DNA from: Kiritimatiellia bacterium | GTDB lineage: Bacteria; Verrucomicrobiota; Kiritimatiellia; JAAZAB01 | Reading direction: 5' to 3' | Length of the DNA stretch: 64,000 nt | Assembly (NCBI GenBank): GCA_028718125.1 | Contig: JAQUMN010000016.1 | Span: forward strand, 12,041-76,040 | Shown here: positions 1 through 64,000 of the stretch, piece by piece | Layout of the letters: each line of letters starts with the position of its first letter | Numbering within the stretch: position 1 is the first letter of the stretch | Notes under the pieces: model-generated | Database searches by the model: none | Told to the model about the DNA's origin: nothing | Seen by the model: the letters and a program-made list of their open reading frames with translations, nothing else | Made by a program: the position numbers and the translations under genes

Positions 1-857
1 GCGTCATGTGCCCGCACGAAAAAATGCAGCGTCCCCAGGGGATCATGCCGTGGGAAACGTTCACGAAAATCATAGACGATTGCAAAACCTTTGAAGGGCG
101 CGGGCTGGTGCTGATTCTTCACAAGGATGGCGAGCCGCTGCTGGACCCGCTCCTGTGCCGGCGGATCGGGCACATTCGCGCCACCCTCAAAAAAAGCAAG
201 ATCATGTTCAGTTCGAACGGGGCCGCGCTTACCGAAAAAATAGCCGACGAGCTTCTGCGGTGCCCGCCGGACCAGATCGGCTTCAGCGTGGACGGCGCTT
301 CAGCCGCAACTTATGAAAGCATTCGGACCGGATTGCGCTATGCCACGGTGGTAGAGAACATCCACGCGTTCCTTGCCAAGCGCAAGGCATCCGGCGCCAA
401 GGTGCGGGTGGTCATCCAGATGGTCACGAACCTGACCAATCAACCGGAACACGACGAATATCTCCGGATCTGGGGCCCGGAAGCGGATGAAATCGTATTT
501 AAAGACATGCACAATTTTCTCGTGCAGGGCACATCCGTACGTGGCGCCGGGTTATACCGTGAGCAGAAATACAGGTGCATCCAGCCATTCACCCGGTCCG
601 TGATTTACTGGAACGGGGATCTTGCCCTTTGCTGCTGGGATTGCGATCACGCGTATGCGCTGGGCAACGTGATGGACAAGGACCTGGTCACCCTGTTCAA
701 CCAGCCGGCGTTCGACCCGGTGCGCAGGGCCATGGCTAGGAAGGAATGCAAGGGCATTACGCTCTGCAATGTATGCACGCAGATTTACGGAGAGGATAAT
801 CCCCTTGGCGTGCGCCGGCGCCCGGCGGACGCGCCCGAGACCGATCCCGCCCGGTGA
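1..857 (+). CDS. radical SAM / SPASM-domain protein (5' end cut by window edge)
   Basis: ORF 6..857 is in frame from window start. Cys-rich C-terminal SPASM/twitch-like region (LALCCWDCDH ... ITLCNVC). The CxxxCxxC cluster is presumably upstream of the window. Confidence 0.6.
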   Translation, partial: VMCPHEKMQRPQGIMPWETFTKIIDDCKTFEGRGLVLILHKDGEPLLDPLLCRRIGHIRATLKKSKIMFSSNGAALTEKIADELLRCPPDQIGFSVDGASAATYESIRTGLRYATVVENIHAFLAKRKASGAKVRVVIQMVTNLTNQPEHDEYLRIWGPEADEIVFKDMHNFLVQGTSVRGAGLYREQKYRCIQPFTRSVIYWNGDLALCCWDCDHAYALGNVMDKDLVTLFNQPAFDPVRRAMARKECKGITLCNVCTQIYGEDNPLGVRRRPADAPETDPAR

Positions 858-890
858 CGGGTTGTTCCGCCTATTATTCGAAAGCGCCGT

Positions 891-1934
891 ATGCCGAGTC
901 TCCGTCAGTTCAAACATAAATTGGCATCAGGCCTCGCCTGGCTGCCCGTTTCCCTGTCCCGGCGGCTGAACTGCCGGCGGCCGATGATCGCGGTGTATCA
1001 CGTTGTCAGCGATCACCCCCATCCGCATTACCGGCATATCCTGGAATGTAAGAGCGCCGAGGACTTTGCCAAGGACATGGATTTCCTCCTGCGCCACTAT
1101 GCGCCGCTGGATCTTAAGCAGCTTATCGATGCGGTCAGGAACGGCCGGCCGATGAGCAACCGGACATTTCATGTTACCTTTGACGACGGGCTGCGCGACA
1201 CATGGATCAATGCCGGGCCGATTCTCAGGCAGAAAGGGATCCCGGCCACGTTTTTCCTGAACACGGCGTTCATCGACAACCGCGCCATGGGCTACCGGCA
1301 CAAGACAAGCCTGCTGATCGAGCGGCTGGCCAGGGAGCCGGCCGGGGAATTGAGGGGACAGATTGAGTGCATCCTGGGCGGCGCCGGGATTCCCGGCCGG
1401 ACGGAAGAAGAGCGCATCTTCAGGGTACGGTACCGCCAGGCGGGATTACTGGACAACATCGCGCGGGTTCTGCAGGTGGACTTTGCGGAGTACCTGGCCG
1501 GGCAGCAGCCGTACATGACCGGCGGCGACATTGAAGACCTGATCAAGCAGGGGTTTACCATTGGCGCCCACAGCATTGACCACCCATACTATGCGGATCT
1601 AACCCCAGACGAGCAGTTGCGGCAGACCCGTGAAAGCGTTGAATACCTGGTCGGACGTTTTGCGCTGCCGTACCGCGCGTTTGCGTTTCCTTATGCGGAC
1701 ATCGGGGTTTCCCCGGTTCTTTTTGACATTGCCCGCAAGACTGGTATGCTCGATATTAGCTTCGGCACATGCGGCGTGAGGGAGGACGCCTGCCGCATGA
1801 ATCTGCAGCGAACCATGATGGATGGATACGGCCTGTCGGCCAGGCAGCGCATCGTCAATGCATACCTCGGATACTCACTGCGGGCCCTGGTTGGCCGCGG
1901 CAGGATCAACAGGAACGATACTCATGCGCGGTGA
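891..1934 (+). CDS. polysaccharide deacetylase (NodB-homology / ArnD-PgaB-like) family protein
   Basis: Motifs HVTFDDGLRDT, ATFFLNTAF, IGAHSIDHP are typical of the carbohydrate esterase 4 / NodB fold. ATG at 891. Confidence 0.7.
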   Translation: MPSLRQFKHKLASGLAWLPVSLSRRLNCRRPMIAVYHVVSDHPHPHYRHILECKSAEDFAKDMDFLLRHYAPLDLKQLIDAVRNGRPMSNRTFHVTFDDGLRDTWINAGPILRQKGIPATFFLNTAFIDNRAMGYRHKTSLLIERLAREPAGELRGQIECILGGAGIPGRTEEERIFRVRYRQAGLLDNIARVLQVDFAEYLAGQQPYMTGGDIEDLIKQGFTIGAHSIDHPYYADLTPDEQLRQTRESVEYLVGRFALPYRAFAFPYADIGVSPVLFDIARKTGMLDISFGTCGVREDACRMNLQRTMMDGYGLSARQRIVNAYLGYSLRALVGRGRINRNDTHAR

Positions 1935-2715
1935 GGAAACACGTGCTGCGGAATACTGGGACATGGAAGCCAGGCGCTATGAACAGCTGGCATCGGCGGA
2001 AAACGCCCGCCGGATTTACCCCATGCACGAATTCCGCAACAAGTATGTCCTTGAGTTGCTTGGCGACAAGCCCTGCCGCCATCTCGAGATAGGGTGCGGG
2101 CCCGGCCGGGCGATCCTCGGGCTCATGCAACAGGGATGGCGCGAGGTGTCCGGAGTGGACATATCGCCCGGGATGATCGAGCTGGCTAAGCGCACCATAG
2201 CCGGCGCGGGTTATGATCCGGCGCAGGCGGACCTTAAAACCGCCGGCATCGAGGCGCTGCCCTTCAAGGACGGCACGTTCGATTCCGTTGCCTGCGTGGG
2301 CGTGATCGAGTATATCCGGGACGAGGATTCGGCCCTGAGGGAAATCGCCCGGGTCATGAAGCCCGGCGGCAACCTGGTGATAACCGTGCGCAACAGGATG
2401 TGCCTATACCGGCCGTCTGATCTGGTGGCGCCCCTGCTTCACCGGGTGCAAGGCGGCGAACACGGCGCGTGGTTCCGGACGCATATTCCCTGGAAGTTCT
2501 CCGGGAAACTGGCGCAGCACGGCCTGGTGAAAAAGGCGCACGCCTACTATCATTTTTACGTTGTGCCGGCCCCGTTCGACCGGTATCTGCACGGGCGCTG
2601 GCTGGCGCCGGCCATCGCCATGGAACGGCTGTCCGCATGCGGGATTTCAGCCCTGCTGGCGTCCGGGCTCATCGTAAAGGCGCAAAAAAATCGCAATCCG
2701 GAAAAAGGAGATTAG
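1924..2715 (+). CDS. class I SAM-dependent methyltransferase
   Basis: SAM-binding motif LEIGCGPGRAI plus VMKPGGNLVI. First in-frame ATG at 1924 overlaps the deacetylase stop by 11 nt. Confidence 0.7.
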   Translation: MRGEETRAAEYWDMEARRYEQLASAENARRIYPMHEFRNKYVLELLGDKPCRHLEIGCGPGRAILGLMQQGWREVSGVDISPGMIELAKRTIAGAGYDPAQADLKTAGIEALPFKDGTFDSVACVGVIEYIRDEDSALREIARVMKPGGNLVITVRNRMCLYRPSDLVAPLLHRVQGGEHGAWFRTHIPWKFSGKLAQHGLVKKAHAYYHFYVVPAPFDRYLHGRWLAPAIAMERLSACGISALLASGLIVKAQKNRNPEKGD

Positions 2716-2717
2716 CC

Positions 2718-4796
2718 ATGACAAGGACTATGACAAAGCGGATGGGTGTCGTGAACCAGATGGCCCTGGCAGCCATCGTATTGTGGGCGATCGGTTTGTC
2801 CGGCGCGGGCTGGGCGCAAAAGGAGGGCGATGCTTCCGCGCCCAATGCCAAACAGCAGGTGCTGGCCAAACAACGCGAATTCAAACAGGTTGCCGCGGCC
2901 AATCCGGATTCGCCCGAACTTGCCGCCGCGATGCGCGACTATGAAACCGCGGTCACGGCCCTCGAAGACGGACGACCGGAGGAGGCGTTGCACATTTTGA
3001 ACGGGGCCATTGCCAGGCTGTCGCCGGGTGCTGCCCAAAAAAGTTCCGCGGCAGGCGATAAGTCATCGAAATCGGGTGATGAGACATCAAAACCAAGTGG
3101 TGAACAATCAAAGTCCGGCAGCGAGCCATCGAAGGCCGGCAGTAAATCGAGCGGCCGCGCGGACAAGGCCACGTGGGAAACCAGCCTGCGCCAGTTCAAG
3201 CGTCTGCACACGGCCAAGGTGGAGCAGGGCCAGGACGCTTCCGCCGCCATGAACAAATATGGCGAAGCGGAGCAAATGGGGCAGCAAGGCGATTGGGTTG
3301 GGGCGCAAAGCAAGATCAATGAAGCCATTGCGCTGTTGCAGGCGGATGGTTCCGCCCCGGCCGGAAAGAGCGCGGCTGGCGCAAAAAGGCCGTCGGGCGC
3401 GAGCATCGGCCCGCAGGTGGCGAGCGTCGTGAGCAGCGCGGTAATTGCCGGGGGCCCTTACCCGAACTCGCCTTTCGGCATGCATCCCGCCCGGAGCGAG
3501 GACACGGCGGATCCTTATGCGTTTGCCTTGGATATCGGCGTGCGTTTCGACCGGCTGCGTTCCTATTTCATGTGGGGCGAGATCCAGCAGGATATTAATC
3601 AAAGGGTCTATGTCTGGGATGCGCCGCTCAAGGGCTCTATCGGCTATGATACGTTGATGCTCTCGGTGCCGCAGGGCATGTGCGTCGTGGCCAACATCAG
3701 CGGGGCGCCCTATTATAACGGGGATTCCTTTACGCCGGTGGATACCGAGGCCTATACGGCCTTCGTGCGCGCCGTGGTGGAACGGTATGACGGCGATGGC
3801 GTCCAGGACATGCCGGGGTTGAAAGCGCCCATCAAATACTGGCAGGTGGAGAACGAGCCGCTGCCCGGCCAGGCGGACTATGCCGACCTGCTGCGCATCA
3901 CGGCGACGGCCATCAAGGCCGCCGACCCGGCCGCGACCGTGCTGGCGGCGGGCATCGTCCCCATGATGGATTCGCGGGGACGCTTCAGCCCGGACGCCTT
4001 GCGCATTTACAAAAAAAATATGATCGAAAAAATGTCCACAGCCGCGGTCGATGTTTTCGATATCCATTACTACGGCAACGCCGTGGGCGATTATCGGAAA
4101 TTCAAGGACCTGTATGACTATTACCGGCAGGCCCTGGACCAGCAGGGGCTGTCGAGCGTTAAGATCTGGGTCACCGAGATGGGCACCTACAGCGGGGCGC
4201 CGCAGGGCAAGGAAACCGAAAAGGTGATGCATGTGCCGGCCGGGGCATCCACCTACCAGTCCGAGGCGCTGCAGGCGGCCGACGTGCTGAAACGCTATGT
4301 CTTTACGCTTTCCCTCGGGGTCAAGAAGGTTTTCCTGGCCTTCGGTCTGAAGGAAGGATTTGAGAATAACGGTAATTTCTTCGACATGACCGGACTGGTT
4401 TTCGACGGACGTTTTGCCAACGACCGCGGCAACAACGTTCCGAAAATCGCATACTATACCTACAAGATGATGGCCGAAAAACTTGCCGACTACGATATGA
4501 GTCAGATCGAGAGCATTGCCGTTGCCCGGAAAAACGTATCGGTCTACAAAATCAGCAAAGCCAATTCATCGGAATATCTCTACGTGGCGTGGTGGGACTG
4601 GTTTAACGAGCCGCAAGGTCTTCAAGGCGTCGCCTGCCGCGTGGAATTGCCCTTTGCCGGCCGCACGGCGGCGGCCATCACGCAGGCCGTGACGGGTCTT
4701 CAGGGCCAGCGCACGACGGAGCGCATCCCGGTGCAGGACAATAAGATTCCGATCCAGCTGGGCCAAAGCCCGGTTTTCGTGGAACGCAGCAACTGA
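2718..4796 (+). CDS. secreted glycoside hydrolase, clan GH-A (GH5/GH39-like), with Ser/Lys-rich linker
   Basis: RBS AAAGGAG before ATG 2718. N-terminal signal peptide (MTRTMTKRMGVVNQMALAAIVLWAIGLSGAGWA). Low-complexity S/K/G-rich linker. Catalytic acid/base-like WQVENEP and nucleophile-like IWVTEMG about 125 aa apart, as in clan GH-A. Confidence 0.55.
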   Translation: MTRTMTKRMGVVNQMALAAIVLWAIGLSGAGWAQKEGDASAPNAKQQVLAKQREFKQVAAANPDSPELAAAMRDYETAVTALEDGRPEEALHILNGAIARLSPGAAQKSSAAGDKSSKSGDETSKPSGEQSKSGSEPSKAGSKSSGRADKATWETSLRQFKRLHTAKVEQGQDASAAMNKYGEAEQMGQQGDWVGAQSKINEAIALLQADGSAPAGKSAAGAKRPSGASIGPQVASVVSSAVIAGGPYPNSPFGMHPARSEDTADPYAFALDIGVRFDRLRSYFMWGEIQQDINQRVYVWDAPLKGSIGYDTLMLSVPQGMCVVANISGAPYYNGDSFTPVDTEAYTAFVRAVVERYDGDGVQDMPGLKAPIKYWQVENEPLPGQADYADLLRITATAIKAADPAATVLAAGIVPMMDSRGRFSPDALRIYKKNMIEKMSTAAVDVFDIHYYGNAVGDYRKFKDLYDYYRQALDQQGLSSVKIWVTEMGTYSGAPQGKETEKVMHVPAGASTYQSEALQAADVLKRYVFTLSLGVKKVFLAFGLKEGFENNGNFFDMTGLVFDGRFANDRGNNVPKIAYYTYKMMAEKLADYDMSQIESIAVARKNVSVYKISKANSSEYLYVAWWDWFNEPQGLQGVACRVELPFAGRTAAAITQAVTGLQGQRTTERIPVQDNKIPIQLGQSPVFVERSN

Positions 4797-4850
4797 TAAC
4801 AGTCGGCTGTTCAACCGGCGCCGTTCGTGGCGGCCCACGCCGGGCATGGC

Positions 4851-6410
4851 ATGCTTAGCGGCCGAGGGGAAGACGTGAATCACAGCAGACAGCTATCGGT
4901 GACGCTGAAGGTGCTGGCCGGCGTAGTGGCGGGCGCCGGTGCCGGCCTGGCCGCGGCGATATTTCCGTGGCAATTGCTTTTGGTCATCCTGCCTTTGGCT
5001 GTGTTCGTTTTATGGGGGCTGATTGATTCCCGCATGGCCGTTTGCGTGGTCCTGAGCACGGCGTTCTTTGTCCAGGCGGAATGCGTTGCGCGGACCAATC
5101 ACCTGGCGGTCACGATCGGCCTCTTCCCCGATGCGCTGACCGTTCAACTGCCCTATATTTACTTCTCGGTCACCGCCCTGTATGTGTTCTGGTACGGGCT
5201 GGGGGCGCTGGCCGCGCGCCGACTGCGCTGGAGCGGCAACAGCTATCTGCCGCCCTTGCTGGGGCTATTGGCTTATTCCCTGGTCACGCTTTGCTGGACG
5301 CGCAACGGGAACTGGTCGTTCGTGTGGCAGGTTTACTTTACGGCCCATCTCCTGTCCTTCTGTCTCGTCTACGGATTACTCGACCGGTATACAAAAATCA
5401 GGCAGGTCATGCGGTGGATGGTTGTCGTCGGGACGGTCAATGCCGTTATCACGGTGATCTTTCTCTTCCTGGAACCGGTGTCGCTTAAGTTCGAGCTGGC
5501 CGACCATGCCACGCTCAGCCTGCTGACGGGCGGCGGGGGCTTGAATGCCGTTGTGCGCCATTCGACGGGCACATTCGGCCGCCGAACCTTGCTCGTTGAT
5601 TTTCACCTGAGTCCGACCATCGCGAATATTCTCCTGGCCATATGCGTCGGCTTGCTCGTCAGCCGGCGGCAGAACCGGGTTAGTTACGGGGTGCTGGCGT
5701 GCATGGCGCTGCTGTTTCTCTACCAGAGCACAACCGGCGACGCCCGCGCGCCGTTCGTCGGCCTGGTCATGATGGTCGGCTACCTGCTGCTGACGGTCCC
5801 GCAACTGCGCAACCGGATGGTCCTATATGGCAGCGTTGTCGTGATATGCACGGCGGTGTTTGTGGGGACGGATATCCACTTGCGCCGGCTCATATCGAAT
5901 GAGCCGGAGTATTCGCGGGTCCTGTCGCTGATTCCCGTGGTGGGCGGGGAACTGGCCGGCGGACGGGGCGAGTGGACGGTGGACGCGAGCGGCTCGGTGC
6001 AGTCGGCGGCCCGGAGCGGACTTTTTGCGCAGGGGTTCAAGCATTTTCTGGTGTCCGACGCCCTGGGGGGCGGGACGGAAAATGCCCGGTTGCCGGCGCC
6101 GCAAGGGGAAGGCTTGTACGTGCATAATCTGTGGCTGTCGCTGCTGCAGGATTTTGGACTGCCGGGGATGGCGTGCGTCATCTGGTTTGGCCTTGTTTTT
6201 TTCAAGAGTTACCTGGGGCTCGTGCGTGCGCCCGACAGCGAACGCCGGATACTCGGCCTGGCGGCGACGGGCGGGGTGGTGGCCATCCTGGTAACAAGCC
6301 TCGCCGATTTCGTGTATGATGATCCTTTTTTGTGGCCGACCCTGGGCTTGATCGCCGCCGCCATGGATCGGGCGAGGACGGAAGAGAGCCCCGCCAATCC
6401 GGCGGAGTGA
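4851..6410 (+). CDS. O-antigen ligase / polymerase-like (Wzy_C family) polytopic membrane protein
   Basis: About 10 predicted TM helices. A periplasmic loop carries a His motif (VHNLWLSLLQDFGLPG) as in the WaaL/Wzy_C family. Start is uncertain (GTG 4827 or ATG 4851). Confidence 0.5.
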   Translation: MLSGRGEDVNHSRQLSVTLKVLAGVVAGAGAGLAAAIFPWQLLLVILPLAVFVLWGLIDSRMAVCVVLSTAFFVQAECVARTNHLAVTIGLFPDALTVQLPYIYFSVTALYVFWYGLGALAARRLRWSGNSYLPPLLGLLAYSLVTLCWTRNGNWSFVWQVYFTAHLLSFCLVYGLLDRYTKIRQVMRWMVVVGTVNAVITVIFLFLEPVSLKFELADHATLSLLTGGGGLNAVVRHSTGTFGRRTLLVDFHLSPTIANILLAICVGLLVSRRQNRVSYGVLACMALLFLYQSTTGDARAPFVGLVMMVGYLLLTVPQLRNRMVLYGSVVVICTAVFVGTDIHLRRLISNEPEYSRVLSLIPVVGGELAGGRGEWTVDASGSVQSAARSGLFAQGFKHFLVSDALGGGTENARLPAPQGEGLYVHNLWLSLLQDFGLPGMACVIWFGLVFFKSYLGLVRAPDSERRILGLAATGGVVAILVTSLADFVYDDPFLWPTLGLIAAAMDRARTEESPANPAE

Positions 6411-6429
6411 CTTACGGCAGCGCGATACG

Positions 6430-7878
6430 ATGAATATGAATGAACCAGTAACAGACGCCCCGGCATTGCGCGGTGAAGGATGCGCGGGTCATGGGGCGCG
6501 GTGGCTGAAGAAAATGGGCAATCCCCATTTCGTTTTCGGGATCGCGCTCCTCGTGCATGTCGGCTGTGTGCTTGCGATGCAGCATTATCGGCATCCGGTT
6601 TGGATGGAGAGCGGGGCCATTGCCAGCTTCATGTACGAAGGCAAAGGCTTTTCCATCCTGCCGAAGTCGGAACAGCGCCTGTATTCGGAGGAGGCCAAGA
6701 GCCGGGCCATCGAGCGCGTCCAAAAAGGCGGGACCATTCCCTTTTCGGAATTGCACCCCACGAGCCTGCATTCACCCGGCTATCCCTATGTGCTTTATGC
6801 GGTCTGGAAAGTATTGGGCCGCAATCCAACCGCCTTCCTGGTCATTTCCCTGTTGCAGGCGCTGCTGATCAGCTCGCTCGTGTTCCCGTTGCGTTGGTTG
6901 ACGGCGCGATGGTTTGGCGACCGGGCGGCTGCCTGGGCCATGTGGATCGCGGCCCTGATGCCGCTTTACGCCTATTATGCCACGCGCTTGTTGCCCGTGG
7001 CGGTGTTCATCTCGCTGCATCCGTGGCTATGGATGGCGTGGCTGAGGTTGCGCGATAAAAATACCATAACCAGGGCCGCGGGCGTGGGCGCCGTGACCGG
7101 ACTGGCCAGCCTGTTCCAGCCGCTCCTGCTCGCCATTTTCGGATTGCTGGGGGCCGGCTGGTTGGTAGGCGCACTTCGGCGTAAAGACCTGCGCCAGGCC
7201 GGTCTGTTGATCGGCTGTGCCATGCTGGCCGTGGCCGTCCTGGCGCCATGGACGGTGCGCAATTTCCGGATCCACGGCGAACTCGTTCTTGTCCGGTGCG
7301 GATCGGGTCCCTTTTGGATTGGCAACAATCCCCATGCCACCGGGGCCGCGGTCATTGCCGGCGGCGCCGAGGATATCTACCTGGCCTATCCGCCGGCGTG
7401 CATCACGCAGGGCACGGAGCTCACGGAGATTCAATATCACCGCGCCCTGCGGAAGGAAGCGCTCGATTATATTTTCCGGGAGCCGGGGGCTTTTATGAAT
7501 CGGACGCTGCGGAAGATCAGCTGGTTCTGGACTTGGGTGCCCGATAAGTACCTGGTGAATAGACCGGGCGAAACGGCCGGCGTGCAGTTCCGCTGGCTCA
7601 GCATCGGGTCCTGGCTGGCGTTGCTCGTCCTGGCGACGCTGGCGCGGTGGCGCAGGCGTTGGCCCGCGGAGTACCTGATCATGCTCGGCCTTTACGTTGT
7701 CGTCTATTCCGTCACCTACGGCCTGCTGCATGTCGGCCAAGCGCGATTCCGGGGCGAAATTGAGTTTATCCTGATCCCGGCGGCGGCGGCCGGGATCAGC
7801 CTGATATGGAGTTGGATGGCCCATGAGTCTGGATTGCGTCGAGAACAGTCTCGCGAGAGCTCGACCCTCCATGAATGA
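6430..7878 (+). CDS. GT-C fold glycosyltransferase-like membrane protein (ArnT/PMT family-like)
   Basis: Polytopic. An acidic first extracytoplasmic loop, hydrophobic core and periplasmic C-domain resemble GT39/GT83 topology. Confidence 0.4.
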   Translation: MNMNEPVTDAPALRGEGCAGHGARWLKKMGNPHFVFGIALLVHVGCVLAMQHYRHPVWMESGAIASFMYEGKGFSILPKSEQRLYSEEAKSRAIERVQKGGTIPFSELHPTSLHSPGYPYVLYAVWKVLGRNPTAFLVISLLQALLISSLVFPLRWLTARWFGDRAAAWAMWIAALMPLYAYYATRLLPVAVFISLHPWLWMAWLRLRDKNTITRAAGVGAVTGLASLFQPLLLAIFGLLGAGWLVGALRRKDLRQAGLLIGCAMLAVAVLAPWTVRNFRIHGELVLVRCGSGPFWIGNNPHATGAAVIAGGAEDIYLAYPPACITQGTELTEIQYHRALRKEALDYIFREPGAFMNRTLRKISWFWTWVPDKYLVNRPGETAGVQFRWLSIGSWLALLVLATLARWRRRWPAEYLIMLGLYVVVYSVTYGLLHVGQARFRGEIEFILIPAAAAGISLIWSWMAHESGLRREQSRESSTLHE

Positions 7879-7985
7879 TAATTTTTTCGCGATATTGGAG
7901 GGCGGAGCTCCGGCGACGCCGTTGGTTTCAGCATGAATGACGCAGCCGTGGTCCGTATGTGACGTGGACAGGAAAGGGCATTGAC

Positions 7986-9647
7986 ATGAGACGCATCGGA
8001 GCATATGTGGCTAACTGGTTCGCGATGGCGTACCGGGAACAAACGCCGACGTCGCCCGGCGCCGCAAGTTACGGACTGGTTCCCCGCCGGTGGTTTTTGT
8101 TCTTGCTGATCTGCTACTGCCTGGCGGGGATCGCGCTGGCACCCGCTTTTCGCTACGCGCTCGACACGGATGGCATCGCCTATATTTCCGAAGCGCTCAA
8201 ATTCGCCGACGGGGACTGGTTTGCCGCCGTCAACGGACACTGGTCGCCGCTGCTGCCGCTGGTCTTATCCCTGTTATTCCGGCTGGGCATCCCGGAAACG
8301 CTGGCGGTCAAGGTCGCCGGCCTGGGGATGGGCCTCCTGACCTTGATCGGCGTCTGGCGCCTGTCGGCGCGCTTCAAGCTTTCGGATGCTATCAGGAAAG
8401 CCGTGTTAATTACCCTGGGTATCATGATTCTCAACTATGCGCTGATCCGCCCGACCCCCGACCTGATGGCGGTCGGTCTGCTGGTGTTTTATCTGACGAT
8501 AGTCTTCGATCCCGGCTATGGTCAGCGGCGCTATGCCGGGATGGCCTGCGGGTTCCTGGGCGCCTGCGGCTATTTTGCCAAGGCTTATATCCTGCCGTTC
8601 TTCGTGCTTCATTTTTCGGTGATGAACCTGTTTTATTTTTGCGCTTGCCGCGGCTGGCCGCAAAGAAAAAAGATCATCGGGAAAACCGTGGCGGGCTTTG
8701 CGATGCTTGCCATCGTGACGCTGCCCTGGGTCGGCGCCTTGAGCGCCAAGTATCACGCGTTCAGCCTCAGCACGGCCGGGGCCTACAATTGGAGCATGCG
8801 GCATCCCGATTCGCCGGGCGAATTGGTGCCGGGCCTTGGATTTCTGCCGCCCGCGCACACGAACGATATCAGCGCCTGGGATGATCCGGCCCTGCTGCCC
8901 AAATTGCCCTGGAGCCCCTGGGACTCGCCTCAGAACATGCAGCACATGCTGCGCGTGATCATGTGGAACGGCGTAGTCATCACGCTGGCGCTCGTGAAAG
9001 GATCGGTGCTGGCTATCCCGATCGTGTTGCTGGGCTTCCTGGTGTTTGCCGTCCGCTGGCGGTCCTGGCGCGATTTGCCGCAATGGCTCCTGCCCCTGGT
9101 CACCGTGATCTTGTTTCCCAGCGGCTATGTCCTGCTCGATGTCAACGATCGGCTCCTCTGGATCATGAATGTCCTGATCCTGTTCCTGGGAGCGCAGCTG
9201 CTGGCCGGGATGCTGGAGCGCTGCGCCGACCGCCGGCTGACCCGGTTCTGGATCATCGTGTTTTGCCTGACCTTTGCCTGGTATCCCGTGACGCGCATCG
9301 GCCTGTGTTACAATAACGGCAAGGAGTTGCCGGTTTTGGCCGAGAAACTGCGCGTGGAGTATGGTGTCGGCGGCCGCCTCGCCTCCCACAACCGCTATCG
9401 CGAATCGCTATTCCTGGCTTATTTTATGAAGGCCCAATACTGCAACACGCCCCGCCACGATTGGAGCGAGGCGGAGATCGTAAAGCAGTTGCAAGCCCTG
9501 AACGTTGATTGCTATATCGTCTGGAACGATGGGCAGCCGCCGCCGCGGTTCCTGGAACCATACCGTGAAGTCACGCAAGGAGCCATCCCCGCCTTGCGCG
9601 TGTATGCGCTCCGCGCGGACGGGGCGCCCAAGGCTGATCCTCGATGA
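7986..9647 (+). CDS. polytopic membrane protein, possible GT-C-like glycosyltransferase
   Basis: More than 10 TM helices. D-x-D motif (ALDTDGIAYISEA) right after the first TM. ATG 7986 has a GGAAAGGG RBS; the six-frame ORF begins 7959. Confidence 0.35.
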   Translation: MRRIGAYVANWFAMAYREQTPTSPGAASYGLVPRRWFLFLLICYCLAGIALAPAFRYALDTDGIAYISEALKFADGDWFAAVNGHWSPLLPLVLSLLFRLGIPETLAVKVAGLGMGLLTLIGVWRLSARFKLSDAIRKAVLITLGIMILNYALIRPTPDLMAVGLLVFYLTIVFDPGYGQRRYAGMACGFLGACGYFAKAYILPFFVLHFSVMNLFYFCACRGWPQRKKIIGKTVAGFAMLAIVTLPWVGALSAKYHAFSLSTAGAYNWSMRHPDSPGELVPGLGFLPPAHTNDISAWDDPALLPKLPWSPWDSPQNMQHMLRVIMWNGVVITLALVKGSVLAIPIVLLGFLVFAVRWRSWRDLPQWLLPLVTVILFPSGYVLLDVNDRLLWIMNVLILFLGAQLLAGMLERCADRRLTRFWIIVFCLTFAWYPVTRIGLCYNNGKELPVLAEKLRVEYGVGGRLASHNRYRESLFLAYFMKAQYCNTPRHDWSEAEIVKQLQALNVDCYIVWNDGQPPPRFLEPYREVTQGAIPALRVYALRADGAPKADPR

Positions 9648-11275
9648 AAACGAATCGCCACACTATTCAATTCCTAATTTTCCTGGCCTTCGCGGTGCTG
9701 CTCAACGGCCGCTATGCCTGGGAAGGCGCCCGGCAAGGAGCCTCCATGCTGGTCACCGACCAGGTCAATTTTTTGACCATTTGTGCGCGGAACGATTATC
9801 CCGATCGGCTGGATGGCGACATGATTGCAGGCGAGGCGCAGAGCGCGCATTATTATATCCCGGCCTTCGTGGATCTGGTCCGCCTGTGCTCCCAGCCGGA
9901 CCACGACTACCTGCGCGGCTTGAGCCTGCTGCTCTTTTTGACCGGGATGCTTTATATGGCGGGCTGGTATCTGGTCTTCAGGATGCGGGCCGATGGCTTT
10001 ACCGCCGCCGTCCTGGCGTTTTTTGTCCGGGCGGTTTGCCCGCTGCCCGGATGGGAGCTATGGGGCATTGCCGGCCGCTGGACCATGCTGGCACGCACGC
10101 TTGTCCTGGCCCTGGTCCCCTGGATTCTGTGGCTGTGGTTGAAGCGCCGTCCTCAACGGCGTTACTGGTTTGGCGCCTGCCTGTTCAGCGGCCTGGCAAT
10201 TGCTTTCCACCCGCTCAGCGGCCTGTCGTTGGCGGCAGCCATGCTGCTGGCCGAGACTTTTTTTTATTTCTGGCAAAGTCGGCGGATTGGATCCACGCTC
10301 CGCCGATTGTTCCTGGGCGTGCTGGGCGTGGCCTGCGGTCTGCTGCCCTTGCTGATCGTCTGCGGGTTGCCGCCGGTAGGGGCCTATGCCGGAATTGATT
10401 TGGATCGGTTTAACGAAGCGTTGCGCCAGCGATTTCCCCCGGAGCTCCTGCAACCCGCTCTGGCGTTGCGGTTGTGGCTCGATCCGCGGCTCCTGGCGGT
10501 CCTGATATTGCCGTGGATGGCTTATGCGGCTATTCCGCGCGCCGAGAAACTTTCATTGCATGAGATCCATGGCTTGATGGTCCTGTTCCTCGTCGGTTGC
10601 CTGGGCGTGGCGCTGCTGCCGGTCGGGCTGGGGCTGGTGTTGCCGGGCAGCAGCAAGTCGGTTCAATATACGTTTGAAATGATTCGGTCCTTGAAACACA
10701 TGGTGATCCCCGGCGTGGTGGTCGGCGCGTTGGTCTGCGGTTGGGTTGCGGCAAAGCTGACGGCCCGCCGGCGGTATGGCCGGGTGCTGTGGGGCTCGGT
10801 TCTTATCGCGGCCGTTTTGCTGACGCTGGCCGGCCGCCATCCGGCATTCGATCGTGTGCCGGTGCTAGGCAGTTCCACGGTCCGATGCCTGTGGCCCGGT
10901 CTCTGGGAAACCCATGCCATCGAGAAGCGCCATGATCAGAAGCTTGATGGGGTGATGGCCTGGATTGGCAAGCATACCTCCGAGCGCGCCCGCTTTGTCG
11001 GACCGGGCTTGATCCGGGTGGCAGCGTTGCGGAGCGTGGTCCACGATCATAAGGGCGGAAGCATGCTGATCCGGGAAAATCCGGCTGGTTTTGTAGACTG
11101 GGGCCGGCGCGAAACCCGGGCGCGGGAGATCGGGAGCGAAAACGCGATGAAATTGCCGGCGTTGTATCGTTCCTGGGGGGCCGACTATTGGGTGACCGAC
11201 CGCGGCGTGGCCGGTCTCAAGCCCTGCTATCAGGACGATCACTGGTTCATCTACGATGTGGCGCCCCGGCAGTGA
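9644..11275 (+). CDS. polytopic membrane protein with C-terminal periplasmic domain, possible GT-C-like
   Basis: ATGA start/stop overlap with the previous gene. Multiple TM helices and a soluble C-terminal ~130 aa domain. Confidence 0.35.
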   Translation: MKTNRHTIQFLIFLAFAVLLNGRYAWEGARQGASMLVTDQVNFLTICARNDYPDRLDGDMIAGEAQSAHYYIPAFVDLVRLCSQPDHDYLRGLSLLLFLTGMLYMAGWYLVFRMRADGFTAAVLAFFVRAVCPLPGWELWGIAGRWTMLARTLVLALVPWILWLWLKRRPQRRYWFGACLFSGLAIAFHPLSGLSLAAAMLLAETFFYFWQSRRIGSTLRRLFLGVLGVACGLLPLLIVCGLPPVGAYAGIDLDRFNEALRQRFPPELLQPALALRLWLDPRLLAVLILPWMAYAAIPRAEKLSLHEIHGLMVLFLVGCLGVALLPVGLGLVLPGSSKSVQYTFEMIRSLKHMVIPGVVVGALVCGWVAAKLTARRRYGRVLWGSVLIAAVLLTLAGRHPAFDRVPVLGSSTVRCLWPGLWETHAIEKRHDQKLDGVMAWIGKHTSERARFVGPGLIRVAALRSVVHDHKGGSMLIRENPAGFVDWGRRETRAREIGSENAMKLPALYRSWGADYWVTDRGVAGLKPCYQDDHWFIYDVAPRQ

Positions 11276-11373
11276 TTTATCCGTCTGGAACTGCATAACC
11301 TGCATAAGAAACAAGCCTCATGGAATCCTGCCGGGGCGAACAGGTTGGCGTCATCCTTCTCCACGGACGCCGT

Positions 11374-11428
11374 GTGAGGGCACACGGCCTACAGAAAATA
11401 ACCGAAATTGTAGGACCGGTGCCCTCAC
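11374..11428. repeat. long imperfect hairpin (~20-bp stem, 15-nt loop) in intergenic region
   Basis: GTGAGGGCACACGGCCTACA ... TGTAGGACCGGTGCCCTCAC. The arms are near-perfect reverse complements. Confidence 0.6.
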
Positions 11429-11464
11429 CGGGCGTGGGCTGGCCGAGAATAGCGAAGCCCGTGC

Positions 11465-11490
11465 CGTGAAAAGTCTGTCGTGAAAAGTCT
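11465..11490. promoter_or_regulatory. tandem direct repeat CGTGAAAAGTCT x2 upstream of DegT operon (candidate operator)
   Basis: Exact 12-nt unit repeated with a 14-nt period, about 135 bp upstream of ATG 11624. Confidence 0.35.
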
Positions 11491-11623
11491 TGCTATCCCG
11501 CCCGGCGCCGGTTATGATTGCAAACATTAGGGTGGTGGAGTTTGGATAACTGCTGGCCGGCATGGCGGGTGAGCGTCAAGAGTGCGACAGCGTTGACCAT
11601 GAATACAGCGACGGAGGGTAGCC

Positions 11624-12739
11624 ATGATCCAGATTTTTTCTAATTCAATGGGATCGGAAGAACTCGCGGCCGTCCAGGCGGTCTTTAATTCCAAGTGGTT
11701 GGGGTTTGGCAAGGAGACGCAGCAGTTTCAGGAGGAATTGGGAGCTAAAATCGGCAGCTTCCGCACACTATGCGTAAATTCCGCCACCTCGGCCTGTTTT
11801 ATGGCCATGCGGATACTGGATATCGGGCCGGGCGATGAGGTCATTATTGCGTCGGTCAATTTCGTCGGGTGTGCCAACGCGATCATCGATCGCGGGGCGA
11901 TCCCCGTTTTTGCGGATGTCGATTCCCGGTACCTGAATATGGCGCCGGCTGAAATCAGCCGGCTTCGGACCAAGCGCACCAAGGCCATCCTGCTGTTGCA
12001 CTACGGCGGGCATCCCGCCGACATGGATGCCATCTGGCGCGAAGCAGGGGATCTGCCGATCATCGAGGACAGTTGTTGCGCGCCTTTTTCAACATACAAG
12101 GGCCGAAATTGCGGCACGCTGGGGGACATCGGCTTTTTCAGTTTCGATCCGATGAAAATTCTCGTTGTGGGTGACGGCGGCGCCATCATTCTAAAGAACG
12201 ATGTCCTGCTGAATCGCGCCAAGGAGATCCGCTACATGGGCGTCGCCAACCGCCAGTCCGGGATCGACGGCCTCAAGACCGGCACCCAGCGCTGGTGGGA
12301 GATCGAGCTGAATACAATTTCCGGCCGCTTCGTGCCGAACGATATCACCTCCGCGATCGGCCGGGTGCAGCTGCGCAGGGTGGACGGGTTTATCGCGCGC
12401 CGCAAGGAGATCTGGGATTTTTATCAACGCGAGCTGGCAGGCTGCCGCGGGCTGAGCTGTCCCCCGGAACCGCTGCCCGGCACCACGAGTTCCTATTACC
12501 TCTACTGGCTGACGGTGCCGGAGCGGCGCGATGCCCTGGCCGCCTGGCTCACGTCGAAGGGGATCTATTGCACGTTCCGGTACTTTCCCCTCCATCTCAT
12601 CAAGCATTACGGGAGCCGTCAGCGTTTGCCGAACAGCGAGTCGGCCAACGAGACGACCTTGAATATTCCGCTCCATCAGAACCTGCAACAAAACGAGATC
12701 GAGTCCATCGTTCGCGCCGTTCGGGAGTTTTTCGGTTAA
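11624..12739 (+). CDS. DegT/DnrJ/EryC1/StrS-family PLP-dependent sugar aminotransferase (ArnB-like)
   Basis: RBS GGAGGG. Family motifs include the PLP-Lys region SFDPMKIL, and the overall fold-type-I AAT pattern. Confidence 0.8.
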   Translation: MIQIFSNSMGSEELAAVQAVFNSKWLGFGKETQQFQEELGAKIGSFRTLCVNSATSACFMAMRILDIGPGDEVIIASVNFVGCANAIIDRGAIPVFADVDSRYLNMAPAEISRLRTKRTKAILLLHYGGHPADMDAIWREAGDLPIIEDSCCAPFSTYKGRNCGTLGDIGFFSFDPMKILVVGDGGAIILKNDVLLNRAKEIRYMGVANRQSGIDGLKTGTQRWWEIELNTISGRFVPNDITSAIGRVQLRRVDGFIARRKEIWDFYQRELAGCRGLSCPPEPLPGTTSSYYLYWLTVPERRDALAAWLTSKGIYCTFRYFPLHLIKHYGSRQRLPNSESANETTLNIPLHQNLQQNEIESIVRAVREFFG

Positions 12740-12754
12740 GCAAGGAAGCCGCAC

Positions 12755-14050
12755 ATGCTGGTTGATTTAATCAGGGTTCCAGATCCCCGCTGTATCGATG
12801 ACCTGCTGGATGAGCCGCTCGGCCTGATGTATCTGGCTGCCAGTGTCAGGGAGGCCGGCCACCAGGTGCGGATCACCAATCTGGCCGGGTGTACGGACGC
12901 CAACTGGCAGGAGCGCTTGGCTGAGGCTGACGTCTACGGCATCCAGCTCTATACGCCCACGGTGTTCCTGGGAATCAAGATTGCCGAGTATCTGCGCACG
13001 CGCTTCCCGCGCGCCAAACGGCTATGCGGCGGCGCCCATCCCTCGGCCCTGCCCGATGCGCCGGAACTGGCGGTGTTCGATGCGATTGTGGCGGGCGAGG
13101 GCGAAACCGCCATCGTGGAAATCGTCAACCGCTGGCAGCAGGGCGCCCCGGTCCCGCGGGTGTGGCGCAGTCCTCTGATCAAGAATCTTGACAGCCTGCC
13201 CCTGCCGGCCCGCGATCTGGTGGATATGAACCTGTTTCATCGCAAGGTGGATGGCGCGCGCTGCTTCGGCATCCTCGCCTCGCGGGGGTGCGTTTACAAG
13301 TGCGCTTTCTGCGACCAGTCCGTCTTCGGCCACCGCGTGCGATTCCGTTCGCTCGACAACCTCATGCAGGAAATCAACGGCATTATCGCCGCCTACGGGA
13401 TCCGGCACTTTGAATTCTTTGACGACATGTTTGCCGACAACCACAAACTGGTGACGGCGTTTCGAGAACGCATGGCGGGAGGAGGCATCATCTATCGCTG
13501 CAACGGGCGCACGGACCGGGCCGATCTGGATAACTATCGCGTGCTGTATGATTCCGGCTGCCGGGTAATCTGTTACGGCATCGAGTCGGGCTCGCAATAC
13601 ATGCTGGATCGCATGAATAAGCACAATACCGTGGCCAACGCGCGCCGGGCCATCGATATGGCGCATGAAGCCGGTATGTTGGTCAACGGATACTTTATCA
13701 TCGGATTTCCGGGAGAAACGGCGGAGACGATCGAGGCCACCATGGAGTTTATCCGCACCACCGGCATTGACCAGGCGCAGGGGTATACTTTTGTGCCTCT
13801 GCCGGGGTGCGATGTGTCGCGCAACCCCGAGAAATACGGCATTATTTCGATGTCCAAGGATTACTCGGAATACTACCTGATTTTCGGGACCGAGGGGATG
13901 GGAGGGCGGACCATCTCGACCAAATACCTTTCGGCCGAACAGCTCGAGGCCCAGGTCCGCCGGTTCCGGCAGTTTCTGAAGGAACGTCCGACGCGCGGCA
14001 AGGTCCAGGACTATTATTCCCGCGTCTTACATTACAATATCAAACCTTGA
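12755..14050 (+). CDS. cobalamin (B12)-binding radical SAM enzyme
   Basis: N-terminal B12-binding-like Rossmann region followed by CVYKCAFC (CxxxCxxC). RBS AAGGAAG. Confidence 0.75.
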   Translation: MLVDLIRVPDPRCIDDLLDEPLGLMYLAASVREAGHQVRITNLAGCTDANWQERLAEADVYGIQLYTPTVFLGIKIAEYLRTRFPRAKRLCGGAHPSALPDAPELAVFDAIVAGEGETAIVEIVNRWQQGAPVPRVWRSPLIKNLDSLPLPARDLVDMNLFHRKVDGARCFGILASRGCVYKCAFCDQSVFGHRVRFRSLDNLMQEINGIIAAYGIRHFEFFDDMFADNHKLVTAFRERMAGGGIIYRCNGRTDRADLDNYRVLYDSGCRVICYGIESGSQYMLDRMNKHNTVANARRAIDMAHEAGMLVNGYFIIGFPGETAETIEATMEFIRTTGIDQAQGYTFVPLPGCDVSRNPEKYGIISMSKDYSEYYLIFGTEGMGGRTISTKYLSAEQLEAQVRRFRQFLKERPTRGKVQDYYSRVLHYNIKP

Positions 14051-14097
14051 GGCGGGCATAGGCGCCGCCGGCCTGAATGCTAAGGAGTTTAAATCCG

Positions 14098-14168
14098 GGT
14101 AGCCGCGCCCGTGAGGGCGTGGATTCTTCCGGGCGGCCACGGCGTCACCGCCGCGGCTACGTGAAACA
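14098..14168. repeat. ~70-nt palindromic intergenic repeat element, copy 1
   Basis: About 85% identical to 47889..47957. The ends form an inverted repeat (GTAGCCGCGCCCGTGA ... TCACCGCCGCGGCTAC). Confidence 0.6.
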
Positions 14169-14233
14169 AGATTTCAGCGGCCGCCTTTGGCCTAATTAAT
14201 TTGCTGCCATGATTTCCAGAGAGAGGGAATCCC

Positions 14234-15013
14234 ATGAGCGTCCGCGTTCCTGATAAGAAAATCATTGCCGTCATTATCGCTTATAATGCGGAACGGACGA
14301 TCCGGCAGACCTACGACGATATCCCCAAGGACTGGGTGGATGAAATCCTGATCGGCGATGACTGCAGCCAGGATGAGACTTTCAAGGTGGCCAGCACGCT
14401 GCAGGGCGTCAAGGCCATCCGTCACGCCAAAAATCAGCACATGGGCGGCAACCAGACCATCCTGTATGATCGCGCCCTGGAAATGGGCGCGGATATCGTC
14501 GTCCTCCTGCACGGCGACAACCAGTTTGACCCGCACAAGCTCCCGGATATGGTCCGCCCGATTGTCGCCGGCGAGGCCGACGCTGTCCTGGGCTCCCGGA
14601 TTCTGGGGCAGTTGACCAAGGAGGGCGGAATGCCGCTCTGGAAATTTTTCGGCAACAACCTGCTCAATTTCATCCAGAACTGCGCGTTCCGCTTGCAGCT
14701 CACGGACTACGCCACGGGCTACAAAGCCTACAGCCGCAAGGTGCTGGAGACGATTCCCTATCACCGGAACCGGCGCGATTTCATTTTTGACGAGGAATTC
14801 AACGCGCAGATTGTGCATTTCGGCTTCCGCCTGGCCCAGGTGCCGATTCCCACGAAATACTTCGACGAGGCGTCCACCGTCAATTTCCGGCAGAGCGTGC
14901 ATTACGGCATTTTTACGGTGTGGACGGTACTCAAGTATCGCCTGTTCCTCTGGGGGTTGATGAAACCGGCGTTCCTGCTGCCCAAGGACGGCCAGGCGGC
15001 CGCTCCGCGGTGA
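14234..15013 (+). CDS. GT2 glycosyltransferase, DPM-synthase / ArnC-like (polyprenyl-phosphate sugar synthase-like)
   Basis: VIIAYNAERTI ... IGDDCSQDET is a GT-A DxD-type signature. About 259 aa with a C-terminal amphipathic/TM segment, as in ArnC/Dpm1. Confidence 0.7.
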   Translation: MSVRVPDKKIIAVIIAYNAERTIRQTYDDIPKDWVDEILIGDDCSQDETFKVASTLQGVKAIRHAKNQHMGGNQTILYDRALEMGADIVVLLHGDNQFDPHKLPDMVRPIVAGEADAVLGSRILGQLTKEGGMPLWKFFGNNLLNFIQNCAFRLQLTDYATGYKAYSRKVLETIPYHRNRRDFIFDEEFNAQIVHFGFRLAQVPIPTKYFDEASTVNFRQSVHYGIFTVWTVLKYRLFLWGLMKPAFLLPKDGQAAAPR

Positions 15014-15035
15014 GCGTTGGAGGTGCAGGGTCGCT

Positions 15036-16484
15036 ATGATTATTTCGGCGCCATTTTTCCGGAATTCAGTCTTCGTGCTGGTTGCCCGGCTGACCGAACT
15101 CCTGGCCGGGATTCTCGCGGTCGGATGGGTAACCCGGTACCTGGGCGCCGAGCGCTTTGGCGAATATTCCTTTGTCTGGGCCACGGCCACCGCCCTGGCG
15201 CCGCTGGTGGCGCTGGGCTGCGGGCGAATTCTTATCCGGGACCTTGCGGTGGATGCGGCGCGTACGGGCACGCTGGTGGCCTCCGCGTTGCTGTTGAACG
15301 GAGCCCTGGCGCTGCTGGCCCTGGGCGTCATGTGGGGGATAGTCGGGATCATGCTGCCTTCGCCGCTAGCTCTGCTCGCGGCCACCCTGGCAATCGCGGC
15401 CCAGTCGCTTCTGGTCATGCAGCAAACGGTATCGGCGGTGTTCATTGCCCGCGAGCGCATGATCTATGATCCCTTAATCGTAATCGTCACCCGTGTTCTG
15501 CTGCTGGCGCTTTTGCTGGCCATTATGGCGGCGCACCTGTCGTATCCCTTCCTGTTCCTGGCTAATGGCGTGGCCGGGCTCATCGGTCTGGCCCTGGCGT
15601 CCGGGATCCTGATGCGGCGCTTTGCCCGGCCGGTCTGGGGTGTCCGGCGCGCGGAGCTGGCCTATCTGGCTGCCCAATCGGCGCCGGTGGCGGGTTATAA
15701 TTTTCTGGGCCAGAGCTTCGCTTTCGCCGGCGTCCTGCTCCTGACGCAATTTCAGACGCTGGAACAGGTCTCGTTCTTCCAGGCGCCGCAACGGGTGATC
15801 GCTCCGCTGATGATCCTGCCGATGTCCCTGCTCTTTGCCTTCACGCCGGCCATTGCCCGGCTGGGGGCGGATGCCGGACAGGGCGCTGCCCTGCGGGCGT
15901 TCTATGCGCTGGCGTTGCGGCTGATCCTTGTCGTGGTTTTGCCGGTTTGCCTGCTCATGAGTTGGCTGGCCCCGCAACTGGTGCGCGGGTTGTTTGGGGC
16001 GGACTTCGCCGGCGCCGCACGGTCGTTCGGCATTCTTGGCTGGTCCATTGCGGGCTTTGCGCTGAGCGCCCTCCTGAACACGATCCTGACGTCGCTCAAG
16101 AAACAGAATGGCCTCATCATTACGCACCTGGCGGCCCTGGGGGTCAACCTGGCGATCGGACCATGGCTGGTTATGCGCTACGGCAGCGCGGGGGCCAGCG
16201 CGGCCTTCCTGGTGTCGTTCACTTGCCTTTTTCTGTTCAATCATTACTATCTCGCTGCCCAGATTGGTTCCCTGCCGTTGTGGAGCGCCGTGTGGCGGCC
16301 TTGCCTGGCGACCCTGGGGGCCGGCGGCCTGTGGTGGCTTGGTGCGGACCGCGTGGCGCCGATAGCGCTGATTATTGTGGCAGGCCTGGTCTACGCCGGA
16401 CTGGCCTTGGCCCTGCGCGCCGTCAGCGTGGACGACATCAATCAACTGGTCAATCGCCGCGCGCCGGGCTCCGCGTGTTCTTAA
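15036..16484 (+). CDS. Wzx-like oligosaccharide flippase (MOP/PST superfamily)
   Basis: About 14 TM helices with PST-family architecture. RBS GGAGG. Confidence 0.7.
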   Translation: MIISAPFFRNSVFVLVARLTELLAGILAVGWVTRYLGAERFGEYSFVWATATALAPLVALGCGRILIRDLAVDAARTGTLVASALLLNGALALLALGVMWGIVGIMLPSPLALLAATLAIAAQSLLVMQQTVSAVFIARERMIYDPLIVIVTRVLLLALLLAIMAAHLSYPFLFLANGVAGLIGLALASGILMRRFARPVWGVRRAELAYLAAQSAPVAGYNFLGQSFAFAGVLLLTQFQTLEQVSFFQAPQRVIAPLMILPMSLLFAFTPAIARLGADAGQGAALRAFYALALRLILVVVLPVCLLMSWLAPQLVRGLFGADFAGAARSFGILGWSIAGFALSALLNTILTSLKKQNGLIITHLAALGVNLAIGPWLVMRYGSAGASAAFLVSFTCLFLFNHYYLAAQIGSLPLWSAVWRPCLATLGAGGLWWLGADRVAPIALIIVAGLVYAGLALALRAVSVDDINQLVNRRAPGSACS

Positions 16485-16509
16485 ACGTTCTTAACTCAGG
16501 TCATCAGCC

Positions 16510-17424
16510 ATGATTGCACACCGCAACATAATTAAGGATTTTGGGCGGGTTCTTTTCTGGTACCCGCTCCGATGGATCGTGCTCATTTTGCCTTTCGGGC
16601 TGGTCTACCGGCTGTGCGGGTTGCTTGGGCGGCTGGAATACGCGCTCTCGGGCCGCCGGCAAACCGACCGGATGCGGCAGAATATCGAGCGGGCTTTCGG
16701 TTGCAGCCCCACCAAGGCGGACGCCATTCTCCGGCGCAACGTGGAGAACCACGCCATGAACATGATGGAGTTTCTGAAGTATCCTCAGGTCAATCCGCGC
16801 AACTGCAGCAGCCTGGTCGTGTGGGAGGGCCGTGAACATCTGGACGCCGCCCTGACAAAGGGCCGCGGCGTTGTCCTATGCACCGCGCATTTCGGGGCCA
16901 AACAAATACTGCAGGTGGCGCTGGGCCATGCCGGCTACCGCGTCAACCAGATCAACTACCATCTGGAGGGCGATCGCCTGTCTTTCGTCCAGAAGAATGT
17001 GGCGCAGCGGAACCGCATGCGGATCGAGGCGCGGATTCCCTGCCGGTTCATCTCCGCCGGCAGGTTCCTGCGCGCCGCGTTCAGGTGCCTGCATGCCAAC
17101 GAGATCCTGATCGTCGCGGCCGACGGCGCGGGCCGGAAGGAAAACATGGACGACTCCTTCCATCCGTTTCCTTTCTTGGGCCGGACCATGCTCTTTCCGA
17201 CGAACTATGTCGAACTTGCCCGGCGCACCGGCGCGGTGCTCGCGCCGGTTTTTGCGATACGGGAACAAGCGCATCACCGGATTGTGTTTTTTCCGCCGCT
17301 GGATACGGAGACCGGGGATCCTGTCCGGCAGTATATAGCGCTGCTGGAGCGCCATGTCCGTCAGTATCCCCATCTCTGGGAGTTTTGGGAAGAATTCGAA
17401 GAGGGAGAATTGCTGGTAAATTGA
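16510..17424 (+). CDS. lipid A biosynthesis lauroyl/myristoyl acyltransferase-like (LpxL/HtrB family)
   Basis: N-terminal TM anchor, LPLAT family pattern (CTAHFG HxxxxD-like box), length about 304 aa. Confidence 0.6.
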   Translation: MIAHRNIIKDFGRVLFWYPLRWIVLILPFGLVYRLCGLLGRLEYALSGRRQTDRMRQNIERAFGCSPTKADAILRRNVENHAMNMMEFLKYPQVNPRNCSSLVVWEGREHLDAALTKGRGVVLCTAHFGAKQILQVALGHAGYRVNQINYHLEGDRLSFVQKNVAQRNRMRIEARIPCRFISAGRFLRAAFRCLHANEILIVAADGAGRKENMDDSFHPFPFLGRTMLFPTNYVELARRTGAVLAPVFAIREQAHHRIVFFPPLDTETGDPVRQYIALLERHVRQYPHLWEFWEEFEEGELLVN

Positions 17425-17610
17425 TCAGGGGAATTTTCCGCCAGAGGCGGATCCGCCTACGGCGGACAATCCGTAGCGGTTCTAACCTGCCCGCAGTGCT
17501 ACGCACAGCGTTGCAGGCGGGCCATCATCCGGTGTAGAGGCCGTTCGATAGAACGGCAAAGTCGCCCCACTTCGGGGCCTAATGGTCATAATAAGACGGT
17601 TCTTCAGGCT

Positions 17611-18765
17611 ATGTACAAGATCGTGAACAAGCGGAAATTATGGGCAACGCGCATGGCCGACGGGCTGGGCAAATTGTTTTTTCTGCCGCGGCGCCTGTTT
17701 TTCAAAAGCGAGCCGATTGATCCCGGAAAGGTGCGCAGCATCCTCGTCATCCGCACCGCCTATCTCGGCGATGTGATGATGACGTTGCCGATGCTCAAGC
17801 CTCTGCGGCAGCGGTTCCCTGATGCCACACTTTCTTTTCTCACCTCGGCGGCGGCCGGGCCATTGCTGGAAAACAATCCCGATGTGGATGAAATCATCAC
17901 CTACGACCCGTTCTGGTTTTATCCGTCAAAACCGTGTGATTACGGGGCGTTTATCCGGAGTATGCGCAAGCGGCGCTTCGATCTGGTAATCGAGGCGCGC
18001 GGCGATCTCCGCGAGATCCTGGCCCTGGTTGCGCCGCTCCGGGCAAGGTACAAAGTCAGCTACGGCGTGGGAGGCGGGGGATACCTGCTCACGCATGTTG
18101 TCCCTTATCCGGGGCTGAAGCACAAGGTCGAATACCATCTCGATATCGTCCGCTATCTCGGTTGCGATGTCGGCAAGGAAGTCGAATGGAAACTGAGGCT
18201 GGCGGATGCGGAGCGGGCCGTCGGGCGTCGGCTTCTGGAAACAGCCGGGGTAAAACGTCCCTTTGTCTGTGTTCACCCCGGGGGACGGCTCCCGCTCAAA
18301 CGCTGGGGCGCGAACAAGTTCGCGGCGTTGGGCGACAGGATCGAGCATGATCTTGGCCTTGGGGTTGTCCTGCTCGGCTCGCAGGACGAACAGGAGCTGG
18401 CCGCCCGTGTCAGTGCCGGCATGAACACACGTCAGTGTTGCCTGGCCGGACAACTAAATTTACGGGAAATGGCCGGGGTATTGGCGGAGGCCGCGTTGTT
18501 CATCGGCAACGACAGCGGCCCAATGCATATTGCGACCGCGATGGGCACGCCGACGGTGGCGATTTTCGGTCCATCCAAGTCGGTTGAGACCCGTCCCTAC
18601 GGCGACGCGCACCAGATAGTGGAAAAATCCTTCACCTGTCGGGCCGAATGCGACGAGAGCCACTGCCGCAACAGCGAACGCCAGGCGTGCCTGAAATCCA
18701 TTACGCCGGAAGATGTTCTCAACGCTGCCAGGAGCATCCTCCGCAAGCCCGGAAAAACATCCTGA
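17611..18765 (+). CDS. GT9 family ADP-heptose:LPS heptosyltransferase-like
   Basis: ILVIRTAYLGDVMMTLP is typical of the RfaC/RfaF-type N-terminus; GPMHIATAMGTPTVAIFGP is the C-terminal motif. Confidence 0.75.
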   Translation: MYKIVNKRKLWATRMADGLGKLFFLPRRLFFKSEPIDPGKVRSILVIRTAYLGDVMMTLPMLKPLRQRFPDATLSFLTSAAAGPLLENNPDVDEIITYDPFWFYPSKPCDYGAFIRSMRKRRFDLVIEARGDLREILALVAPLRARYKVSYGVGGGGYLLTHVVPYPGLKHKVEYHLDIVRYLGCDVGKEVEWKLRLADAERAVGRRLLETAGVKRPFVCVHPGGRLPLKRWGANKFAALGDRIEHDLGLGVVLLGSQDEQELAARVSAGMNTRQCCLAGQLNLREMAGVLAEAALFIGNDSGPMHIATAMGTPTVAIFGPSKSVETRPYGDAHQIVEKSFTCRAECDESHCRNSERQACLKSITPEDVLNAARSILRKPGKTS

Positions 18766-18801
18766 TTGTATCGAGTATGGCTGCCGATTTTGATTTTCAG
18801 G

Positions 18802-19851
18802 CTAGACCTGCTGTCGGCGGAGGGGCGGCCTGAGAAGCCCCATGTGTATGTACCACTGGACGGTTTCGCGAATCCCCTGCGCAAGGTCATACACAGGCAG
18901 GTATCCCAGTTCACGGCGGGCCTTGGAGATATCCACGAAGAGGCGGCTTTCGGATAACCAGGCAACCGATTTGCGGGAGAACGGCGGGCGGCCGGTCTGG
19001 GGAATGATGAAAGGATAAAAGGGCAGGACTTTGGCCAGCAGCTCCAGCGTCAAGCCCATGGAACGCGCCAGCGGAACGGGAATATGCGGCTTCCAGGGGC
19101 GCACGCCCAGCTCGGCGGCGATGGCGTCAATGATTTCTTCAATCGCATAGGGCCGCTCGTCCGATATGAAATAAACCTCCCCCGGCCGGCCGCGGTCCGC
19201 CGCGAGACGGATGCCATGGACCTGGTTCTTGACGTAGCAGAACTCGGTTAAGGCCTTGCCGCTTCCGATCAGCGGGTAGAACCCTTTTGCAATGAGCTTG
19301 AACATCCGCGTGAGGAGCAGCATCTCGCGCGGGCCGTAGGTCATGGGAGGGCGCACGACCACCGTCTCGACGCCCTGCTGCGAGTTAAAGGCTCTCACCA
19401 GGTTTTCGGCTTCCAGTTTGGTCCGGCCGTAAATATTCCGGGGATTCTGCGGTGAGTCTTCGGTCAGCGGGCTGCCGTCCCGCGACAGGCCGACCGCCTC
19501 GATCGTTCCGGTAAAGACTACCCGCCGCACACCCGCCGCGGCCGCCGATTCAAGAATATTTTTTGTTCCCTCCACATTCACGGCATGGTATTCTGCTTCA
19601 CAGATTTTGGCATCATGCCGGGAAATGGCGGCGAGGTGATAAACAGTTGCGATGTTCCGCATGGCCGCGCCCAGACAGGCCGGATCCCGAATGTCGCCGG
19701 GAACAATCTCGGCCCCGGATTCTTTCAGATTCGAGAGATTCGAGCCCGGCAGGACGAGGGCGCGGACCGGGAGGCCGTCCGCCGAGAGGGAGGCAACAAG
19801 CTGGCTTCCAATAAAGCCGGCCGCGCCTGTTACCAGGATCGTTGCGTTCAT
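18802..19851 (-). CDS. NAD-dependent epimerase/dehydratase (extended SDR)
   Basis: N-terminal VTGAAGFIGSQL Rossmann motif and YxxxK-type SDR core. Confidence 0.8.
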   Translation of the reverse strand: MNATILVTGAAGFIGSQLVASLSADGLPVRALVLPGSNLSNLKESGAEIVPGDIRDPACLGAAMRNIATVYHLAAISRHDAKICEAEYHAVNVEGTKNILESAAAAGVRRVVFTGTIEAVGLSRDGSPLTEDSPQNPRNIYGRTKLEAENLVRAFNSQQGVETVVVRPPMTYGPREMLLLTRMFKLIAKGFYPLIGSGKALTEFCYVKNQVHGIRLAADRGRPGEVYFISDERPYAIEEIIDAIAAELGVRPWKPHIPVPLARSMGLTLELLAKVLPFYPFIIPQTGRPPFSRKSVAWLSESRLFVDISKARRELGYLPVYDLAQGIRETVQWYIHMGLLRPPLRRQQV

Positions 19852-19907
19852 GGATTAATTCAATCATGGTAGATGCGCTTGTGTCAAGCGCAACGCCGTT
19901 TCTTCGG

Positions 19908-21392
19908 ATGAACGAGCCTACACCTATGAAGATCTGGGTGCTTAATCCGCCTTTTTTGCCGAAGTTCTCGCGGTCGCAACGCAGTCCGGCCGTGACCAAG
20001 AGCGGGACGATGTATTTCCCAATCTGGCTGGCATACTGCGTGGGCGTGCTGGAAGAAGCCGGCCATGAAGTCATATTTACGGATGCGCCCGCGCGCGGTC
20101 TCACCCACGATGAAATCTTCGCAATGGCCGGGCAGATCCAGCCGCGGCTGATCGTGATGGATACCTCCACGCCAAGCATTGCGAATGACCTGCGCGTGGC
20201 GGAAGGTTTGAAAAAGCACGCGCCCGGGGCATTCATCACCCTGGTCGGCACCCACGTATCGGCGCTTGCGGAAGAGACCCTGCGCGCAAGCGAATCCGTG
20301 GATGCCATTGCGCGTCGGGAGTACGAGCATACTATCCGCGAATTGGCCGCCCTCCTTTCCCGGTCCGGCGCGGGGTTGCAACCGCAACTGGACGTCTTGA
20401 GGGGGTTGTCCTTCAGGAGCAATGGCAACATCGTCCACAACGCAGATCGGCCGCACATTGAAAATCTGGACGAGCTTCCCTGGGTAAGCCGGGTCTACAA
20501 GAAGCATCTCCGGATCGCCGACTATTTCAATGCAAATGCGCTCTACCCCATGGTCACGTTGATTTCCGGTCGCGGGTGCCCCTTCCGCTGCAGTTTCTGC
20601 GTGTATCCGCAGACCCTGACGGGCAGGCGCTACCGGTTCCGCAGCATCAGCGATGTGGTTGACGAAATGGAATACGTGATTCGGGAATTTCCCGAGGCCA
20701 GGTCGGTCTTCTTCGAAGACGACACCCTCACGGCAAACAGGAAGCGTTGTCTCGAGCTGGCCGATGCGATCATTGTGCGCGGCGTGAAGATTCCCTGGGA
20801 AGCCAATGCGCGCGCCGATCTGGACCTCGCCACCATGCGGAAATTGAGAGCCGCAGGCTGCCGGGAGCTATGCGTCGGATTTGAAAGCGGGAACCAGACA
20901 TCGCTGACCGGCATGCGCAAGGGCATCGAGATCGAACAGATGTTCCAGTTCATGCGCGACGCGCGGACGGCCGGGGTGCTCGTGCACGGCTGTTTCATGT
21001 TCGGATTCCCCGGTGAGACGCGGGCGAGCATCCTGAACACGATCGCCTTGGCTGTGAGGTTGAAACCCGACACCGCGCAATTCTACCCGGTGATGGTTTA
21101 CCCCGGAACGGAGGCCTACGTAGAATACCGCGTCAAAGGCTGGCTCACGGCCGATTCATACGCCGGCTGGCTGACGCCGGAAGGGCTGCACAACTGCGTG
21201 GTGAAAAACGAGCATTTGTCCTCCAGGGAATTAGTGCAGCTTGCCGACCACGCGCGGCGCAGCTTCTATCTGCGGCCGACATACGTTGTCGGTAAAATGC
21301 TCCAGGCCCTGAAAGAACCGGGGGAGTTCCGCCGGACGGCGCGAGCCGCCTCCGTCTTTTTCAAGCACCTGGCGCGAGGCTCACGGGTCTAA
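19908..21392 (+). CDS. cobalamin (B12)-binding radical SAM enzyme (paralog of 12755..14050)
   Basis: ISGRGCPFRCSFCVYPQ radical SAM cluster. The N-terminal B12-binding-like region aligns with the first B12-rSAM. Alternative start 19926. Confidence 0.75.
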   Translation: MNEPTPMKIWVLNPPFLPKFSRSQRSPAVTKSGTMYFPIWLAYCVGVLEEAGHEVIFTDAPARGLTHDEIFAMAGQIQPRLIVMDTSTPSIANDLRVAEGLKKHAPGAFITLVGTHVSALAEETLRASESVDAIARREYEHTIRELAALLSRSGAGLQPQLDVLRGLSFRSNGNIVHNADRPHIENLDELPWVSRVYKKHLRIADYFNANALYPMVTLISGRGCPFRCSFCVYPQTLTGRRYRFRSISDVVDEMEYVIREFPEARSVFFEDDTLTANRKRCLELADAIIVRGVKIPWEANARADLDLATMRKLRAAGCRELCVGFESGNQTSLTGMRKGIEIEQMFQFMRDARTAGVLVHGCFMFGFPGETRASILNTIALAVRLKPDTAQFYPVMVYPGTEAYVEYRVKGWLTADSYAGWLTPEGLHNCVVKNEHLSSRELVQLADHARRSFYLRPTYVVGKMLQALKEPGEFRRTARAASVFFKHLARGSRV

Positions 21393-21565
21393 GGCGGGCT
21401 AACGCCCGCAACCCAAGAGAATTAACCACGGATTTCACGGATAGAGAGCCACATATTAAAATAAAAAGGACTCTGTTTTTGTAAGAGCCGTGCCCATCCG
21501 TGTTGTCCGTGGGTCCGCCTGTGCGGATCCGCCGGGGCGGAAAAAATCTTTGCTGGCGCAGCTCC

Positions 21566-24010
21566 TCAGTACGCGCCCTTGCCGCGCAGGACGATGGGAA
21601 TCGTCTTGAGTAAAATGGTCAGATCGAGCAGCAGGGATTGATTCTTGATGTAGTAGAAATCGTACTCCAGGCTTTCATGCAAGGGCAGGTCTTTCCTGCC
21701 CATGATCTGCCAAAGTCCGGTCAGTCCCGGCTTGACTTTCAGCCGCTGGCGTTCCCAGCTCTTGTATTTTTCCACAATGAACGGCATTTCCGGCCGGGGA
21801 CCCACCAGGCTCATTTCCCCCTTGAGAACATTGATCAATTGAGGGAATTCGTCGAGGCTGGTTTTCCTCAGGAACTTGCCGACCTTGGTAATGCGGGGGT
21901 CGCCCGGGGCGGACGGCGAGTAATCGAACTGGGGAACATTGGAATGCATTGTGCGGAATTTGAAGATCCTGAAAATCCTGCCGTTCTTTCCCACCCGTTC
22001 CTGCCTGAACACGGCCGACCCATGGCTCTCCAGCCTGATCGCGATCGTGATAACGATCCAGATGGGCAGCGTAACAACCAGTATGAAAGCAGAGGCGGTA
22101 ATATCCAGCAGCCGCTTGACGGCCATGGAGAGCAATTCGGCCGGTTCGTTTTTGAGATAGGTGATCGGAAGACTGTTTTCCTCGAACATGTCAACTTCGC
22201 CCGCGATCATGTCGAATATGCTGGATACGATGTGAAAATGGACACCGCGCCGACCGCCGTGGCGATCCAGAATATCGATCAGCTCGTCCTGCGGCAGGAA
22301 GGGCAGGGACACGAACACGTCGGTAACCTTGAATTGTTCAATAAGCTTCCCGAGATCAGCGAGCGACCCCACGATTTCGTGCCCGTCAATTTTCCGGCCA
22401 ACCTCATCCGGCGCCTGGCTCACAAAACCCACAATGTCACTGGCCAGCGCCGACGTGTTTTCGAGTTTGCGCGCGATCAGCATGGCCAGCTCCCCCGTTC
22501 CGGCGATCATGACGCGGGGTGTGGGCTCTCCGCCGGTAACGCGCACATAGTGAGCGTAGAGCTTGCGTGCGCACGACCTGAGGATCGCGGTAAAAACCCA
22601 GAGGTAGAAACAAAGCAGGACCAGGATCAGGCGCGAGTGCGGGCTCTTTGTGAGGTAAAGGACGGCCATGAACATGATGCCGATATAGGTCACGGCCTTG
22701 GTCAGCACCACGAATTCAGTGACTTCCGAGAATGTCCGTGCGGGCTTGTAGAGCCCGGAAACGAAGAACACGGCGAGGATCAGCACGAAAGCGATGGGTA
22801 CAAACTGAAGATACATGTCGATGGGGAAATCGGGCGCGTGAAACACGCGATCGAGGATATAGCCCCAGGTGGCATGCGCGGCAATCAGCGCACAGCAAAT
22901 CGCAAGAACATCGCCGAGCAGGATCAAAAAGACCTGGCTGAAACGGCCCTGGCGCATCCAACGCGGCAGCAGACTCCAAAGGATACCCAGGCCCATCGCC
23001 AGCCCGCGGGCAAACAGCATGAAAGGCGAAACCAGGAGCAGGAACAGTCCTTTCATCGGCGGCTGGCGAGTTAACGCCATGAAAAGCGGTATGGCGCTCA
23101 AAATGAAAAGCGCCAGGCAGATATATAAAAATATTTGGTACTTCCCAAAATACAGCCAGACGGCCAGCGCGGCGAGTATCATGAACGACAGCAAAATCTG
23201 GAGTTTGAGGGTTTGGGGAGTGTATGAGTCGGACTTGATTTTTTCAGGATAAGTCCGGTAAACCGCCATCCGCCAGAATGCGCGGCCAAATTTCTGCTTG
23301 AGATATTTAAAGATTGTGGCGGGATGGCGATGGTAAACCGCGGCGGCCGGGTTGAATACCAGTTTGTAGCCTTTTGAGGCCAGGCGGTATGAAAAATCAA
23401 CGTCTTCATTGTTGGCTTCAGGGAATGAGGTGTCAAAGCCTCCCAGCGAGGCAAAAACAGTCTTCTTGAATGCCGCAGAATACGTGTCGATAAAATCAAC
23501 ATACTTCAATTTCCGCATCTTCCTGTAGCGGCCTTCGAATTCCATCTGCGCGAAGCGCGCAACAACGCTCTCCTGCCGTGTCCGGTACACGCCTTTTACG
23601 CCGGTTATTTCCGTGCTTGTATCCGAAAAGGGGCGGCACATCTCCTGCAGCCAGTTCGTCGCCGGCTCGCAGTCGGCATCCGTAAAAACCAGGATTTGTC
23701 CCTCGGCTTCCCTGGCCCCGTGATTTCGCGCCGATGCCGGGCCCTGGTTCGTCTGCCGAAAATACCGGATTATGGGGGATCCGCTTCGAGCGGCGTATTG
23801 GCGCACTACCTCGGGCGTAGTGTCGGTTGATCCGTCGTCGACAACGATCACTTCGTAGCGATCGGCGGGGAAGTCTTGAGATACGAGCGCATTCAGGCAG
23901 GCGGGCAAAGTATCAGCGCCGTTGTATGCGGGAACAACAACCGACGCGTAGATGGCAGTGTTTGAGGCGGCCTTATCAGGTTGGCTTTCTTTCCCGTCAG
24001 GAACATTCAT
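21566..24010 (-). CDS. fusion protein: N-terminal GT2 glycosyltransferase + TM region + WbaP/WcaJ-type polyprenyl-phosphate hexose-1-phosphate transferase (bacterial sugar transferase domain)
   Basis: GT2: VVVPAYNGADT ... VVDDGSTD ... TDAD. C-terminus: full PGPT catalytic domain (LVGPRPE ... GLTGLWQI ... DLTILLKT) preceded by a Rossmann/CoA-binding-like segment. Start taken at ATG 24010 (MNVPDG). Confidence 0.7.
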   Translation of the reverse strand: MNVPDGKESQPDKAASNTAIYASVVVPAYNGADTLPACLNALVSQDFPADRYEVIVVDDGSTDTTPEVVRQYAARSGSPIIRYFRQTNQGPASARNHGAREAEGQILVFTDADCEPATNWLQEMCRPFSDTSTEITGVKGVYRTRQESVVARFAQMEFEGRYRKMRKLKYVDFIDTYSAAFKKTVFASLGGFDTSFPEANNEDVDFSYRLASKGYKLVFNPAAAVYHRHPATIFKYLKQKFGRAFWRMAVYRTYPEKIKSDSYTPQTLKLQILLSFMILAALAVWLYFGKYQIFLYICLALFILSAIPLFMALTRQPPMKGLFLLLVSPFMLFARGLAMGLGILWSLLPRWMRQGRFSQVFLILLGDVLAICCALIAAHATWGYILDRVFHAPDFPIDMYLQFVPIAFVLILAVFFVSGLYKPARTFSEVTEFVVLTKAVTYIGIMFMAVLYLTKSPHSRLILVLLCFYLWVFTAILRSCARKLYAHYVRVTGGEPTPRVMIAGTGELAMLIARKLENTSALASDIVGFVSQAPDEVGRKIDGHEIVGSLADLGKLIEQFKVTDVFVSLPFLPQDELIDILDRHGGRRGVHFHIVSSIFDMIAGEVDMFEENSLPITYLKNEPAELLSMAVKRLLDITASAFILVVTLPIWIVITIAIRLESHGSAVFRQERVGKNGRIFRIFKFRTMHSNVPQFDYSPSAPGDPRITKVGKFLRKTSLDEFPQLINVLKGEMSLVGPRPEMPFIVEKYKSWERQRLKVKPGLTGLWQIMGRKDLPLHESLEYDFYYIKNQSLLLDLTILLKTIPIVLRGKGAY

Positions 24011-24292
24011 TATGACCAGCCTCCGGATAATATCAATCTCACTAATGAAATTGTATAAGGCACTTGGCCTGAATTTGCAAGTGAAGATTGTCCGGGAGAA
24101 CACGCGTGGTCGCTTTCTTCCTTGACCTCCAAATCCCCCCCGCGTATTTTGCATACCTATGACCAGGCCCGCAACCTTTACCCGCTCAGGGCGGTGCCAG
24201 GCTCATCGCCGAACTCGTGCGTCCTCTTTTTCACGTTGTTCCCGTAGCCGGGGCAGAGGACAATCGGTAATTTTGGCGCAACGGGGTATTTC

Positions 24293-26215
24293 ATGAACTG
24301 GATCTTCTGGTTGAGCCTCAATCTTTTCCTTGTCTATGTTAATGCGAAATTTTTCGCCAGAATTTATCCCCAGCACGGGGTGCCCTATCAGATGGCGCTT
24401 CTGTCAAGCACGGCCCATGCCCTGTTCTTGACGTGCGTGCTGGCCATCTTGCGCGACAAACTTCGCAATTGGGTCAAGCCGGGTTCATGGAAAGAGAGCG
24501 CCTTTTACGTTATTGTCGGGCTATTGGCTGCCGCGTATGTCATTAACTCAGCCATTTACTGCATCTTCGGGTTTGATCTTCCGTTAATCTTGAGCTACTT
24601 CCGGACGGGTGGCGCTACGGAAATTGTTGCTGTTCTGGCGGCAGCCAAAATATCGTCTAATAACACCGCCCTGATCGTGGGATTCATCCTTGCTTTGCCT
24701 TTCGGCCTCTGGTTCTATGCCGTCATCAGCGCAAGGCTTTCCCGCGGCTTTTTCAGGAGCGGAAGCGGGCGGTGTTTGGGGAAAGTGGCGGCGATTATTG
24801 CTTTGGCGGCTTTCCTGGTAATTCCCCTGGAACAAAAGCTAAGCTACAAATACAAGGAGCAGGAAACCTGGCAAAAGGAGCAAAATGCAAGCCTCCTCTA
24901 TTTCCCGTTCTATCAGCCCAAAAACATTCAGCCGTTGGTCCCGGTCCGTATTCTTCCTTATAACCGCATGGATACCCGCGCAGCCCAGGCGCGGTCCGGG
25001 CAAGCGGCTGTTCCCGAGGAAGCAAATGTTTTCCTGATCGTGGCCGAAACCATGCGCTTAAGCTTCATGCAACCGGAGATTGCGCCCAATTTAGCGGCGT
25101 TTGATCTCGAGAATTTGTCGTTTACGCACACTTTGACATCGGCGAACAGCACCCATTACTCCTGGTTTTCCATTTATTATTCGAGCTATCCGTTTTATTG
25201 GAATGCCCAGCGACATCTTCCGGATCAATTAGGTTCGCCGGCGCTGATCGCATTCAAGAATGCCGGGTTTAAAATCCACGTCTTCACGACGGAAGCCAAT
25301 CAAAAGTACCTCGGCTCAGAGACCCTTTATTACGGTGAAAACGGCCGGTTAATTGATGATGTTTACGCCGATCCCTCCGCATACCCGCCGGAAAGCGATC
25401 AGCACGTAATTGACAATTTGCGCGGGCTTTTCAAAACGGGCGCGCCTCCGGGCCGAAATCTCTACGTCATCCACCTGGAGAGCACGCATCACAATTACTT
25501 CTTCACGAAAGAATATAAGCACAAGTTTCAACCCATTGTTACCGACTTCGACTATTTCAAGGTTAACTACTCGTCGGAGTATGTTTTGGGAATGCGGAAT
25601 CGGTACAAAAACTCCCTGGCTTACCTCGACTCTGTTTTTGGTGAATTAATCGGAACATTGAAGGCGGCCGGGATTTACGAGGCGGCAATCATTGGCTTCA
25701 CAGGGGACCACGGCGAAGAATTCATGGAGCACGGCACCCTGACCCACGGCAGCAACCTGTTCGCGCCGCAAACGGAAGTGCCGATTATTTTCCGGATTCC
25801 GGGAAAACGCGGCCAGAAAATTGATCGCGTGGTGGCCGGTATGGATATGCTTCCCACCCTGTTGGATGCTGTAGGGCTCTATGATCCGGTAAGGCCCTTC
25901 CTTTTTGGCAGGTCGGCCCTGAGAGCTCCGGAGCCCGATGCGGGGCAGGGCTGCGTTTTGCTTACAAACGGGCGGGGCGACTTGGTTCCAAAACAGTTCG
26001 CTCTTTTTAACGGCCGCTACAAAATATGCTTTGAACTGGAGGGCTCTAATCCAATGGCCGCAAAATTCATAAGGTTTACCTGGCTTTACGATGATCAGGA
26101 TCGGAAGTTCATTCCAGGTGAAGGCCGGCGTTCAGACTACCTGGCGTTTATACGCAAGGAGTTTGCCGAAGGGATCCGGGGCATAAAATTCATGGAGTTG
26201 GTCGGAGGGATTTAA
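24293..26215 (+). CDS. membrane-anchored sulfatase-superfamily transferase (LtaS/EptA/OpgB-like phosphoethanolamine or phosphoglycerol transferase)
   Basis: N-terminal 5-TM domain plus C-terminal alkaline-phosphatase-superfamily domain (FTGDHGEEF, HxxY region). Confidence 0.65.
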   Translation: MNWIFWLSLNLFLVYVNAKFFARIYPQHGVPYQMALLSSTAHALFLTCVLAILRDKLRNWVKPGSWKESAFYVIVGLLAAAYVINSAIYCIFGFDLPLILSYFRTGGATEIVAVLAAAKISSNNTALIVGFILALPFGLWFYAVISARLSRGFFRSGSGRCLGKVAAIIALAAFLVIPLEQKLSYKYKEQETWQKEQNASLLYFPFYQPKNIQPLVPVRILPYNRMDTRAAQARSGQAAVPEEANVFLIVAETMRLSFMQPEIAPNLAAFDLENLSFTHTLTSANSTHYSWFSIYYSSYPFYWNAQRHLPDQLGSPALIAFKNAGFKIHVFTTEANQKYLGSETLYYGENGRLIDDVYADPSAYPPESDQHVIDNLRGLFKTGAPPGRNLYVIHLESTHHNYFFTKEYKHKFQPIVTDFDYFKVNYSSEYVLGMRNRYKNSLAYLDSVFGELIGTLKAAGIYEAAIIGFTGDHGEEFMEHGTLTHGSNLFAPQTEVPIIFRIPGKRGQKIDRVVAGMDMLPTLLDAVGLYDPVRPFLFGRSALRAPEPDAGQGCVLLTNGRGDLVPKQFALFNGRYKICFELEGSNPMAAKFIRFTWLYDDQDRKFIPGEGRRSDYLAFIRKEFAEGIRGIKFMELVGGI

Positions 26216-26247
26216 AATGCTTGTGCGCTTCTGTTTCCCGGCCGCAT

Positions 26248-27297
26248 TTATAGCTCGGCGCCGGAAGCCAGTTTCAAGCCCGCTTTGCGCACGATTGACC
26301 GTAAATAATCGTCCTGAGGTGTAATCCGCTTCGTAGAATATATCGGAAACAGGCGCTTGAAATGCGCCGGGGTTCCGTCGTGGACCGTGACCGTATTAGC
26401 GCCAGCCATCAATCCCAGGTATTGCCCGCCTCGGCGGGCTTTTTCCAGCGAACTGGTTGTGGGAATCATCCGGTCGGGATACATGATCCGCATCAGCGCC
26501 ATCATGTTCAATGTCAGGTCAAGATCGCCCATCGGTGCAGCAGCGCATTTAGTTTTTTCACCCGGAATGAAGACCGAACAACTCTGCGTGACCAACTTGT
26601 ACTTCCCCAGCAGGTACAGATCGTTGACCAGGTCGTCAGTGGTCTGTCCCGGCAAACCTACCATATTGCCGCTGCCCACCTCGAAACCGGCGCGCAGGAG
26701 GCTTGCGATGCATCCCAGGCGGTGCGCCAGCGTATCGCGCGGCTTTAATTTGCGGTAAAGCTTGGCATTGGAGGTCTCGAACTTCAGAATGTACCATGCC
26801 GCTCCGGCCGCATGCAGTTGCCGGTATTGCGCCGTCTTCATGTTGCCGAGGCAGAGGATGATCTTGAGATCGCGGTGACGCGGCGTCAATGCTTTCAGGC
26901 AGCCGCAGACGTGGTTCACGAAAGTCTTTGAGTCGTTTTCACCCGATTGGATCAGCAGGACCCGCCGCTTCTTGTTATATATGTGATCGGCCAGCGCCAG
27001 GAACTCGGCATGCGTGATCACATAATGTGACTGGCCAATGCGTCCGATGCTGCAAAAATTACACCGCTGATGGCAGATGTTTGAAATCTCAATCACACTG
27101 CGCATTTGGACCGCACGGCTGGGGAAATGCTCTTCACGCCTTTGCCGTGCCAGGGCAAAAAGTTGCCGCTGGGCCGGCCCGCGGAAGGCCAGGGCCTGCG
27201 TCAGCGTTTCCCGACTGTAATCGCCCGTATTAAGTTTCCGAATCAGCATGCACTGCCCGACAATTTGTTCTATGGGACGATGCTTAATTAAATGCAT
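26248..27297 (-). CDS. radical SAM protein (BioB/HydE/ThiH-like)
   Basis: CHQRCNFC cluster near the N-terminus; about 349 aa. Confidence 0.65.
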   Translation of the reverse strand: MHLIKHRPIEQIVGQCMLIRKLNTGDYSRETLTQALAFRGPAQRQLFALARQRREEHFPSRAVQMRSVIEISNICHQRCNFCSIGRIGQSHYVITHAEFLALADHIYNKKRRVLLIQSGENDSKTFVNHVCGCLKALTPRHRDLKIILCLGNMKTAQYRQLHAAGAAWYILKFETSNAKLYRKLKPRDTLAHRLGCIASLLRAGFEVGSGNMVGLPGQTTDDLVNDLYLLGKYKLVTQSCSVFIPGEKTKCAAAPMGDLDLTLNMMALMRIMYPDRMIPTTSSLEKARRGGQYLGLMAGANTVTVHDGTPAHFKRLFPIYSTKRITPQDDYLRSIVRKAGLKLASGAEL

Positions 27298-27320
27298 AGG
27301 AATTTCAATCCGCCTTTGTT

Positions 27321-27381
27321 GTCATTCCGAGCGTAGCGAGGAATCTCGCCGCGAGAGATCCTTCACTGCGTTCAGGATGAC
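27321..27381. repeat. 27-nt-arm inverted repeat (GTCATTCCGAGCGTAGCGAGGAATCTC / GAGATCCTTCACTGCGTTCAGGATGAC), small palindromic element
   Basis: Arms pair 27/27 in the +-strand RNA if G-U wobbles are allowed (3 A/C mismatches in the - strand sense). 7-nt loop. Confidence 0.6.
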
Positions 27382-27395
27382 AATTCGAACAGAAT

Positions 27396-27426
27396 AAAAA
27401 TCGCCCCGCCCTGCGGGGCTTAGTTT
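27396..27426. terminator. candidate bidirectional rho-independent terminator
   Basis: AAAAA-GCCCCGC-CCT-GCGGGGC-TTAGTTT: 7-bp GC stem flanked by an A-run on one side and T-rich sequence on the other. Confidence 0.45.
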
Positions 27427-27723
27427 AAATTGATCGCCCTCCCAAAAAACGCAAAAGTTAACCAGACCACGCCATATTTTCCAAGCGAAAACAATTTTAA
27501 CCTGAATCTTTGAAAAAGAATAGTTCATAAATCCATACCTGTCAATCCTTAACTAAAGAGCTGTGGCGGGAAAATTTTCCGGTTCGTTATACGGGCTTGA
27601 CGCAACGGGACGCGGCCAGCGGTGCGAACGGTCCATCGCCAATATTTTCACGTGCAGGCTTGAGCCAAAACTAATGTGAAATTGTAATGTAAAAATCGTG
27701 AAAAAGCCAGTGCCCGGCTTGGC

Positions 27724-27733
27724 GGGGGGGGGG
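27724..27733. repeat. homopolymeric G10 tract in intergenic region
   Basis: cttggcGGGGGGGGGGagaggg. Confidence 0.8.
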
Positions 27734-27845
27734 AGAGGGCGCAACGAGCGTGTCTTGCGCAACTGCATTCACAAAGATACTTGGGCCGCCTAGTATGTTG
27801 CCGGAACCAATGCGGGGGAGTTGCTGCGGCATGTCGATGGATATG

Positions 27846-28670
27846 TTAAGAGCGATGCTTGCGGTGGATTTTTTTCAGCAGTCCCGGTGTGATTTCTTTG
27901 CCCCGGTATAACACATTATTAAGGAATTTACGCCGCGAAATCCCCCATTTCTTTCGAAAGTAGGCCTTGGAATCAATCAATTCTTTATCGTCATATCTGG
28001 ACACGGTCTTGCGCGCAAAGTGATAAACCAGGCTTGTGCCCACGCCAATAAACAGACTACAGCCATAATTGTACATTTTCATGGCCAAATCAGGATCACT
28101 TCCAAATCCCGGGAAGTAATTTTCGTCGAAACCGCCAATGGCATCCCAATTAGATTTTGGGATTACCGACGGCGTCCAGGTGCTGAACATATTATACGGG
28201 CGCTTGAGCTTCCGGTAATCGCGCAGGAGATCATCTTCACGAAAGTTCTGGGGCGAGGTGCCGTAATCGCAGAACCCTATCGCACATGGATTGGCCTTTC
28301 CCGGCTCAACAGGCGTGCTTGAAATCCAGATTTTGTCGCTTATCTCCAGATATGGTTGAAGCGCCATATCCCAGCCGGGCAGCGGATACATATCGTCGTT
28401 CATGTAGCAAATGTAGTCTGTCGTCGCCAGTTTCGCCGCGCGGTTAACTGCGGCGCAAACGCCGAGATTTACAAGCGAAGAATCGGAAATAACCGCCTTG
28501 CCGGCGACCCACTTTTCCGCTTCCTCCCCATATTCATTGAAAAACACGATGATTTCATGCTCAATCGTGCTGTTAAGCTTCACCCCTTTGTAGACTAGAT
28601 CCAGTAATGCAATATTCTTCCAGGAAGGAATGATTACGGAAAATTGCTTCATTGTTGTTGATCTTGACAT
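27846..28670 (-). CDS. GT2 family glycosyltransferase
   Basis: FSVIIPSWKN ... DDDMYPLPGW-type GT-A features. Lower GC than neighbours. Confidence 0.6.
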   Translation of the reverse strand: MSRSTTMKQFSVIIPSWKNIALLDLVYKGVKLNSTIEHEIIVFFNEYGEEAEKWVAGKAVISDSSLVNLGVCAAVNRAAKLATTDYICYMNDDMYPLPGWDMALQPYLEISDKIWISSTPVEPGKANPCAIGFCDYGTSPQNFREDDLLRDYRKLKRPYNMFSTWTPSVIPKSNWDAIGGFDENYFPGFGSDPDLAMKMYNYGCSLFIGVGTSLVYHFARKTVSRYDDKELIDSKAYFRKKWGISRRKFLNNVLYRGKEITPGLLKKIHRKHRS

Positions 28671-28807
28671 TACATTCAGGCAGTTGTCAACATCGATTCA
28701 TCGCCGTGTCAATTCATCGCCGCGCCTGGAGAAAAGAAGCCTTGGCGGCTGCCGGCGGCTGGTTGAGGCGGGGCGACGGAACAGCGGAATTGACTCAGGG
28801 CTGCGTG

Positions 28808-28835
28808 CTCCCGCGAGACCGTTCTTGACGCAACC
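28808..28835 (+). promoter_or_regulatory. conserved upstream motif TCCCGCGAGACCGTTCTTGACGCAACC (copy 1; shared with 52641..52667)
   Basis: 25/27 identical to the sequence upstream of the paralogous kinase gene. Contains TTGACG. Confidence 0.45.
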
Positions 28836-28990
28836 CTGGGAATTGACGCCGCCTTAATATTATACTGGACCGGCCCCTCCGTTACCGGTATTATAACCAA
28901 TGGGGTAAGTGTCATGACAAGGAGCATGAGGATAGAACAAGCGGAGCCGGAAGATGAATAAAACGGTCGGCAGATAAAGGAAGCAGACTA

Positions 28991-31414
28991 ATGTCAAAAG
29001 AGAATAATACCAGAAAATTCCCGGGTAAAATATCGATATCATCAAAGAGTCTGAGCAACCAGCTGTCAATTGCATACGCTTTGATGACGATTTTACCAAT
29101 GATGTCTCTTTCTTATTTCCTGGTCATATATCTGATACCGAGCACTACGACCAGCGAGAACATTTTTCTAGTTTTTTTCTTCAGCCTGATATTGTCGCTG
29201 GCGGGTTATATAATCCTGATTAAAATCACAAAATCGATCCTGGAATTGAAAAATTATGTTGAGAATGTTGCCATGGGCAATCTAAAGCCGCCGGCGCTCC
29301 ATGATAACGCGGCAGAAGTTGATGATATCATAGAACTTGTATCGCGCATTCATCAGAAACTGCAGGATGTAGAGCAAGCACGAGCTCAAATGGAAAAGGC
29401 GGCAATTATTGAAGCAATGCCCGATCCGTTGTTTGTCATAGATCTTGATGGCATCATAATGCGTACAAATCCTGCCCAGGAAAAGGTGTTTGGCAGGAAA
29501 GCGGCAACAATGGTTGGTAAAAGGTTTGATGAACTCCTTCATGCCGTCAGGCCTCTAAATCCGGAGGAGTTTGCGCAGCTCCCGGGCAAGGTAATTGAAA
29601 CCGGAGAAGCCGGACCTGAGGAAATAGTGATTATTACCAGCGATGGCAGAGAAATACCCGCGAGCATAAAATATTCGTTATTGAAGAATGCCGAGGGAAT
29701 GCCCGTGTATATTGTTGCGGTGATGAGGGACATCACTGAGCTCAAGCGCGCGTCGGCGAAAGAAAAGGAGCTTGCCGCAGTAACCGCAGAAGCAATTGTA
29801 GAGAAGAAAAAGGCAGCCGAGCTGGAGAAAACATATAAAGAATTGAAAAGAGCAGACGAAGCATTGCGGGAGAACGAGAAGAACCAGCGGCGGCTCTTGG
29901 AAAGCATGATCAATGCATTCGCTATTTTCGAGTCGGTTTTCGATGATGCCGGCCAATTCATCAGTTGTCGGTTTGTCTTCATTAACGACGCTTATGAGCT
30001 CATCACCGGGGTAAAATACAAGGAGGTAAAAGGCAAGACCATCCATGAGGTATGGCCCAGGACAGAACCGGAATGGATCAATAGGTTAGGCGAGGTCGCT
30101 GTCACGGGCATTTTCCAGACGTTCGATATGTACCACGATCCGACACAAAAATCCTATCATTGCAATGTCTATCGTCCGTGGAATACAAAGGATCGCTTTT
30201 GCGTAATATTCGAAGACATCACCGATATCAAACGCGCGGCGGCGGAGAACGCAAAACTCGAAAACGAGCTTCAACAAGCCCATAAAATGGAATCAGTGGG
30301 CCGATTGGCCGGCGGCGTGGCGCATGACTTCAACAATATCCTGCAGATCATCCTGGGCAATATTGAACTGGCCCTGGCCCGAATGGAGCCGGACGACCCG
30401 CTCCGCGATGATCTTGAGGAGGTTCAAATAGCTGGCCGGCGCGCCGCTGATCTAACTCGTCAGTTGCTTGGCTTCGCCCGCAAGCAGACGATCGCTCCCC
30501 GGACGATGGACCTGAACGCAACCGTGGCAAGTATGCTCAAAATGTTGCGCCGCCTCATGGGCGAGGATATCGAGACGGTGTGGACGCCCGGTGCAGGCCT
30601 GTGGCCAATCAGGATGGACCCGGTCCAGATTGACCAGATTCTGGTCAACTTATGCGCCAACGCGCGCGATGTCATTACCGACACCGGCACGGTGCAAATC
30701 GCGACGGAAAACGTCCGTGTGGATGAACAGCATGCGGCGCGTCATGACGGGGTTGTTCCCGGCGACTATGTATTATTGAAGGTCAGCGACACCGGTTGCG
30801 GCATGGATGCGGAGACGCAAAGCAAAATCTTCGAACCGTTTTTTACGACCAAGCCGCCGGGGAAGGGCGCCGGGTTGGGGCTGGCCACCGTATACGGCAT
30901 CGTCAAGCAGAACCATGGATATATCGGCGTTTACAGCGAACCGGGCATGGGCACGACCTTACACATCTACCTGCCCCGGTACATGGGCAACGAAAAGGCG
31001 CCCGCCGTGGAAAGTCCGGCGAAGCCTCTCACCAGGGGAAGCGGGCTGATATTGCTGGTGGAGGACGATTTGTCCCTGCTGGGTATGTGCAGCCAGATAT
31101 TAACTAAATTAGGCTATGGCGTGCTGGCGGCCGGGACGCCGGATAAGGCCTGTTATCTGGCGGAAGAACATGCCGACGAGATTCGAGTGCTGGTGACCGA
31201 CGTCATCATGCCTGGCATGAACGGACGCGAACTGGCCACGCGGATAAAGACGCGCTATCCACATATCAATTGTCTGTTCATGTCCGGATTTACGGCGGAC
31301 ATCATCGCCCGTCAGGGCCTGCTGAAAAAAAGCGATCATTTCATCCAAAAGCCCTTTTCGATGGGGGATCTGGCCGCCAAAATAAATGAAACGTTGAACG
31401 ACAGTGCCGGCTGA
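28991..31414 (+). CDS. hybrid sensor histidine kinase / response regulator (membrane-anchored N-terminus, PAS domains, HisKA, HATPase_c, REC)
   Basis: RBS AAAGGAAG. H-box VAHDFNNILQ, G-box region, C-terminal REC (VTDVIMPGMNG). Confidence 0.85.
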   Translation: MSKENNTRKFPGKISISSKSLSNQLSIAYALMTILPMMSLSYFLVIYLIPSTTTSENIFLVFFFSLILSLAGYIILIKITKSILELKNYVENVAMGNLKPPALHDNAAEVDDIIELVSRIHQKLQDVEQARAQMEKAAIIEAMPDPLFVIDLDGIIMRTNPAQEKVFGRKAATMVGKRFDELLHAVRPLNPEEFAQLPGKVIETGEAGPEEIVIITSDGREIPASIKYSLLKNAEGMPVYIVAVMRDITELKRASAKEKELAAVTAEAIVEKKKAAELEKTYKELKRADEALRENEKNQRRLLESMINAFAIFESVFDDAGQFISCRFVFINDAYELITGVKYKEVKGKTIHEVWPRTEPEWINRLGEVAVTGIFQTFDMYHDPTQKSYHCNVYRPWNTKDRFCVIFEDITDIKRAAAENAKLENELQQAHKMESVGRLAGGVAHDFNNILQIILGNIELALARMEPDDPLRDDLEEVQIAGRRAADLTRQLLGFARKQTIAPRTMDLNATVASMLKMLRRLMGEDIETVWTPGAGLWPIRMDPVQIDQILVNLCANARDVITDTGTVQIATENVRVDEQHAARHDGVVPGDYVLLKVSDTGCGMDAETQSKIFEPFFTTKPPGKGAGLGLATVYGIVKQNHGYIGVYSEPGMGTTLHIYLPRYMGNEKAPAVESPAKPLTRGSGLILLVEDDLSLLGMCSQILTKLGYGVLAAGTPDKACYLAEEHADEIRVLVTDVIMPGMNGRELATRIKTRYPHINCLFMSGFTADIIARQGLLKKSDHFIQKPFSMGDLAAKINETLNDSAG
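30371..30990. repeat. near-identical (~97%) 620-bp segment, copy 1 (kinase core of hybrid HK)
   Basis: Nucleotide-level comparison with 53820..54439 shows about 19 differences in about 620 nt. Confidence 0.85.
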
Positions 31415-31561
31415 ATACATTCCATATATCCGGCGCATGCAGATTGCCCGATATCCGGGGCAGACGGCGGGTCGCCTCAAGACATTAATGCGAACTCTAC
31501 GGCACAGGTAAACCCTGTGTGGTCTGACATACCAAAGCCAATCGGATCTTCTTCCGGAGAT

Positions 31562-32722
31562 TTACCAGTTGGCGTTGAGAATGGGCATCACCGGCGTGAT
31601 GTTGTTGAGGGCCAGGTTGAGTATGCCGAACTGGATGCCGTCAAGCTCCTGGCAGAAATTAACTATGCCGAATTGAAAACCGGTAAGTTTGCCGGTCATG
31701 TTGACGCCTGACCATTGCACCCCGTCTGTATTCCTTGCATAGTTCACGCCCAGCAGCGGCAAAACAATCTGAGCGCCGCTGACGTCGCCCATGGCAAGAT
31801 TGACGCCGATCAGGCCCGCGACTTGCGCCCCGCTGACGTTGTTCAAGACAAAGTCTGCGCCGATGACGCTGAATTGACCTCCGGCCACCTGGTCGAGCGT
31901 GACATTCAAGCCGGCGCCCATTATCTGGGCATCGGCCGATCCCGCCACCCAGTTCGCGCCGGCGACCCCGAGCTGGGCCCCTTGTGCATTGCCGTTGACA
32001 TAGTTGGCGCCAAAGCCGCAGATTTGCTTGTCGGCGACATCCAGGGAAGCGTTTGCGCCCGCGGCCACAAATTGCCCGGCATTAATGGCGCCCAATGACA
32101 GGTTAAGCCCGGCGCCCAGAATCTGCAGGTCGGCATCACTACCGGCGAAATTCAAGCCGGCCGCGACTATCTGGCCGCCATTGGCTTTTTCGGTGGCCCA
32201 GTTGGCGCCTATTCCGGAAATCTGGTTGTCGGAATCAGCGCCGGTAAAATTGAGACCAATACCATTGAACTGGCCGCCATCGTGCTTGCCCATCGTCATA
32301 TTGATCCCGGCCAGGGTCAGTTGCCATCCGCCGGCCTGGGCGCCGACGTAGTTCAAGCCAACGGGCGCCAGCTGCACCCCCTGGCCATTTTCTAAAATTA
32401 CGTTGCCAAGACTGAGCTGAAATGACTGGGCCTGGCTTTCAACGATATTGACGATGCCTAATTGGGCGCCCTTCAGGTTGCCCATCAGGTCGTTAATCAC
32501 CCCGATGTCCATGCCGGTCAAGTCGTTGTTAAGTCCATAGATCAGGTTGATGCGCAACCCGTGGATGGAACATTCGGCGTCCTGAATCTGGATCGGGGTC
32601 ACAAGGGACAACTGGAAATTTGAGACGTTATTGTTCGGGGTGGACGCGGCATCCTGGGCGCCGCATGCCATTGCCCATGCCAACGCCAGTAAGCTGACTG
32701 CGGCTGCGACGATTCGGTTCAT
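31562..32722 (-). CDS. secreted tandem-repeat protein (about 18 imperfect 16-18-aa G/A/N/Q-rich repeats; beta-solenoid-like)
   Basis: Signal peptide MNRIVAAAVSLLALAWAMA. Repeating Q(L/F/I)xx(A/I)G(L/A)N(F/W/Y)xxGxxAxxG units. Confidence 0.5.
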   Translation of the reverse strand: MNRIVAAAVSLLALAWAMACGAQDAASTPNNNVSNFQLSLVTPIQIQDAECSIHGLRINLIYGLNNDLTGMDIGVINDLMGNLKGAQLGIVNIVESQAQSFQLSLGNVILENGQGVQLAPVGLNYVGAQAGGWQLTLAGINMTMGKHDGGQFNGIGLNFTGADSDNQISGIGANWATEKANGGQIVAAGLNFAGSDADLQILGAGLNLSLGAINAGQFVAAGANASLDVADKQICGFGANYVNGNAQGAQLGVAGANWVAGSADAQIMGAGLNVTLDQVAGGQFSVIGADFVLNNVSGAQVAGLIGVNLAMGDVSGAQIVLPLLGVNYARNTDGVQWSGVNMTGKLTGFQFGIVNFCQELDGIQFGILNLALNNITPVMPILNANW

Positions 32723-32939
32723 TGCATTCTCCCGGTTGATTGTTAACCGCATTATAACATTATTGAAACGCTCAGGCTTAGTTGATTTCTACAATTTCCG
32801 CAAAATAAATGCAACCATCATTTATACACAGCCGTGCTTTGATGCGCTCCCGCGGAGAATGCCGCTTGGCAAATGGAGTGGCTTTGCGATAATATATCCG
32901 TGTTCTGTTGAGCACACCATTTGAAATGAGGGGCAGTGC

Positions 32940-35249
32940 ATGAAAGCTGAAGCAACAACAGGGGTGCCGGAAATAGACCGGCTGGCTGGCGGAATAATTC
33001 CCGGCGACAATATTGTCTGGGAAGTTGATTCAGGCGTGCCGGTCGAACGCTTTGTGGTCAGTTTTCTCGCCGCCTGTGCGCACGAAAAATCTTTGGTCAT
33101 CTACGTCAGCTTCAATTCATCCCCGCAGACGATAACGAACAAATACGCATCCCTGTTGCCGAAAGGGGACTTTGTGTTGGTGGATTGTTTTTCTTCGGGT
33201 AAGGGAAACAACGACAGGGTATTTTTAGATTTTTTCAAGACAACCGAAAGCAACACGCCCAATGCGACCGTTCATCTGGAGAACCCCTCTGATCCCGGCA
33301 AGCTCGAACAATTGTTGATCAAACTTGGAACCCATGGTCAAAGGAGAGTGCGGTATATATTTGACAGTCTCACGGGCATGTTGGATCTGTGGGGTGATGA
33401 GGAAAGCGTTGTAAGATTGTTTGGGCACATTTGCCCGAGACTTTATGATCTTAACACGATTGCCTGCTGGATATTGGAGAAGGGGGCCCACTCCCCTTCG
33501 TTTTTGGCCAAGATCCGGCATATCACCCAGGTTGTATTCGATGTTGCGGTTTCGCGCGGTGTTCACACTCTGACGATCAGGAAAGCAAGCAATCGCCGCT
33601 GTGAGTATGTCGGCATTCCCCAGCAATTAATTCTGCAAGACGGGACAATCAGCGTGGCCGTCGAGACGCGGGAAGGGCGTGAATTGGGGCTGCTGACCAG
33701 AATGGGCGAGGTGTTGGGCAGCGCCCTTGATCCGAACTCGTTTTTCGAGCAAACCATGAAAGCTTTGGCCAACGAGCTTGGCATGGTTCGGGGAACCATC
33801 GTCCTTCTGGATAAAACCTGCAATAGATTAAAGATTGTTGCCGCCCATGGTCTTTCGGACGAGGAACAGTCCCGGGGACAATACGCAATTGGCGAGGGAA
33901 TAACAGGACAGGTTGTAAAAACCGGGGTTGCGGAAATAATTCCTGACATCGGCAAGAACGGGCGTTTCCTTAACCGGACGATTGCCCGTAAAAACGACAT
34001 TGCCGGCCCAATCGCTTTTATTTGTGTTCCCTTGAAAGTCGATGATGAAATCGTCGGCGCCTTGAGCGTAGATCGTCCTTTTGCCTTTGACAGTGCGCTT
34101 CAAAAAGACCTGAGAATGCTTTCGATCGTGGCCACCATCGTTTCCCAGGTCCTGAAAATCAACTCCCTGATCCGGGTGGAAAAAGAAGAAATTCTGGACC
34201 GCGATCAGGGTCGGCTTCGGGAACTTCGCAGCCGCTATCGCCTTGATAATGTGATCGGCGAGAGCGAAGCCATCCGGAAGGTTATGGCTATGGCGGCCAC
34301 GGCGGCAAAATCGCGAGCCTCTATCCTTGTTACCGGCGAAACCGGAACGGGCAAGGAACTGGTTGCCAAGGTGGTTCATTATAACAGCGCCCGAACCTCG
34401 GGTCCCTTGATCAAGGTCAATTGCGGAGCGCTTCCGGAGGACTTGCTGGAATCCGAACTCTTTGGGCATGTCAAGGGGGCGTTCACGGGAGCCTTGCATG
34501 ACAGGAAGGGACGCTTCGAAATGGCCGATGGCGGCACTCTCTTCCTGGATGAAATCGGAGAAATGAGTCCGCGGCTTCAGGTTAAACTGTTGCGCGTTCT
34601 TCAGGAGCGGGAATTCGAACCGGTCGGCAGTCCGAGGACGGTTGCGGTTAACGTGCGCGTGGTTACGGCAACCAGCAAGGATCTCAGGGAAGAAGTGCGC
34701 AAGGGTCGTTTTCGGGAGGATCTCTATTATCGCCTGAATGTGATTCCAATCCACCTGCCGCCCCTGCGTGAGCGCCGGGAGGATATTCCCTTGCTGATTA
34801 ACCATTTCCTGGAAATATTCAATCGGGAAAACCACAAGAATGTTCGGAAGTTGTCCCGGAAAGTGCTCGATATCCTTCTCGACTATCCGTGGCCCGGCAA
34901 TGTGCGCGAGTTGGAGAATTGCATGGAACGCGTGGTGGTGATGATCGAGGGGGATGCTTTATCCGCCGATTTATTGCCGTCGGAAATCCTCGATCATGAT
35001 CGCCAGGGATCTCTCAAGCGCAAGCAACCGTCTTCCGCGGATATACTGGACATCCGGGCGGCGGCCGAACGGCTCTGCGCCGGAACGAACGATCTGGCAT
35101 CCGCCAGGATCCTTCTGCTGCAAACGATGGAAGAGGTCGTGATTCGCCATGGTCTTCTTAAAAAAGCCAGCCAACGCGATCTTGCCAACAAGCTGGGCAT
35201 AAGCAGGATGACGCTACGCAAGAAATTGCAGTCATACGACCTGAAGTGA
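32940..35249 (+). CDS. sigma-54-dependent transcriptional regulator with N-terminal degenerate KaiC/RecA-like domain and GAF domain
   Basis: AAA+ sigma-54 activator core (GETGTGKE ... GAFTGA ... ESELFGH) and C-terminal HTH. The N-terminal ~260 aa has KaiC-like order ([15 protein letters not shown] ... FDSLTGML) but no GxxxxGKT. Confidence 0.8.
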
Positions 35250-35307
35250 AGCGCCTCGCCATTACCGCGCCGCCGTTCTCTTTTCCACGTTCTCCCCCGG
35301 CTGTTTT

Positions 35308-35393
35308 TTGCCGGTGGCAATTCGATAGCCCCAGGTCTAATTATTAGACCACGCCTTGTCCTGGTTGCCGGCCAGGCCAAAGCAAGCCGGCAA
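35308..35393. promoter_or_regulatory. candidate enhancer (UAS) palindromes upstream of sigma-54 promoter
   Basis: TTGCCGGTGGCAA (35308-35320), GTCTAATTATTAGAC (35335-35349), TTGCCGGC-N13-GCCGGCAA (35365-35393). Confidence 0.4.
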
Positions 35394-35465
35394 TTGCGTA
35401 GCATCTTTATCCTCACCGGCTTACATCATTTAGCGCACGGCTTATCCTGGCATGATCCGCTCTGT

Positions 35466-35481
35466 TGGCACGAATCGTGCT
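35466..35481 (+). promoter_or_regulatory. sigma-54 (-24/-12) promoter of glnN
   Basis: TGGCACG-AATC-GTGCT with GG-N10-GC spacing. About 60 bp upstream of ATG 35542. Confidence 0.65.
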
Positions 35482-35541
35482 ATTTTATTTAGCCCGTCGG
35501 GGGGAGGCGGTCATTGCCGACATATAAAAGGAACGAATGCG

Positions 35542-37668
35542 ATGGATACCAATAGCTACGACGACTTGAAAAACATTGTCCCGGAACTGTATGGCGCGGA
35601 CGTTTTCAGCGATGCCGTCATGCGCGAGCGTCTGCCGAAGTCCGTATACAGGAAACTACGCGCCACTATCGAGGACGGGACGGCTATGGATGCTTCCATT
35701 GCCGACGTGATTGCCACAGCCATGAAAGATTGGGCGCTCGAGAAGGGCGCCACGCATTTCTCGCACTGGTTCCAGCCAATGACCGGGAGTACAGCCGAGA
35801 AACATGATGCGTTCATTGCGCCCAGGAATGACGGCACGACCATCATGGAATTCAGCGGGAAGGAATTAATCAAGGGCGAACCGGATGCTTCGAGTTTCCC
35901 ATCCGGCGGCTTGCGCGCTACTTTCGAAGCCCGCGGTTACACGGCCTGGGATTGTACAAGTCCTGTGTTTGTGAAGAAAGACGGGGAAAACACTGCGCTT
36001 TTCATCCCCTGCGCGTTCTGCTCCTACACGGGCGAGGCCTTGGACGCCAAGACGCCCCTGCTCAGGTCGATGGAGGTGCTGAACCGGCAGGCGGTGCGGG
36101 TGTTGCGGGCGCTGGGCAATACGACAAGCAAGCGTGTAACGGCCACGCTCGGCGCGGAACAGGAATACTTCCTGGTGGATCGTCGTTTTGTGGAACGCCG
36201 GCTCGATCTGATGCTGACCGGCAGAAGCCTGTTCGGTGCGCCAAGCCCGAAAGGCCAGGAGATGGAAGACCAGTATTTCGGAACGCTGCACGATCGCATA
36301 GGGTCGTTCATGGCTGATTTGAACAAGCAGCTCTGGAAACTCGGCGTTTCCGCAAAGACCCAGCACAATGAAGTCGCGCCGGGCCAGTATGAAATCGCTC
36401 CGATCTTCGGGACGGTAAACGTCGCCACGGACTGGAACCAGTTGACGATGGAGACGCTTGAGGATGTGGCGCTGCGGCATGGTTTTGTGTGCCTGCTGCA
36501 TGAGAAACCCTTTGCGGGCGTGAATGGCTCCGGCAAGCACAATAATTGGTCCATGGCAACCGATGACGGGCTGAACCTGCTGGAGCCGGGGTTGATGCCG
36601 CACGAGAACATGGTGTTCCTGGTTTGCCTCTGTGCGGTGATCCAGGCGGTGTCCAGGTACAGCAAACTTCTGAGGGCGACGGTAGCTACGCCGGGTAACG
36701 ATTACCGGCTCGGCGCCAATGAAGCGCCGCCCGCGATCGTCTCCGTCTTCCTTGGCGAGCAGCTTAGCGGCATCTTCGAACAACTTGCCGGGGGCGAGGC
36801 CAAAGGCAGGGGCCCGGACATTAAGGACATCTTCCTGGGCGCGTCGACGCTTCCCAAGCTGCCCAAGGATATGACCGATCGCAATCGGACGTCGCCTTTC
36901 GCGTTCACCGGTAACAAGTTCGAATTCCGGATGCTTGGCTCATCCCAGTCCCCGGCGATGGCAAATTCTGTGTTGAACACGATCGTAGCCGAGTCCTTGC
37001 GCGAGATGGCGGATGCGCTGGAGAAGTCGCGCGATGTTGCGGCCACGGCGCGGGAGTTGTGCGTGGCCATTGCCAAGGCCCACCGCAAGGTGATTTTCAA
37101 CGGCAACGGCTATTCTGCGGAGTGGCAAAGGGAGGCCGCCAAACGCGGCCTGCCGAACATAAAGAACTGCGTGGACAGCATCCTGGCGTTGCGCGAAAAG
37201 GAGAACGGCGACGTGCTCGCGAAACACGGCATCCTGAGCAAGGCTGAGCTGCATTCGCGCGTGGACATAATGTTGGATCATTATATCAAGACCCTCAATA
37301 TCGAGGCCCGAACCTGCCTGCACATGGCAAAGCGGCAGATCATCCCGACTGTGGTCGCTTTCAGCGGGCAGGTGGCTGGTGTCGTGCTGGCGCTCAAGGC
37401 GGCGGGCGCCAAGAATGGAGTTGCGGCCAGCCTTCTTAAAAAAGCGACCGCGCTGGCGGACAAACTGGACAAGGATGTGGCTGCGCTCGAACAGAAGCTG
37501 GAAAGTGCCGGCGGCGAGGAGAACCTGGAAAAGCAAGCCAAGGTGTTTCGCGACCAGGTTCTAAGCGGCATGAATGCCGTGCGCGAATCGGCGGATGCGC
37601 TCGAATCAATTGTCGATAGCTCGCTCTGGCCGTTGCCTTCATACGCTGAAATGCTGTTCTACCGCTGA
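35542..37668 (+). CDS. glnN: glutamine synthetase type III
   Basis: About 709 aa. GSIII-specific N-terminal region and catalytic core. Confidence 0.85.
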   Translation: MDTNSYDDLKNIVPELYGADVFSDAVMRERLPKSVYRKLRATIEDGTAMDASIADVIATAMKDWALEKGATHFSHWFQPMTGSTAEKHDAFIAPRNDGTTIMEFSGKELIKGEPDASSFPSGGLRATFEARGYTAWDCTSPVFVKKDGENTALFIPCAFCSYTGEALDAKTPLLRSMEVLNRQAVRVLRALGNTTSKRVTATLGAEQEYFLVDRRFVERRLDLMLTGRSLFGAPSPKGQEMEDQYFGTLHDRIGSFMADLNKQLWKLGVSAKTQHNEVAPGQYEIAPIFGTVNVATDWNQLTMETLEDVALRHGFVCLLHEKPFAGVNGSGKHNNWSMATDDGLNLLEPGLMPHENMVFLVCLCAVIQAVSRYSKLLRATVATPGNDYRLGANEAPPAIVSVFLGEQLSGIFEQLAGGEAKGRGPDIKDIFLGASTLPKLPKDMTDRNRTSPFAFTGNKFEFRMLGSSQSPAMANSVLNTIVAESLREMADALEKSRDVAATARELCVAIAKAHRKVIFNGNGYSAEWQREAAKRGLPNIKNCVDSILALREKENGDVLAKHGILSKAELHSRVDIMLDHYIKTLNIEARTCLHMAKRQIIPTVVAFSGQVAGVVLALKAAGAKNGVAASLLKKATALADKLDKDVAALEQKLESAGGEENLEKQAKVFRDQVLSGMNAVRESADALESIVDSSLWPLPSYAEMLFYR

Positions 37669-37684
37669 CATCGGTGAGGACTCT

Positions 37685-38410
37685 ATGATTGCCCTGGAGG
37701 ACAAAATATCAAAGTGGATTGCCCAGAACGTCCATGATGCGGGCGCCAAGGGAGCTGTGGTAGGGCTCAGCGGCGGCATAGACTCTGCGGTCACCGTTAC
37801 GCTTTGTGAAAAAGCGCTGGGGGCCAATGTGCTGGGCGTCAACATGCCGTGCGAGTCCGATCCTAATGAGAAAGAGGACGCCATGTTGATCACAACAAAA
37901 CTGGGGGTCATGACACTAACGGTGAGGCTTGACGAAACATATCAGGCGCTTATTGCCGGATTATCCGATGGTACGCGAATGGCAACTGCCAATTTAAAGG
38001 CCAGACTCCGGATGGCCATCTTGTACTTCCTGGCGAACACGCTCTCATATCTTGTCGTTGGCACAGGCAACAAGACGGAACTGATGGTGGGCTATTTTAC
38101 AAAATATGGAGATGGGGGCGTCGACATTCTTCCGCTGGGCGGTCTTTACAAGACTCAGGTTTGGGAACTTGCCCGTGCGCTCAAAATACCCGATAAAATC
38201 ATCAATACGACTCCTTCAGCCGGATTATGGCCCGGCCAGCGTGATGAGGAAGAATTAGGCATTTCATACGCCGAACTTGATTGTACCCTTCAGGCCGTTA
38301 ACGCTCGATGCCCCCGTAGTATTCCACAGGAAAATATCCGGCGGGTCTGGCAAATGGTCGAATCTTCGGCTCACAAACGTCGGCCGGCGCCCGTTTTCGA
38401 AATTTGCTGA
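37685..38410 (+). CDS. nadE: NH3-dependent NAD+ synthetase
   Basis: PP-loop SGGIDS; about 241 aa with no glutaminase domain. Confidence 0.85.
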   Translation: MIALEDKISKWIAQNVHDAGAKGAVVGLSGGIDSAVTVTLCEKALGANVLGVNMPCESDPNEKEDAMLITTKLGVMTLTVRLDETYQALIAGLSDGTRMATANLKARLRMAILYFLANTLSYLVVGTGNKTELMVGYFTKYGDGGVDILPLGGLYKTQVWELARALKIPDKIINTTPSAGLWPGQRDEEELGISYAELDCTLQAVNARCPRSIPQENIRRVWQMVESSAHKRRPAPVFEIC

Positions 38411-38424
38411 GAGGAAAGTGGCCA

Positions 38425-41400
38425 ATGGAACCGCGTCAGGGACTTTATGACCCGCGCTATGAACACGATGCCTGTGGCGTGGGTTTTGTCGCCCATATCG
38501 ATGGGAAGCCCTCCCATGAGATCGTGGCGCATGGCATCCGGGTCCTGGAGAACCTGCTGCATCGCGGCGCGACCGGCGGCGACAAGACCGGCGATGGCGC
38601 GGGCATCCTGATTCAAATTCCGGACACGTTTCTGCAGCGCGTCTGCGCCAAGCTGGGACTGAAATTACCGCCGGCGGGCGGGTATGGCGTCGGCATGTTC
38701 TTTCTACCTCCGGATCAAAAGCTGGCCGGACAATGCCGGGCGCTCTTTGAGCAGACTGTCGGCGAGGAAGGTTTGTCTTTCCTGGGATGGCGGGAGGTGC
38801 CCGTCAATCCGGCCGCCTTGGGGACCAAGGCCCGCCAGGAACAACCGTTGATTGCGCAATGTTTTATCGGCGGGGGGAGGGATGACCCCGTCATCCTGGA
38901 GTGCAAGCTGTATGTCCTTCGGAAGCTGGCGGAGCGCCGCATCGCGGCGCAGTTGCCGCCGGGAGCGGGCTGTTATATTCCCAGCCTTTCGTGCCGAACG
39001 ATCGTCTACAAGGGATTGTTGCTGGGCACCCAGCTGGGCGAGTTTTACGCCGACTTGCAGGCTGCGGATTTCAGCAGCGCCGTGGCGGTGATTCACCAGC
39101 GCTATAGCACGAACACGTTCCCCTCCTGGAAACTGGCGCAGCCCTTCCGCTACCTGGGGCATAACGGGGAAATCAACACGCTGCGGGGCAACATCCGGCA
39201 CATGCGTTCGCGGGAGGCGCTGCTATGCTCCAAGCGATTGAACGGCGCCATCGCGAAACTCCTGCCCATTATCGATGCCGAAGGCAGCGATTCGGGCTGC
39301 CTGGACAATGCCTTGGAGCTGCTGGTGGCCGGAGGGCGTGATCTGCCGCATGCCATGATGATGCTGATTCCCCAGGCCTGGGGGCCCAAATACCCCATGG
39401 GGCCGGATCTGAGAGGGTTCTTCGAGTATAACTCGGGATTGATGGAGCCCTGGGACGGCCCGGCGGCCGTGGCGTTTACGGATGGCGCCGTGGCGGGCGC
39501 GCTTCTGGACCGCAACGGGCTCCGGCCTTGCCGCTACACCATTACCAAGGATGGCTTGATGGTGCTGGCCTCGGAAACAGGGGTCCTGGATTTTGCGCCC
39601 GGCGAAATCGCCGAGAAAGGCGCCCTGCGCCCCGGCGAAATGATCCTCGTCGATTTTGATAAGCGGCGCGTATTAAAGGACCGGGAGATCAAGAACGACT
39701 ATGCACGCCGGCTGCCGTATCGACGCTGGGTGGAAGAGCACAAGATCATGCTCCATGGCCTGTTTAACGATGTGGCGCCAGTGGTGCCGGACACGGCGCG
39801 GCTGTTCCTGCGCCAGAAAATATTCGGCTATACCCGCGAGGATTTGGAGCTGGTGATCAATGTCATGGCCTCCAAGGCGCGCGAGCCGGTCGGGTCCATG
39901 GGTTGCGACACACCCCTTGCGGTCCTGTCGGAAAAGCCGCAATTGCTCTATGCGTATTTCAAGCAGTTGTTTGCCCAGGTGACCAACCCGCCGATCGATC
40001 CGATCCGCGAAGAGCTGGTCATGTCGTTGATGACCTTCATGGGCAATCCCGCCAATATCCTTACGGAAAAGCCGCAGCATAGCCGCTTGATCAAACTCCG
40101 CCACCCTATTCTTTCCAACGAGGACCTGGGCAGGATTAAAACGCTGAATCTGAAGGATTTTACGATTGCCACCCTGCCGATCGGATTTCCTGCCGACGCT
40201 TCGCCGGAATCCCTGGCGCTCGCCCTGGATCAACTAGGCCGGGAAACGGAAGCGGCGATCCACGCCGGGAGAACGGTGATCATTTTGAGCGATCGCGATT
40301 TGCCGGCGGCGATGATTCCCATTCCGGCCCTGCTGGCGGTATCGGCGGTCAACCAGGTGGTGGTCCGCCTGGGCAAGCGCACCGGCGCGGCCATCATCCT
40401 GGAAAGCGGGGAGCCCCGCGAAGTGCATCATTTTGCTTTGCTGCTGGGCTACGGCGCGACGGCGATCAATCCCTACCTCGCATTCGATATCGTGGCGGAT
40501 ATGGCTTGCAAAGGGCAACTGGAAGGCCGCCTTGGCGTCACCCAAGCCCTGGAAAATTACATCGAGGCCGTTTGCAAGGGATTGCTCAAGGTCATGTCCA
40601 AGATGGGCATCTCGACGTTGCGCAGCTACCGGAGCGCCCAGGTTTTTGAAGCGATCGGGCTAAGCACCGCCTTGATTGAACGCTGCTTCCCGGGTACCGC
40701 CTCCCGGATCCAGGGCATCGGGCTGGCTGAAATCGCCGCCGAAGCGCGCGCGCGCCACGCGGCGGCCTACGACGGCGCGCCGGACGCGCCGCGCGTGCTT
40801 CCCGGCGGGGGCCGTTATCGCTATCGCAAGGATGGCGAGCGCCATCTCTGGACGCCGGAAAGCATAACCAAGCTCCAGCAGGCGGCGCGCAACAACGACG
40901 AGCGCCTTTACCGGGAGTATGCCAGGCTGATCAACGATCATACCCGCCAGGCCGGCACCTTGCGGGGCCTGTTCCAATTCAAAGAATGTCAGGCCATTCT
41001 GATCGAGGATGTCGAGAGCGCCGCCGGGATTATGAAACGGTTCGTGACCTCGGCCATGTCGTTCGGCTCCATCAGCCGGGAGGCGCACGAGACACTCGCG
41101 ACGGCCATGAACCGCATTGGTGCCATGAGCAACAGCGGGGAAGGCGGCGAGGATCCCGAGCGCTACGCCCCCTTGCCGAATGGCGACAACCGCGGCAGCG
41201 CGGTCAAGCAGGTTGCCAGCGGCCGGTTTGGCGTGACGACCGAATACCTCGTGCACGCCCGGGAATTGCAGATCAAGATGGCGCAAGGCGCCAAGCCCGG
41301 CGAAGGTGGACAATTGCCCGGGTTCAAGGTCGGCCCGGAGATTGCGCGCGTGCGCCATACCACGCCGGGGGTGACGCTGATTTCACCGCCGCCGCATCAT

Positions 41401-42939
41401 GACATATATTCCATCGAGGACATCAAGCAGTTGATCTTCGATTTGAAGAACGTCAATCCCGCGGCCAAAGTCTCCGTCAAACTGGTCTCCGAGGTCGGCG
41501 TGGGCACGATTGCCGCCGGCGTGGTGAAAGGCGGCGTGGACAAGGTCCTGATCAGCGGACACGACGGCGGCACCGGGGCTTCGCCGCTTTCCTCGATCCA
41601 CTTCACGGGCGCTCCGTGGGAGCTCGGCCTGGCGGAAACTCAGCAGACGCTCATGCTGAACAACCTGCGCCGTCGCGTGCGGCTGCAGGTGGATGGCCAG
41701 TTGAAAACCGGCCGGGATGTGATCGTCGCGGCCTTGCTGGGGGCCGAGGAGTTCGGCTTTGCCACGGCGCCGCTGGTCGTCTGCGGCTGCGTGATGATGC
41801 GCAAATGCAACGAGAATATCTGCCCGGCCGGGATTGCGACGCAGAATCCCGATCTGCGCAAACGCTTTGCGGGGAAGCCCGAACACGTCATTCATTTCTT
41901 CACGATGCTTGCCGACGAGGTTAGGGAATACATGGCGCGCCTGGGCTTTCGCCGGCTGGACGACCTGATCGGCCGCAGCGATCTGCTGGAAATAAATCCG
42001 GCGATTGAGTTCTGGAAGACCCGCCACCTGGACTTTGCGGCGATCTTCCGGCCGGCGGCCGGGACTGGCCCGCGGCGCAGTGTCGAAGCGCAGCCATGCG
42101 AACTGGAGCAAGTCATGGATGTCGATTTGATCAAGGTTGCCAAGCCTGCCCTGGAGAAACGCGCGGCCGTCGCGATGGATCGGGTCATCCAGAATGTCAA
42201 CCGCGCGACGGGCGCGATGCTTTCCGGTGAAATTGTGCGCCGCTACGGCGGGGCCGGCTTGCCGGATGATACCGTGCTCTGCCGCTTCAAGGGCTCGGCC
42301 GGCCAGAGTTTCGGCGCCTTTGGCGCAAAGGGACTGACCCTGCGACTGGAGGGCGATGCCAACGATTACCTGGGGAAAGGCCTTTCCGGCGCCCGGCTGA
42401 TTGTCGTGCCGCCGGCGGAGGCCCGCTTCGATCCCTCCGCCAATACGATTTGTGGCAATGTGCTCCTGTACGGCGCCACCGCCGGTGAAGCCTACATTTA
42501 TGGCCGTGCGGGGGAACGGTTTGCGATCCGGAACAGCGGAGCGTATGCCGTGGTCGAGGGGGTGGGCGATCACGCCTGCGAATACATGACGGGCGGGCGG
42601 GTTGTCGTCCTGGGCAAAACGGGCGTGAACTTTGCCGCGGGCATGAGCGGAGGGATTGCCTACGTATACGATCCGGAAGGGAGCTTTGACGATCGGTGCA
42701 ATCTGGAAATGGTCGATTTGAACAGGGTAACGGACGCCGCCGATATCCAGGAATTGCGCACGATGCTTCAAGCCCATCTGCACCACACCGGGAGCCGGCA
42801 AGCCGCCCATATCCTGGAGCACTGGCCGGAATCCCTGCCCTTGTTTGTGCAGGTGTTCCCCATGGAGTATCGCCGGGCGCTGGGACGGATGAGCAAAGAG
42901 GACGAAGCCACCAAACGGGAGGGCTTGGCCGATGGGTAA
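38425..42939 (+). CDS. gltB: glutamate synthase large subunit
   Basis: N-terminal Ntn Cys (MEPRQGLYDPRYEHDACGVGF), FMN/Fe-S central domain, GXXG C-terminal domain; about 1504 aa. Confidence 0.95.
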   Translation: MEPRQGLYDPRYEHDACGVGFVAHIDGKPSHEIVAHGIRVLENLLHRGATGGDKTGDGAGILIQIPDTFLQRVCAKLGLKLPPAGGYGVGMFFLPPDQKLAGQCRALFEQTVGEEGLSFLGWREVPVNPAALGTKARQEQPLIAQCFIGGGRDDPVILECKLYVLRKLAERRIAAQLPPGAGCYIPSLSCRTIVYKGLLLGTQLGEFYADLQAADFSSAVAVIHQRYSTNTFPSWKLAQPFRYLGHNGEINTLRGNIRHMRSREALLCSKRLNGAIAKLLPIIDAEGSDSGCLDNALELLVAGGRDLPHAMMMLIPQAWGPKYPMGPDLRGFFEYNSGLMEPWDGPAAVAFTDGAVAGALLDRNGLRPCRYTITKDGLMVLASETGVLDFAPGEIAEKGALRPGEMILVDFDKRRVLKDREIKNDYARRLPYRRWVEEHKIMLHGLFNDVAPVVPDTARLFLRQKIFGYTREDLELVINVMASKAREPVGSMGCDTPLAVLSEKPQLLYAYFKQLFAQVTNPPIDPIREELVMSLMTFMGNPANILTEKPQHSRLIKLRHPILSNEDLGRIKTLNLKDFTIATLPIGFPADASPESLALALDQLGRETEAAIHAGRTVIILSDRDLPAAMIPIPALLAVSAVNQVVVRLGKRTGAAIILESGEPREVHHFALLLGYGATAINPYLAFDIVADMACKGQLEGRLGVTQALENYIEAVCKGLLKVMSKMGISTLRSYRSAQVFEAIGLSTALIERCFPGTASRIQGIGLAEIAAEARARHAAAYDGAPDAPRVLPGGGRYRYRKDGERHLWTPESITKLQQAARNNDERLYREYARLINDHTRQAGTLRGLFQFKECQAILIEDVESAAGIMKRFVTSAMSFGSISREAHETLATAMNRIGAMSNSGEGGEDPERYAPLPNGDNRGSAVKQVASGRFGVTTEYLVHARELQIKMAQGAKPGEGGQLPGFKVGPEIARVRHTTPGVTLISPPPHHDIYSIEDIKQLIFDLKNVNPAAKVSVKLVSEVGVGTIAAGVVKGGVDKVLISGHDGGTGASPLSSIHFTGAPWELGLAETQQTLMLNNLRRRVRLQVDGQLKTGRDVIVAALLGAEEFGFATAPLVVCGCVMMRKCNENICPAGIATQNPDLRKRFAGKPEHVIHFFTMLADEVREYMARLGFRRLDDLIGRSDLLEINPAIEFWKTRHLDFAAIFRPAAGTGPRRSVEAQPCELEQVMDVDLIKVAKPALEKRAAVAMDRVIQNVNRATGAMLSGEIVRRYGGAGLPDDTVLCRFKGSAGQSFGAFGAKGLTLRLEGDANDYLGKGLSGARLIVVPPAEARFDPSANTICGNVLLYGATAGEAYIYGRAGERFAIRNSGAYAVVEGVGDHACEYMTGGRVVVLGKTGVNFAAGMSGGIAYVYDPEGSFDDRCNLEMVDLNRVTDAADIQELRTMLQAHLHHTGSRQAAHILEHWPESLPLFVQVFPMEYRRALGRMSKEDEATKREGLADG

Positions 42940-44422
42940 GCCCGGAGGGTTTTTGGAACACGGCCGCCAGGGTCCGGCCTATCGTCCCGCGGAGGAACGG
43001 ACCCGGGATTTTAAGGCCGTTGAAATTCCGCTCGCGCCGGAAGCGCTGCGTTTGCAGCTGGCGCGTTGCCAGGAGTGCGGGACGCCTTTCTGTCACGGGG
43101 TCGGTTGTCCGTTGGCGAATGTCATCCCCGAGCTGAATAACCTTGCCTGGCAAGAACGCTGGGAAGAGGCGCTCGCGCTCCTGCTGGCCAATAATCCATT
43201 CCCGGAATTCACCGGGCGGCTCTGCCCGGCCCTGTGCGAAGCCTCCTGTGTGCTCGGCATCCATGACGAGGCGGTAACGATCCGGCAAATTGAACTGGCG
43301 GTCATCGAAAGGGGCTTTGACCAGGGGTATCTGCGGCCGGCGCCGCCGCCGGCGCGTTTTGTGGAGCGGATCGCGGTGGTCGGAAGCGGGCCGGCCGGCT
43401 TGGCCGTGGCCGATGCGCTCAACAAGGCCGGCTACCCAGTCGTGGTTTATGAACACGCCGCCAAGATCGGTGGGATCTTGCGCTATGGTATCCCGGACTT
43501 CAAACTGGAAAAAGGAGTGTTGGACCGCAGAATTCACCTCATGGAGGACGAAGGCGTCCGTTTCGAGACCGGGGTCGCCGTTGGGACGGATTTGTCTTTC
43601 CGTTATTTGCAAAGCCGTTACCAAGCCATTTGCCTCTGCGGCGGCGCGCGCGAACCCAGGGATTTGCAGGTGAGCGGCCGCGACCTGGCGGGTATTCATT
43701 TTGCCATGGACTACCTGATGGCCCAGAATTTGAAACACTCGGGCGGCCATGTGAACGCGGCGGAAGATATCGATGCGCGCGGCAAGAAGGTCGTGATTAT
43801 CGGCGGCGGCGACACCGGCGCCGACTGCCTGGGGACGGCCATCCGGCAAGGCGCCCAGAGCGTCATGCAGGTGGAGATTTTGCCGGAGCCGCCGGGCGCC
43901 AGGCCCGCGCACACCCCGTGGCCGATGTGGCCGGCCATGCGCCGCGATTCGACCAGTCATAAAGAAGGGGGCATCCGGCGCTGGGGCGTCAGTGCCACAC
44001 GTTTCAGGGGGCTGAAGGATGCCGTCAGCCGGATAGACTGCGTGGAAGTGCGTTCGGTGCGCCATGCCGATGGACGCCTGGAATTCGTTCCACTTTCGGG
44101 CACGGAATTCGAGCTGGAGGCCGACTTGGTCCTGCTGGCGCTTGGGTTTGTTTCCTCGGATCGGCAGGGCTTTATGAAAGAGCTCGCGCTTGAACGCAGC
44201 GCCCAAGGGACCATTAAAGCCGATGACGATCATCAAACCAGCGTGCCGGGCGTGTTTGTGGCCGGCGACATGCGTAACGGGCCGGCGCTGGTTGCACGGG
44301 CAATTGCGGATGGACTGTCAGCCGCGCGCGGAATCAGGCGCTGGATAAAAAAAGCTGTCGGGGGAAAAGCAAAAGTGGAAGGTGGGAGCGAGAAAAAAGT
44401 GGAAAGTGTTTGGGGTGAGTAA
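42932..44422 (+). CDS. gltD: glutamate synthase small subunit (NADPH)
   Basis: Fe-S Cys motifs followed by FAD/NAD Rossmann VVGSGPAG. 8-nt overlap with gltB. Confidence 0.9.
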   Translation: MGKPGGFLEHGRQGPAYRPAEERTRDFKAVEIPLAPEALRLQLARCQECGTPFCHGVGCPLANVIPELNNLAWQERWEEALALLLANNPFPEFTGRLCPALCEASCVLGIHDEAVTIRQIELAVIERGFDQGYLRPAPPPARFVERIAVVGSGPAGLAVADALNKAGYPVVVYEHAAKIGGILRYGIPDFKLEKGVLDRRIHLMEDEGVRFETGVAVGTDLSFRYLQSRYQAICLCGGAREPRDLQVSGRDLAGIHFAMDYLMAQNLKHSGGHVNAAEDIDARGKKVVIIGGGDTGADCLGTAIRQGAQSVMQVEILPEPPGARPAHTPWPMWPAMRRDSTSHKEGGIRRWGVSATRFRGLKDAVSRIDCVEVRSVRHADGRLEFVPLSGTEFELEADLVLLALGFVSSDRQGFMKELALERSAQGTIKADDDHQTSVPGVFVAGDMRNGPALVARAIADGLSAARGIRRWIKKAVGGKAKVEGGSEKKVESVWGE

Positions 44423-44775
44423 GAGGGGGAAGTAAGGGAGTATGAAACGCTGATAGACAAAGGTTTATGAAGGGAAATGGCAAGGATGAGGCGCCCCCTA
44501 GGGGGCGGGTGCCCGTGGAGCGAGCAAAAGTGGAAAACGGCCTATACTGGCCGCATGAAAAAACAAATAGGTTCACGGTTGGGCTTGCCGCACGTGCAGG
44601 ACGTGCTCAAGCAAGTATTGCGCACCTTGATTCCGCTTGGTAAGCTCAAAGCCCGTTTGGTAGAGATGCCTCGATATCCCCTCTTTTTTTGGTGTTAGGC
44701 CATGGGGGTGGTGTTGTTTTAGTGTGTAGGTGCTTCCGGCGGCACAAAATAAATTTCGCGGAGAGGAGTTGAGCC

Positions 44776-46233
44776 ATGGCATTAAATGATCCGGAGAGAT
44801 ATCCGCGGGAGGCGTGCGGATTATTTGGCGTCTACGGCGTGCCCGATGCGGCGCCCCTGATTTACCAGGGTTTGTTTTCGCTCCAGCATCGCGGGCAGGA
44901 AGGCGCTGGGATTGTAACCAGCGACGGCCAGAAGGTGCGCTCAATCAAGGGGATTGGGCTGGTCAACGACGTGTTTACGGCCAGGTCGTGGGATGAGTTG
45001 CCGGGACACATTGGCATCGGGCATGTGCGCTATTCCACGACCGGCTCCACCCGAATCCAGAATGTCCAGCCGTTGGTCGTGGAATGCAGTGACGGCATAT
45101 GGGCCATCGCCCATAACGGCAACCTGACCAATGCCGGGAGCCTGCGCCGGATGTACCGGGACGCCGGCGCGATTTTCCAGACCAGCACGGACAGCGAAGT
45201 CCTGGTCCATCTGCTGGCCGACCCCATGTATCGCTTGCGCCCGCTACGGGTGGCGCGCGCCTTGAACGAACTCAAGGGCGCTTTTACCTTTCTGCTGATG
45301 ACCCGGGATTGTGTGATGGCGGCGCGGGATCCGCTGGGGTTCAAGCCGCTCTCGATCGGGCGGCTGGGCAAGGGGTATGTCTTTGCCAGCGAAACCTGCG
45401 CGCTGGTCCAGACAGGAGCGGAATATATCCGGGATGTCCAACCGGGGGAGTTGGTGGTCGTGGATAAAAATGGCATGTCATGTTCGCCGTTCGCCTCCGC
45501 GCCGGGTCAGGGCCAGGCGCAATGTATTTTCGAGCATGTTTATTTTGCCCGGCCGGATAGCCAGGTGTTCGGCGAGAGCGTCCATGGCATCCGCTGTCAG
45601 CTGGGATTACGGCTGGCCCGGGAACAGCCGACCGACGCGGATATTGTCATAGCGGTGCCCGACAGCGGCAATGCGGCGGCGCTGGGATACTCGCGGGGAA
45701 GTGGTATTCCGCTGGATTACGGGTTTATCCGCAACCATTACGTGGGCCGGACGTTCATCATGCCGGAGGCGCACCAGCGGTCCGACAGCGCGGACATGAA
45801 ACTGGCGGTGGTCCGGGACGTGGTGAACGGCAAGCGCGTGGTGGTGGTGGATGATTCCATCATCCGCGGGACCACGGCGCGTCGGCGGGTCGCCGCATTG
45901 AAGCAAGCGGGGGCCCGTGAAATCCACCTGCGAATTGCGTGTCCGCCGGTCATGCACCCCTGTTTTTTCGGCATTGATTTTCCCACGCAAGCGGAACTGA
46001 TCGCCGGGCAGCGGTCGGTTGACGAGATTTGCAGATTTCTTAACGCGGATTCGCTGGGCTACTTGAGCATGGAGGGGCTGCTGGCGCCTTTCCGGTTTCC
46101 ACGCGCCTATTGCACCGCCTGTTTTTCCGGGACGTATCCGGTTGATGTCAGCGCGGTACAGGGCAAGACGGCATTGGAAGACGGCGCTCCGCTGCAGCAG
46201 GGTGAAGGCCTGTTGCCTAAATTCAGTTTCTGA
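44776..46233 (+). CDS. purF: amidophosphoribosyltransferase
   Basis: Propeptide then CGLFGV (Ntn Cys), PRTase motif [24 protein letters not shown]. Confidence 0.95.
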
Positions 46234-46253
46234 GTAGATACGAGGGAGGTTCA

Positions 46254-47954
46254 ATGAAGGCATCGCCCCATGTGACCAAACACATCTTTATAACCGGCGG
46301 CGTGGTGTCCTCTCTGGGCAAGGGTATCACAGCGGCGTCGCTGGGGCTCCTGCTGGCCCGGCGGGGCTACCGCGTCCGCATGCAGAAGCTGGATCCCTAT
46401 CTCAACGTGGATGCCGGTACCATGTCGCCGTTCCAACACGGCGAGGTGTATGTAACCGCCGACGGGGCGGAAACGGATCTGGATCTGGGCCATTACGAGC
46501 GGATTGCCGGAGTTGCCTGCACGCGCGACAGCAACTACACTACCGGCCGCATTTACAGCGCCGTCATTGCCCGCGAGCGGCAGGGCGGCTACCTCGGCAA
46601 AACCGTCCAGGTGGTTCCGCATATCACCGACGAAATCAAGGCGGCGATCCGTTCACTCGATGGCGACAACGTGGATATTGCCATCACCGAAATAGGGGGC
46701 ACGGCCGGGGATATCGAATCCCTGCCGTTCCTGGAAGCCATTCGCGAGTACCGCCAGGCCATTGGGCGCCAAAATGGTTTGTTTATTCACCTGACGCTTG
46801 TGCCCTTCATCAAGGCGGCAGGCGAGTTGAAAACCAAACCCTCCCAGCAGTCAGTGGGCATTTTGCGGACTATAGGCATAATTCCCGATATCCTGGTGTG
46901 CCGCTGTGAACAACATTTGACGCGTGAGCACCGGGAAAAAATGGCCTTGTTTTGCAACGTGGAATTGAACCTGGTCATTGAGGAAGTTGACGTGGAGCAC
47001 TCGATTTACGAGGTGCCGCTTGACCTGGCACGGCAGAGCATGGACGTGTATATCCTGGAAATGCTGGATCTCCATGTGTGCCCGTTGGCAATGCAGGACT
47101 GGGAAGCCATGCTGACCGCGCAGTTGAATCCGGAAGCCGGCACAGTGGAGATCGCCGTGGTCGGCAAATACGTGAGCCTGAAAGATGCCTATAAAAGCAT
47201 TTATGAGGCCCTGATGCATGCCGGCATTGCGCACCATGCGGATGTCCATATCCGCCGCGTGGAGTCAGAGGATATTGAGAAGCAGGGATGCGAGCCATTG
47301 CTCAAGGGTGTCCAGGGCATCCTGGTCCCCGGCGGATTCGGCGACCGCGGCATCGAGGGCAAGATCGCGGCGGTGCAATATGCCCGTGTTCACGGCGTGC
47401 CTTTCCTGGGCATCTGCCTCGGCATGCAGTGCGCCGTGATCGAATTTGCCCGCAACGTGTGCGCCCTGGAGCGGGCCAACAGCACGGAATTTGAGCCGCA
47501 AACGCCGCACCCCGTCGTGGATCAGATGGCGGACCAGAAGCGCCAGACGGCCAAGGGCGGCACCATGCGGCTCGGACTGTTTCCCTGTGCCCTGGGCGAA
47601 GCCACGAAGGCCCGGGCGGCGTATGGCGCGGCCGAAGTTGCGGAACGGCACCGCCATCGCTATGAATTTAACAGCCGCTATCGCGAAAAAATGGAGGCGC
47701 AGGGCATGGTCTTTTCGGGGATCAATCCGGCATCAAATCTCGTCGAAGTCATCGAACTGGCTGAGCACCCGTGGTTCGTCGCCTGCCAGTTTCACCCCGA
47801 GTTCCAGTCAACGCCGCTAAAAGCCCATCCGTTGTTCAAGCGGTTTATCGGCGCGGCCATGGCGTTCCGGGGTCCGGCGGTCAATCTTGGAAGCCGCGCC
47901 GGTGACGGAGCGGATTCCTGCGGCGGCCACGGCGGCACCGCCGCGGCTACATGA
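46254..47954 (+). CDS. pyrG: CTP synthase
   Basis: [16 protein letters not shown] and GATase GICLGMQ. The ORF runs about 20 aa past the usual C-terminus through a repeat element. Confidence 0.95.
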
Positions 47955-47957
47955 AAT
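47889..47957. repeat. ~70-nt palindromic repeat element, copy 2 (overlaps the 3' end of pyrG)
   Basis: About 85% identical to 14098..14168. Encodes the pyrG tail ...[17 protein letters not shown]. Confidence 0.6.
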
Positions 47958-47998
47958 TCAGCATCGGAAATCGAAAATCGAAATTTGAAAATTGAGTC

Positions 47999-50900
47999 AT
48001 GCCGAAACGCGAAGACATAAAAAAGATCATGCTTGTCGGGGCCGGTCCGATCGTCATTGGCCAGGCCTGCGAGTTCGATTATTCCGGGGTGCAGGCGTGC
48101 AAGGCGCTCAAGGAAGAGGGCTACGAACTCGTGCTGGTCAACAGCAACCCGGCCACGATCATGACCGATCCGGAATTCGCCGACCGGACCTACCTGGAGC
48201 CGCTGACCGAACCGATTCTTGAGGAAATCATCCGCCGCGAGCGGCCGGATGCGCTCCTGCCGACGTTGGGCGGCCAAACGGCGCTGAACCTGGCCATCGC
48301 CCTTCATGATCAGGGCGTGCTGAAGCGTTACCAGATGGAAATGATCGGCGCGCGGGCGGAAGTGATCCGCAAAGCGGAGGATCGGAACCTGTTCAAGGAG
48401 GCCATGACGAAAATCGGCATGGATGTGCCGCGCGGGCAGTCTGCCCATTCCCTCGCCGAGGCGCTGAAGATTCAGGCCGCCATGGCCGTTTTTCCGCTGA
48501 TCATCCGTCCGGGATTTACCTTGGGCGGGTCCGGCGGGGGCATTGCCCGGAATGAGGCGGAATTTAGGACCATCGTGGAGCGCGGTCTGGCATACAGCCT
48601 CAATTCCGAGGTGCTGATCGAGGAATCGGTGATCGGCTGGAAGGAATTCGAGTTGGAGGTCATGCGGGACAAGAAGGATAATTGCGTCATCGTCTGTTCC
48701 ATCGAAAATGTCGATCCCATGGGGATTCACACGGGCGACAGTGTGACCGTGGCCCCGGCGCAGACGCTGACGGATCGCGAATATCAACGCATGCGGGACG
48801 CCACCCTGGCCGTCATCCGCGAGATCGGCGTGGAAACCGGCGGAGCGAATGTCCAGTGGGCGGTCAATCCGGCCAATGGCCGCATGGTGATTATCGAGAT
48901 GAACCCGCGGGTGTCGCGGTCCAGTGCGCTGGCATCCAAGGCCACGGGGTTTCCCATTGCCCGGATTGCGGCCAAGCTGGCCGTCGGCTATACGCTGGAT
49001 GAATTACGCAACGACATTACCCGTGAAACGCCGGCTTGTTTCGAGCCCGCCATCGATTATGTGGTGACCAAGGTGCCGCGGTTTGCGTTCGAGAAGTTTC
49101 CTGCCGCCGATACCACCCTGGGAACGCAAATGAAGTCGGTGGGCGAGACTATGAGCATCGGGCGGACGTTCAAAGAGTCGTTCCAGAAAGCCTTGCGCTC
49201 CCTTGAAACCGGCCGGGCCGGTTTTGGCGCCGACGGCAAGGATGGGCCGCAGGAACGCCTGTCGGATGCCGAATTGACCAGCGAGCTGGAGCGGCCGAAT
49301 GCCCAGCGCCTGTTTGCCGTCCGGGCGGCTTTCAAGCGGGGATGGACGGTGTCCCGCATTACGGAGCTGACGCAGATCGATCCCTGGTTCCTGGGACACC
49401 TGGAGGAACTGGCGGCCTTTGAAGAAGAAATCCGATCGGCGCACAATCTTGACGGGCTGAAACAAAACTTAGCCCTGTTTCGGCAGGCCAAGGAATACGG
49501 CTATTCGGACCGGCAGATTGCCTTCCTGCTGGCGGCCACGGAAACGGGAGTGCGCCAGGCTCGTGAGTCCATCGGCCTGAAACCGGTTTTCAACCTTGTG
49601 GATACCTGCGCGGCGGAGTTCAAGGCCTTGACGCCTTATTATTATTCGACCTATGGCACGATGGACGAATATCGCCCTGACAATCGCCGGAAGATCATGA
49701 TCCTGGGAGGGGGGCCGAATCGGATCGGGCAGGGGATTGAATTCGATTATTGTTGCGTCCACGCCTCATTCGCGCTGCGTCAAGCCGGGTTTGCCACCAT
49801 CATGGTCAACAGTAATCCGGAGACCGTCAGCACGGATTACGACACAAGCGATCGTCTGTACTTCGAGCCGTTGACCCTGGAAGATGTCCTTAATATTTAT
49901 CGCCGGGAGCAATGCTGGGGCGCCATCGTCCAGTTCGGCGGCCAGACCCCGCTCAACCTTACCAAGGCTTTGGAACAGAACGGCGTCCGTATCATTGGCA
50001 CGCCGCCGGCCAGTATCGAGATGGCGGAGGACCGCAAGCTGTTTCAGGAACTGATTACGCGTCTGGGTATCCGCCAGCCGAACAGCGGGTTGGCTACCAG
50101 CGTCGAGCAGGCCGAGCGGATTGCCGACCGGATCGGTTTCCCGATCCTTATGCGGCCTTCCTTCGTGCTCGGCGGGCGCGCCATGGTCATCGTTTACAAC
50201 CAGGAGTCCCTGCGGAAATATATGGCGGAAGCCGTTGAAGTGTCGGAGGATCGCCCGGTCCTGATCGACGACTTTCTCGATAATGCCGTGGAGGTGGATG
50301 TGGACTGTATTGCCGATGGCGAGAGCGTGGTCATCGGCGGGATTATGGAGCACGTCGAACAGGCGGGCATCCATTCCGGCGACAGCGCCTGCATGCTTCC
50401 GGCCCCCACGCTCTCCGAACCGATTAAGGCCACGATCCGCAAGCACACGATCGAGATGGCCCTGGCCTTGAAGGTCTGCGGCTTGATGAATGTCCAGTAT
50501 GCGATCAAGGATGGCGAAGTGTATGTGCTGGAGGTGAATCCCCGTGCCTCGCGGACCGTCCCCTTTGTCAGCAAGGCCATCGGGGTGCCGTTGGCCAAGC
50601 TGGCGGCGCTGGTGATGGCCGGGAGCAAGTTGAAAGGCCTGGGCTTTACCCGCGAGGTTCTGCCGCGGCATGCATCGGTGAAGGAAGCCGTGTTCCCGTT
50701 TGTGCGCTTTCCCGGCATCGATACCGTCCTCAGTCCCGAGATGAAGTCGACGGGCGAGGTCATGGGGATCGACATGAATATCGGGATGGCGTTTTTGAAA
50801 AGCCAGGTGGCCGCGGGGAGTGTGCTCCCGGTTGACGGCAACGTTTTTGTGAGTGTCCGCGACTCGGACAAGGACGCCGTCATTCCCTTGGCGCGGCGCT

Positions 50901-51277
50901 TGTGCGCCCTGGGGTTTACCGTGTATGCCACGGAAGGAACCAGCACGGTCCTGCGGGATCATGGCATTCCCAGCCAGGCGATCTTTCGTATCTCCAAAGG
51001 CCGGCCCCACGTGCTGGATATGATCAGGGAAAAACAGGTCGGTTGGATTGTGAGCACGCCGTCCAGCGGAGAAACTCCCCGCGTGGACGAAGTGAAAATG
51101 CGGGCTGAAGCCGTGATCCGGGGGATTCCCATCACGACCACGCTCAACGGCCTGGAATCGGCGGTGAAAGGCCTGGAAACGTTTCGGGAGACCCGGCGGA
51201 TGGAAGTGTGCAGTCTTCAGGAATACCATCGGCATGCTCCGCGTCTGAAATTGACCGCGGTGGAGAAAATCGCATGA
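47999..51277 (+). CDS. carB: carbamoyl-phosphate synthase large subunit
   Basis: Duplicated ATP-grasp halves and an MGS-like C-terminal domain; about 1092 aa. Confidence 0.95.
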
Positions 51278-52431
51278 ATTCAAGGTGGCATTGGCGCGCG
51301 CAACGGGAAAAAACAGCCTTCCTTGCCCTGGCGGATGGAACGGTATTCCACGGCTATTCCGTGGGCGCACCCGTGGATGCGCTGGGCGAGGTGGTCTTCA
51401 ATACCGGCATGACCGGCTACCAGGAAATTCTCAGCGATCCTTCCTACAGCGGGCAGCTGGTGACCATGACCTGCCCGGAAATCGGGAATACCGGGATCAA
51501 TGCCGCGGACATGGAATCGGCCCGGTTATTTGCCAACGGATTCATCCTGCACGAGATGAATGCGCCCCACAACTGGCGCTCGGAGCTCTCGCTTGAAGAA
51601 TGCCTGCTACGCAACGCCATTCCGGCAATCGCCGGCATTGATACCCGCGCGCTCACCTCAAAGCTTCGGGATCAAGGAACGCTCAAAGGCTATCTGGTGG
51701 TGTCCGGTAAAATTGCCGAGCCACAGGCCGTCCGGCTTGCGGCGGAGTGGGGCGGGCTGGATGGGCAGGATTATGCCGCCAAGGTCACGTGCAAGCAGCC
51801 CTATCGATGGGATGAGCAAGGCAAGTTGTCGGCCTCATGGGGAATCGCCGATAGTCTGCCGGAAGCCGATCTGAAGATCGTTGCCTATGATTTTGGGATC
51901 AAGTGGAACATTCTCAGGAGCATGCGCAGGAACGGCATGGCGGTCACAGTGGTGCCCGCAACAACTTCCGCCGACGAGGTGCTGGCGCTGAAGCCCCAGG
52001 GAGTCTTCCTTTCAAATGGTCCCGCCGACCCGGCTGCTGTGACCTATGCGATTGACAGTGCGCGTCAACTGCTGGGGAAGGTGCCGCTCATGGGGATATG
52101 TCTTGGACATCAGATTCTGGGGCTGGCTGGCGGCGGCCGGACCTTGCGTCTTAAGTTCGGGCACCACGGGTGCAACCATCCGGTCAAAGATTTAAAAACC
52201 GGTCGGATTGAAATCACATCGCAAAACCATAATTTCACCGTGGATCCGCAGTCCCTTGATCCGGCAAAGATTGAGATTACCCATATCAACTTGAACGATC
52301 TGACGGTTGAAGGTATCGAACATAAACACGCACCCATGTTTTCGGTACAGTATCATCCCGAAGCAAGTCCGGGTCCGCATGATCCGTATTACCTGTTCGG
52401 CCGGTTTAGAGAACTCATTATCAGGGCATGA
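51274..52431 (+). CDS. carA: carbamoyl-phosphate synthase small subunit (glutamine amidotransferase)
   Basis: CPSase small-chain N-domain plus class I GATase GICLGHQ. ATGA overlap with carB. Confidence 0.9.
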
Positions 52432-52640
52432 CCGGCCCAGCCAGGCCCGGAAGTTCTTAGGCGAACGCAAAGTGCGCTCGCTATTCAGATTTGCCGCCAG
52501 AATCCTCCCCGGCGGTCTTTTCCCAAGGGATAACGATCGTCACCCCTTGATTCGATTGGACGCCATCCAATATCGCGAAAGAATTGGCATTCGTGTCATG
52601 GGCAGCCTGCCCGCCATAGCCTCCTGGCGACGGCGGGAAC

Positions 52641-52667
52641 TCCTGCGAGACCGTTCTTGACGCACCC
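52641..52667 (+). promoter_or_regulatory. conserved upstream motif TCCTGCGAGACCGTTCTTGACGCACCC (copy 2)
   Basis: Matches 28808..28835. It is followed by an exact tandem repeat CTTTTTCCACTGG x2 at 52688-52713. Confidence 0.45.
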
Positions 52668-52876
52668 GGCCGTCTCCGTCTCGCCTTCTTTTTCCACTGG
52701 CTTTTTCCACTGGCTTGTCTGAATGGATCCTGTTATATTAGCAAAAAATCTACTCGCGTCCGGGGCGGGCGATCCGGACAAAGACGCATTTCCTGTTCGC
52801 AGAACGGACCTTTGCCTGTCCCGAAGGTCGCCAGAATTCGGATATAACCAATGAGTCGATTACGGCCCGCAGAATA

Positions 52877-54850
52877 ATGACCGCCATGGCAAAAAAATTA
52901 AAAGTCACAACCGCTTCCGTTGAAAACAAGGACATCACCGGGCGCAAGCAGGCGGAAGAAACGCTGTGGGAGAGCGAGGGCCAAAAAAAAGCGATTCTGG
53001 ATGGCATCACCATCAACATTGCCCTGGTCGATAAGGAATTAAAAATCCTCTGGGCGAACAAAACGGCCGCAAAATCTGCCAATAAGCGGCCGGAAGACAT
53101 GGTTGGCCGCCCCTGCTATTCATTTTGGGGCGATCCTGTCAGGCCATGCGCGAATTGCCCCGCATTCAAGGCGTTTCGGACAAGACAATCGGAACATATA
53201 ATCATAAAGACCCCCGATGGCAAGATTTGGGATGAAAGAGGCGAACCGGTATTTGACAAGGACGGAAATGTGATCGCCGTTGTCGAGATTGCCCAGGACA
53301 TCACCGAGCGCAAGCGGACCGAAGATGCGCTCCAGGAGAGCCGCGAGCTATTCTTGCTCTTCATGCGCCACTCCCCCATTTACACCTTCATCAAGGAAGT
53401 CACGGCCACCGAAATCCGGGTCCTGATGGCCAGTGACAATTATCAGAAGATGATCGGCATCCCGAACTCGGAGATGATAGGCAAGACCATGGAGGAGTTG
53501 TTTCCCCCGGAATTTGCGGCGAAGATCAGTGTCGATGATCGAACCGTCGTGGCCAAGGGCGAGGCGCTGAAATTGCATGAGGAACTTAACGGCCGCCAAT
53601 ATACCACGATAAAGTTCCCAATTGTCCTTCAAGGAAAGACCCTGCTGGCGGGATACACCATCGACATTACCGACCTCAAACAAGCAGAAATGGATAACGC
53701 CAAACTCGAAAACGAGCTTCATCAGGCCCAGAAAATAGAGGCCGTGGGTCGGCTGGCCGGCGGCGTGGCGCACGATTTCAACAATATCCTGCAAATTATC
53801 CTGGGCAATGTTGAACTGGTCCTGGCCCGGATGGAGCCGGACGACCCGCTCCGCGATGATCTTGAGGAGGTTCAAATAGCTGGCCGGCGCGCCGCTGATC
53901 TAACCCGCCAGTTGCTTGGCTTCGCCCGCAAGCAGACGATCGCTCCCCGGACGATGGACCTGAACGCAACCGTGGCAAGTATGCTCAAAATGTTGCGCCG
54001 CCTCATGGGCGAGGATATCGAGATGGTGTGGACGCCCAGCGCAGGCCTGTGGCCAATCAGGATGGACCCGGTCCAGATTGACCAGATTCTGGTCAACTTA
54101 TGCGTCAACGCGCGCGACGTCATTACCGACACCGGCACGGTGCAAATCGCGACGGAAAACGTCCGTGTGGATGAACAGCATGCGGCGCGTCATGACGGGG
54201 TTGTTCCTGGCGACTACGTATTATTGAAGGTCAGCGACACCGGTTGCGGCATGGATGCGGAGACGCAAAGCAAAATCTTCGAACCGTTTTTTACGACCAA
54301 GCCGCCGGGGAAGGGCGCCGGGTTGGGGCTGGCCACCGTATACGGCATTGTCAAGCAGAACCAGGGATATGTCGGCGTTTACAGCGAACCGGGAATGGGT
54401 GCGACCTTACACATCTACCTGCCCCGGTATATGGGCAAAGATGCGGCGCCTGCCGCGGAAGTTCCGGCGCAGCCGCTTGCCCGGGGCAGCGGGACCTTGT
54501 TGCTGGTGGAGGACGATTCGTCCCTGTTGAGCATGTGTGAAAAGATATTACTGAGCTTGGGATATAGCGTGCTGGCCGCCGGCACGCCGGAGGCGGCGCT
54601 TCGCCTTGCGAATGAATATGCCGACGATATTCGGTTGATAGTGACCGACGTCGTCATGCCCGGAATGAACGGCCGCGAGCTTGTCGGGCGACTGAAGGTG
54701 CACCATCCGAATCTCAAGTGCCTCTTCATGTCCGGCTTCACGGCGGACATCATTGTCCATCAGGACATACTGGAAAAAGGCGGGTATTTTATCCAAAAGC
54801 CATTTTCGATGTCAGACCTGGCCGCCAAGGTAAAGGAGGCGCTGGAGTAG
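52877..54850 (+). CDS. hybrid sensor histidine kinase / response regulator (cytoplasmic PAS domains, HisKA, HATPase_c, REC); paralog of 28991..31414
   Basis: No TM segments. PAS/PAC repeats, H-box VAHDFNNILQ, REC VTDVVMPGMNG. Confidence 0.85.
   Translation: MTAMAKKLKVTTASVENKDITGRKQAEETLWESEGQKKAILDGITINIALVDKELKILWANKTAAKSANKRPEDMVGRPCYSFWGDPVRPCANCPAFKAFRTRQSEHIIIKTPDGKIWDERGEPVFDKDGNVIAVVEIAQDITERKRTEDALQESRELFLLFMRHSPIYTFIKEVTATEIRVLMASDNYQKMIGIPNSEMIGKTMEELFPPEFAAKISVDDRTVVAKGEALKLHEELNGRQYTTIKFPIVLQGKTLLAGYTIDITDLKQAEMDNAKLENELHQAQKIEAVGRLAGGVAHDFNNILQIILGNVELVLARMEPDDPLRDDLEEVQIAGRRAADLTRQLLGFARKQTIAPRTMDLNATVASMLKMLRRLMGEDIEMVWTPSAGLWPIRMDPVQIDQILVNLCVNARDVITDTGTVQIATENVRVDEQHAARHDGVVPGDYVLLKVSDTGCGMDAETQSKIFEPFFTTKPPGKGAGLGLATVYGIVKQNQGYVGVYSEPGMGATLHIYLPRYMGKDAAPAAEVPAQPLARGSGTLLLVEDDSSLLSMCEKILLSLGYSVLAAGTPEAALRLANEYADDIRLIVTDVVMPGMNGRELVGRLKVHHPNLKCLFMSGFTADIIVHQDILEKGGYFIQKPFSMSDLAAKVKEALE
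53820..54439. repeat. near-identical (~97%) 620-bp segment, copy 2
   Basis: See 30371..30990. Confidence 0.85.
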
Positions 54851-55194
54851 AAGGTCCCGGATTTCAGGCAGAGAACGTTGAACCAGGCGGGCAGGGGCAA
54901 TAAATAGGCGGCTCCAGAATCCGAATGTCCCTTCGGCGCGGGCGCTTTTATCGCGTCCTGGCCGGTGATAAGATGCAAATCTGCGTCCTAGCAATGTTTG
55001 GGAATCGACTTGCGAAGGGCGTTTATACCCTCAAGGTAAACGGGTTGCGGCGCTTTTCTGGATCTGATGGTCCTGGATAAACCGACCAAAGGTTGTTTCA
55101 TAATGGCAAGGTCAGTTTCAAAACCAATTATTGAATATTGGAACCTATTCCCAATATCTCTTGGTCGGACAGGAAAAATGAAGGAAGAAAACAG

Positions 55195-55995
55195 ATGGCG
55201 GACATACTCGTAACCAACGATGACGGAATAGAGTCTCCAGGACTCCGGGCTGCGGTCGAAGCTGTTCTCTCTTTGGGAAGCGTTATCGTAGTCGCTCCAT
55301 CATGTCAGCAGACTTCAACCGGCCGCAGTTTCCGGGGGGACAAGAATTCATTTCTGCAGCCGGTGAAATTCCCTGTGAACGGGACCGGGGTGAGAGCCTA
55401 TCACTGCGAATGCACTCCTGCCCGAGCCGTGCTGCATGCCTTTGATGTTCTGTTCAGCAGGAAGAAGCCGGATTTGGTCGTCTCCGGGATCAACTATGGC
55501 GAGAACCTGGGAACGAATTCCACGATATCCGGCACCATCGGCGCTGCGCTCCAAGCCGCGACGCACGGGGTTAGGGGGTTGGCGGTCTCTTTGCAGACGG
55601 AAATCGAGAACCACCGCAAGCACGTCGCACTCGAATGGAGCGTGGCGCGTCATTTCTGCCGTGAATTCGCCAGACTCATGCTGGAAAGAACGTTGCCGGC
55701 CGATGTGGATGTATTGAACGTGAATGTGCCGGCTTCCGCAAAAGTTAATACGCCGTGGACGGTGGCGCGTCTTTCTCGGCAGGGATATTTCAGCAATTTG
55801 ATAACTGCACCCACGCCGGCCAGCAAAATTGGGGATGCCGTGTGCCGTTACGGGTTTGATGCGGCAACGCTTGAGCCGGATTCCGACATCCTGGCCGTCT
55901 GCAACGGCCTGGTCTCGGTCACGCCCGTCAGCATGGATCTGACATCGCGAGTGGATCTGAAATCATTTCTGAAGGACGTCAAACTGAATGCCTGA
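55195..55995 (+). CDS. surE: 5'/3'-nucleotidase SurE
   Basis: ILVTNDDGIESPGL N-terminal motif. Confidence 0.85.
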   Translation: MADILVTNDDGIESPGLRAAVEAVLSLGSVIVVAPSCQQTSTGRSFRGDKNSFLQPVKFPVNGTGVRAYHCECTPARAVLHAFDVLFSRKKPDLVVSGINYGENLGTNSTISGTIGAALQAATHGVRGLAVSLQTEIENHRKHVALEWSVARHFCREFARLMLERTLPADVDVLNVNVPASAKVNTPWTVARLSRQGYFSNLITAPTPASKIGDAVCRYGFDAATLEPDSDILAVCNGLVSVTPVSMDLTSRVDLKSFLKDVKLNA

Positions 55996-56216
55996 CGGGC
56001 CGGCGGCTAGTATTAAAGAGAAACTCAAGGATGCGGATTAACCCGCATATTTTTCTAAGGAAGAAGGGGATCGGAAACTGCTTGAATGGAAAAACAAATC
56101 GGTATCGGAGAAGAATGCCGGGAGCTAAGAAGGGGAGGTAAAAAACAATAAGACCACAGGAGAGAAGAGACATATTCGGATCTCGGTTTGCTAATATTTA
56201 AAACGGAGCACTGGCA

Positions 56217-56756
56217 ATGAACAGGATTAAAATGTCGGCATGTGATATTGTATTGGCCGGACTGATGGTTGGCGGCGGTTTCCTCCAGGCAGCCTTGGGC
56301 GCCGAATCGGTGAACTTGATCAAAAACCCCGGATTTACCGACGGCATGGCGAATTGGAAAGCGGAAAGCAAGTTGTTTCCTGAAGGCGTCACCCATGAAT
56401 TGGATTCGGCAGCGAAAAAAGGGGATACCGGCAGCAGTTTAAAAATATCCACAAAACTGCAGATAATTACACGTATGATTCAATCGCCCGATTTCGCGGT
56501 GGCACCGGGCGAAAAATATACACTGAGCGCATGGGTTAAGACTTCCGGCTCAGCACAAGCAGCTGTAGTTGTGAAGCTTGGTGGAAAATATACGGGAACC
56601 AACTATAAAGAATCAGTTGGTCCGGACTTCAGAAAGGTGGAGATGTTTTTTGTAATACCTGACGGAGTTACATCGTTAAGTTATATTGCTTTGTATCTTA
56701 AAGGCAGCGATGGATCCGTCTGGTTCGATGATGTGTCGCTGGCAAAACAGCCATAA
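56217..56756 (+). CDS. small secreted protein with CBM4/9-like carbohydrate-binding beta-sandwich
   Basis: Signal peptide. NPGFTDG ... W motif as in CBM_4_9. Confidence 0.4.
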   Translation: MNRIKMSACDIVLAGLMVGGGFLQAALGAESVNLIKNPGFTDGMANWKAESKLFPEGVTHELDSAAKKGDTGSSLKISTKLQIITRMIQSPDFAVAPGEKYTLSAWVKTSGSAQAAVVVKLGGKYTGTNYKESVGPDFRKVEMFFVIPDGVTSLSYIALYLKGSDGSVWFDDVSLAKQP

Positions 56757-57172
56757 AGTGAAGCGCATCCCAACATGTCGTAAGTCGGAAACCCCTTTGG
56801 CAAAAAACCAAATGAGGATAGGGCGGTCGAATGGCCGAGTTTCGTGGCGTGGCGGGCTTGTCCGGTACAGTGACTGGACACTCATGTAAACCGATGAGCA
56901 GAAAATCAAATGTTGCCGTGCTATCCTCGCCAAAATTGCCAATGATGGGGTTAAAATGCGGATACTCTGAGAATTCGCGACAGAACGGCGATGGAATTCA
57001 TCCTGCGATATAGATGAGTTCTCCCGTCGACGGACATCACCATTGCGAATCGACGTCTTGGAAACTGCTGCACAACCGACAATTCTCTCGTTCTGGAATT
57101 GGAGGGGTGCTATGGTTTCCGCGAATTTGGAGTTTCTTCCGGCTGACTCAAGCAATATGCGCGGAATGTACT

Positions 57173-57865
57173 ATGATCCCTTTGCTTCAGAAGAATGCGA
57201 ATAGCAGCACGGACGATCGAGATTTGGTTCGCGCCGCCAAGAACGGCAACCTGGGCGCGTTCGAGACATTGGTCAAGCGGCATGAGCGTCGGATCTACGG
57301 CCTGGCCCGCCGTCTGACTGACTCCGAGCATGAAGCCCGGGATGTGACGCAACAAACGTTTTTCAGCGCCGTAAAAAACTTATCGGGCTTCCGGGAAACC
57401 GCGGCGTTCTCCACCTGGCTTACCGCCATCGCTGCCAACGCAGCGCTGAAGATGATCCGCAAGCGCCGCGGCCTGCCTACAACATCCCTGGATGAAGCCA
57501 CCGAACCGGATGAGGACGGGCAGATTCCGCACCCGGAATACATCGCCGACTGGCGCGAAACTCCCGACCGCCTGGCCCAGCGCGCCGAAACACATCAGTT
57601 GCTCAATGCAGCGATAGCCGAACTGGGCGCCGGGCATCGCGCCGTCTTCCTGCTGCGGGATGTGGAAGACTTGTCGGTCAGGGACACTGCCAGAGCATTA
57701 GGGATCAGTGAAGCCAATGTGAAGGTCCGGCTTTTGCGCGCGCGCCTGCAGTTGCGCGAGCGCCTAACCCGCATTTTTGGCGATGAAGAGCATCGCTACG
57801 AACCGGGGCGCCACCTGCGCGGCCTCACCTCAAGTCACACATTACAGGAGAAAACCCATGACTAA
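57173..57865 (+). CDS. ECF-type RNA polymerase sigma-70 factor
   Basis: Region 2 (RDVTQQTFFSAVKNLSGF) and region 4 HTH (LSVRDTARALGISEANVKVRLLRAR). Confidence 0.8.
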   Translation: MIPLLQKNANSSTDDRDLVRAAKNGNLGAFETLVKRHERRIYGLARRLTDSEHEARDVTQQTFFSAVKNLSGFRETAAFSTWLTAIAANAALKMIRKRRGLPTTSLDEATEPDEDGQIPHPEYIADWRETPDRLAQRAETHQLLNAAIAELGAGHRAVFLLRDVEDLSVRDTARALGISEANVKVRLLRARLQLRERLTRIFGDEEHRYEPGRHLRGLTSSHTLQEKTHD

Positions 57866-58169
57866 GAAGCGCGCCAAAACCCATGTGATCGGGGGCAAGC
57901 ACGGAGCCACATGCGGCGAACTCCTTGCCCTGCTCAATGAGTATGTGGATGGCGGCGTTGACCCCTCGGTCTGCAAGGAACTTGAATCCCATCTTGCGCA
58001 GTGCAACCCGTGCCGGGTCGTGGTGGATAACGTGCGCAAGACAATCACACTCTACCGCAATGACGTACCCTGCGAACTGCCGGCCAAGTTCCGCGACCGA
58101 CTGCATTCCGCCCTGCGCAAATGCTGGGAAGAGGCCGGGCCGGGCAAAAAGCGCCCAAAAACCTGTTGA
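57858..58169 (+). CDS. zinc-binding anti-sigma factor (ZAS / RsrA-like, cytoplasmic)
   Basis: ATGA overlap with the sigma gene. HLAQCNPC (H-x3-C-x2-C) plus an upstream Cys. No TM segment. Confidence 0.6.
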   Translation: MTKKRAKTHVIGGKHGATCGELLALLNEYVDGGVDPSVCKELESHLAQCNPCRVVVDNVRKTITLYRNDVPCELPAKFRDRLHSALRKCWEEAGPGKKRPKTC

Positions 58170-58271
58170 AAAATGGTGTTGCGCTTGTTCTTTCCGATTT
58201 CCTGTAACTTTTCATCGTTTTGCGGCTCTAACCCCTATAGCGACAAAAAATCCAAATAGGAGGGAGAAGCT

Positions 58272-58634
58272 ATGAATGGAGTAAAACAATTGCAGGAAGT
58301 GGATTTTCAGAAAGAAGTTATCGACTCGGACGTGCCGGTGGTGGTGGATTTCTTTGCACCCTGGTGCGGCCCATGCCGAGCCCTGGCGCCCGCGTTGGAA
58401 GACGTGGCCAAGGCCTACGATGGCCGTCTGAAGGTCATGAAGGTGAACGTGGACGATGCGCAGCAACTGACCGCCAACTATCGCATACGCGGTGTGCCCA
58501 CGCTGATGTTCTTCAAGGACGGGGAAGTCGTGGACACCATTGTCGGCCTGCCGCCCGTCAATGCCCTGCGGGCGAAACTTGACGCCGTCGCATCCTCGCC
58601 GACGCGGGTTGGTGTATGCGGGTGCAGCGCATGA
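58272..58634 (+). CDS. trxA: thioredoxin
   Basis: WCGPC active site; about 120 aa. Confidence 0.85.
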   Translation: MNGVKQLQEVDFQKEVIDSDVPVVVDFFAPWCGPCRALAPALEDVAKAYDGRLKVMKVNVDDAQQLTANYRIRGVPTLMFFKDGEVVDTIVGLPPVNALRAKLDAVASSPTRVGVCGCSA

Positions 58635-58648
58635 AAAGGAGGTGGCCC

Positions 58649-58813
58649 ATGAGCGGTCGATTGGTTATTGGTATAGTGGTCGGAGGACTCTTGGGATACG
58701 GTATGTACCGGTTTATCGGCTGTTCCATCGGCACATGCCCCATCACGTCTAACCCCTGGGTGAGCACGATCGTAGGTATGGTGATCGGCGGCATGTTCGC
58801 TGGGGGTTTTTAA
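58649..58813 (+). CDS. small 2-TM membrane protein with GCxxGTCP motif
   Basis: RBS AAAAGGAGG. 54 aa, Gly-rich hydrophobic. Confidence 0.45.
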   Translation: MSGRLVIGIVVGGLLGYGMYRFIGCSIGTCPITSNPWVSTIVGMVIGGMFAGGF

Positions 58814-58832
58814 GAAGGAAAGGGGAAGCGTA

Positions 58833-59045
58833 ATGACAACGGAACGTTACATTCGCATGGCGGCCGGCATCTTAGTGCTAGCCAGCCTGGCGCTGGGTTA
58901 TTGGGTGCATCACGGCTGGTTCTTATTAACGGCTTTCGTGGGGTTGAACCTGTTCCAATCGGCATTCACCGGAGTATGTCCGTTGGAGTTGATCCTCCGG
59001 CATTACGGTGTGCCGTCGGCCGCGGGCGGTTGCGGCGCTAAGTGA
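58833..59045 (+). CDS. DUF2892 (YgaP C-terminal-like) small membrane protein
   Basis: ERYIRMAAG ... QSAFTGVCP motif. RBS AGGAAAGGGGAAG. Confidence 0.55.
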   Translation: MTTERYIRMAAGILVLASLALGYWVHHGWFLLTAFVGLNLFQSAFTGVCPLELILRHYGVPSAAGGCGAK

Positions 59046-59175
59046 CAGATTAGGCGCCCGTCCTTTCGGTCGACCAGCCGGTAGGCTTGATGTATTGCAG
59101 GTTCTCTGCTATAAAAAATACTCAGGCTAGCTTGCACGGCTACATGGCGCCGTAACCATATACTCTGAAGAAAGG

Positions 59176-60522
59176 ATGACCAACATGACATCCATGAAAT
59201 CTTGGCGCCGTATCGCCGCCGCGATCCTGTTGGCGATGCTCCTCCATAACCCCGGCGCCTCCGCCGTTACGCTCGACGAATGTATTACGGCCTCGCTTCG
59301 CAGCAATCCGGACGTGCGCGCCGCGACAGAACGCGTTCAGGCCGCCCGGGCGGCCATCAAGGAGGCCCAGTCGGCCTATTACCCCGTGCTCTTCGGTTCG
59401 GCCGCCTATGCTCTGACGGACAACCCCCCCCAGGCCTTCATGATGCTGCTGAACCAGCGCCGCGTTTCCATGGATTCCGATTTCAATAACCCCTCCGACA
59501 CCGACAATCTCGCCCTGAGTCTTGGTGTGAAGTATCGTCTGTTCGATTTCGGCCGGCGCGGACTGGACAACGAGATGGCCCGGGGCGGCGCCGAGGTCTC
59601 GCGTCTGGTGCTGCGGGGTTTGCAGAATGACTTGATCCATCAGGTCACGCGCGGGTATTATACGCTCCTCCAGGCGGGCGCTTTCGTCACGGTGCAGGAG
59701 GAGTCGGTCAAGTCGCTGCAGGAAAGCCTGCGTGTCGCGAGCGAGCGCCTGAAAGCGGGCGGCGCGGTGAAGACCGATGTCCTGAACCTTGAAGTCCAGC
59801 TCGCTCAGGCGAAGGAAGATCTGATCCGTGCCCGCAATGGCGTCAAGTTGGCGTTGGCCGCTCTGAATACGGCCATCGGCGCCAACCTGGTCGACTCCGC
59901 CAACATACCTGCCAAGGTTGAGCCGCAGGAAATTAAATTGCCTGAGAGCGAAGACTTGAGCGCCATCCAGAACCGGCCGGAACTGCTGGCGGCTCAAAAG
60001 ATGGCCGAAATCCAGCAAGCCGCCCTGAAGAAGGCCCGGCATCAATACTGGCCCACGGTCAACGCTTTTGGATCCGCGGATTGGAACAGCGCCATGTCGA
60101 TCAACTTTGAAAGCAGTTATATTGTTGGCGTGGCGGCCGAGATGGATTTTTTCGACGGCTTCCGCCGTAGCGCAGCGGCTTCTGGCGCCGGCGCCCAGCA
60201 GCGGGCCGCTGCGGCCGAGGAGGAAAAAGCAGCTAACAACCTCCGACTCGACCTTACCTCCGCATCCATCCAAGCCAGCGAGGCGTGTGAGCGGCGGGAT
60301 GTTGTCCGCAAGAGCATCGAGAACGCCGAGGAAGCTTTGCGAATCACGCAACAGCGATATCAGCAGGGCGCAGCCGACTTGCCCGAATTGCTTACCGCCC
60401 AGGTGGGCCTCACCGGAACACGTACGCGTAATGTCGCCGCGCTTTATGACTACCTTACCGCTCTCTCAAACCTGGAACGTGCGCGAGGTCAACTAGTCGA
60501 CAGTTATGCCAAGGGCGAATGA
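59176..60522 (+). CDS. outer membrane efflux protein (TolC/CzcC-like OMF)
   Basis: Signal peptide. Two OEP repeats. Confidence 0.8.
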   Translation: MTNMTSMKSWRRIAAAILLAMLLHNPGASAVTLDECITASLRSNPDVRAATERVQAARAAIKEAQSAYYPVLFGSAAYALTDNPPQAFMMLLNQRRVSMDSDFNNPSDTDNLALSLGVKYRLFDFGRRGLDNEMARGGAEVSRLVLRGLQNDLIHQVTRGYYTLLQAGAFVTVQEESVKSLQESLRVASERLKAGGAVKTDVLNLEVQLAQAKEDLIRARNGVKLALAALNTAIGANLVDSANIPAKVEPQEIKLPESEDLSAIQNRPELLAAQKMAEIQQAALKKARHQYWPTVNAFGSADWNSAMSINFESSYIVGVAAEMDFFDGFRRSAAASGAGAQQRAAAAEEEKAANNLRLDLTSASIQASEACERRDVVRKSIENAEEALRITQQRYQQGAADLPELLTAQVGLTGTRTRNVAALYDYLTALSNLERARGQLVDSYAKGE

Positions 60523-60537
60523 CAAGGAGATTGCACC

Positions 60538-61626
60538 ATGACCGAAGAAAAGAACAACGAGGAAATCAAGAGCGAAGCGCCGCCGACGCCCGGGCGCGTG
60601 TGGGGGCGCATCGCGAAGCCGTTGGTGGGCCTGGCGATTCTGGTGGTGGTCATTCTCTGGAGTGTCGGCGTGTTCCGCTCGCGTACATCCTCGGAACGCG
60701 TGGAGTACCAGGCCGGACTTGCTGTGCCACCGAATGCCAAACTGTTTACGGTGAAACAGGAATCCATCGCTCCGCGCGTGGACGTGGTGGGCACGGTGGC
60801 CTCTGGCGTGAAGGTGAACCTGAGCGCGCGAATCCCGGCCTACGTGAAGGAGGTTTTCGTTTCCGCCGGCAGCCCAGTCAAAAAGGGACAGCAGCTCATC
60901 ACCCTTGACGACCGCGAAATCAAGGAGCAGGTTACGGCGGCCGAGGCGCAGTTCAAACAGGCTGAAACCGAGTTCAATCGCGCCCGTCAACTTTTCGACA
61001 ACAAGGCGACTACCGAGCAGGCCCTTACGGCGGCGCAGTCCATGTTTACAGCCGCCCGCGCCCAGTGGGATCGCAGTAAGATCATGCTGACCTACGCGCA
61101 GATCACCTCGCCCATGGATGGCGTGGTCACTGATCGGCGCATCGAGCCCGGCGACATGGCCAATCCGGGCCAGGTGCTTCTGGCAATCTACGACCCCGCC
61201 AACATGCAGCTCGAAGTCCCTGTTCCCGCACGCCTCCTCGCGAAGCTCCCCGTCGGCCAGGCCGTGGAGGTCACACTGGACCGGCCCGCCACCAACTTCC
61301 AGGGCCGGGTGCGGCAGATCGTGAGCGAGATCGATCCGCTCAGCCGGACCCAGCTTGTCAAGGTCCACATCGAGGGGCCCTCCAGCGACGTGTTGCCGGG
61401 AACCTTCGGCCGGCTCTGGGTGGCCGATGACATCCGCCAGACCATCGTCATTCCGGCCTCCGCCATTTACTCGGTCGGCCAAATCGAGCTGGTTCAGGTC
61501 GTCAGGGACCAACGCGCCATGCGCCGCGCGGTCCGGTCGGGGCCGAAACACGGCGCGTCCGTGGAAATACTTTCCGGTCTGGATGCCGGAGACGTCGTCC
61601 TGGTGAAGCCGATTCAGGAGAACTGA
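60538..61626 (+). CDS. efflux RND periplasmic adaptor (MFP, HlyD/CzcB-like)
   Basis: N-terminal TM anchor, coiled-coil hairpin, beta-barrel domains. Confidence 0.8.
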   Translation: MTEEKNNEEIKSEAPPTPGRVWGRIAKPLVGLAILVVVILWSVGVFRSRTSSERVEYQAGLAVPPNAKLFTVKQESIAPRVDVVGTVASGVKVNLSARIPAYVKEVFVSAGSPVKKGQQLITLDDREIKEQVTAAEAQFKQAETEFNRARQLFDNKATTEQALTAAQSMFTAARAQWDRSKIMLTYAQITSPMDGVVTDRRIEPGDMANPGQVLLAIYDPANMQLEVPVPARLLAKLPVGQAVEVTLDRPATNFQGRVRQIVSEIDPLSRTQLVKVHIEGPSSDVLPGTFGRLWVADDIRQTIVIPASAIYSVGQIELVQVVRDQRAMRRAVRSGPKHGASVEILSGLDAGDVVLVKPIQEN

Positions 61627-61629
61627 CGC

Positions 61630-64000
61630 ATGGACATCGAGCCCAAACACTCTGTCGTCAGCGGGATCATCGAGGCATTCCTCAAGGGGAACCTTGCCGT
61701 CCTCCTGATCATCATCGCGCTGGCCGCCGGCGCGGCGGCGCTATTCCTCACGCCGCGCGAGGAGGAGCCGCAGATCGTCGTGCCCCTGGCCGATGTCATG
61801 GTCATGTATCCCGGCGGGTCGGCCCAGGAGGTTGAGCGGCTGGTCTCTTCACGCCTCGAACGCATGCTGTACCAGGTTGATGGCGTCGAGTATGTATACT
61901 CAATATCCCGTCCGGGCATGGCCGTAGTTACAGTGCGCTTCAGGGTCGGCGAGGACCGCGAGAAGAGCCTGATCAAACTTTATAACAAGATCTTCCAGAA
62001 CATCGACAAGGCCACGCCTGGCATCGCCGGGTGGGTCGTGAAGCCGATCGAGATCGACGATGTCCCGATCGTCACCGTGGCGCTCTACAACGATCGCTAC
62101 GATGAACACACCCTCTATCGCGTAGGCGAAGAAGTCGTCGCCCGACTCCAACACATTCCCAACACCGGGAACATAACCCTGCACGGCGGCCGGCGCCGCG
62201 TGCTCCACGTATATCTCGACATGGAGCGCATCGCGGCCTACGGGCTTTCGCCAATGGAGATCGCGGGCGCTCTAAAGGTCTCCAACGCACAGATGGAAAG
62301 CGGCGGGTTCGAGCAGGCTAACGCTTCGCTGCGTGTCGAGGCCGGGCCGTTCCTTCGCACCGCCGCCGAGATCCGCAACCTGATGGTGGGAACGCACGCG
62401 GATCGGCCGGTCTACCTGCGCGACGTGGCGAAGGTCGTGGATGGCCCGGAGGAGCTTCAGTCATACACCCGCATCGGCTTCAGCGCCGCCGCGGCCCTGG
62501 CGACCAACGATGGTGCGAAAGGGGCGTCCTTCCCCGCCGTCACTATCGCCGTGGCCAAGAAAAAGGGCAGCAACGCGGTGTGGGTCTCCCGCGAGGTGGA
62601 GCGCACGCTCGAAGCCATGCGGGGCAGGATCATCCCGGACGAGATGTGGTTCCGCATCACGCGCGATTATGGCGAAACCGCCAATGACAAAGTCAACGGC
62701 CTGGTCGAAAGCCTTGTCCTGGCCATCATCACGGTGATCGTGCTGATCGCCGTTACCATGACCTTGCGGGTCAGTCTCATTGTGGCCCTGGCTGTACCCA
62801 TCACTTATGCCATCACGCTTTTGATCAACTATCTCGCCGGCTACACGATCAACCGCGTCACGCTTTTCGCGTTGATCCTCGCGCTCGGCCTTCTCGTGGA
62901 CGACCCCATCGTAGCAGTGGAGAATATCTACCGCCACCTCAAGATGCGCCGTTACCCGCGTCTTCAAGCCATCGCCATGGCAATGAACGAAGTCATGCCG
63001 CCGGTCATCCTGGCCACGTTTGCCGTTGTCGTGGCGTTCATCCCCATGTTCTTCATCACCGGGATGATGGGGCCTTACATGCGTCCCATGGCCCTGAACG
63101 TGCCGCTCGCCATGCTGGCCTCGATGCTCGTTTCATTCGCCATCACCCCTTGGGTGTCCAGCAAACTACTGCGTGCCGATCACGACGAGGCTGTCATAGA
63201 CGTCCGCCAGACGCGTACCTACCGCGTTTACAGTGCCATCCTGCGCCCCTTCGCCGATTCCCGGCGTAAAGGCGCGCTTCTGCTGTTGGTCACCGGCGCC
63301 CTGTTCGCCATGTCGCTCCTGCTGATCCCCACCGGCGGCGTGCCTCTCAAGATGCTGCCGTTCGACAACAAGAACGAGTTCCAGATGCTCGTGGACATGC
63401 CGGAAACGGCCACGCTGGAGACCACGGATGGAGTGGTACGGGATCTGGAAGCCTATTTGCGTACGCTTCCTGAAGTCACGGACTTCACGTCCACCGTGGG
63501 CGCCGGCTCTCCCATGGACTTCAACGGTCTGGTGCGCCACTACTACCTGCGGCAGGGTCCGCATGTCGCCGATATCCGAGTCAGCCTCTTGCCCCGCAAC
63601 AATCGGGAAATGGACAGCCACTCCATCATCCTGCGCATCCGAAACGATATTGCCGCCATAGGCAGGCGCTGGAACGCACGCGTCAAACTCGTGGAGGCGC
63701 CGCCGGGGCCGCCCGTGCTTTCGACTGTCGTTGCCGAGATCTACGGACAGCCGCACCACGCCTACAAGGACCTGGCTGATGCGGCGCGGGTGGTCAAGGC
63801 CCGCCTGGAAACTGAGCCGGGCGTCGTGGATGTTGACGACACCGTCGAGGCGGATCAGCGCGAGTTATTCTTCCACGTGGACCGTGAGAAGGCCGGCCTG
63901 AACGGCATCTCCACCGAGGATATCACGCAGACCCTATACCTGACTCTCAACGGCATGTCTGGCGGCACGGTGCATGTGCCGGACCAGCAGAATGAAGTGC
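61630..64000 (+). CDS. RND efflux permease (AcrB/CzcA family), 3' end beyond window
   Basis: ATG 61630 is 4 nt after the MFP stop. It translates as MDIEPKHSVVSGIIEAFLKG ... and stays in frame to the window end. It is missing from the ORF track because no stop occurs inside the window. Confidence 0.85.
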   Translation, partial: MDIEPKHSVVSGIIEAFLKGNLAVLLIIIALAAGAAALFLTPREEEPQIVVPLADVMVMYPGGSAQEVERLVSSRLERMLYQVDGVEYVYSISRPGMAVVTVRFRVGEDREKSLIKLYNKIFQNIDKATPGIAGWVVKPIEIDDVPIVTVALYNDRYDEHTLYRVGEEVVARLQHIPNTGNITLHGGRRRVLHVYLDMERIAAYGLSPMEIAGALKVSNAQMESGGFEQANASLRVEAGPFLRTAAEIRNLMVGTHADRPVYLRDVAKVVDGPEELQSYTRIGFSAAAALATNDGAKGASFPAVTIAVAKKKGSNAVWVSREVERTLEAMRGRIIPDEMWFRITRDYGETANDKVNGLVESLVLAIITVIVLIAVTMTLRVSLIVALAVPITYAITLLINYLAGYTINRVTLFALILALGLLVDDPIVAVENIYRHLKMRRYPRLQAIAMAMNEVMPPVILATFAVVVAFIPMFFITGMMGPYMRPMALNVPLAMLASMLVSFAITPWVSSKLLRADHDEAVIDVRQTRTYRVYSAILRPFADSRRKGALLLLVTGALFAMSLLLIPTGGVPLKMLPFDNKNEFQMLVDMPETATLETTDGVVRDLEAYLRTLPEVTDFTSTVGAGSPMDFNGLVRHYYLRQGPHVADIRVSLLPRNNREMDSHSIILRIRNDIAAIGRRWNARVKLVEAPPGPPVLSTVVAEIYGQPHHAYKDLADAARVVKARLETEPGVVDVDDTVEADQRELFFHVDREKAGLNGISTEDITQTLYLTLNGMSGGTVHVPDQQNEV

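Follow-up and report, generated by a model that had tools for sequence, protein, structure and literature searches.

The first 28,670 bases of the window, as we call the whole analysed stretch of 64,000 nucleotides from a Kiritimatiellia MAG, carry four radical SAM genes among genes for glycan synthesis, which raises the question of whether these enzymes take part in building the glycan. We consider it fairly probable (roughly 0.6) that bases 1–28,670 constitute a Wzx/Wzy-type surface-glycan (LPS-core/O-antigen-like) assembly locus of this uncultured, anaerobic bacterium and, jointly, that three of the radical SAM enzymes tailor the glycan and the fourth probably does not.

Gene content of the locus

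A preliminary description had listed at least four radical SAM genes, and domain annotation confirmed all of them as genuine: gene (a) at 1–857, gene (b) at 12755–14050, gene (c) at 19926–21392 and gene (d) at 26248–27297. Each exceeds the Pfam gathering cut-off for Radical_SAM (PF04055, 29.5 bits), with 36.0 bits for gene (a) over 6–857, 80.9 for (b), 68.7 for (c) in the ORF 19842/19908–21392 and 59.9 for (d). Above their cut-offs are also SPASM in gene (a) (34.6 bits, cut-off 21.5) and B12-binding in (b) and (c) (51.7 and 58.9 bits, cut-off 32.1), while BATS in gene (d) stays below (20.1 bits, cut-off 22.2). The CxxxCxxC motif is kept in the three complete proteins, as C179/183/186 in (b), C246/250/253 in (c) and C75/79/82 in (d); since the window edge cuts the N-terminus of gene (a) (plus strand, frame 3), only the final cysteine is visible there. 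Judged by the family consensus MKIWVLNPPF, the true start of gene (c) is most likely at 19926 and not at 19842 or 19908.

Gene (a) stands first in a string of genes on the same strand, operon structure being deduced here from gene spacing only. A polysaccharide deacetylase gene (PF01522, 891–1934, plus strand, 64.1 bits) lies 33 bp 3′ of it, followed on the plus strand by a class-I SAM methyltransferase gene (1822–2715, Methyltransf_11 87 bits), whose overlap with the preceding gene leaves its start uncertain, and by a gene with a likewise uncertain start (2469–4796) for a large protein with one N-terminal transmembrane (TM) segment and a weak glycoside-hydrolase-core match (Glyco_hydro_cc, 20.1–20.4 bits, below the cut-off of 21); a counterpart resembling it precedes the Wzy_C gene of locus L009. 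Polytopic membrane proteins are encoded next on this strand. The one at 4827–6410 (about 10 TM segments) is Wzy_C-like, of the polymerase or ligase type, and its Wzy_C score of 26.4 bits lies below the threshold of 31.7, which weakens the earlier designation 'ligase-like'; the glycosyltransferases, flippase and lipid A-type acyltransferase named in the same description are all present. The protein at 6430–7878 (about 7 TM segments) appears GT-C-like with a weak PMT_2/ArnT-type match (PMT_2 23.5 bits, below the cut-off of 26.1), and those at 7959–9647 and 9644–11275 (about 13 and 7 TM segments, GC3 0.75–0.78) matched no family in Pfam and NCBIfam scans.

Downstream of gene (b), the plus strand encodes a 259-aa GT2 glycosyltransferase (14234–15013, Glycos_transf_2 71.3 bits, GC3 0.80); this is the real gene of its region, and a minus-strand ORF at 14192–15460 (GC3 0.65) was rejected as spurious. 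It is followed, again on the plus strand, by a Wzx-type flippase (15036–16484, Polysacc_synt 39.5 bits, about 11 TM segments), 37% identical to the flippase of L009, by an LpxL/HtrB-family acyltransferase (16510–17424, Lip_A_acyltrans 86 bits), 51% identical to its L009 counterpart and far below the cut-off of every NCBIfam equivalog, and by a GT9 heptosyltransferase-like glycosyltransferase (17611–18765, Pfam 134 bits), which scores 169.1 bits against the NCBIfam cut-off of 170.2 for heptosyltransferase III and is 47–54% identical to the GT9 genes of loci L008–L010. Beyond gene (c) lie a plus-strand gene for a membrane-anchored sulfatase-superfamily protein (24293–26215, Sulfatase 93.8 bits, 4 N-terminal TM segments), a LtaS/EptA/YejM-like transferase with weak NCBIfam matches to YejM, EptA and LtaS, and a minus-strand GT2 gene of low GC (27846–28670, Glycos_transf_2 30.8 bits, GC3 0.56).

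Radical SAM genes make up 4 of the 20 genes of the locus against 0 of the 19 scanned elsewhere in the window, a weak enrichment (hypergeometric p ~0.06 by our own arithmetic). The argument for a non-chance association with glycan genes therefore comes from comparative genomics and not from this count.

Conserved partners of genes (b) and (c)

Gene (b) (plus strand) encodes a radical SAM enzyme of 431 aa that starts with a B12-binding-like Rossmann domain and has its CxxxCxxC motif at residues 179–186. Its sequence matches a Kiritimatiellae MAG protein at NCBI with 100% identity and reached no NCBIfam cut-off, the best match being HpnJ with 123 bits against 577.6. It is preceded by a gene for a DegT/DnrJ/EryC1-type sugar aminotransferase (11624–12739, plus strand, Pfam 280 bits), whose best NCBIfam matches are 4-aminotransferases (WecE-like 220 bits, PseC 214 bits), all below cut-off. 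DegT orthologues (49–65% identity) adjoin orthologues of gene (b) in 13 of 13 loci, for example in L002–L007 with 57–65% (DegT) and 54–60% (b) identity to the window genes, and the two are the sole universal genes of these loci, which show no SDR dehydratase as a constant neighbour. In metagenomes, DegT adjoins the orthologues with at least 45% identity to (b) in all 9 testable cases, and the linkage is lost under about 42% identity. These comparisons show that DegT and gene (b) form a two-gene cassette that is co-inherited in Kiritimatiellia, Omnitrophota, unclassified bacteria and DPANN archaea and lies within glycan loci in every case. Class-I methyltransferases are often its neighbours. 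Loci L002 and L003 also contain a Rosetta-stone fusion of a GT1 with a B12-domain radical SAM enzyme.

The 488-aa product of gene (c) (plus strand) is a full-length paralogue of the hopanoid enzyme HpnJ, which is needed to convert the glucosamine head group of hopanoids to a cyclitol. It covers positions 3–468 of the 472 of the HpnJ profile (TIGR03471) and reaches 400.6 bits against a cut-off of 577.6. Its family occurs in at least 542 species genomes, with 63–89% identity among the best 120 matches. A membrane GT2 orthologue lies directly 3′ of gene (c) in 44 of 76 loci, DUF362 directly 5′ in 31 of 71, and an LpxL-like relative within 10 kb upstream in 23 of the 46 testable loci; L008–L010 share orthologous LpxL-like, GT9, (c) and GT2 genes. 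In the window, the gene convergent with (c) (21566–24154, minus strand) encodes a fusion of a GT2 with a polyprenyl-phosphate glycosylphosphotransferase (PGT; Pfam GT2, CoA_binding_3 and Bac_transf), which exceeds the cut-off of EPS_sugtrans TIGR03025 (396.8 against 295.55 bits). Its N-terminal membrane GT2 domain (residues ~70–400) shares 46–49% identity with the GT2 that immediately follows (c) orthologues, and in the Verrucomicrobiota locus L073 a GT2::PGT fusion stands immediately 3′ of (c), fused as in the window. Divergent from gene (c) lies an extended SDR gene of the NAD-dependent epimerase/dehydratase family (18802–19851, minus strand, Pfam 145 bits; top NCBIfam match HpnA, 167 bits against a cut-off of 367), orthologues of which (49–57% identity) are found directly 5′ of (c) in L076, L077 and L089, with the order SDR-(c)-GT2-PGT in L077. 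It counts against the sugar-tailoring reading of (c) that both the SDR and the fusion gene are on the strand opposite to it in the window. Taken over all loci, gene order shows that the putative tailoring gene (c) travels with a membrane GT2, in Desulfobacterota and Nitrospirota also with DUF362-ferredoxin, GT9 and LpxL-like acyltransferase genes, and in PVC bacteria and others also with an SDR and an initiating phosphoglycosyltransferase.

Relatives of genes (a) and (d)

Gene (a) reached no NCBIfam cut-off, its top matches being metalloenzyme and tungsten-cofactor maturases, all below threshold. Of its 7 C-terminal cysteines, four (C192, C210, C255 and C258) are shared with remote relatives. 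A radical SAM/SPASM gene with 53% identity lies in L009 beside a flippase and an LpxL-like gene, and L180 holds a relative with 42% identity in a setting of Wzm/Wzt-type ABC genes, a GT4 and 5 radical SAM genes. Only 29 clusters (50% identity) match gene (a) at E ≤ 1e-30, and these comparisons show that it belongs to a small SPASM/twitch family with relatives in other glycan loci. In L178 and L179, (a)-like SPASM genes form a second, unrelated pairing of a radical SAM gene with DegT.

Gene (d), on the minus strand inside the locus, had been called BioB/HydE-like. It is HydE-like (E 2e-49 to T. maritima HydE) but misses the NCBIfam cut-offs of both HydE (180.1 against 254.6 bits) and BioB (87 against 225). 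Between the GT2 gene and (d), at 27403–27419, the minus strand has a likely terminator in which a T-run follows a perfect GC hairpin of 7 bp. Relatives in 3 other genomes (55–62% identity) have class-I methyltransferases, an EamA transporter and a HemN_C-like radical SAM gene as neighbours, and glycan genes are absent from their surroundings. Both the terminator toward the upstream GT2 and the company kept elsewhere speak against the assignment of gene (d) to the glycan pathway. Most likely it is transcribed separately and serves another pathway, and it is probably a bystander here. In only one close relative does it adjoin the sulfatase-family gene (81% and 75% identity), an adjacency that would fit a less likely role in decorating the glycan.

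Proposed chemistry and its alternatives

Among solved structures, both (b) and (c) come closest, in sequence as well as in fold, to AprD4, a sugar diol-dehydratase without bound cobalamin (AF2 models with pLDDT 87.9 and 78.5; TM 0.75 for (b)), although the similarity is generic, with 84 and 92 bits against an NCBIfam cut-off of 500. We suggest that each tailoring enzyme would use a 5′-deoxyadenosyl radical to take a hydrogen off a carbon of a nucleotide-linked or polyprenyl-linked sugar, as an O2-free counterpart of the oxygenase or NAD-dependent step of aerobes. Gene (b) would most likely oxidize a sugar or dehydrate a 1,2-diol to a keto-sugar by AprD4/BtrN logic, and the co-inherited DegT may then transaminate the ketone to an amino(deoxy) sugar. 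The likely reaction of (c) would be a rearrangement, a dehydration or an HpnJ-type ring contraction on a sugar that its GT2 partner puts on an undecaprenyl-diphosphate-linked primer, with further processing of the product by the adjacent SDR. Wzx would flip the modified units, and the polytopic membrane proteins of 4827–11275 would then transfer them.

The claim of two B12-binding enzymes stands at the domain level, but with a cobalamin-free enzyme as nearest solved structure, B12-dependent C-methylation is only one option. In this reading, whose reaction was the first one named in the preliminary description, (b) and (c) would belong to the class-B radical SAM methyltransferases and use cobalamin to methylate an unactivated sugar carbon, like GenK, GenD1 and Fom3 of antibiotic pathways. 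Such a role is consistent with their above-threshold B12-binding domains, with TsrM, QCMT/MgmA, CysS and TokK, all class-B cobalamin methyltransferases, as strong next-best structural matches (TM 0.6–0.7), with NCBIfam matches to PhpK, QCMT and KedN5 of the same order as others, and with methylation being the commonest known activity of the superfamily. We nevertheless regard it as rather unlikely, as the top match in sequence and fold is AprD4, HpnJ as the nearest characterized relative of (c) is not a methylase, class-I methyltransferases are already frequent beside DegT-(b), and methylation would not explain why (b) is so strictly tied to an aminotransferase. Another alternative, in which (c) is nothing other than HpnJ and the sub-locus, placed beside glycan genes by chance, serves the synthesis of a hopanoid cyclitol ether, draws on HpnJ as by far the best, full-length family match, on HpnA as top match of the SDR and on the hpnJ-hpnI-like order of a radical SAM gene followed by a GT2. 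It is very improbable and largely refuted by the sub-cut-off score, by 34% identity to annotated HpnJ (over 485 residues, E 7e-97) against 50–89% within the (c) clade, by a GT2 partner that lacks significant similarity to HpnI and is fused to an undecaprenyl-phosphate glycosylphosphotransferase, and by the lack of hpn or shc genes in the window and all inspected loci. It also counts against the HpnJ-type reaction proposed above that the HpnI/K/J scheme is not fully reproduced, the GT2 partner being unlike HpnI and the polysaccharide deacetylase lying 18 kb from (c) and not being co-conserved.

The target of gene (c), and of the B12-domain radical SAM genes that stand in tandem in related loci, might instead be the lipid moiety of a glycolipid in the outer membrane, for instance the acyl chains of lipid A, a polyprenyl lipid or an ether lipid. 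The LpxL-family neighbours in half of the testable loci, the 3–4 additional B12-domain radical SAM genes beside the LpxL-like gene in L008 and L010, the scores of (c) on the ladderane-lipid (108.6 bits) and HpnR (78.2 bits) models and the many lately discovered radical SAM enzymes of lipid modification agree with this. It appears distinctly unlikely to us, since GT2 and not the acyltransferase is the most conserved partner, no LpxL-like gene accompanies the (c)-GT2 pair where it stands with a phosphoglycosyltransferase or in the heptose locus of Lawsonia, and HpnJ works on a sugar head group. It is quite improbable that the radical SAM genes serve unrelated pathways (cofactor, RiPP or other) and lie among glycan genes as passengers, owing only to the abundance of radical SAM genes in anaerobes. 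The weak within-window enrichment, gene (d) and the maturase-like, sub-cut-off matches of (a) would fit, but the partnerships of (b) and (c) are conserved across phyla, which refutes it for these two, (a)-type genes recur in glycan contexts, and fusions of glycosyltransferases with radical SAM enzymes exist.

The locus has precedent in a radical-SAM-rich glycan locus already noted on a Brachyspira hyodysenteriae plasmid and in a comparable one in Lawsonia, whose plasmid 1 carries a 43% homologue of (c) in a heptose-type glycan locus. The rarity of radical SAM tailoring in LPS/EPS clusters holds for the characterized literature but not for genomes, where such loci are common in anaerobes. The proposed link to an anaerobic lifestyle agrees with carriers that include Desulfobacterota, anammox Planctomycetota, Thermodesulfovibrionia, Omnitrophota and DPANN, and unusual radical SAM sugar chemistry is supported by conserved glycan contexts for (a), (b) and (c), not for (d). 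By comparison of their loci, (a), (b) and (c) represent uncharacterized enzyme families found repeatedly in the glycan clusters of anaerobes, and this recurrence points to a probable oxygen-independent radical chemistry on surface sugars.

Gene content of the glycan locus

The preliminary description had placed four radical SAM genes in a surface-glycan locus (bases 1–28,670), and both the open reading frames and their setting were confirmed. Gene a (1–857, plus strand), gene b (12755–14050, plus strand), gene c (19926–21392, plus strand) and gene d (26248–27297, minus strand) all exist and score 36–81 bits against Radical_SAM (PF04055), above the Pfam gathering cut-off of 29.5. The CxxxCxxC motif is found in genes b, c and d; in gene a, which is truncated by the window edge, its last cysteine alone is visible. 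NCBI proteins from a Kiritimatiellae/Kiritimatiellia MAG match the products of genes b, c and d at 100% identity. Domain searches and counts of transmembrane segments identify the surrounding genes as those of a surface-glycan locus. They comprise a polysaccharide deacetylase (891–1934; PF01522) with a class-I methyltransferase beside it, four consecutive polytopic membrane proteins (4827–11275, plus strand; one Wzy_C-like, one PMT_2-like and two without a family), a DegT sugar aminotransferase (11624–12739) that adjoins gene b, a GT2 (14234–15013) absent from the preliminary map, a Wzx flippase, an LpxL-family acyltransferase (16510–17424), a GT9 (17611–18765), an SDR (18802–19851, minus strand), a GT2::phosphoglycosyltransferase (GT2::PGT) fusion (21566–24154, minus strand), an LtaS/EptA-like sulfatase-family protein and a further GT2. 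All genes from 1 to 18,765 share the plus strand, and most are less than 200 bp apart. A minus-strand open reading frame at 14192–15460 was rejected as a gene on account of its GC3 of 0.65 and the lack of a family match.

The PGT half of the fusion protein (residues 414–862) exceeds the curated cut-off of TIGR03025 (EPS_sugtrans) with 396.8 versus 295.55 bits, and the protein thereby provides the initiating polyprenyl-phosphate glycosylphosphotransferase by which a Wzx/Wzy-dependent locus is recognized. The flippase matches Polysacc_synt with 39.5 bits (cut-off 28.2), while the Wzy_C match of a protein with about 10 transmembrane segments (26.4 bits) stays under the cut-off of 31.7. The LpxL-like and GT9 genes pass their Pfam families with 86 and 134 bits, respectively; among the NCBIfam models, the former reaches no LpxL equivalog cut-off and the latter scores 169.1 bits for heptosyltransferase III against a cut-off of 170.2. 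The four membrane proteins possess about 7–13 transmembrane segments each, and the two encoded at 7959–9647 and 9644–11275 match neither Pfam nor NCBIfam families and may represent new kinds of GT-C, polymerase or ligase.

From about 29 kb onwards the window turns to regulators and housekeeping genes of nitrogen and nucleotide metabolism (PAS histidine kinase, sigma-54 activator, type III glutamine synthetase, NadE, GltBD, PurF, PyrG and CarAB). Between the histidine kinase and the sigma-54 activator sits an open reading frame (31562–32752, minus strand) with good coding statistics (GC3 0.72), whose 396-aa product carries an N-terminal transmembrane segment and has no Pfam match. An unusually compact one-strand run of glutamine-dependent genes follows at 35452–52431 (type III glutamine synthetase, NAD synthase, GltB, GltD, a PurF-like amidotransferase, CTP synthase, CarB and CarA). 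The G+C content is about 0.60 until about 22 kb and then 0.48–0.56 over 22–34 kb, with GC3 falling to 0.56 for the GT2 at 27846–28670. The low-GC stretch (about 22000–34000) takes in the GT2::PGT fusion, the sulfatase-family gene, gene d, a GT2 and the PAS histidine kinase; it may have been acquired laterally or be variable.

Radical SAM genes account for 4 of the 20 genes of the locus and for none of the 19 open reading frames scanned in the rest of the window. By our own arithmetic this enrichment is only weakly significant (p about 0.06), and the association was therefore tested by comparative genomics.

Conserved neighbourhoods of genes a, b and c

No curated family claims the protein encoded by gene b, whose best match is the hopanoid-modifying enzyme HpnJ with 123 bits (cut-off 577.6) and whose B12-binding domain (PF02310) scores 51.7 bits (cut-off 32.1). 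At least 1,259 proteins match it at E ≤ 1e-10, and the orthologues among the matches listed are 46–66% identical. In every context inspected a DegT gene lies directly beside the gene b orthologue, within loci that contain GT2s, methyltransferases, flippases and epimerases. The hosts are an unclassified bacterium (loci L002/L003), Omnitrophota (L004/L005) and a DPANN archaeon of the Nanoarchaeia (L006/L007), and their DegT proteins share 57–65% identity with that of the window. A metagenome scan yielded ten further gene b orthologues at ≥45% identity, and DegT was adjacent in all nine for which the flank was long enough; below about 42% identity to gene b the linkage is lost. When 13 such loci were compared all against all, no genes other than DegT and gene b were shared by every locus. 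Some of these loci have class-I methyltransferases and GT2s in common, and across the 13 no SDR 4,6-dehydratase is a constant neighbour of the pair. The GT2 at 14234–15013 was discarded as a member of the cassette, being dissimilar to the GT2 genes of the other DegT–gene b loci. The loci of the unclassified bacterium additionally encode 856–884-aa proteins combining B12-binding, Radical_SAM and Glycos_transf_1 (GT1) domains in one chain, so that the two classes of enzyme are here physically joined; both fusion genes (L002, 18740–19601; L003, 16775–17636) run off their loci. In the Nanoarchaeia locus L006 (11434–13481), a gene resembling the RuBisCO large subunit and an NTP-transferase gene come after DegT and gene b.

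For gene c, 5,978 proteins match at E ≤ 1e-10, and its own clade is tight, with identities of 63–89% for the best 120. In a scan of one genome per species, carriers were found in at least 542 species genomes, which include Desulfobacterota, Nitrospirota/Thermodesulfovibrionia, Verrucomicrobiota, Planctomycetota with the anammox bacteria Kuenenia and Brocadiaceae, Anaerolineae and some archaea. Neighbours were counted over the best 80 loci, with the testable loci as denominators. Directly downstream of gene c, 44 of 76 loci carry an orthologue of the GT2 domain of the window's fusion (about 45–55% identical), and 31 of 71 have a DUF362-ferredoxin gene directly upstream. Of 46 testable loci, 23 have an LpxL-like gene at a distance of up to 10 kb, and a GT9 of ≥40% identity is present within 5 kb in 16/52. 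In three loci (L008–L010) the order LpxL-like, GT9, DUF362, gene c and GT2 is orthologous to window positions 16510–24154, with identities of 30–51% (LpxL-like), 47–54% (GT9), 66–67% (gene c) and 46–49% (GT2). Closer still to the window is the arrangement in L077, in which two GT4 genes, an SDR (49% identical to that at 18802–19851), gene c, GT2, PGT and an SDR follow each other, and in a verrucomicrobial locus (L073) the gene immediately after gene c encodes a GT2::PGT fusion of 812 aa, compared with 862 aa in the window. The fusion joins a membrane GT2 (GT21-like), CoA_binding_3 and Bac_transf in a single polypeptide, both in the window and in L073 (5942–8380), and is represented by two separate genes in other phyla (L077). 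Two delta-proteobacterial loci carry three or four tandem, mutually divergent B12-domain radical SAM genes (L008, 58–5818; L010, 1–3686) directly upstream of the LpxL-like/GT9/DUF362/gene c/GT2 string, in L008 together with a sulfotransferase-like gene. A 43% homologue of gene c is present on plasmid 1 of Lawsonia intracellularis, among GT2s, GalE, an SIS isomerase, an NTP-transferase/HAD fusion, a GHMP kinase, five class-I methyltransferases and a second radical SAM gene. This context and the GT9 neighbours make heptose a candidate substrate for gene c, which we regard as a lead only.

Gene a belongs to a small subfamily (29 clusters at E ≤ 1e-30) whose nearest representative is 54% identical; it reaches no curated family cut-off, and a sequence search of the PDB returned no relative. 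The protein ends in a Cys-rich SPASM domain (PF13186, 34.6 bits versus a cut-off of 21.5) with seven cysteines in residues 192–258, which would hold one or two auxiliary [4Fe-4S] clusters. Four of these C-terminal cysteines are kept in remote relatives and are common to all the relatives described here. The 160 loci fetched for genes b and c contain essentially no gene a homologue (one 29% match). A 53% orthologue is found in L009, between a flippase and the LpxL-like gene; like the window, this locus also has the gene c cassette along with Wzy_C and GH-like genes. A 42% relative occurs in L180, where a GT4, a Wzm/Wzt-type ABC pair and four further radical SAM genes surround it. More remote relatives (24–30%) lie on the Brachyspira hyodysenteriae plasmid pBHWA1, on Lawsonia plasmid 2 (24–26% for these two) and on a cockroach-gut deltaproteobacterial plasmid. 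On pBHWA1, seven CDSs annotated as 'radical SAM' and one SPASM-domain CDS are found among rfbABCD, rfbF and glycosyltransferases, while on the other two plasmids genes for a DegT aminotransferase, AsnB and a methyltransferase come directly after the gene a-like genes. pBHWA1 and the two Lawsonia plasmids resemble the window in carrying multiple radical SAM genes among rfb genes, glycosyltransferases, epimerases and methyltransferases, but these loci are plasmid-borne and have other sugar pathways (rhamnose, heptose), and no DegT–gene b cassette was seen in them.

Judged from these neighbourhoods, the association of genes a, b and c, i.e. three of the four radical SAM genes, with glycan loci is more than chance.

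Gene d, a doubtful member of the glycan pathway

The fourth gene lies within the locus, but the comparisons do not support a part for it in glycan synthesis. It aligns over its full length with HydE of T. maritima (171 bits, E 2e-49). The earlier BioB/HydE-like label holds as a resemblance, but neither family cut-off is reached: TIGR03956 (HydE), its best NCBIfam match, gives 180.1 bits against a cut-off of 254.6, TIGR00433 (BioB) 87 against 225 and the BATS domain 20.1 against 22.2, and the PylB cut-off is failed too. No hydF, hydG or hydrogenase genes are present in the window or in the three long contigs with gene d orthologues (L011–L013). On these contigs a HemN_C-like radical SAM gene comes after the orthologue (55–62% identical), with an EamA transporter and class-I methyltransferases close by and no glycan genes; the conserved HemN_C-like and EamA neighbours, by which gene d also differs from HydE, are absent from the window. 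In two genomes this cluster (L011, 3597–9129; L012, 3505–11497; L013, 6748–13179; HemN_C-like protein of 478–508 aa) adjoins giant Big_1/Invasin_D3 proteins and multihaem cytochromes. In the window, gene d is set apart from the upstream GT2 on the same strand by a perfect GC hairpin of 7 bp and a T-run (27403–27419). The sole window-like context is that of a close Kiritimatiellia relative (L174), in which gene d and the sulfatase-family gene are 81% and 75% identical, respectively; we did not count their adjacency as independent support, as such identities reflect synteny by descent. Because of the outside contexts, the hairpin and a window-like context that exists by descent only, membership of gene d in the glycan pathway is not shown by these comparisons and it is not treated as a pathway gene. 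An LPG_synthase_TM (flippase-like) gene adjoins the gene d orthologue in L174 (4561–5649), where the window has a GT2, and genes of this type also adjoin hpnJ–hpnI in Paraburkholderia (L176, 6001–9741).

Relation to characterized enzymes and the chemistry proposed

What the comparisons establish for the radical SAM genes is their association with glycan genes, not the chemistry, for which the preliminary description had proposed C-methylation, epimerization or deoxygenation. None of the four enzymes belongs to HpnJ, AprD4, HydE, BioB or any other curated family tested. For gene c, HpnJ is by far the best family match, as it aligns end to end with the annotated Paraburkholderia protein (34% identity, E 7e-97) and over the whole length of TIGR03471, where its 400.6 bits remain under the equivalog cut-off of 577.6. 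HpnJ is required for the conversion of bacteriohopanetetrol-glucosamine to the cyclitol ether, thought to proceed by ring contraction, and was proposed to remodel a lipid-linked amino-sugar in this way (PMC13459092). The membrane GT2 gene directly downstream of gene c likewise recalls hpnJ–hpnI. However, the GT2 is not HpnI (no NCBIfam HpnI match; BLASTP E 0.13 and 0.57), and neither a YdjC-type HpnK nor hopanoid genes lie beside gene c. The deacetylase at 891–1934 does not take the HpnK role either, as it belongs to PF01522 rather than YdjC and is not co-conserved with gene c in the 80 loci. The partners of gene c are instead of the LPS/EPS type (phosphoglycosyltransferase, GT9, LpxL-like, Wzx). 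Since the co-conserved GT2 is fused to the undecaprenyl-phosphate primer enzyme, the gene context assigns the gene c cassette to polyprenyl-linked glycan assembly, not to hopanoid metabolism. The GT2 being other than HpnI and the lack of any hpn or shc gene in the window or the inspected gene c loci are consistent with such a role.

A serious alternative for the chemistry is C-methylation by the products of genes b and c. Both were described earlier as B12-binding, and the domain PF02310 indeed passes its threshold in gene b as well as in gene c (58.9 bits versus 32.1). AlphaFold models of the two proteins (pLDDT 87.9 for gene b and 78.5 for gene c) have AprD4 as top PDB fold (TM 0.67–0.75), with the cobalamin enzymes TsrM, QCMT/MgmA, CysS, OxsB and TokK next, and sequence searches of the PDB agree that AprD4 is nearest. 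AprD4, the nearest structure, has the same domain, a Rossmann domain, but binds no cobalamin, so that the earlier label holds for the domain and less certainly for the cofactor; as a radical SAM 1,2-diol dehydratase, AprD4 serves to deoxygenate a sugar of an aminoglycoside (PMC12931638). The fold searches do not discriminate between a methylase, a dehydratase and a rearrangement enzyme. AprD4 (PDB 6FD2), the partner of AprD3 in the C3' deoxygenation of apramycin, is a radical SAM enzyme that acts on a carbohydrate and resembles the gene b and gene c proteins in size and in its Rossmann domain at the N-terminus. It works in tandem with a second enzyme that handles the keto product, comparable to DegT for gene b and the SDR for gene c. 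In contrast, identity is about 20–23%, the scores against NF033070 (AprD4) of 83.8 and 91.8 bits for genes b and c (cut-off 500) signify likeness at the level of the fold only, and AprD4 acts in an aminoglycoside antibiotic pathway rather than on a surface glycan; a dehydratase activity of genes b and c is pure inference.

For gene b we favour amination through a ketone over C-methylation. Radical oxidation or diol dehydration by the enzyme would yield the ketone, which DegT would then aminate, a model that we base on the need of the aminotransferase for a keto-sugar and on no dedicated NAD-dependent dehydratase travelling with the pair. Such a ketone-then-transfer logic is known from BtrN/BtrS and AprD4/AprD3. 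In the pathways of butirosin (BtrN/BtrS) and desosamine (DesI/DesII), a DegT-family PLP enzyme shares consecutive steps on one and the same sugar carbon with a radical SAM enzyme, and the same gene pairing is seen for gene b and for the gene a-like SPASM genes of two comparison loci (L178, L179). BtrN, which is of the twitch type, and DesII, a plain radical SAM enzyme, both lack a B12-like domain and act on antibiotic precursors; family and PDB sequence searches detected no specific sequence relationship to either. As the SPASM family is unrelated to gene b and is also paired with DegT, the comparison suggests that the radical SAM plus DegT logic is general in anaerobes. Gene c, in the reading that we favour, would rearrange or dehydrate a sugar that its GT2 partner has placed on the Und-PP primer. 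Beside C-methylation, action on a lipid is a lesser alternative.

The wider reading is that anaerobic bacteria and DPANN archaea build surface-glycan sugars unknown in aerobic glycobiology by dedicated radical SAM enzymes along two routes, to which we assign a probability of only about 15%. On the first route, DegT and gene b would provide an O2- and NAD-independent way to an amino-deoxy sugar. On the second, the HpnJ paralogue gene c and the GT2::PGT fusion would carry out a ring contraction like that of HpnJ or calditol synthase on an undecaprenyl-diphosphate-linked sugar, by which a carbocyclic pseudo-sugar (cyclitol) would enter an LPS-like polymer.

That radical SAM enzymes tailor sugars is well established in antibiotics (AprD4, BtrN, DesII, GenK) and lipid head groups (HpnJ, calditol synthase). 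The literature searched contained no mechanistic treatment of such enzymes from loci for LPS, O-antigen or capsule, which is no proof of absence, and nothing on topic for radical SAM enzymes with heptosyltransferases or in Kiritimatiellae; a Geobacter paper was a false lead. The rarity previously claimed for such genes in LPS/EPS clusters stands as far as characterized examples are concerned. Radical-SAM-rich glycan loci were, however, already noticed in Brachyspira, where a plasmid block of a radical SAM gene, a glycosyltransferase, an epimerase and rfbC correlates with virulence (PMC4267127). Two cassettes, both compact, widespread and uncharacterized, appear undescribed: the pair of DegT and a 431-aa B12-domain radical SAM enzyme, and the HpnJ paralogue with its membrane GT2, with or without phosphoglycosyltransferase, SDR, DUF362-ferredoxin, GT9 or LpxL-like genes. 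Both are concrete targets for enzymology, and their characterization would improve the annotation of thousands of genes that are called no more than 'radical SAM protein' or go under the wrong names 'BchE', 'YgiQ' or 'biotin synthase'. It would also widen the sugar alphabet of anaerobes and could help in understanding the glycan plasmids that are linked to virulence in Brachyspira and Lawsonia.

What the first reader, a model, noticed from the sequence alone, without database searches (positions are those of the whole stretch)
21566..24010. GT2 glycosyltransferase fused in frame to a WbaP/WcaJ-type initiating phosphoglycosyltransferase
A single 814-aa ORF begins with a complete GT-A/GT2 domain, crosses several TM helices and ends with the full 'bacterial sugar transferase' catalytic domain. 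Initiating PGPTs are normally stand-alone. This fusion would couple the priming step to the second sugar addition on the same polypeptide.
Basis: seen in the sequence. Interest (0 to 1): 0.55.

Follow-up and report, generated by a model that had tools for sequence, protein, structure and literature searches.

The report
GT2–phosphoglycosyl transferase fusion enzyme (BiPGT)
One real, conserved 814-residue membrane protein joins a family-2 glycosyltransferase to a complete WbaP-type enzyme that starts lipid-linked glycan synthesis; such fusions are a published class, so it is a new member, not a new kind.

Summary
A single uninterrupted minus-strand ORF (24010→21566, 814 aa, GGAGG Shine-Dalgarno 9 nt upstream) encodes four parts in order. 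These are a GT-A/GT2 catalytic domain, a three-helix membrane domain, a complete large monotopic phosphoglycosyl transferase (four-helix bundle plus PF13727 domain), and a re-entrant helix with the PF02397 catalytic core. All catalytic motifs of both enzymes are intact.

It is not an assembly artefact. The identical protein is in NCBI from a Kiritimatiellae MAG, an 84%-identical 814-aa copy comes from another metagenome, and more than 100 further clusters from several phyla share the fusion.

Glycosyltransferase–PGT fusions ("bifunctional monoPGTs") are already a published class, so novelty is modest.

New here is that the GT2+3-helix module is an evolutionary unit of its own. It is usually free-standing (103 of the 150 best representatives). 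It typically sits directly after an HpnJ-like B12-radical-SAM gene in a conserved, uncharacterised cassette: LpxL-like acyltransferase, GT9, DUF362, rSAM, GT2. The window carries that cassette without the DUF362 gene, with the GT2 inverted and fused to the locus's only PGT.

The most likely function is that the PGT makes Und-PP-hexose and the GT2 adds a β-linked sugar to it. This is inferred, not shown. Membrane topology is unresolved because the helix count is odd.

The parts
21566..24010 (-). Whole CDS of the GT2-large-PGT fusion (814 aa plus stop at 21566-21568)
   Evidence: Identical to NCBI protein P0001 from a Kiritimatiellae MAG.
24020..24024 (-). Shine-Dalgarno GGAGG, 9 nt before the ATG at 24010
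   Evidence: Read directly from the sequence. Supports the 814-aa start over the 862-aa ORF.
23315..23950 (-). GT-A/GT2 catalytic domain (residues about 21-232). Motifs: D59 (VVDDGS), D111xD113 (FTDADC), E202-D203 (NNEDVD, general base), H227xH229
   Evidence: Pfam PF00535/PF13641. The motifs are invariant in 45 fusion homologues, and D59, D111, D113, D203 and H227 are also invariant in 103 free-standing modules, with E202 and H229 at 102/103. D203 aligns with the second Asp of the PcManGT 'GADD' motif, named as catalytic base Asp223. AF2 pLDDT is above 90.
23210..23314 (-). Juxtamembrane interface helices (residues 233-267) with K240, R243, W246 (KFxRAYW) and D261-x-x-T264-P265 (SDSYTPQ)
   Evidence: AF2 helices H233-253 and H257-260. 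K240, W246, D261, T264 and P265 are invariant in alignment A1 and R243 is 44/45. Amphipathic: hydrophobic moment 0.26 against 0.09-0.17 for the TM helices.
22970..23209 (-). Three-helix membrane domain of the GT2 module (helices about 268-288, 293-314, 318-347). The third carries S328-P329, invariant R335 and G342
   Evidence: Hydropathy, AF2, conservation. Foldseek aligns about 340 columns to PcManGT 6yv7, TM-score 0.62 on the target. PcManGT has three antiparallel TM helices.
22535..22963 (-). Four-helix transmembrane bundle of the large PGT (residues about 350-492)
   Evidence: TIGR03025 full-length match. The profile aligns to WbaP chains from residue 6. AF2 helices H350-388, H404-417, H429-454, H460-492.
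22211..22534 (-). PF13727 ('CoA_binding_3') Rossmann-like domain of large PGTs (residues about 493-600)
   Evidence: Pfam 7.1e-11. AF2 shows alternating strand/helix from 499 to 595.
22028..22135 (-). Re-entrant membrane helix of the monoPGT core (residues 626-661; K632, D636, P649)
   Evidence: Aligned to the WbaP helix. P649 is conserved 44/45 and K632 45/45.
21569..22027 (-). monoPGT catalytic domain (residues 662-814). Motifs: K684-F-R686-T-M, Asp-Glu dyad D720-E721 (LDEFPQL), G737-P-R-P-E
   Evidence: PF02397 at 1.5e-66. Residue-by-residue alignment to WbaP; E. coli WbaP 30us at 3.5e-45 and PglC 8e37 at 3.5e-41. Foldseek to PglC gives TM-score 0.79 on the target.
19926..21392 (+). Neighbour: HpnJ-like B12-binding radical SAM (488 aa), convergent with the fusion gene. 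Functionally linked partner of the GT2 module
   Evidence: TIGR03471 HpnJ 1e-119 but below cut-off (400.6 against 577.6 bits). Orthologues at 45-67% identity sit next to the GT2 module in L001, L004, L005 and L086-L091. P0188 is this rSAM (59% identity, 597 bits) fused to the GT2 module.
17611..18765 (+). Neighbour: GT9 (heptosyltransferase-like), a cassette member
   Evidence: PF01075. TIGR02201 at 169.1 bits against a cut-off of 170.2. Orthologues at 47-54% identity in L088-L091.
16510..17424 (+). Neighbour: LpxL-like acyltransferase (PF03279), a cassette member
   Evidence: Orthologues at 25-53% identity in L088-L091.
15036..16484 (+). Neighbour: Wzx-type flippase (PF01943)
   Evidence: 39% identical orthologue in L089.
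24293..26215 (+). Neighbour: membrane-anchored sulfatase/alkaline-phosphatase-superfamily protein (LtaS/EptA/YejM-like), divergent from the fusion gene
   Evidence: PF00884. Weak EptA/LtaS/YejM hits. Four N-terminal hydrophobic segments. A 636-aa counterpart lies directly after the fusion in L001 and L086.

Best explanation
The gene encodes a bifunctional monotopic phosphoglycosyl transferase (BiPGT). It serves a Wzx/Wzy-type glycan locus in which it is the only PGT.

Step 1 is inferred from full family membership and intact catalytic residues. The C-terminal large monoPGT transfers a hexose-1-phosphate from a UDP-hexose to undecaprenyl phosphate at the cytoplasmic face, giving Und-PP-hexose plus UMP through the Asp720-Glu721 dyad.

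Step 2 is inferred. The N-terminal inverting GT-A/GT2 (DXD metal site D111/D113, general base D203) is held at the membrane by its interface helices and three-helix 'half-tunnel'. It adds a beta-linked sugar from an NDP-sugar to a hydroxyl of that lipid-linked sugar, most simply as the second sugar of the repeat unit. The product of step 1 would then be handed over within one polypeptide.

Step 3 is inferred from gene fusion and gene order elsewhere. The adjacent HpnJ-like B12-radical-SAM enzyme then modifies the lipid-linked sugar. Further transferases (GT9, other GT2s, the LpxL-like acyltransferase), Wzx and a Wzy_C-like protein complete and export the glycan.

In evolutionary terms the fusion is a minority state: a normally free-standing GT2+3-helix module has captured the initiating PGT.
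For: Architecture and integrity:
-, as described under the observation check.
- GT2 motifs D59, D111xD113, E202-D203 and H227xH229 are invariant in 45 fusions. In 103 free modules E202 and H229 are 102/103 and the others 103/103.
- D203 aligns with the PcManGT general base.
- PGT motifs KFRTM, LDEFPQL and GPRPE align residue by residue with WbaP.
- AF2 model: pLDDT 83.5, pTM 0.70. Foldseek top hits are WbaP 8t53 (1.2e-17), PcManGT 6yv7 (5.5e-14) and PglC (1e-12).

Reality of the fusion:
- Identical NCBI protein, an 84%-identical 814-aa copy, and more than 100 clusters carrying PF00535 plus PF02397. Sources name Kiritimatiellae, Desulfobacterota-type, CSSED10-310, Verrucomicrobiota and Planctomycetota; L011 is Caldilineales.
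- The module is fused to large PGTs, small PGTs, and in P0157 to PF03706 plus a small PGT.
- A rough tree gives about 19 architecture changes among 221 modules, against 99 +/- 3.7 for shuffled labels.

Hydroxyl acceptor on a lipid-linked glycan:
- Homology through the acceptor half of the domain extends to PcManGT, PglI (Und-PP-glycan glucosyltransferase, residues 22-231) and AglG.
- Homology to ArnC, DPMS and GtrB stops at about residues 104-117.

Role in a Wzx/Wzy pathway:
- It is the only PGT in the 64-kb window, alongside Wzx and a weak Wzy_C-like hit.
- L001 has Wza, Wzz/kinase and the fusion; L004 has a flippase, Wzy_C, GTs and the fusion.
- The free module in L006 lies between a Wzx-like flippase, a multi-TM Wzy-like protein (by inspection; not HMM-tested) and a Wza-like export protein.

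rSAM link.
Against: - No biochemistry exists. The sugar specificity of either domain is not assignable: WcaJ 339 bits and WbaP 299 bits are both below cut-off.
- The GT2 module is usually free-standing: 103 of the top 150 representatives.
- In six loci with a free module, no PGT lies within the 7-10 kb flanks. Direct coupling to a PGT is therefore not obligatory, and the GT2 might act at a later step.
- Six of 45 fusion homologues have lost the PGT Asp-Glu dyad and the KFRT motif while keeping every GT2 motif. The PGT half can evidently be dispensable or serve only as a scaffold.
- Topology is unresolved. There are three hydrophobic helices between two domains that must both be cytoplasmic. 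The segments before helix 1, between helices 2 and 3, and after helix 3 all carry net positive charge. AF2 nevertheless predicts helix 3 as one straight 30-residue helix.
Confidence: 0.5

Rival explanations
1. Both domains are active and in the same pathway, but the GT2 is not the second-step enzyme. It acts later on the Und-PP-linked oligosaccharide, or on another lipid-linked acceptor belonging to the rSAM/GT9/LpxL-like cassette. The fusion would then only co-localise pathway members at the membrane.
For: - The module is most often free-standing and abuts the rSAM gene rather than a PGT.
- It is also found fused to GT4, Wzy_C, PF03706 and the rSAM. That suggests generic pathway co-localisation rather than a fixed step order.
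- Cassette neighbours are LPS-type enzymes, PF03279 and GT9.
Against: - Repeated fusion specifically to PGTs of two size classes.
- O-antigen-type loci commonly keep their initiating PGT elsewhere (established knowledge), so the absence of a nearby PGT is weak evidence.
Confidence: 0.25
2. The GT2 module is a polyprenyl-phosphate glycosyltransferase of the ArnC/GtrB/DPMS type and makes Und-P-sugar. The two domains are then fused because they share the Und-P substrate, not because they act in sequence. The Und-P-sugar, perhaps after rSAM modification, would be flipped and used by periplasmic GT-C enzymes to decorate LPS or the glycan.
For: - GT2 plus juxtamembrane helices plus a C-terminal TM domain is also the ArnC/GtrB/DPMS layout (own knowledge).
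- Fusions to PF03706, an MprF/HpnL-like flippase-type TM domain.
- The window has a weak PMT_2-like GT-C hit and two multi-TM ORFs without Pfam hits.
- The PGT dyad is dispensable in some homologues.
- From memory, PcManGT activity was reported as dolichyl-phosphate-dependent.
Against: - Sequence homology to ArnC, DPMS and GtrB covers only the nucleotide-binding half, to about residues 104-117. None of them is in the top 50 Foldseek hits.
- The general-base pair E202-D203 is essentially invariant across 148 sequences (one E-to-D change). A general base is needed for a hydroxyl acceptor, not for a phosphate acceptor.
- Extra Pfam hits are to the cellulose-synthase/GT21-like models PF13641, PF13632 and PF13506.
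Confidence: 0.12
3. The GT2 module is a processive, synthase-type polymerase (like cellulose, PNAG or hyaluronan synthases) primed by the PGT product.
For: - Foldseek hits to hyaluronan synthases (409-561 aligned columns) and BcsA.
- NCBIfam PgaC hit over residues 13-305 at 1.9e-27.
- MftF, the best NCBIfam hit, builds short beta-glucan chains (own knowledge).
Against: - There is no QxxRW motif. The equivalent helix reads K240-F-x-R243-A-Y/F-W246.
- Only three helices are present, which is too few for a translocation channel.
- TM-scores to the synthases are low, 0.39-0.46.
- The loci carry Wzx, Wzy, Wza and Wzz, which is the repeat-unit pathway.
Confidence: 0.05
4. Artefact: two adjacent genes were merged by a sequencing or assembly error, or the contig is chimeric.
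For: The source is a MAG. Nothing else supports this.
Against: - The ORF is continuous.
- An 84%-identical protein of identical length comes from a different metagenome, and more than 100 independent clusters carry the same fusion, some on contigs up to 2.16 Mb.
- The junction helices are conserved, with R335 and G342 invariant in A1.
Confidence: 0.01

Closest known systems
Bifunctional monotopic PGTs (BiPGTs): O'Toole, Imperiali and Allen 2021 (PNAS 118:e2018289118; not held here, cited through PMC10942596 and PMC11626204)
   Same: A monoPGT catalytic core fused on one polypeptide to another pathway enzyme. Glycosyltransferases are explicitly listed as N- or C-terminal partners. Such proteins are already being purified: S. 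muelleri BiPGT1, Limnohabitans BiPGT2 and a Myxococcales 'GT1'.
   Different: Here the partner is a membrane-embedded GT2 with its own three-helix domain. It is attached to the N-terminus of a complete large PGT (four-helix bundle plus PF13727), so the protein is both 'Lg' and 'Bi'. No function or structure is published for this architecture in the papers I could read. Whether it was among the 2021 network's fusion clusters could not be checked.
WbaP / WcaJ large monoPGTs (PDB 8t53, 30us)
   Same: Residues 366-814 match the whole TIGR03025 model. The four TM helices, PF13727 domain, re-entrant helix, KFRTM, Asp-Glu dyad and PRP motifs are all present.
   Different: - Scores are below the equivalog cut-offs for WcaJ (339 against 410.75) and WbaP (299.5 against 403), so the sugar is unassigned.
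- A loop of about 15 residues after KFRTM is shorter.
- There is a 350-residue N-terminal GT2 module.
PcManGT, the Pyrobaculum calidifontis membrane mannosyltransferase (PDB 6yv7-6yv9), described as a 'minimal cellulose-synthase-like fold'
   Same: It is the best solved match for the N-terminal module: 24% identity, about 340 aligned columns, TM-score 0.62 on the target. It has a GT-A domain plus three antiparallel TM helices, and the general-base Asp aligns.
   Different: It is archaeal, free-standing and uses GDP-mannose. The order and topology of its helices relative to the catalytic domain could not be compared because no coordinates or primary paper were available.
Neisseria PglB (PGT-acetyltransferase), the classic bifunctional monoPGT
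   Same: A PGT fused to an enzyme of the same pathway (one search lists it as a bifunctional monoPGT).
   Different: Its partner is a soluble acetyltransferase that acts before the PGT step, on a small PGT core. Here the partner is a membrane GT acting after the PGT step, on a large PGT.
Hopanoid side-chain genes HpnI (GT2) / HpnK / HpnJ (B12-rSAM) / HpnL (PF03706-type, own knowledge) / HpnA
   Same: A membrane GT2 is genetically coupled to an HpnJ-like B12-rSAM. There is an HpnA-like epimerase next door, and PF03706 partners appear in relatives. HpnJ is proposed to contract a lipid-linked glucosamine ring.
   Different: - The rSAM is below the HpnJ cut-off (400.6 against 577.6 bits).
- The GT2 module gives no HpnI hit at E<=1e-6 and only 42.7 bits to HpnB.
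- No squalene-hopene cyclase was seen among the ORFs annotated in the window.
- The lipid here is presumably undecaprenyl-linked.

Membership tests
Monotopic PGT superfamily (PF02397, 'bacterial sugar transferase') | Full-length match to the catalytic-core HMM above the curated threshold | tested here: met
   PF02397 at 223.8 bits against 27, model positions 1-178 of 179.
Monotopic PGT superfamily (PF02397, 'bacterial sugar transferase') | Catalytic Asp-Glu dyad and the KFRTM / PRP motifs | tested here: met
   D720-E721 (LDEFPQL), K684-F-R686-T-M and G737-P-R-P-E align with the same residues of WbaP.
Monotopic PGT superfamily (PF02397, 'bacterial sugar transferase') | Re-entrant membrane helix with a helix-breaking Pro, preceded by basic residues | tested here: inconclusive
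   Hydrophobic helix 626-661 with K632/R633 and P649 (44/45 conserved), aligned to the WbaP helix. AF2 draws one continuous helix. Re-entrant geometry could not be inspected without coordinates.
Monotopic PGT superfamily (PF02397, 'bacterial sugar transferase') | Phosphosugar transfer to polyprenyl phosphate with UMP release | not testable with these tools
   Needs an enzyme assay.
Large monoPGT (WbaP/WcaJ type) | N-terminal four-helix TM bundle plus PF13727 domain before the catalytic core | tested here: met
   TIGR03025 model 2-445 of 445, 397 bits against 295.55. PF13727 at 7.1e-11. Four helices at 350-492. The profile aligns to WbaP from residue 6.
WcaJ (Glc-1-P) or WbaP (Gal-1-P) equivalog | Score above the NCBIfam equivalog/subfamily cut-off | tested here: not met
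   TIGR03023 at 339.4 against 410.75; TIGR03022 at 299.5 against 403. The sugar specificity remains open.
GT2 (inverting GT-A glycosyltransferases) | PF00535 above threshold and a GT-A fold | tested here: met
   126.5 bits against 23.3. AF2 pLDDT above 90 across the domain. Foldseek hits to many GT2 structures at probability 1.00.
GT2 (inverting GT-A glycosyltransferases) | DXD metal-binding motif and general-base Asp/Glu | tested here: met
   D111-A-D113 and E202-D203 are invariant in 45 fusion homologues; in 103 free modules D111, D113 and D203 are invariant and E202 is 102/103. D203 aligns with the PcManGT base.
Bifunctional monoPGT (BiPGT) | monoPGT core and a second catalytic domain of the same pathway on one polypeptide, conserved across genomes | tested here: met
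   class definition.
Bifunctional monoPGT (BiPGT) | Both activities demonstrated | not testable with these tools
   Needs biochemistry.
Processive membrane GT2 synthases (BcsA/HAS/PgaC/NodC) | QxxRW motif in the interface helix | tested here: not met
   The helix reads K240-F-x-R243-A-(Y/F)-W246. Position 239 is Q in only 2 of 45 sequences.
Processive membrane GT2 synthases (BcsA/HAS/PgaC/NodC) | TM channel of six or more helices around the acceptor site | tested here: not met
   The module owns only three helices, and the free-standing forms end after the third.
Polyprenyl-phosphate GT2s (ArnC/GtrB/DPMS) | Homology across the whole catalytic domain, including the acceptor half | tested here: not met
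   Profile matches to ArnC, DPMS and GtrB (sll0501) end at about query positions 104-113. The NCBIfam ArnC hit covers 22-154 only, at 47.4 against 529 bits.
Hopanoid HpnI/HpnJ system | rSAM above the HpnJ equivalog cut-off and GT2 matching HpnI | tested here: not met
   HpnJ 400.6 against 577.6 bits. No HpnI hit at E<=1e-6 for the GT2 module.

The most novel reading that the evidence does not exclude
The fusion is the PGT-capturing variant of a widespread, undescribed glycolipid or glycan cassette: LpxL-like acyltransferase, GT9, DUF362, HpnJ-like B12-radical-SAM and a GT2+3-helix module. In this reading the radical-SAM enzyme rearranges or alkylates the sugar that the GT2 has just placed on a polyprenyl-linked intermediate. 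One possibility is ring contraction to a carbocyclic or cyclitol sugar, as proposed for HpnJ on hopanoids. That would be a new class of lipid-linked sugar modification feeding a surface polysaccharide or LPS.
Probability: 0.2. Interest if true: 0.65.

Novelty: new member of a known kind. Interest (0 to 1): 0.33.

Why it matters
As a fusion it mainly confirms a known theme: enzymes of lipid-linked glycan assembly are repeatedly welded to the initiating PGT.

Its practical value is as a Rosetta stone. It ties an otherwise orphan, very common membrane GT2 module (1,556 50%-identity representatives at E<=1e-30) and its conserved radical-SAM partner (more than 5,600 90%-identity clusters at E<=1e-60) to undecaprenyl-phosphate-based glycan initiation. 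That gives a testable entry point into an uncharacterised cassette found in several bacterial phyla. A single polypeptide carrying steps 1 and 2 would also be a convenient system for studying substrate hand-over between membrane glycan-assembly enzymes.

Tried and rejected
- The primary SSN paper (PMC7848588) and the BST review (PMC9206117) are not held. The claim that GT fusions are a known class rests on later papers that cite them, plus my memory of the abstract.
- The genome-contig scan was dominated by plain PGTs, because one search pattern was the generic GxMSLVGPRP motif. Several apparent full-length hits (L007, L019, L023, L026, L034, L046, L065, L067, L068, L084) have an unrelated or only weakly similar GT2 (<=82 bits) and were not counted as family members.
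- I considered the 862-aa start at 24154 and rejected it: there is an SD before 24010, homologues begin near residue 20, and NCBI aa.
- Frameshift or chimera was rejected.
- Membership of the hopanoid pathway was rejected.
- The promoter/terminator scan was uninformative.
- A literature search for the cassette found nothing.
- I tried to settle the membrane topology with charge and hydrophobic-moment statistics. The result is a contradiction, not an answer.
- The tree is UPGMA on p-distances from a biased sample. The count of about 19 transitions is only a rough estimate of how often the architecture has changed.


Full report
**1. Observation**

The ORF is real and lies on the minus strand. 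The ORF listing reports 21566..24154 (-), 862 aa from the farthest ATG. That ATG has a GGAGG nine nucleotides upstream. It is also the start of the identical database protein P0001, annotated by NCBI as 'MAG: exopolysaccharide biosynthesis polyprenyl glycosylphosphotransferase [Kiritimatiellae bacterium]'.

Pfam finds:
- PF00535 at residues 23-178 (1.3e-36)
- PF13641 at 23-241
- PF13727 at 418-582
- PF02397 at 632-808, covering the whole model (1.5e-66)

NCBIfam TIGR03025 covers 2-445 of 445 model positions over residues 366-814, above its cut-off. The C-terminal 450 residues are therefore a complete large monoPGT of the WbaP/WcaJ type, not just a catalytic core.

**2. Not an artefact**

- An 84%-identical protein of exactly 814 aa comes from a different (JGI) metagenome.
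- More than 100 further 90%-identity clusters carry both PF00535 and PF02397, some on contigs up to 2.16 Mb.
- Source names include Kiritimatiellae, Desulfobacterota-type, CSSED10-310, Verrucomicrobiota and Planctomycetota. A Caldilineales MAG also carries the fusion (L011).
- Three size classes share the same N-terminal module. The first is about 750-815 aa, like this one. The second is about 930-1017 aa, with an Arg-rich insertion of roughly 150 residues between the second and third module helices. The third is about 525-560 aa, where the module is joined directly to a small PGT core.

**3. Anatomy and integrity**

An alignment of 45 full-length homologues (A1) shows invariant GT2 residues: D59, D111xD113, E202-D203, H227xH229, K240, W246, D261, T264, P265 and R335.

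D203 aligns with the second Asp of the 'GADD' motif of PcManGT. That residue is named as the general base, Asp223, in PMC12595478.

The PGT half aligns residue by residue with WbaP, including KFRTM, the LDEFPQL Asp-Glu dyad and GPRPE.

AlphaFold2 with A1 gave pLDDT 83.5 and pTM 0.70. Foldseek against the PDB returns:
- WbaP 8t53 (1.2e-17)
- PcManGT 6yv7 (5.5e-14, about 340 aligned columns, TM-score 0.62 on the target)
- PglC (TM-score 0.79 on the target)
- then chondroitin polymerase and hyaluronan synthases with low TM-scores

PcManGT is a membrane GT2 with three antiparallel TM helices. From memory of its primary paper, which I could not read here, those helices were likened to half of the BcsA tunnel and proposed to hold a dolichyl-phosphate-linked acceptor.

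**4. What is already known**

[quoted passage not shown] Both cite O'Toole et al. 2021. A 2025 preprint already purifies several BiPGTs.

The kind is therefore known.

**5. The GT2+3-helix module is its own unit**

An exhaustive phmmer search with residues 1-350 found 1,556 representatives at E<=1e-30. Of the 150 best, 103 are free-standing proteins of 300-450 aa that match through all three helices. Sixteen are 490-720 aa and 18 are 745-1000 aa.

Pfam on the odd sizes shows the module fused to:
- small PGT (P0133)
- PF03706, an MprF/HpnL-like TM domain (P0142, P0170)
- PF03706 plus small PGT (P0157)
- GT4 (P0177, P0187)
- Wzy_C (P0151)
- a B12-radical SAM (P0188)

A rough UPGMA/Fitch analysis gives about 19 architecture changes among 221 modules, against 99 +/- 3.7 for shuffled labels. 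Architecture is clade-structured but has changed repeatedly. The window's module is closest to the insertion-bearing large class (55-59% identity). The closest free module is 51% identical.

**6. Conserved cassette**

The gene convergent with the fusion (19926-21392) is an HpnJ-like B12-rSAM. It matches TIGR03471 at 1e-119 over the full length but below the cut-off.

- Orthologues lie next to the module in L001/L086, L004, L087 and L005.
- P0188's N-terminal half is 59% identical to it over 491 residues.
- Starting from the rSAM (more than 5,600 clusters at E<=1e-60, nearly all about 490 aa), four of four long-contig contexts show the same order: PF03279 acyltransferase, GT9, DUF362, rSAM, then a free GT2 of 314-351 aa.
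- Identities to the window genes are GT9 47-54%, rSAM 66-67%, and module 46-49% over residues about 20-348.

The window has Wzx, the LpxL-like gene, GT9 and the rSAM in the same order. An HpnA-like epimerase sits on the other strand where DUF362 would be. The GT2 is inverted and fused to the PGT.

The whole of 1-28.7 kb is a glycan locus. It contains:
- an rSAM-SPASM protein
- a polysaccharide deacetylase
- a methyltransferase
- weak Wzy_C-like and PMT_2-like hits
- two multi-TM ORFs without Pfam hits
- a DegT aminotransferase
- a second B12-rSAM
- additional GT2s
- a sulfatase-like membrane protein
- a HydE-like rSAM

The fusion is the only PGT in the 64 kb.

**7. Mechanism**

Membership of both enzyme families, with intact catalytic residues, is shown. 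The rest is inferred: the PGT makes Und-PP-hexose, and the inverting GT2 adds a beta-linked sugar to a hydroxyl of the lipid-linked sugar, most simply the second sugar.

Support for a hydroxyl acceptor on a lipid-linked glycan:
- The general base is essentially invariant.
- Homology through the acceptor half extends to PcManGT, PglI and AglG.
- Homology to ArnC, DPMS and GtrB stops after the nucleotide-binding half.

Against a processive synthase:
- There is no QxxRW motif.
- The module has only three helices.
- The loci carry Wzx/Wzy/Wza/Wzz machinery.

Against strict step 1 to step 2 coupling:
- Free modules have no PGT within 7-10 kb in six loci.
- Six of 45 fusion homologues have lost the PGT Asp-Glu dyad and KFRT motif while keeping all GT2 motifs.

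**8. Unresolved: topology**

Both catalytic domains need cytoplasmic nucleotide sugars. By homology to WbaP, the first bundle helix starts in the cytoplasm. Yet three uniformly hydrophobic, non-amphipathic helices lie between them.

Net charge is positive in three places (K+R / D+E figures are for the 103 free modules):
- before helix 1 (+1.6 net in the fusions; 3.26 / 1.44)
- between helices 2 and 3 (+0.6 net in the fusions; 1.82 / 0.80); this is also where the Arg-rich insertion of the large class sits
- after helix 3 (+2.2 net in the fusions; 3.48 / 1.25 in the C-terminal tails of the free modules)

This predicts that helix 3 (S328-P329, invariant R335, G342) does not fully span the membrane. 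AF2 nevertheless draws it as one straight 30-residue helix with high confidence.

**9. Verdict**

This is a new member of a known kind (BiPGT). Its added value is as a Rosetta stone for a common, uncharacterised GT2/radical-SAM cassette. The sugar specificities, the step order and the radical-SAM chemistry all remain to be determined experimentally.

Noticed in passing
window 15036-21392 with 21566-24010; loci L088-L091 (about 300-9500): A conserved cassette: (Wzx), PF03279 LpxL-like acyltransferase, GT9, DUF362, HpnJ-like B12-rSAM, then a free-standing GT2+3-helix protein. It appeared in 4 of 4 rSAM-centred contexts, with 46-67% identity to the window's GT9, rSAM and GT2 module and 25-53% to the LpxL-like gene. 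The rSAM and GT2 genes abut or overlap. No description was found in the literature.
   Followed up: partly
P0188 (842 aa), P0142/P0170, P0157, P0177/P0187, P0151: The GT2+3-helix module is a promiscuous fusion partner. It is joined to the B12-rSAM (59% identical to the window's rSAM), to a PF03706 MprF/HpnL-like TM domain, to PF03706 plus a small PGT, to GT4 and to Wzy_C.
   Followed up: partly
Homologues P0064, P0069, P0079, P0082, P0097, P0107 (alignment A1, columns of D720/E721): Six of 45 fusion homologues have lost the PGT Asp-Glu dyad and the KFRT motif (three more have Glu-Glu), while every GT2 motif stays invariant. These are possibly pseudo-PGT scaffolds. The window protein is intact.
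   Followed up: partly
window 22970-23209 (residues 268-347): Topology parity problem. There are three hydrophobic helices between two domains that must both be cytoplasmic, and the third helix has positive charge on both sides. It carries an S-P pair and an invariant mid-helix Arg335.
   Followed up: partly
P0003, P0005, P0015 and other homologues of about 930-1017 aa: An Arg-rich insertion of roughly 150 residues, predicted amphipathic, lies between module helices 2 and 3 in the closest relatives of the window protein. It is absent from the window protein and from P0002.
   Followed up: no
window 6-857, 12755-14050, 19926-21392, 26248-27297: Four radical-SAM genes sit in one glycan locus: a SPASM type, two B12-binding types and a HydE-like type. 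That is an unusual density of radical chemistry for a polysaccharide cluster.
   Followed up: no
window 24293-26215; L001 12482-14392; L086 11518-13428: A membrane-anchored sulfatase/alkaline-phosphatase-superfamily protein of about 640 aa (weak EptA/LtaS/YejM similarity) sits directly beside the fusion gene in distant relatives as well. PF01663 phosphodiesterase-family genes recur in L001, L003, L086, L087 and L089.
   Followed up: partly
window 14192-15460 (-) versus 14234-15013 (+): The 422-aa minus-strand ORF has no domain hit and no hydrophobic segment. The overlapping 259-aa plus-strand ORF is a GT2 (PF00535, 1.2e-19). The longer ORF is probably a shadow ORF.
   Followed up: yes
window 4827-11275: Four consecutive membrane-protein ORFs: a weak Wzy_C-like hit, a weak PMT_2-like GT-C hit, and two multi-TM ORFs (562 and 543 aa) with no Pfam hit. 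These are candidate polymerase, ligase or GT-C enzymes of the locus.
   Followed up: no
window 24001-36000: G+C drops to 0.48-0.56 from about 0.60 on either side. The low-GC stretch covers the sulfatase-like gene, the HydE-like rSAM, a GT2, a PAS hybrid histidine kinase, an unknown secreted protein and a sigma-54 activator. Type III glutamine synthetase, NAD synthase and glutamate synthase follow.
   Followed up: no
L005 8576-9993: The rSAM gene upstream of the free-standing GT2 module is split into two ORFs around a masked (N/X) stretch. This is probably a masking or assembly gap rather than a pseudogene.
   Followed up: no

Follow-up and report, generated by a model that had tools for sequence, protein, structure and literature searches.

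Probable gene conversion confined to the catalytic core of two hybrid histidine kinase paralogs in a Kiritimatiellia bacterium

The most probable origin of the near-identical catalytic cores of two hybrid histidine kinases, here called HK1 and HK2, is ectopic gene conversion between pre-existing paralogs, a reading that can be held with high confidence. The two genes lie in a window of 64 kb, the whole stretch of Kiritimatiellia DNA that was analysed. The converted segment would cover the DHp and CA domains and measure about 0.5-0.7 kb. Gene conversion is favoured because older homology is found on both sides of this segment, synonymous divergence falls 6- to 10-fold inside it, and comparison with an outgroup gives discordant trees for the core and the receiver (REC) domain. 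An earlier, sequence-only reading of the same DNA had named gene conversion, modular recombination, and recent duplication with sensor swapping as possible origins. The first of these is strengthened by the present analysis, and the last is not supported.

HK1 and HK2 had been described as two genes 23 kb apart, and both open reading frames are present as claimed (Table 1). The two copies are direct repeats, and the sole long repeat in the window joins them at an offset of +23448. Between them lie pyrG, carB, carA, and the gene for a type III glutamine synthetase (GS-III). Both reading frames are intact. The Pfam gathering score, taken as the cut-off, is exceeded in the expected order by the HisKA, HATPase_c, and Response_reg domains (PF00512, PF02518, and PF00072) of both proteins, with 31.7, 71.6, and 61.9 bits in HK1 and 32.9, 68, and 61 bits in HK2. 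The H-box histidine, part of the motif HDFNN, is H445 in HK1 and H299 in HK2. Other motifs common to the two are NLCxNARD, DTGCG, FEPFF, GKGAGL, VEDD, VTDVxMP, FMSG, and QKPF. The catalytic residues of HK1 continue with the N-box at 553, G1 at 600, F at 614, and G2 at 624, and its REC residues are complete (D690/D691, D737, S765, and K787).

Table 1. Coordinates of the two kinase genes and their parts within the window.
Feature	Start	End	Strand	Description
HK1	28991	31414	+	ORF, 807 aa; membrane-anchored hybrid histidine kinase; 2 TM segments, PAS, coiled coil, PAS, HisKA, HATPase_c, REC (Pfam)
HK1 sensor region	28991	30214	+	orthologous to L001:8777-10000; not homologous to HK2 sensor
HK1 PAS-to-DHp signalling-helix linker	30215	30307	+	76% nt identity, dS 1.13; 5' flank, old paralogy
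Probable conversion tract, HK1 copy	30308	30988	+	H-box/DHp and whole CA (ATPase) domain, aa 440-666
HK1 interdomain linker and REC	30989	31411	+	74.5% nt identity, dS 0.57; 3' flank, old paralogy
HK2	52877	54850	+	ORF, 657 aa; cytoplasmic hybrid histidine kinase; PAS with Cys motif, PAS, HisKA, HATPase_c, REC (Pfam)
HK2 sensor region	52877	53662	+	two PAS domains; unrelated to HK1 sensor
HK2 signalling-helix linker	53663	53755	+	5' flank, old paralogy
Probable conversion tract, HK2 copy	53756	54436	+	DHp and CA, aa 294-520
HK2 interdomain linker and REC	54437	54847	+	3' flank, old paralogy

Both kinases belong, as long-standing paralogs, to the CckA-like hybrid kinases, a very large family with the architecture PAS-HisKA-HATPase_c-REC and more than 8000 matches at E<1e-30. 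Their best match among solved structures is the DHp-CA structure of Caulobacter CckA (5IDJ), with E = 1.5e-56 over DHp and CA. They share with CckA the HisKA-HATPase_c-REC order and all catalytic motifs, and CckA is also their best NCBIfam match. The NCBIfam CckA models align to the C-terminal transmitter-receiver part only, and orthology was rejected on their scores: 376 and 388 bits for NF046020 and 323 and 329 bits for NF046026, against an equivalog cut-off of 1000. The sensors and the genomic context also differ from those of CckA. HK1 and HK2 are best described as members of a broad CckA-like subfamily, not as CckA orthologs.

The sensors of the two kinases are unrelated, one being a membrane/PAS sensor and the other a cytoplasmic PAS sensor, as had been proposed. 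They share about 23% amino acid identity, that of generic PAS folds set against each other, and HK1 has two N-terminal hydrophobic segments where HK2 has none. The HK1 sensor is unusually AT-rich (GC3 0.47-0.58). A metagenome scan with it found no HK1 ortholog closer than the outgroup L001, which is introduced below, and gave one irrelevant match at 31% identity. A search with the HK2 sensor found no HK2 ortholog; its matches are shuffled PAS modules only, and the first PAS domain of HK2 (PAS1) is a promiscuous module that occurs fused to many different outputs.

Downstream of the sensors, HK1 and HK2 align without gaps and in one register from 30215 to 31399 (HK1 coordinates). Divergence along this alignment is not uniform; instead, there are three zones, with 76%, 96.6%, and 74.5% nucleotide identity. 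The limits of the central zone, or tract, are those of maximum likelihood in a two-breakpoint scan. It extends from the H-box through the final strand of the ATPase domain and contains 23 mismatches in 681 nt. The likelihood ratio of the scan is 65, compared with a maximum of 12.8 across 200 codon shuffles, and the step in identity is far beyond chance. At the protein level, 8 of the 227 residues encoded by the tract differ (96% identity), while the REC domains are 66% identical and the upstream signalling helices 71%. The sequence-only reading had placed a stretch of about 620 bp, about 97% identical with about 19 mismatches, at 30371-30990, and had described near-identity from the H-box through the ATPase domain with renewed divergence in REC. 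A direct count gives 18 mismatches in 620 nt (97.1%), and identity rises and falls as described. The homology of the two genes extends wider than that range.

The tract had also been called sharply bounded. At a resolution of about 100 nt this is so, although the edges are not razor-sharp. An inner block (30383-30898 in HK1 and 53831-54346 in HK2) has 9 mismatches in 516 nt, or 98.3% identity, compared with about 91-92% in the shoulders of the tract (permutation p = 0.037). The nested 98%/91% structure may hint at repeated conversion.

The break holds at silent sites, and so the step does not reflect mere constraint at the protein level. The tract has a synonymous divergence (dS) of 0.10 and its inner block one of 0.06; the upstream linker reaches 1.13 and the downstream flank 0.57 (0.58 for REC alone). 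At fourfold-degenerate sites, divergence is 0.054 in the tract (CI 0.018-0.098) and 0.404 in the linker and REC together (CI 0.277-0.532), and the two intervals do not overlap. The spectrum of changes differs in the same way: the transition to transversion ratio is 10.5 in the tract (21 transitions and 2 transversions) and 1.3-1.4 in the flanks.

Inflated identity could in principle come from the assembly, if reads from paralogs or strain variants had been merged in the conserved core. Merging of this kind is very unlikely for HK1 and HK2, as 23 differences remain, dispersed along the whole tract, and no identical run exceeds 131 nt. Neither reading frame is broken, no catalytic motif is lost, and the sequence has no Ns. 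The transition-rich spectrum, together with a dN/dS of about 0.16, is as for real young divergence, and a phase-switch error would leave the number of differences unreduced. What speaks for an artefact is the kind of data: the nearest relatives are all metagenome-assembled genomes (MAGs), and the window itself may be a metagenome assembly. Exact-sequence look-ups of HK1 and HK2 returned no record, and hence no independent assembly.

The silent sites also bear on recent duplication with sensor swapping. In this scenario, the transmitter was recently duplicated and fused to another sensor, and REC then diverged fast, insulating the two pathways. The silent sites of REC and of the linker should then be as young as those of the core, and they are not. 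Rapid protein change would be without effect on silent sites, yet these are far more diverged in REC than in the core. The 93 nt on the 5' side of the tract, although homologous, are saturated, and the flanking transition to transversion ratio is that of old divergence. The scenario does have precedent. Alm et al. 2006 (PMC1630713) describe lineage-specific expansion of histidine kinases in which domain shuffling is usual, especially in orphan and hybrid kinases, a pattern typical of signalling-rich environmental bacteria. It can also draw on the demonstrable promiscuity of PAS1, and on dN measured against L001, which is somewhat higher for the REC of HK1 than for that of HK2 (0.24 versus 0.18). 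Even so, the silent-site contrast largely refutes a recent duplication and leaves it highly improbable.

HK1 and HK2 resemble the orphan kinases of that study, hybrids included, in having a common kinase core behind different sensors, with membrane-bound and soluble members. The study does not mention gene conversion (0 occurrences), and in its model likeness of the core means recent duplication. In HK1 and HK2, by contrast, the likeness of the core is younger than the paralogy of the flanks, so that the exchange would postdate the duplication. Before it took place, the two genes would already have shared about 75-83% identity between the signalling helix and the C-terminus.

Further evidence for exchange is provided by an outgroup. 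This is the locus L001, a single lineage obtained from a scan of genome collections, which encodes a full-length HK1 ortholog and has zero neighbouring genes in common with the window. A comparison of sensor and kinase module phylogenies, suggested earlier as a check, shows that they are incongruent: HK1 clusters with L001 by its sensor and is sister to HK2 by its core, and REC gives a star in which the sequences are equidistant. Site patterns with L001 number 82 (HK1 = HK2), 8, and 1 in the inner core and 41, 44, and 33 in REC, a difference with a chi-square of 66 (p = 4e-15). The cores of HK1 and HK2 are about 5 times closer to each other than either is to L001.

The outgroup comparison also refutes the reading in which no exchange occurred and the DHp-CA core is merely under much stronger constraint, the nucleotide level included. 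The cores of L001, P0001, and P0002 are equally constrained, yet their amino acid identity to those of HK1 and HK2 reaches only 81-85%. Fourfold-site divergence from L001 is 0.25-0.29 in the core, several times that between the paralogs, and it is in the core alone that the site patterns place HK1 and HK2 together as sisters. Constraint does account for something. No zone is more conserved across the family than the core, which has 81-85% amino acid identity among clade members and a dS against L001 of about 0.5, compared with 0.85-1.2 in the flanks. Silent sites in the core change more slowly in general, and its low silent-site divergence is in part a general property of the domain. As the whole explanation, however, constraint has almost no chance of being right.

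Alternately, both cores may have been overwritten separately from a third source, either another paralog or foreign DNA. The closest outside cores show 84-85% amino acid identity, versus 96% between HK1 and HK2, and no donor closer than 85% was found in the collections searched. A protein search with the shared module had a best outside match of 74% identity, and therefore also points to no closer donor. Separate overwriting requires two events where one is enough, and mechanistically it would still be gene conversion. On the other hand, the family is very large, such organisms usually have many paralogs, and the part of the genome visible here is 64 kb; the shoulders of intermediate identity could also mean separate events. 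On balance, a third source is quite unlikely. An all-against-all comparison of 80 related loci yielded mostly plain synteny between related MAGs. A repeat in locus L064, considered as a further conversion pair, was rejected as a duplicated unrelated ORF. Among the same loci, L037 is a relevant analogue on the sensor side.

Two ways of assigning a direction to the copying were examined. Derived differences in the inner core fall on HK1 in 8 of 9 cases (p = 0.04), but the ratio over the whole tract is 14:7 (p = 0.19), which is too weak to set polarity. Base composition is no guide either: in HK1 and HK2 alike, the linker has a GC3 of 0.58 and the core one of 0.74.

Gene conversion between HK1 and HK2 could have proceeded as follows. 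A break or gap in one kinase copy would be repaired with the other copy as template, in a RecA-type, non-reciprocal ectopic homologous recombination. The source of the copied stretch would be HK1 or HK2, or alternatively a third, unseen paralog. The exchange was probably seeded in the catalytic core, because exact runs of 18-27 nt between family members that are about 83% identical occur almost only there. Its 3' end would fall in the CA-REC linker, where conservation is poor, and its 5' end in the signalling helix; further upstream, HK1 and HK2 have no shared homology. A crossover between the direct repeats would delete pyrG, carAB, and the type III glutamine synthetase gene, so only the conversion outcome would be expected to survive. 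The new combination may have been tolerated since, in hybrid kinases, a covalently tethered receiver relaxes DHp-REC specificity.

This course could represent one event or possibly two nested ones. A single clean event may be too simple, given the difference between shoulders and inner block. The case for more than one event is marginal, with internal heterogeneity at p = 0.037 and the L001 lineage as the only outgroup. As for modular recombination, the ends of the tract do coincide with the limits of DHp and CA, but the term is descriptive only. Nucleotide conservation within the family rises and falls at the same places, and selection for modularity is therefore not needed as an explanation.

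For ectopic gene conversion between paralogs dispersed in a bacterial chromosome, the textbook example is the tufA/tufB pair of Salmonella. Like other ectopic conversion between paralogs, the process proposed for HK1 and HK2 would be non-reciprocal copying within one chromosome, over a tract of hundreds of bases. Here, by contrast, only an internal two-domain segment of multidomain signalling proteins is homogenised, with non-homologous sensors on one side and diverged receivers on the other. General treatments of conversion between paralogs are available (PMC8223754, PMC6053082), and the 26 long-lasting conversion cases of the latter include no kinases. The literature searched contained no description of gene conversion between histidine kinase paralogs.

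The present arrangement is one in which two different sensors drive practically one transmitter, while the receivers remain distinct. Heterodimerisation or cross-talk between HK1 and HK2, which the sequence-only reading had predicted, is plausible because their DHp domains differ at just two conservative residues, I458V and A461V. A functional precedent is found in networks of the GacS/RetS/LadS type (PMC8175716, PMC8498467), in which phylogenetically close hybrid kinases can interact via DHp and can swap receivers yet still signal. Specificity is relaxed by tethering, and function is kept when close hybrid kinases trade receivers (PMC8175716). HK1 and HK2 are known here from sequence alone, and those networks, unlike this pair, are not described as born of sub-genic conversion.

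It is also conceivable, although unlikely, that the near-identity is maintained by repeated conversion, favoured because both kinases need one and the same DHp-CA module and act as a two-sensor unit. If so, the two would either form heterodimers or answer to a single shared DHp/CA-binding regulator or nucleotide signal. A membrane sensor and a cytoplasmic PAS sensor with a Cys motif would then be integrated at a common transmitter, with outputs that the receivers could keep separable.

The exchange proposed for HK1 and HK2 is a good example of a known process and leaves current understanding unchanged. The survival of a DHp-CA swap without the receiver in a hybrid kinase fits the idea that tethering relaxes co-evolution between kinase and receiver. 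The two genes form a natural pair for asking if near-identical DHp domains can form heterodimers when they sit behind different sensors. They are also a clean case in which genes became paralogs before their kinase cores acquired their present likeness. Sub-genic conversion can mislead phylogenies built from kinase domains only, as is usual practice (PMC1630713), and with them inferences of "recent expansion".

Two hybrid histidine kinase genes, HK1 and HK2, lie in the window at the coordinates that a sequence-only reading had assigned them. Both encode a PAS-HisKA-HATPase_c-REC architecture with all catalytic motifs intact. In the HK1 sensor, two hydrophobic segments at the N-terminus are followed by a PAS domain, a coiled coil and another PAS domain; HK2 is soluble and has two PAS domains. 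At about 23% identity, the sensors resemble each other no more than PAS folds do in general and so are unrelated, as had been claimed. The transmitter is CckA-like, with 5IDJ as the top solved-structure match (E = 1.5e-56). Assignment to CckA itself was rejected, the scores being 376-388 bits against an equivalog cut-off of 1000. The family is very large (>8000 matches at E<1e-30), and lineage-specific expansions are typified by orphan and hybrid kinases whose sensors have been shuffled (PMC1630713).

Features of the two kinase genes, their zones of divergence and neighbouring genes (identity, dS and dN are for HK1 against HK2)
Feature	Coordinates	Strand	Product	Nucleotide identity	dS	dN
HK1	28991-31414	+	807 aa			
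HK2	52877-54850	+	657 aa			
Signalling-helix linker (HK1)	30215-30307			76%	1.13	
Core (HK1)	30308-30988			96.6%	0.10	0.016
Inner block of core (HK1)	30383-30898			98.3%		
Interdomain linker plus REC (HK1)	30989-31399			74.5%	0.57	0.25
Repeat protein	31562-32752	-	396 aa			
GAF-domain sigma-54 activator	32940-35249	+				
Type III glutamine synthetase (GS-III)	35452-37668	+				
carB	47999-51277					

Both are orphan kinase genes in an ordinary chromosomal context, and no Hpt or response-regulator gene was seen adjoining either. HK1 has as neighbours glycosyltransferase genes, an unannotated repeat protein, the sigma-54 activator and GS-III; HK2 is flanked by carA and surE. The copies are direct repeats, and the intervening 23 kb carries pyrG, carB, carA and GS-III. 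The repeat protein, convergent with HK1 and immediately downstream of it, has a signal-peptide-like N-terminus and many Gly/Gln/Asn-rich units of the form GxQ(L/F)G(I/V)xN, and finds no Pfam match, even at E<=1. The sigma-54 activator has no receiver domain and lies directly upstream of the glutamine synthetase; the two may form a nitrogen-control pair independent of phosphorylation. Read from a GTG at 51208, the longest carA frame shares 70 nt (51208-51277) with the end of carB. Since its CPSase small-chain domain starts only at residue 39, carA probably begins further downstream.

Scanning the whole window for repeats, and searching it by BLAST with HK1, revealed one long repeat only, joining the two kinases at offset +23448, and no third copy of the shared segment within the 64 kb. 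Over 30371-30990, where about 19 mismatches in about 620 nt had been estimated, 18 were counted in 620 nt (97.1% identity). Homology exceeds this range, running ungapped from the end of the last PAS (30215) to the last aligned codon (31399). A two-breakpoint likelihood scan placed the low-divergence segment at the core of the table, with 23 mismatches in 681 nt versus 127 in the other 504 nt (likelihood ratio 65; maximum of 200 codon shuffles 12.8). This tract begins 15 nt ahead of the codon for the phospho-accepting His445 of HK1 and stops at the final strand of the ATPase domain ("LHIYLPRYMG"); it thus covers the DHp and CA domains. Divergence is not uniform along the genes but falls into three zones, and it resumes in the REC as had been reported. 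Within the core, the shoulders of the inner block are at about 91-92% identity, a marginal heterogeneity (permutation p = 0.037).

Four independent measures agree that the similarity of the core reflects recent ancestry. dS falls 6- to 10-fold inside the tract. Divergence at fourfold-degenerate sites is 0.054 in the tract (CI 0.018-0.098) and 0.404 in the linker plus REC (CI 0.277-0.532). The tract holds 21 transitions and 2 transversions, with a Ts/Tv of 1.3-1.4 in each flank, as expected for unsaturated versus saturated divergence.

Strong constraint could also keep a kinase core alike, and the core is indeed somewhat slower at silent sites generally. A genome-collection scan found an outgroup, L001, in a Verrucomicrobiota MAG. 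Its kinase (8777-11191), the only full-length HK1 ortholog found, is 74% identical to HK1, ungapped, over 805 residues including the sensor. dS to L001 is about 0.5 in the core and 0.85-1.2 in the flanks, but fourfold sites of the core diverge from L001 by 0.25-0.29, some five times as much as between HK1 and HK2. Core amino acid identity is 81-85% across the closest clade (L001 and the relatives P0001 and P0002), and HK1-HK2 alone stand at 96%. Constraint alone is excluded by this outgroup. The three-way site patterns settle the matter: HK1 and HK2 are grouped together by 82 sites of the inner core and the two other pairings by 8 and 1, while the REC gives 41, 44 and 33 (chi-square 66, p = 4e-15). 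Together with the incongruent sensor comparison, they give three modules with three histories: the sensor unites HK1 with L001, the core unites HK1 with HK2, and the REC is a star.

The older homology on both sides of the tract means that HK1 and HK2 were already paralogs, from signalling helix to C-terminus, before their centre was homogenised. Very probably, ectopic gene conversion homogenised the DHp-CA core of these pre-existing paralogs. The sequence-only reading had offered gene conversion or duplication with sensor swapping; the second is not supported, since a recent duplicate fused to a new sensor should have a REC and upstream linker that are young at silent sites, and neither is. 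An assembly artefact is an improbable source of the core identity: the 23 differences are dispersed, their spectrum looks natural and their dN/dS is about 0.16, no identical run exceeds 131 nt, both reading frames are intact without Ns, and a phase-switch error would leave the number of differences undiminished.

As to direction, HK1 carries 8/9 of the derived differences in the inner block, a skew that falls to 14:7 across the whole tract. The donor could also be a third copy elsewhere in the genome. No HK2 ortholog was present in the protein collection searched, and a metagenome scan with the HK1 sensor gave no useful match. Polarity from base composition proved uninformative, both genes having the same GC3 step (0.58 to 0.74) at a shared position. 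The HK1 sensor and linker (28991-30307) are markedly AT-rich (GC3 0.47-0.58; same region of the L001 ortholog 0.66-0.77; median of long ORFs in the window 0.67), which could mean that they were acquired recently from a relative of lower GC, or that composition drifted locally.

Conversion would proceed by homologous recombination between paralogs seeded in the core. Family members about 83% identical share exact matches of 18-27 nt almost exclusively there (HK1-L001 six, none in its REC; HK2-L001 one in the REC), making the core the only place to seed recombination between unconverted paralogs. On the 3' side the tract ends at the CA-REC linker, the least conserved stretch (57-63% nucleotide identity to L001); on the 5' side it ends within the signalling helix, upstream of which HK1 and HK2 have no homology. 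The conservation profile would thus explain why the tract ends at domain limits, and selection for modular exchange is not required. A crossover between the direct repeats would delete pyrG, carB, carA and GS-III, so only non-crossover products should persist. A hybrid kinase should withstand a DHp-CA replacement in which its receiver stays the same, since tethering loosens the specificity required between kinase and receiver; closely related hybrid kinases have been shown to function with exchanged receivers (PMC8175716). In line with this, the DHp domains differ only by I458V and A461V, versus several positions in REC helix alpha-1.

Exchange may extend beyond this pair. L037, a locus from a delta-proteobacterial MAG, is its mirror image: a 389-nt tract at 94% identity (4151-4539 and 9277-9665), in the part of the sensor region that immediately precedes the DHp, joins two adjacent very large hybrid kinases (2031-5807 and 6878-11179) whose cores are of different subfamilies. 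From this it seems that patchy exchange is no rarity among kinase paralogs. None of the genes neighbouring the L001 kinase match the window, and its REC is 66% identical in amino acids to that of HK1 and 71% to that of HK2, which suggests further mosaicism or mobility of the HK1-type gene. The first PAS of HK2 is a promiscuous module: at 60-75% identity it occurs in fusions with GGDEF, HD-GYP, REC and kinase outputs. At residues 80-94 (53114-53158) it has a Cys-x11-Cys-x2-Cys motif, 'CYSFWGDPVRPCANC'. The same motif, as C[HY]xFW[GA][DN]..xPCxxC, is seen again in 8 of the 120 top HK2-sensor matches, fused to different outputs, and may be the sign of a PAS subtype for metal or redox sensing that is shuffled among signalling proteins.

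Gene conversion is a well-established process between paralogs in bacteria (PMC8223754, PMC6053082), and HK1/HK2 adds a new, well-documented case to it. The long-lasting concerted-evolution cases listed in PMC6053082 include no kinases, and no description of gene conversion between kinase paralogs was found in the literature searched. Heterodimerisation and functional cross-talk between HK1 and HK2, proposed earlier, would be predictions from sequence. The finding serves chiefly as a natural test pair for DHp-mediated heterodimerisation and as a caution for phylogenies built on kinase domains.
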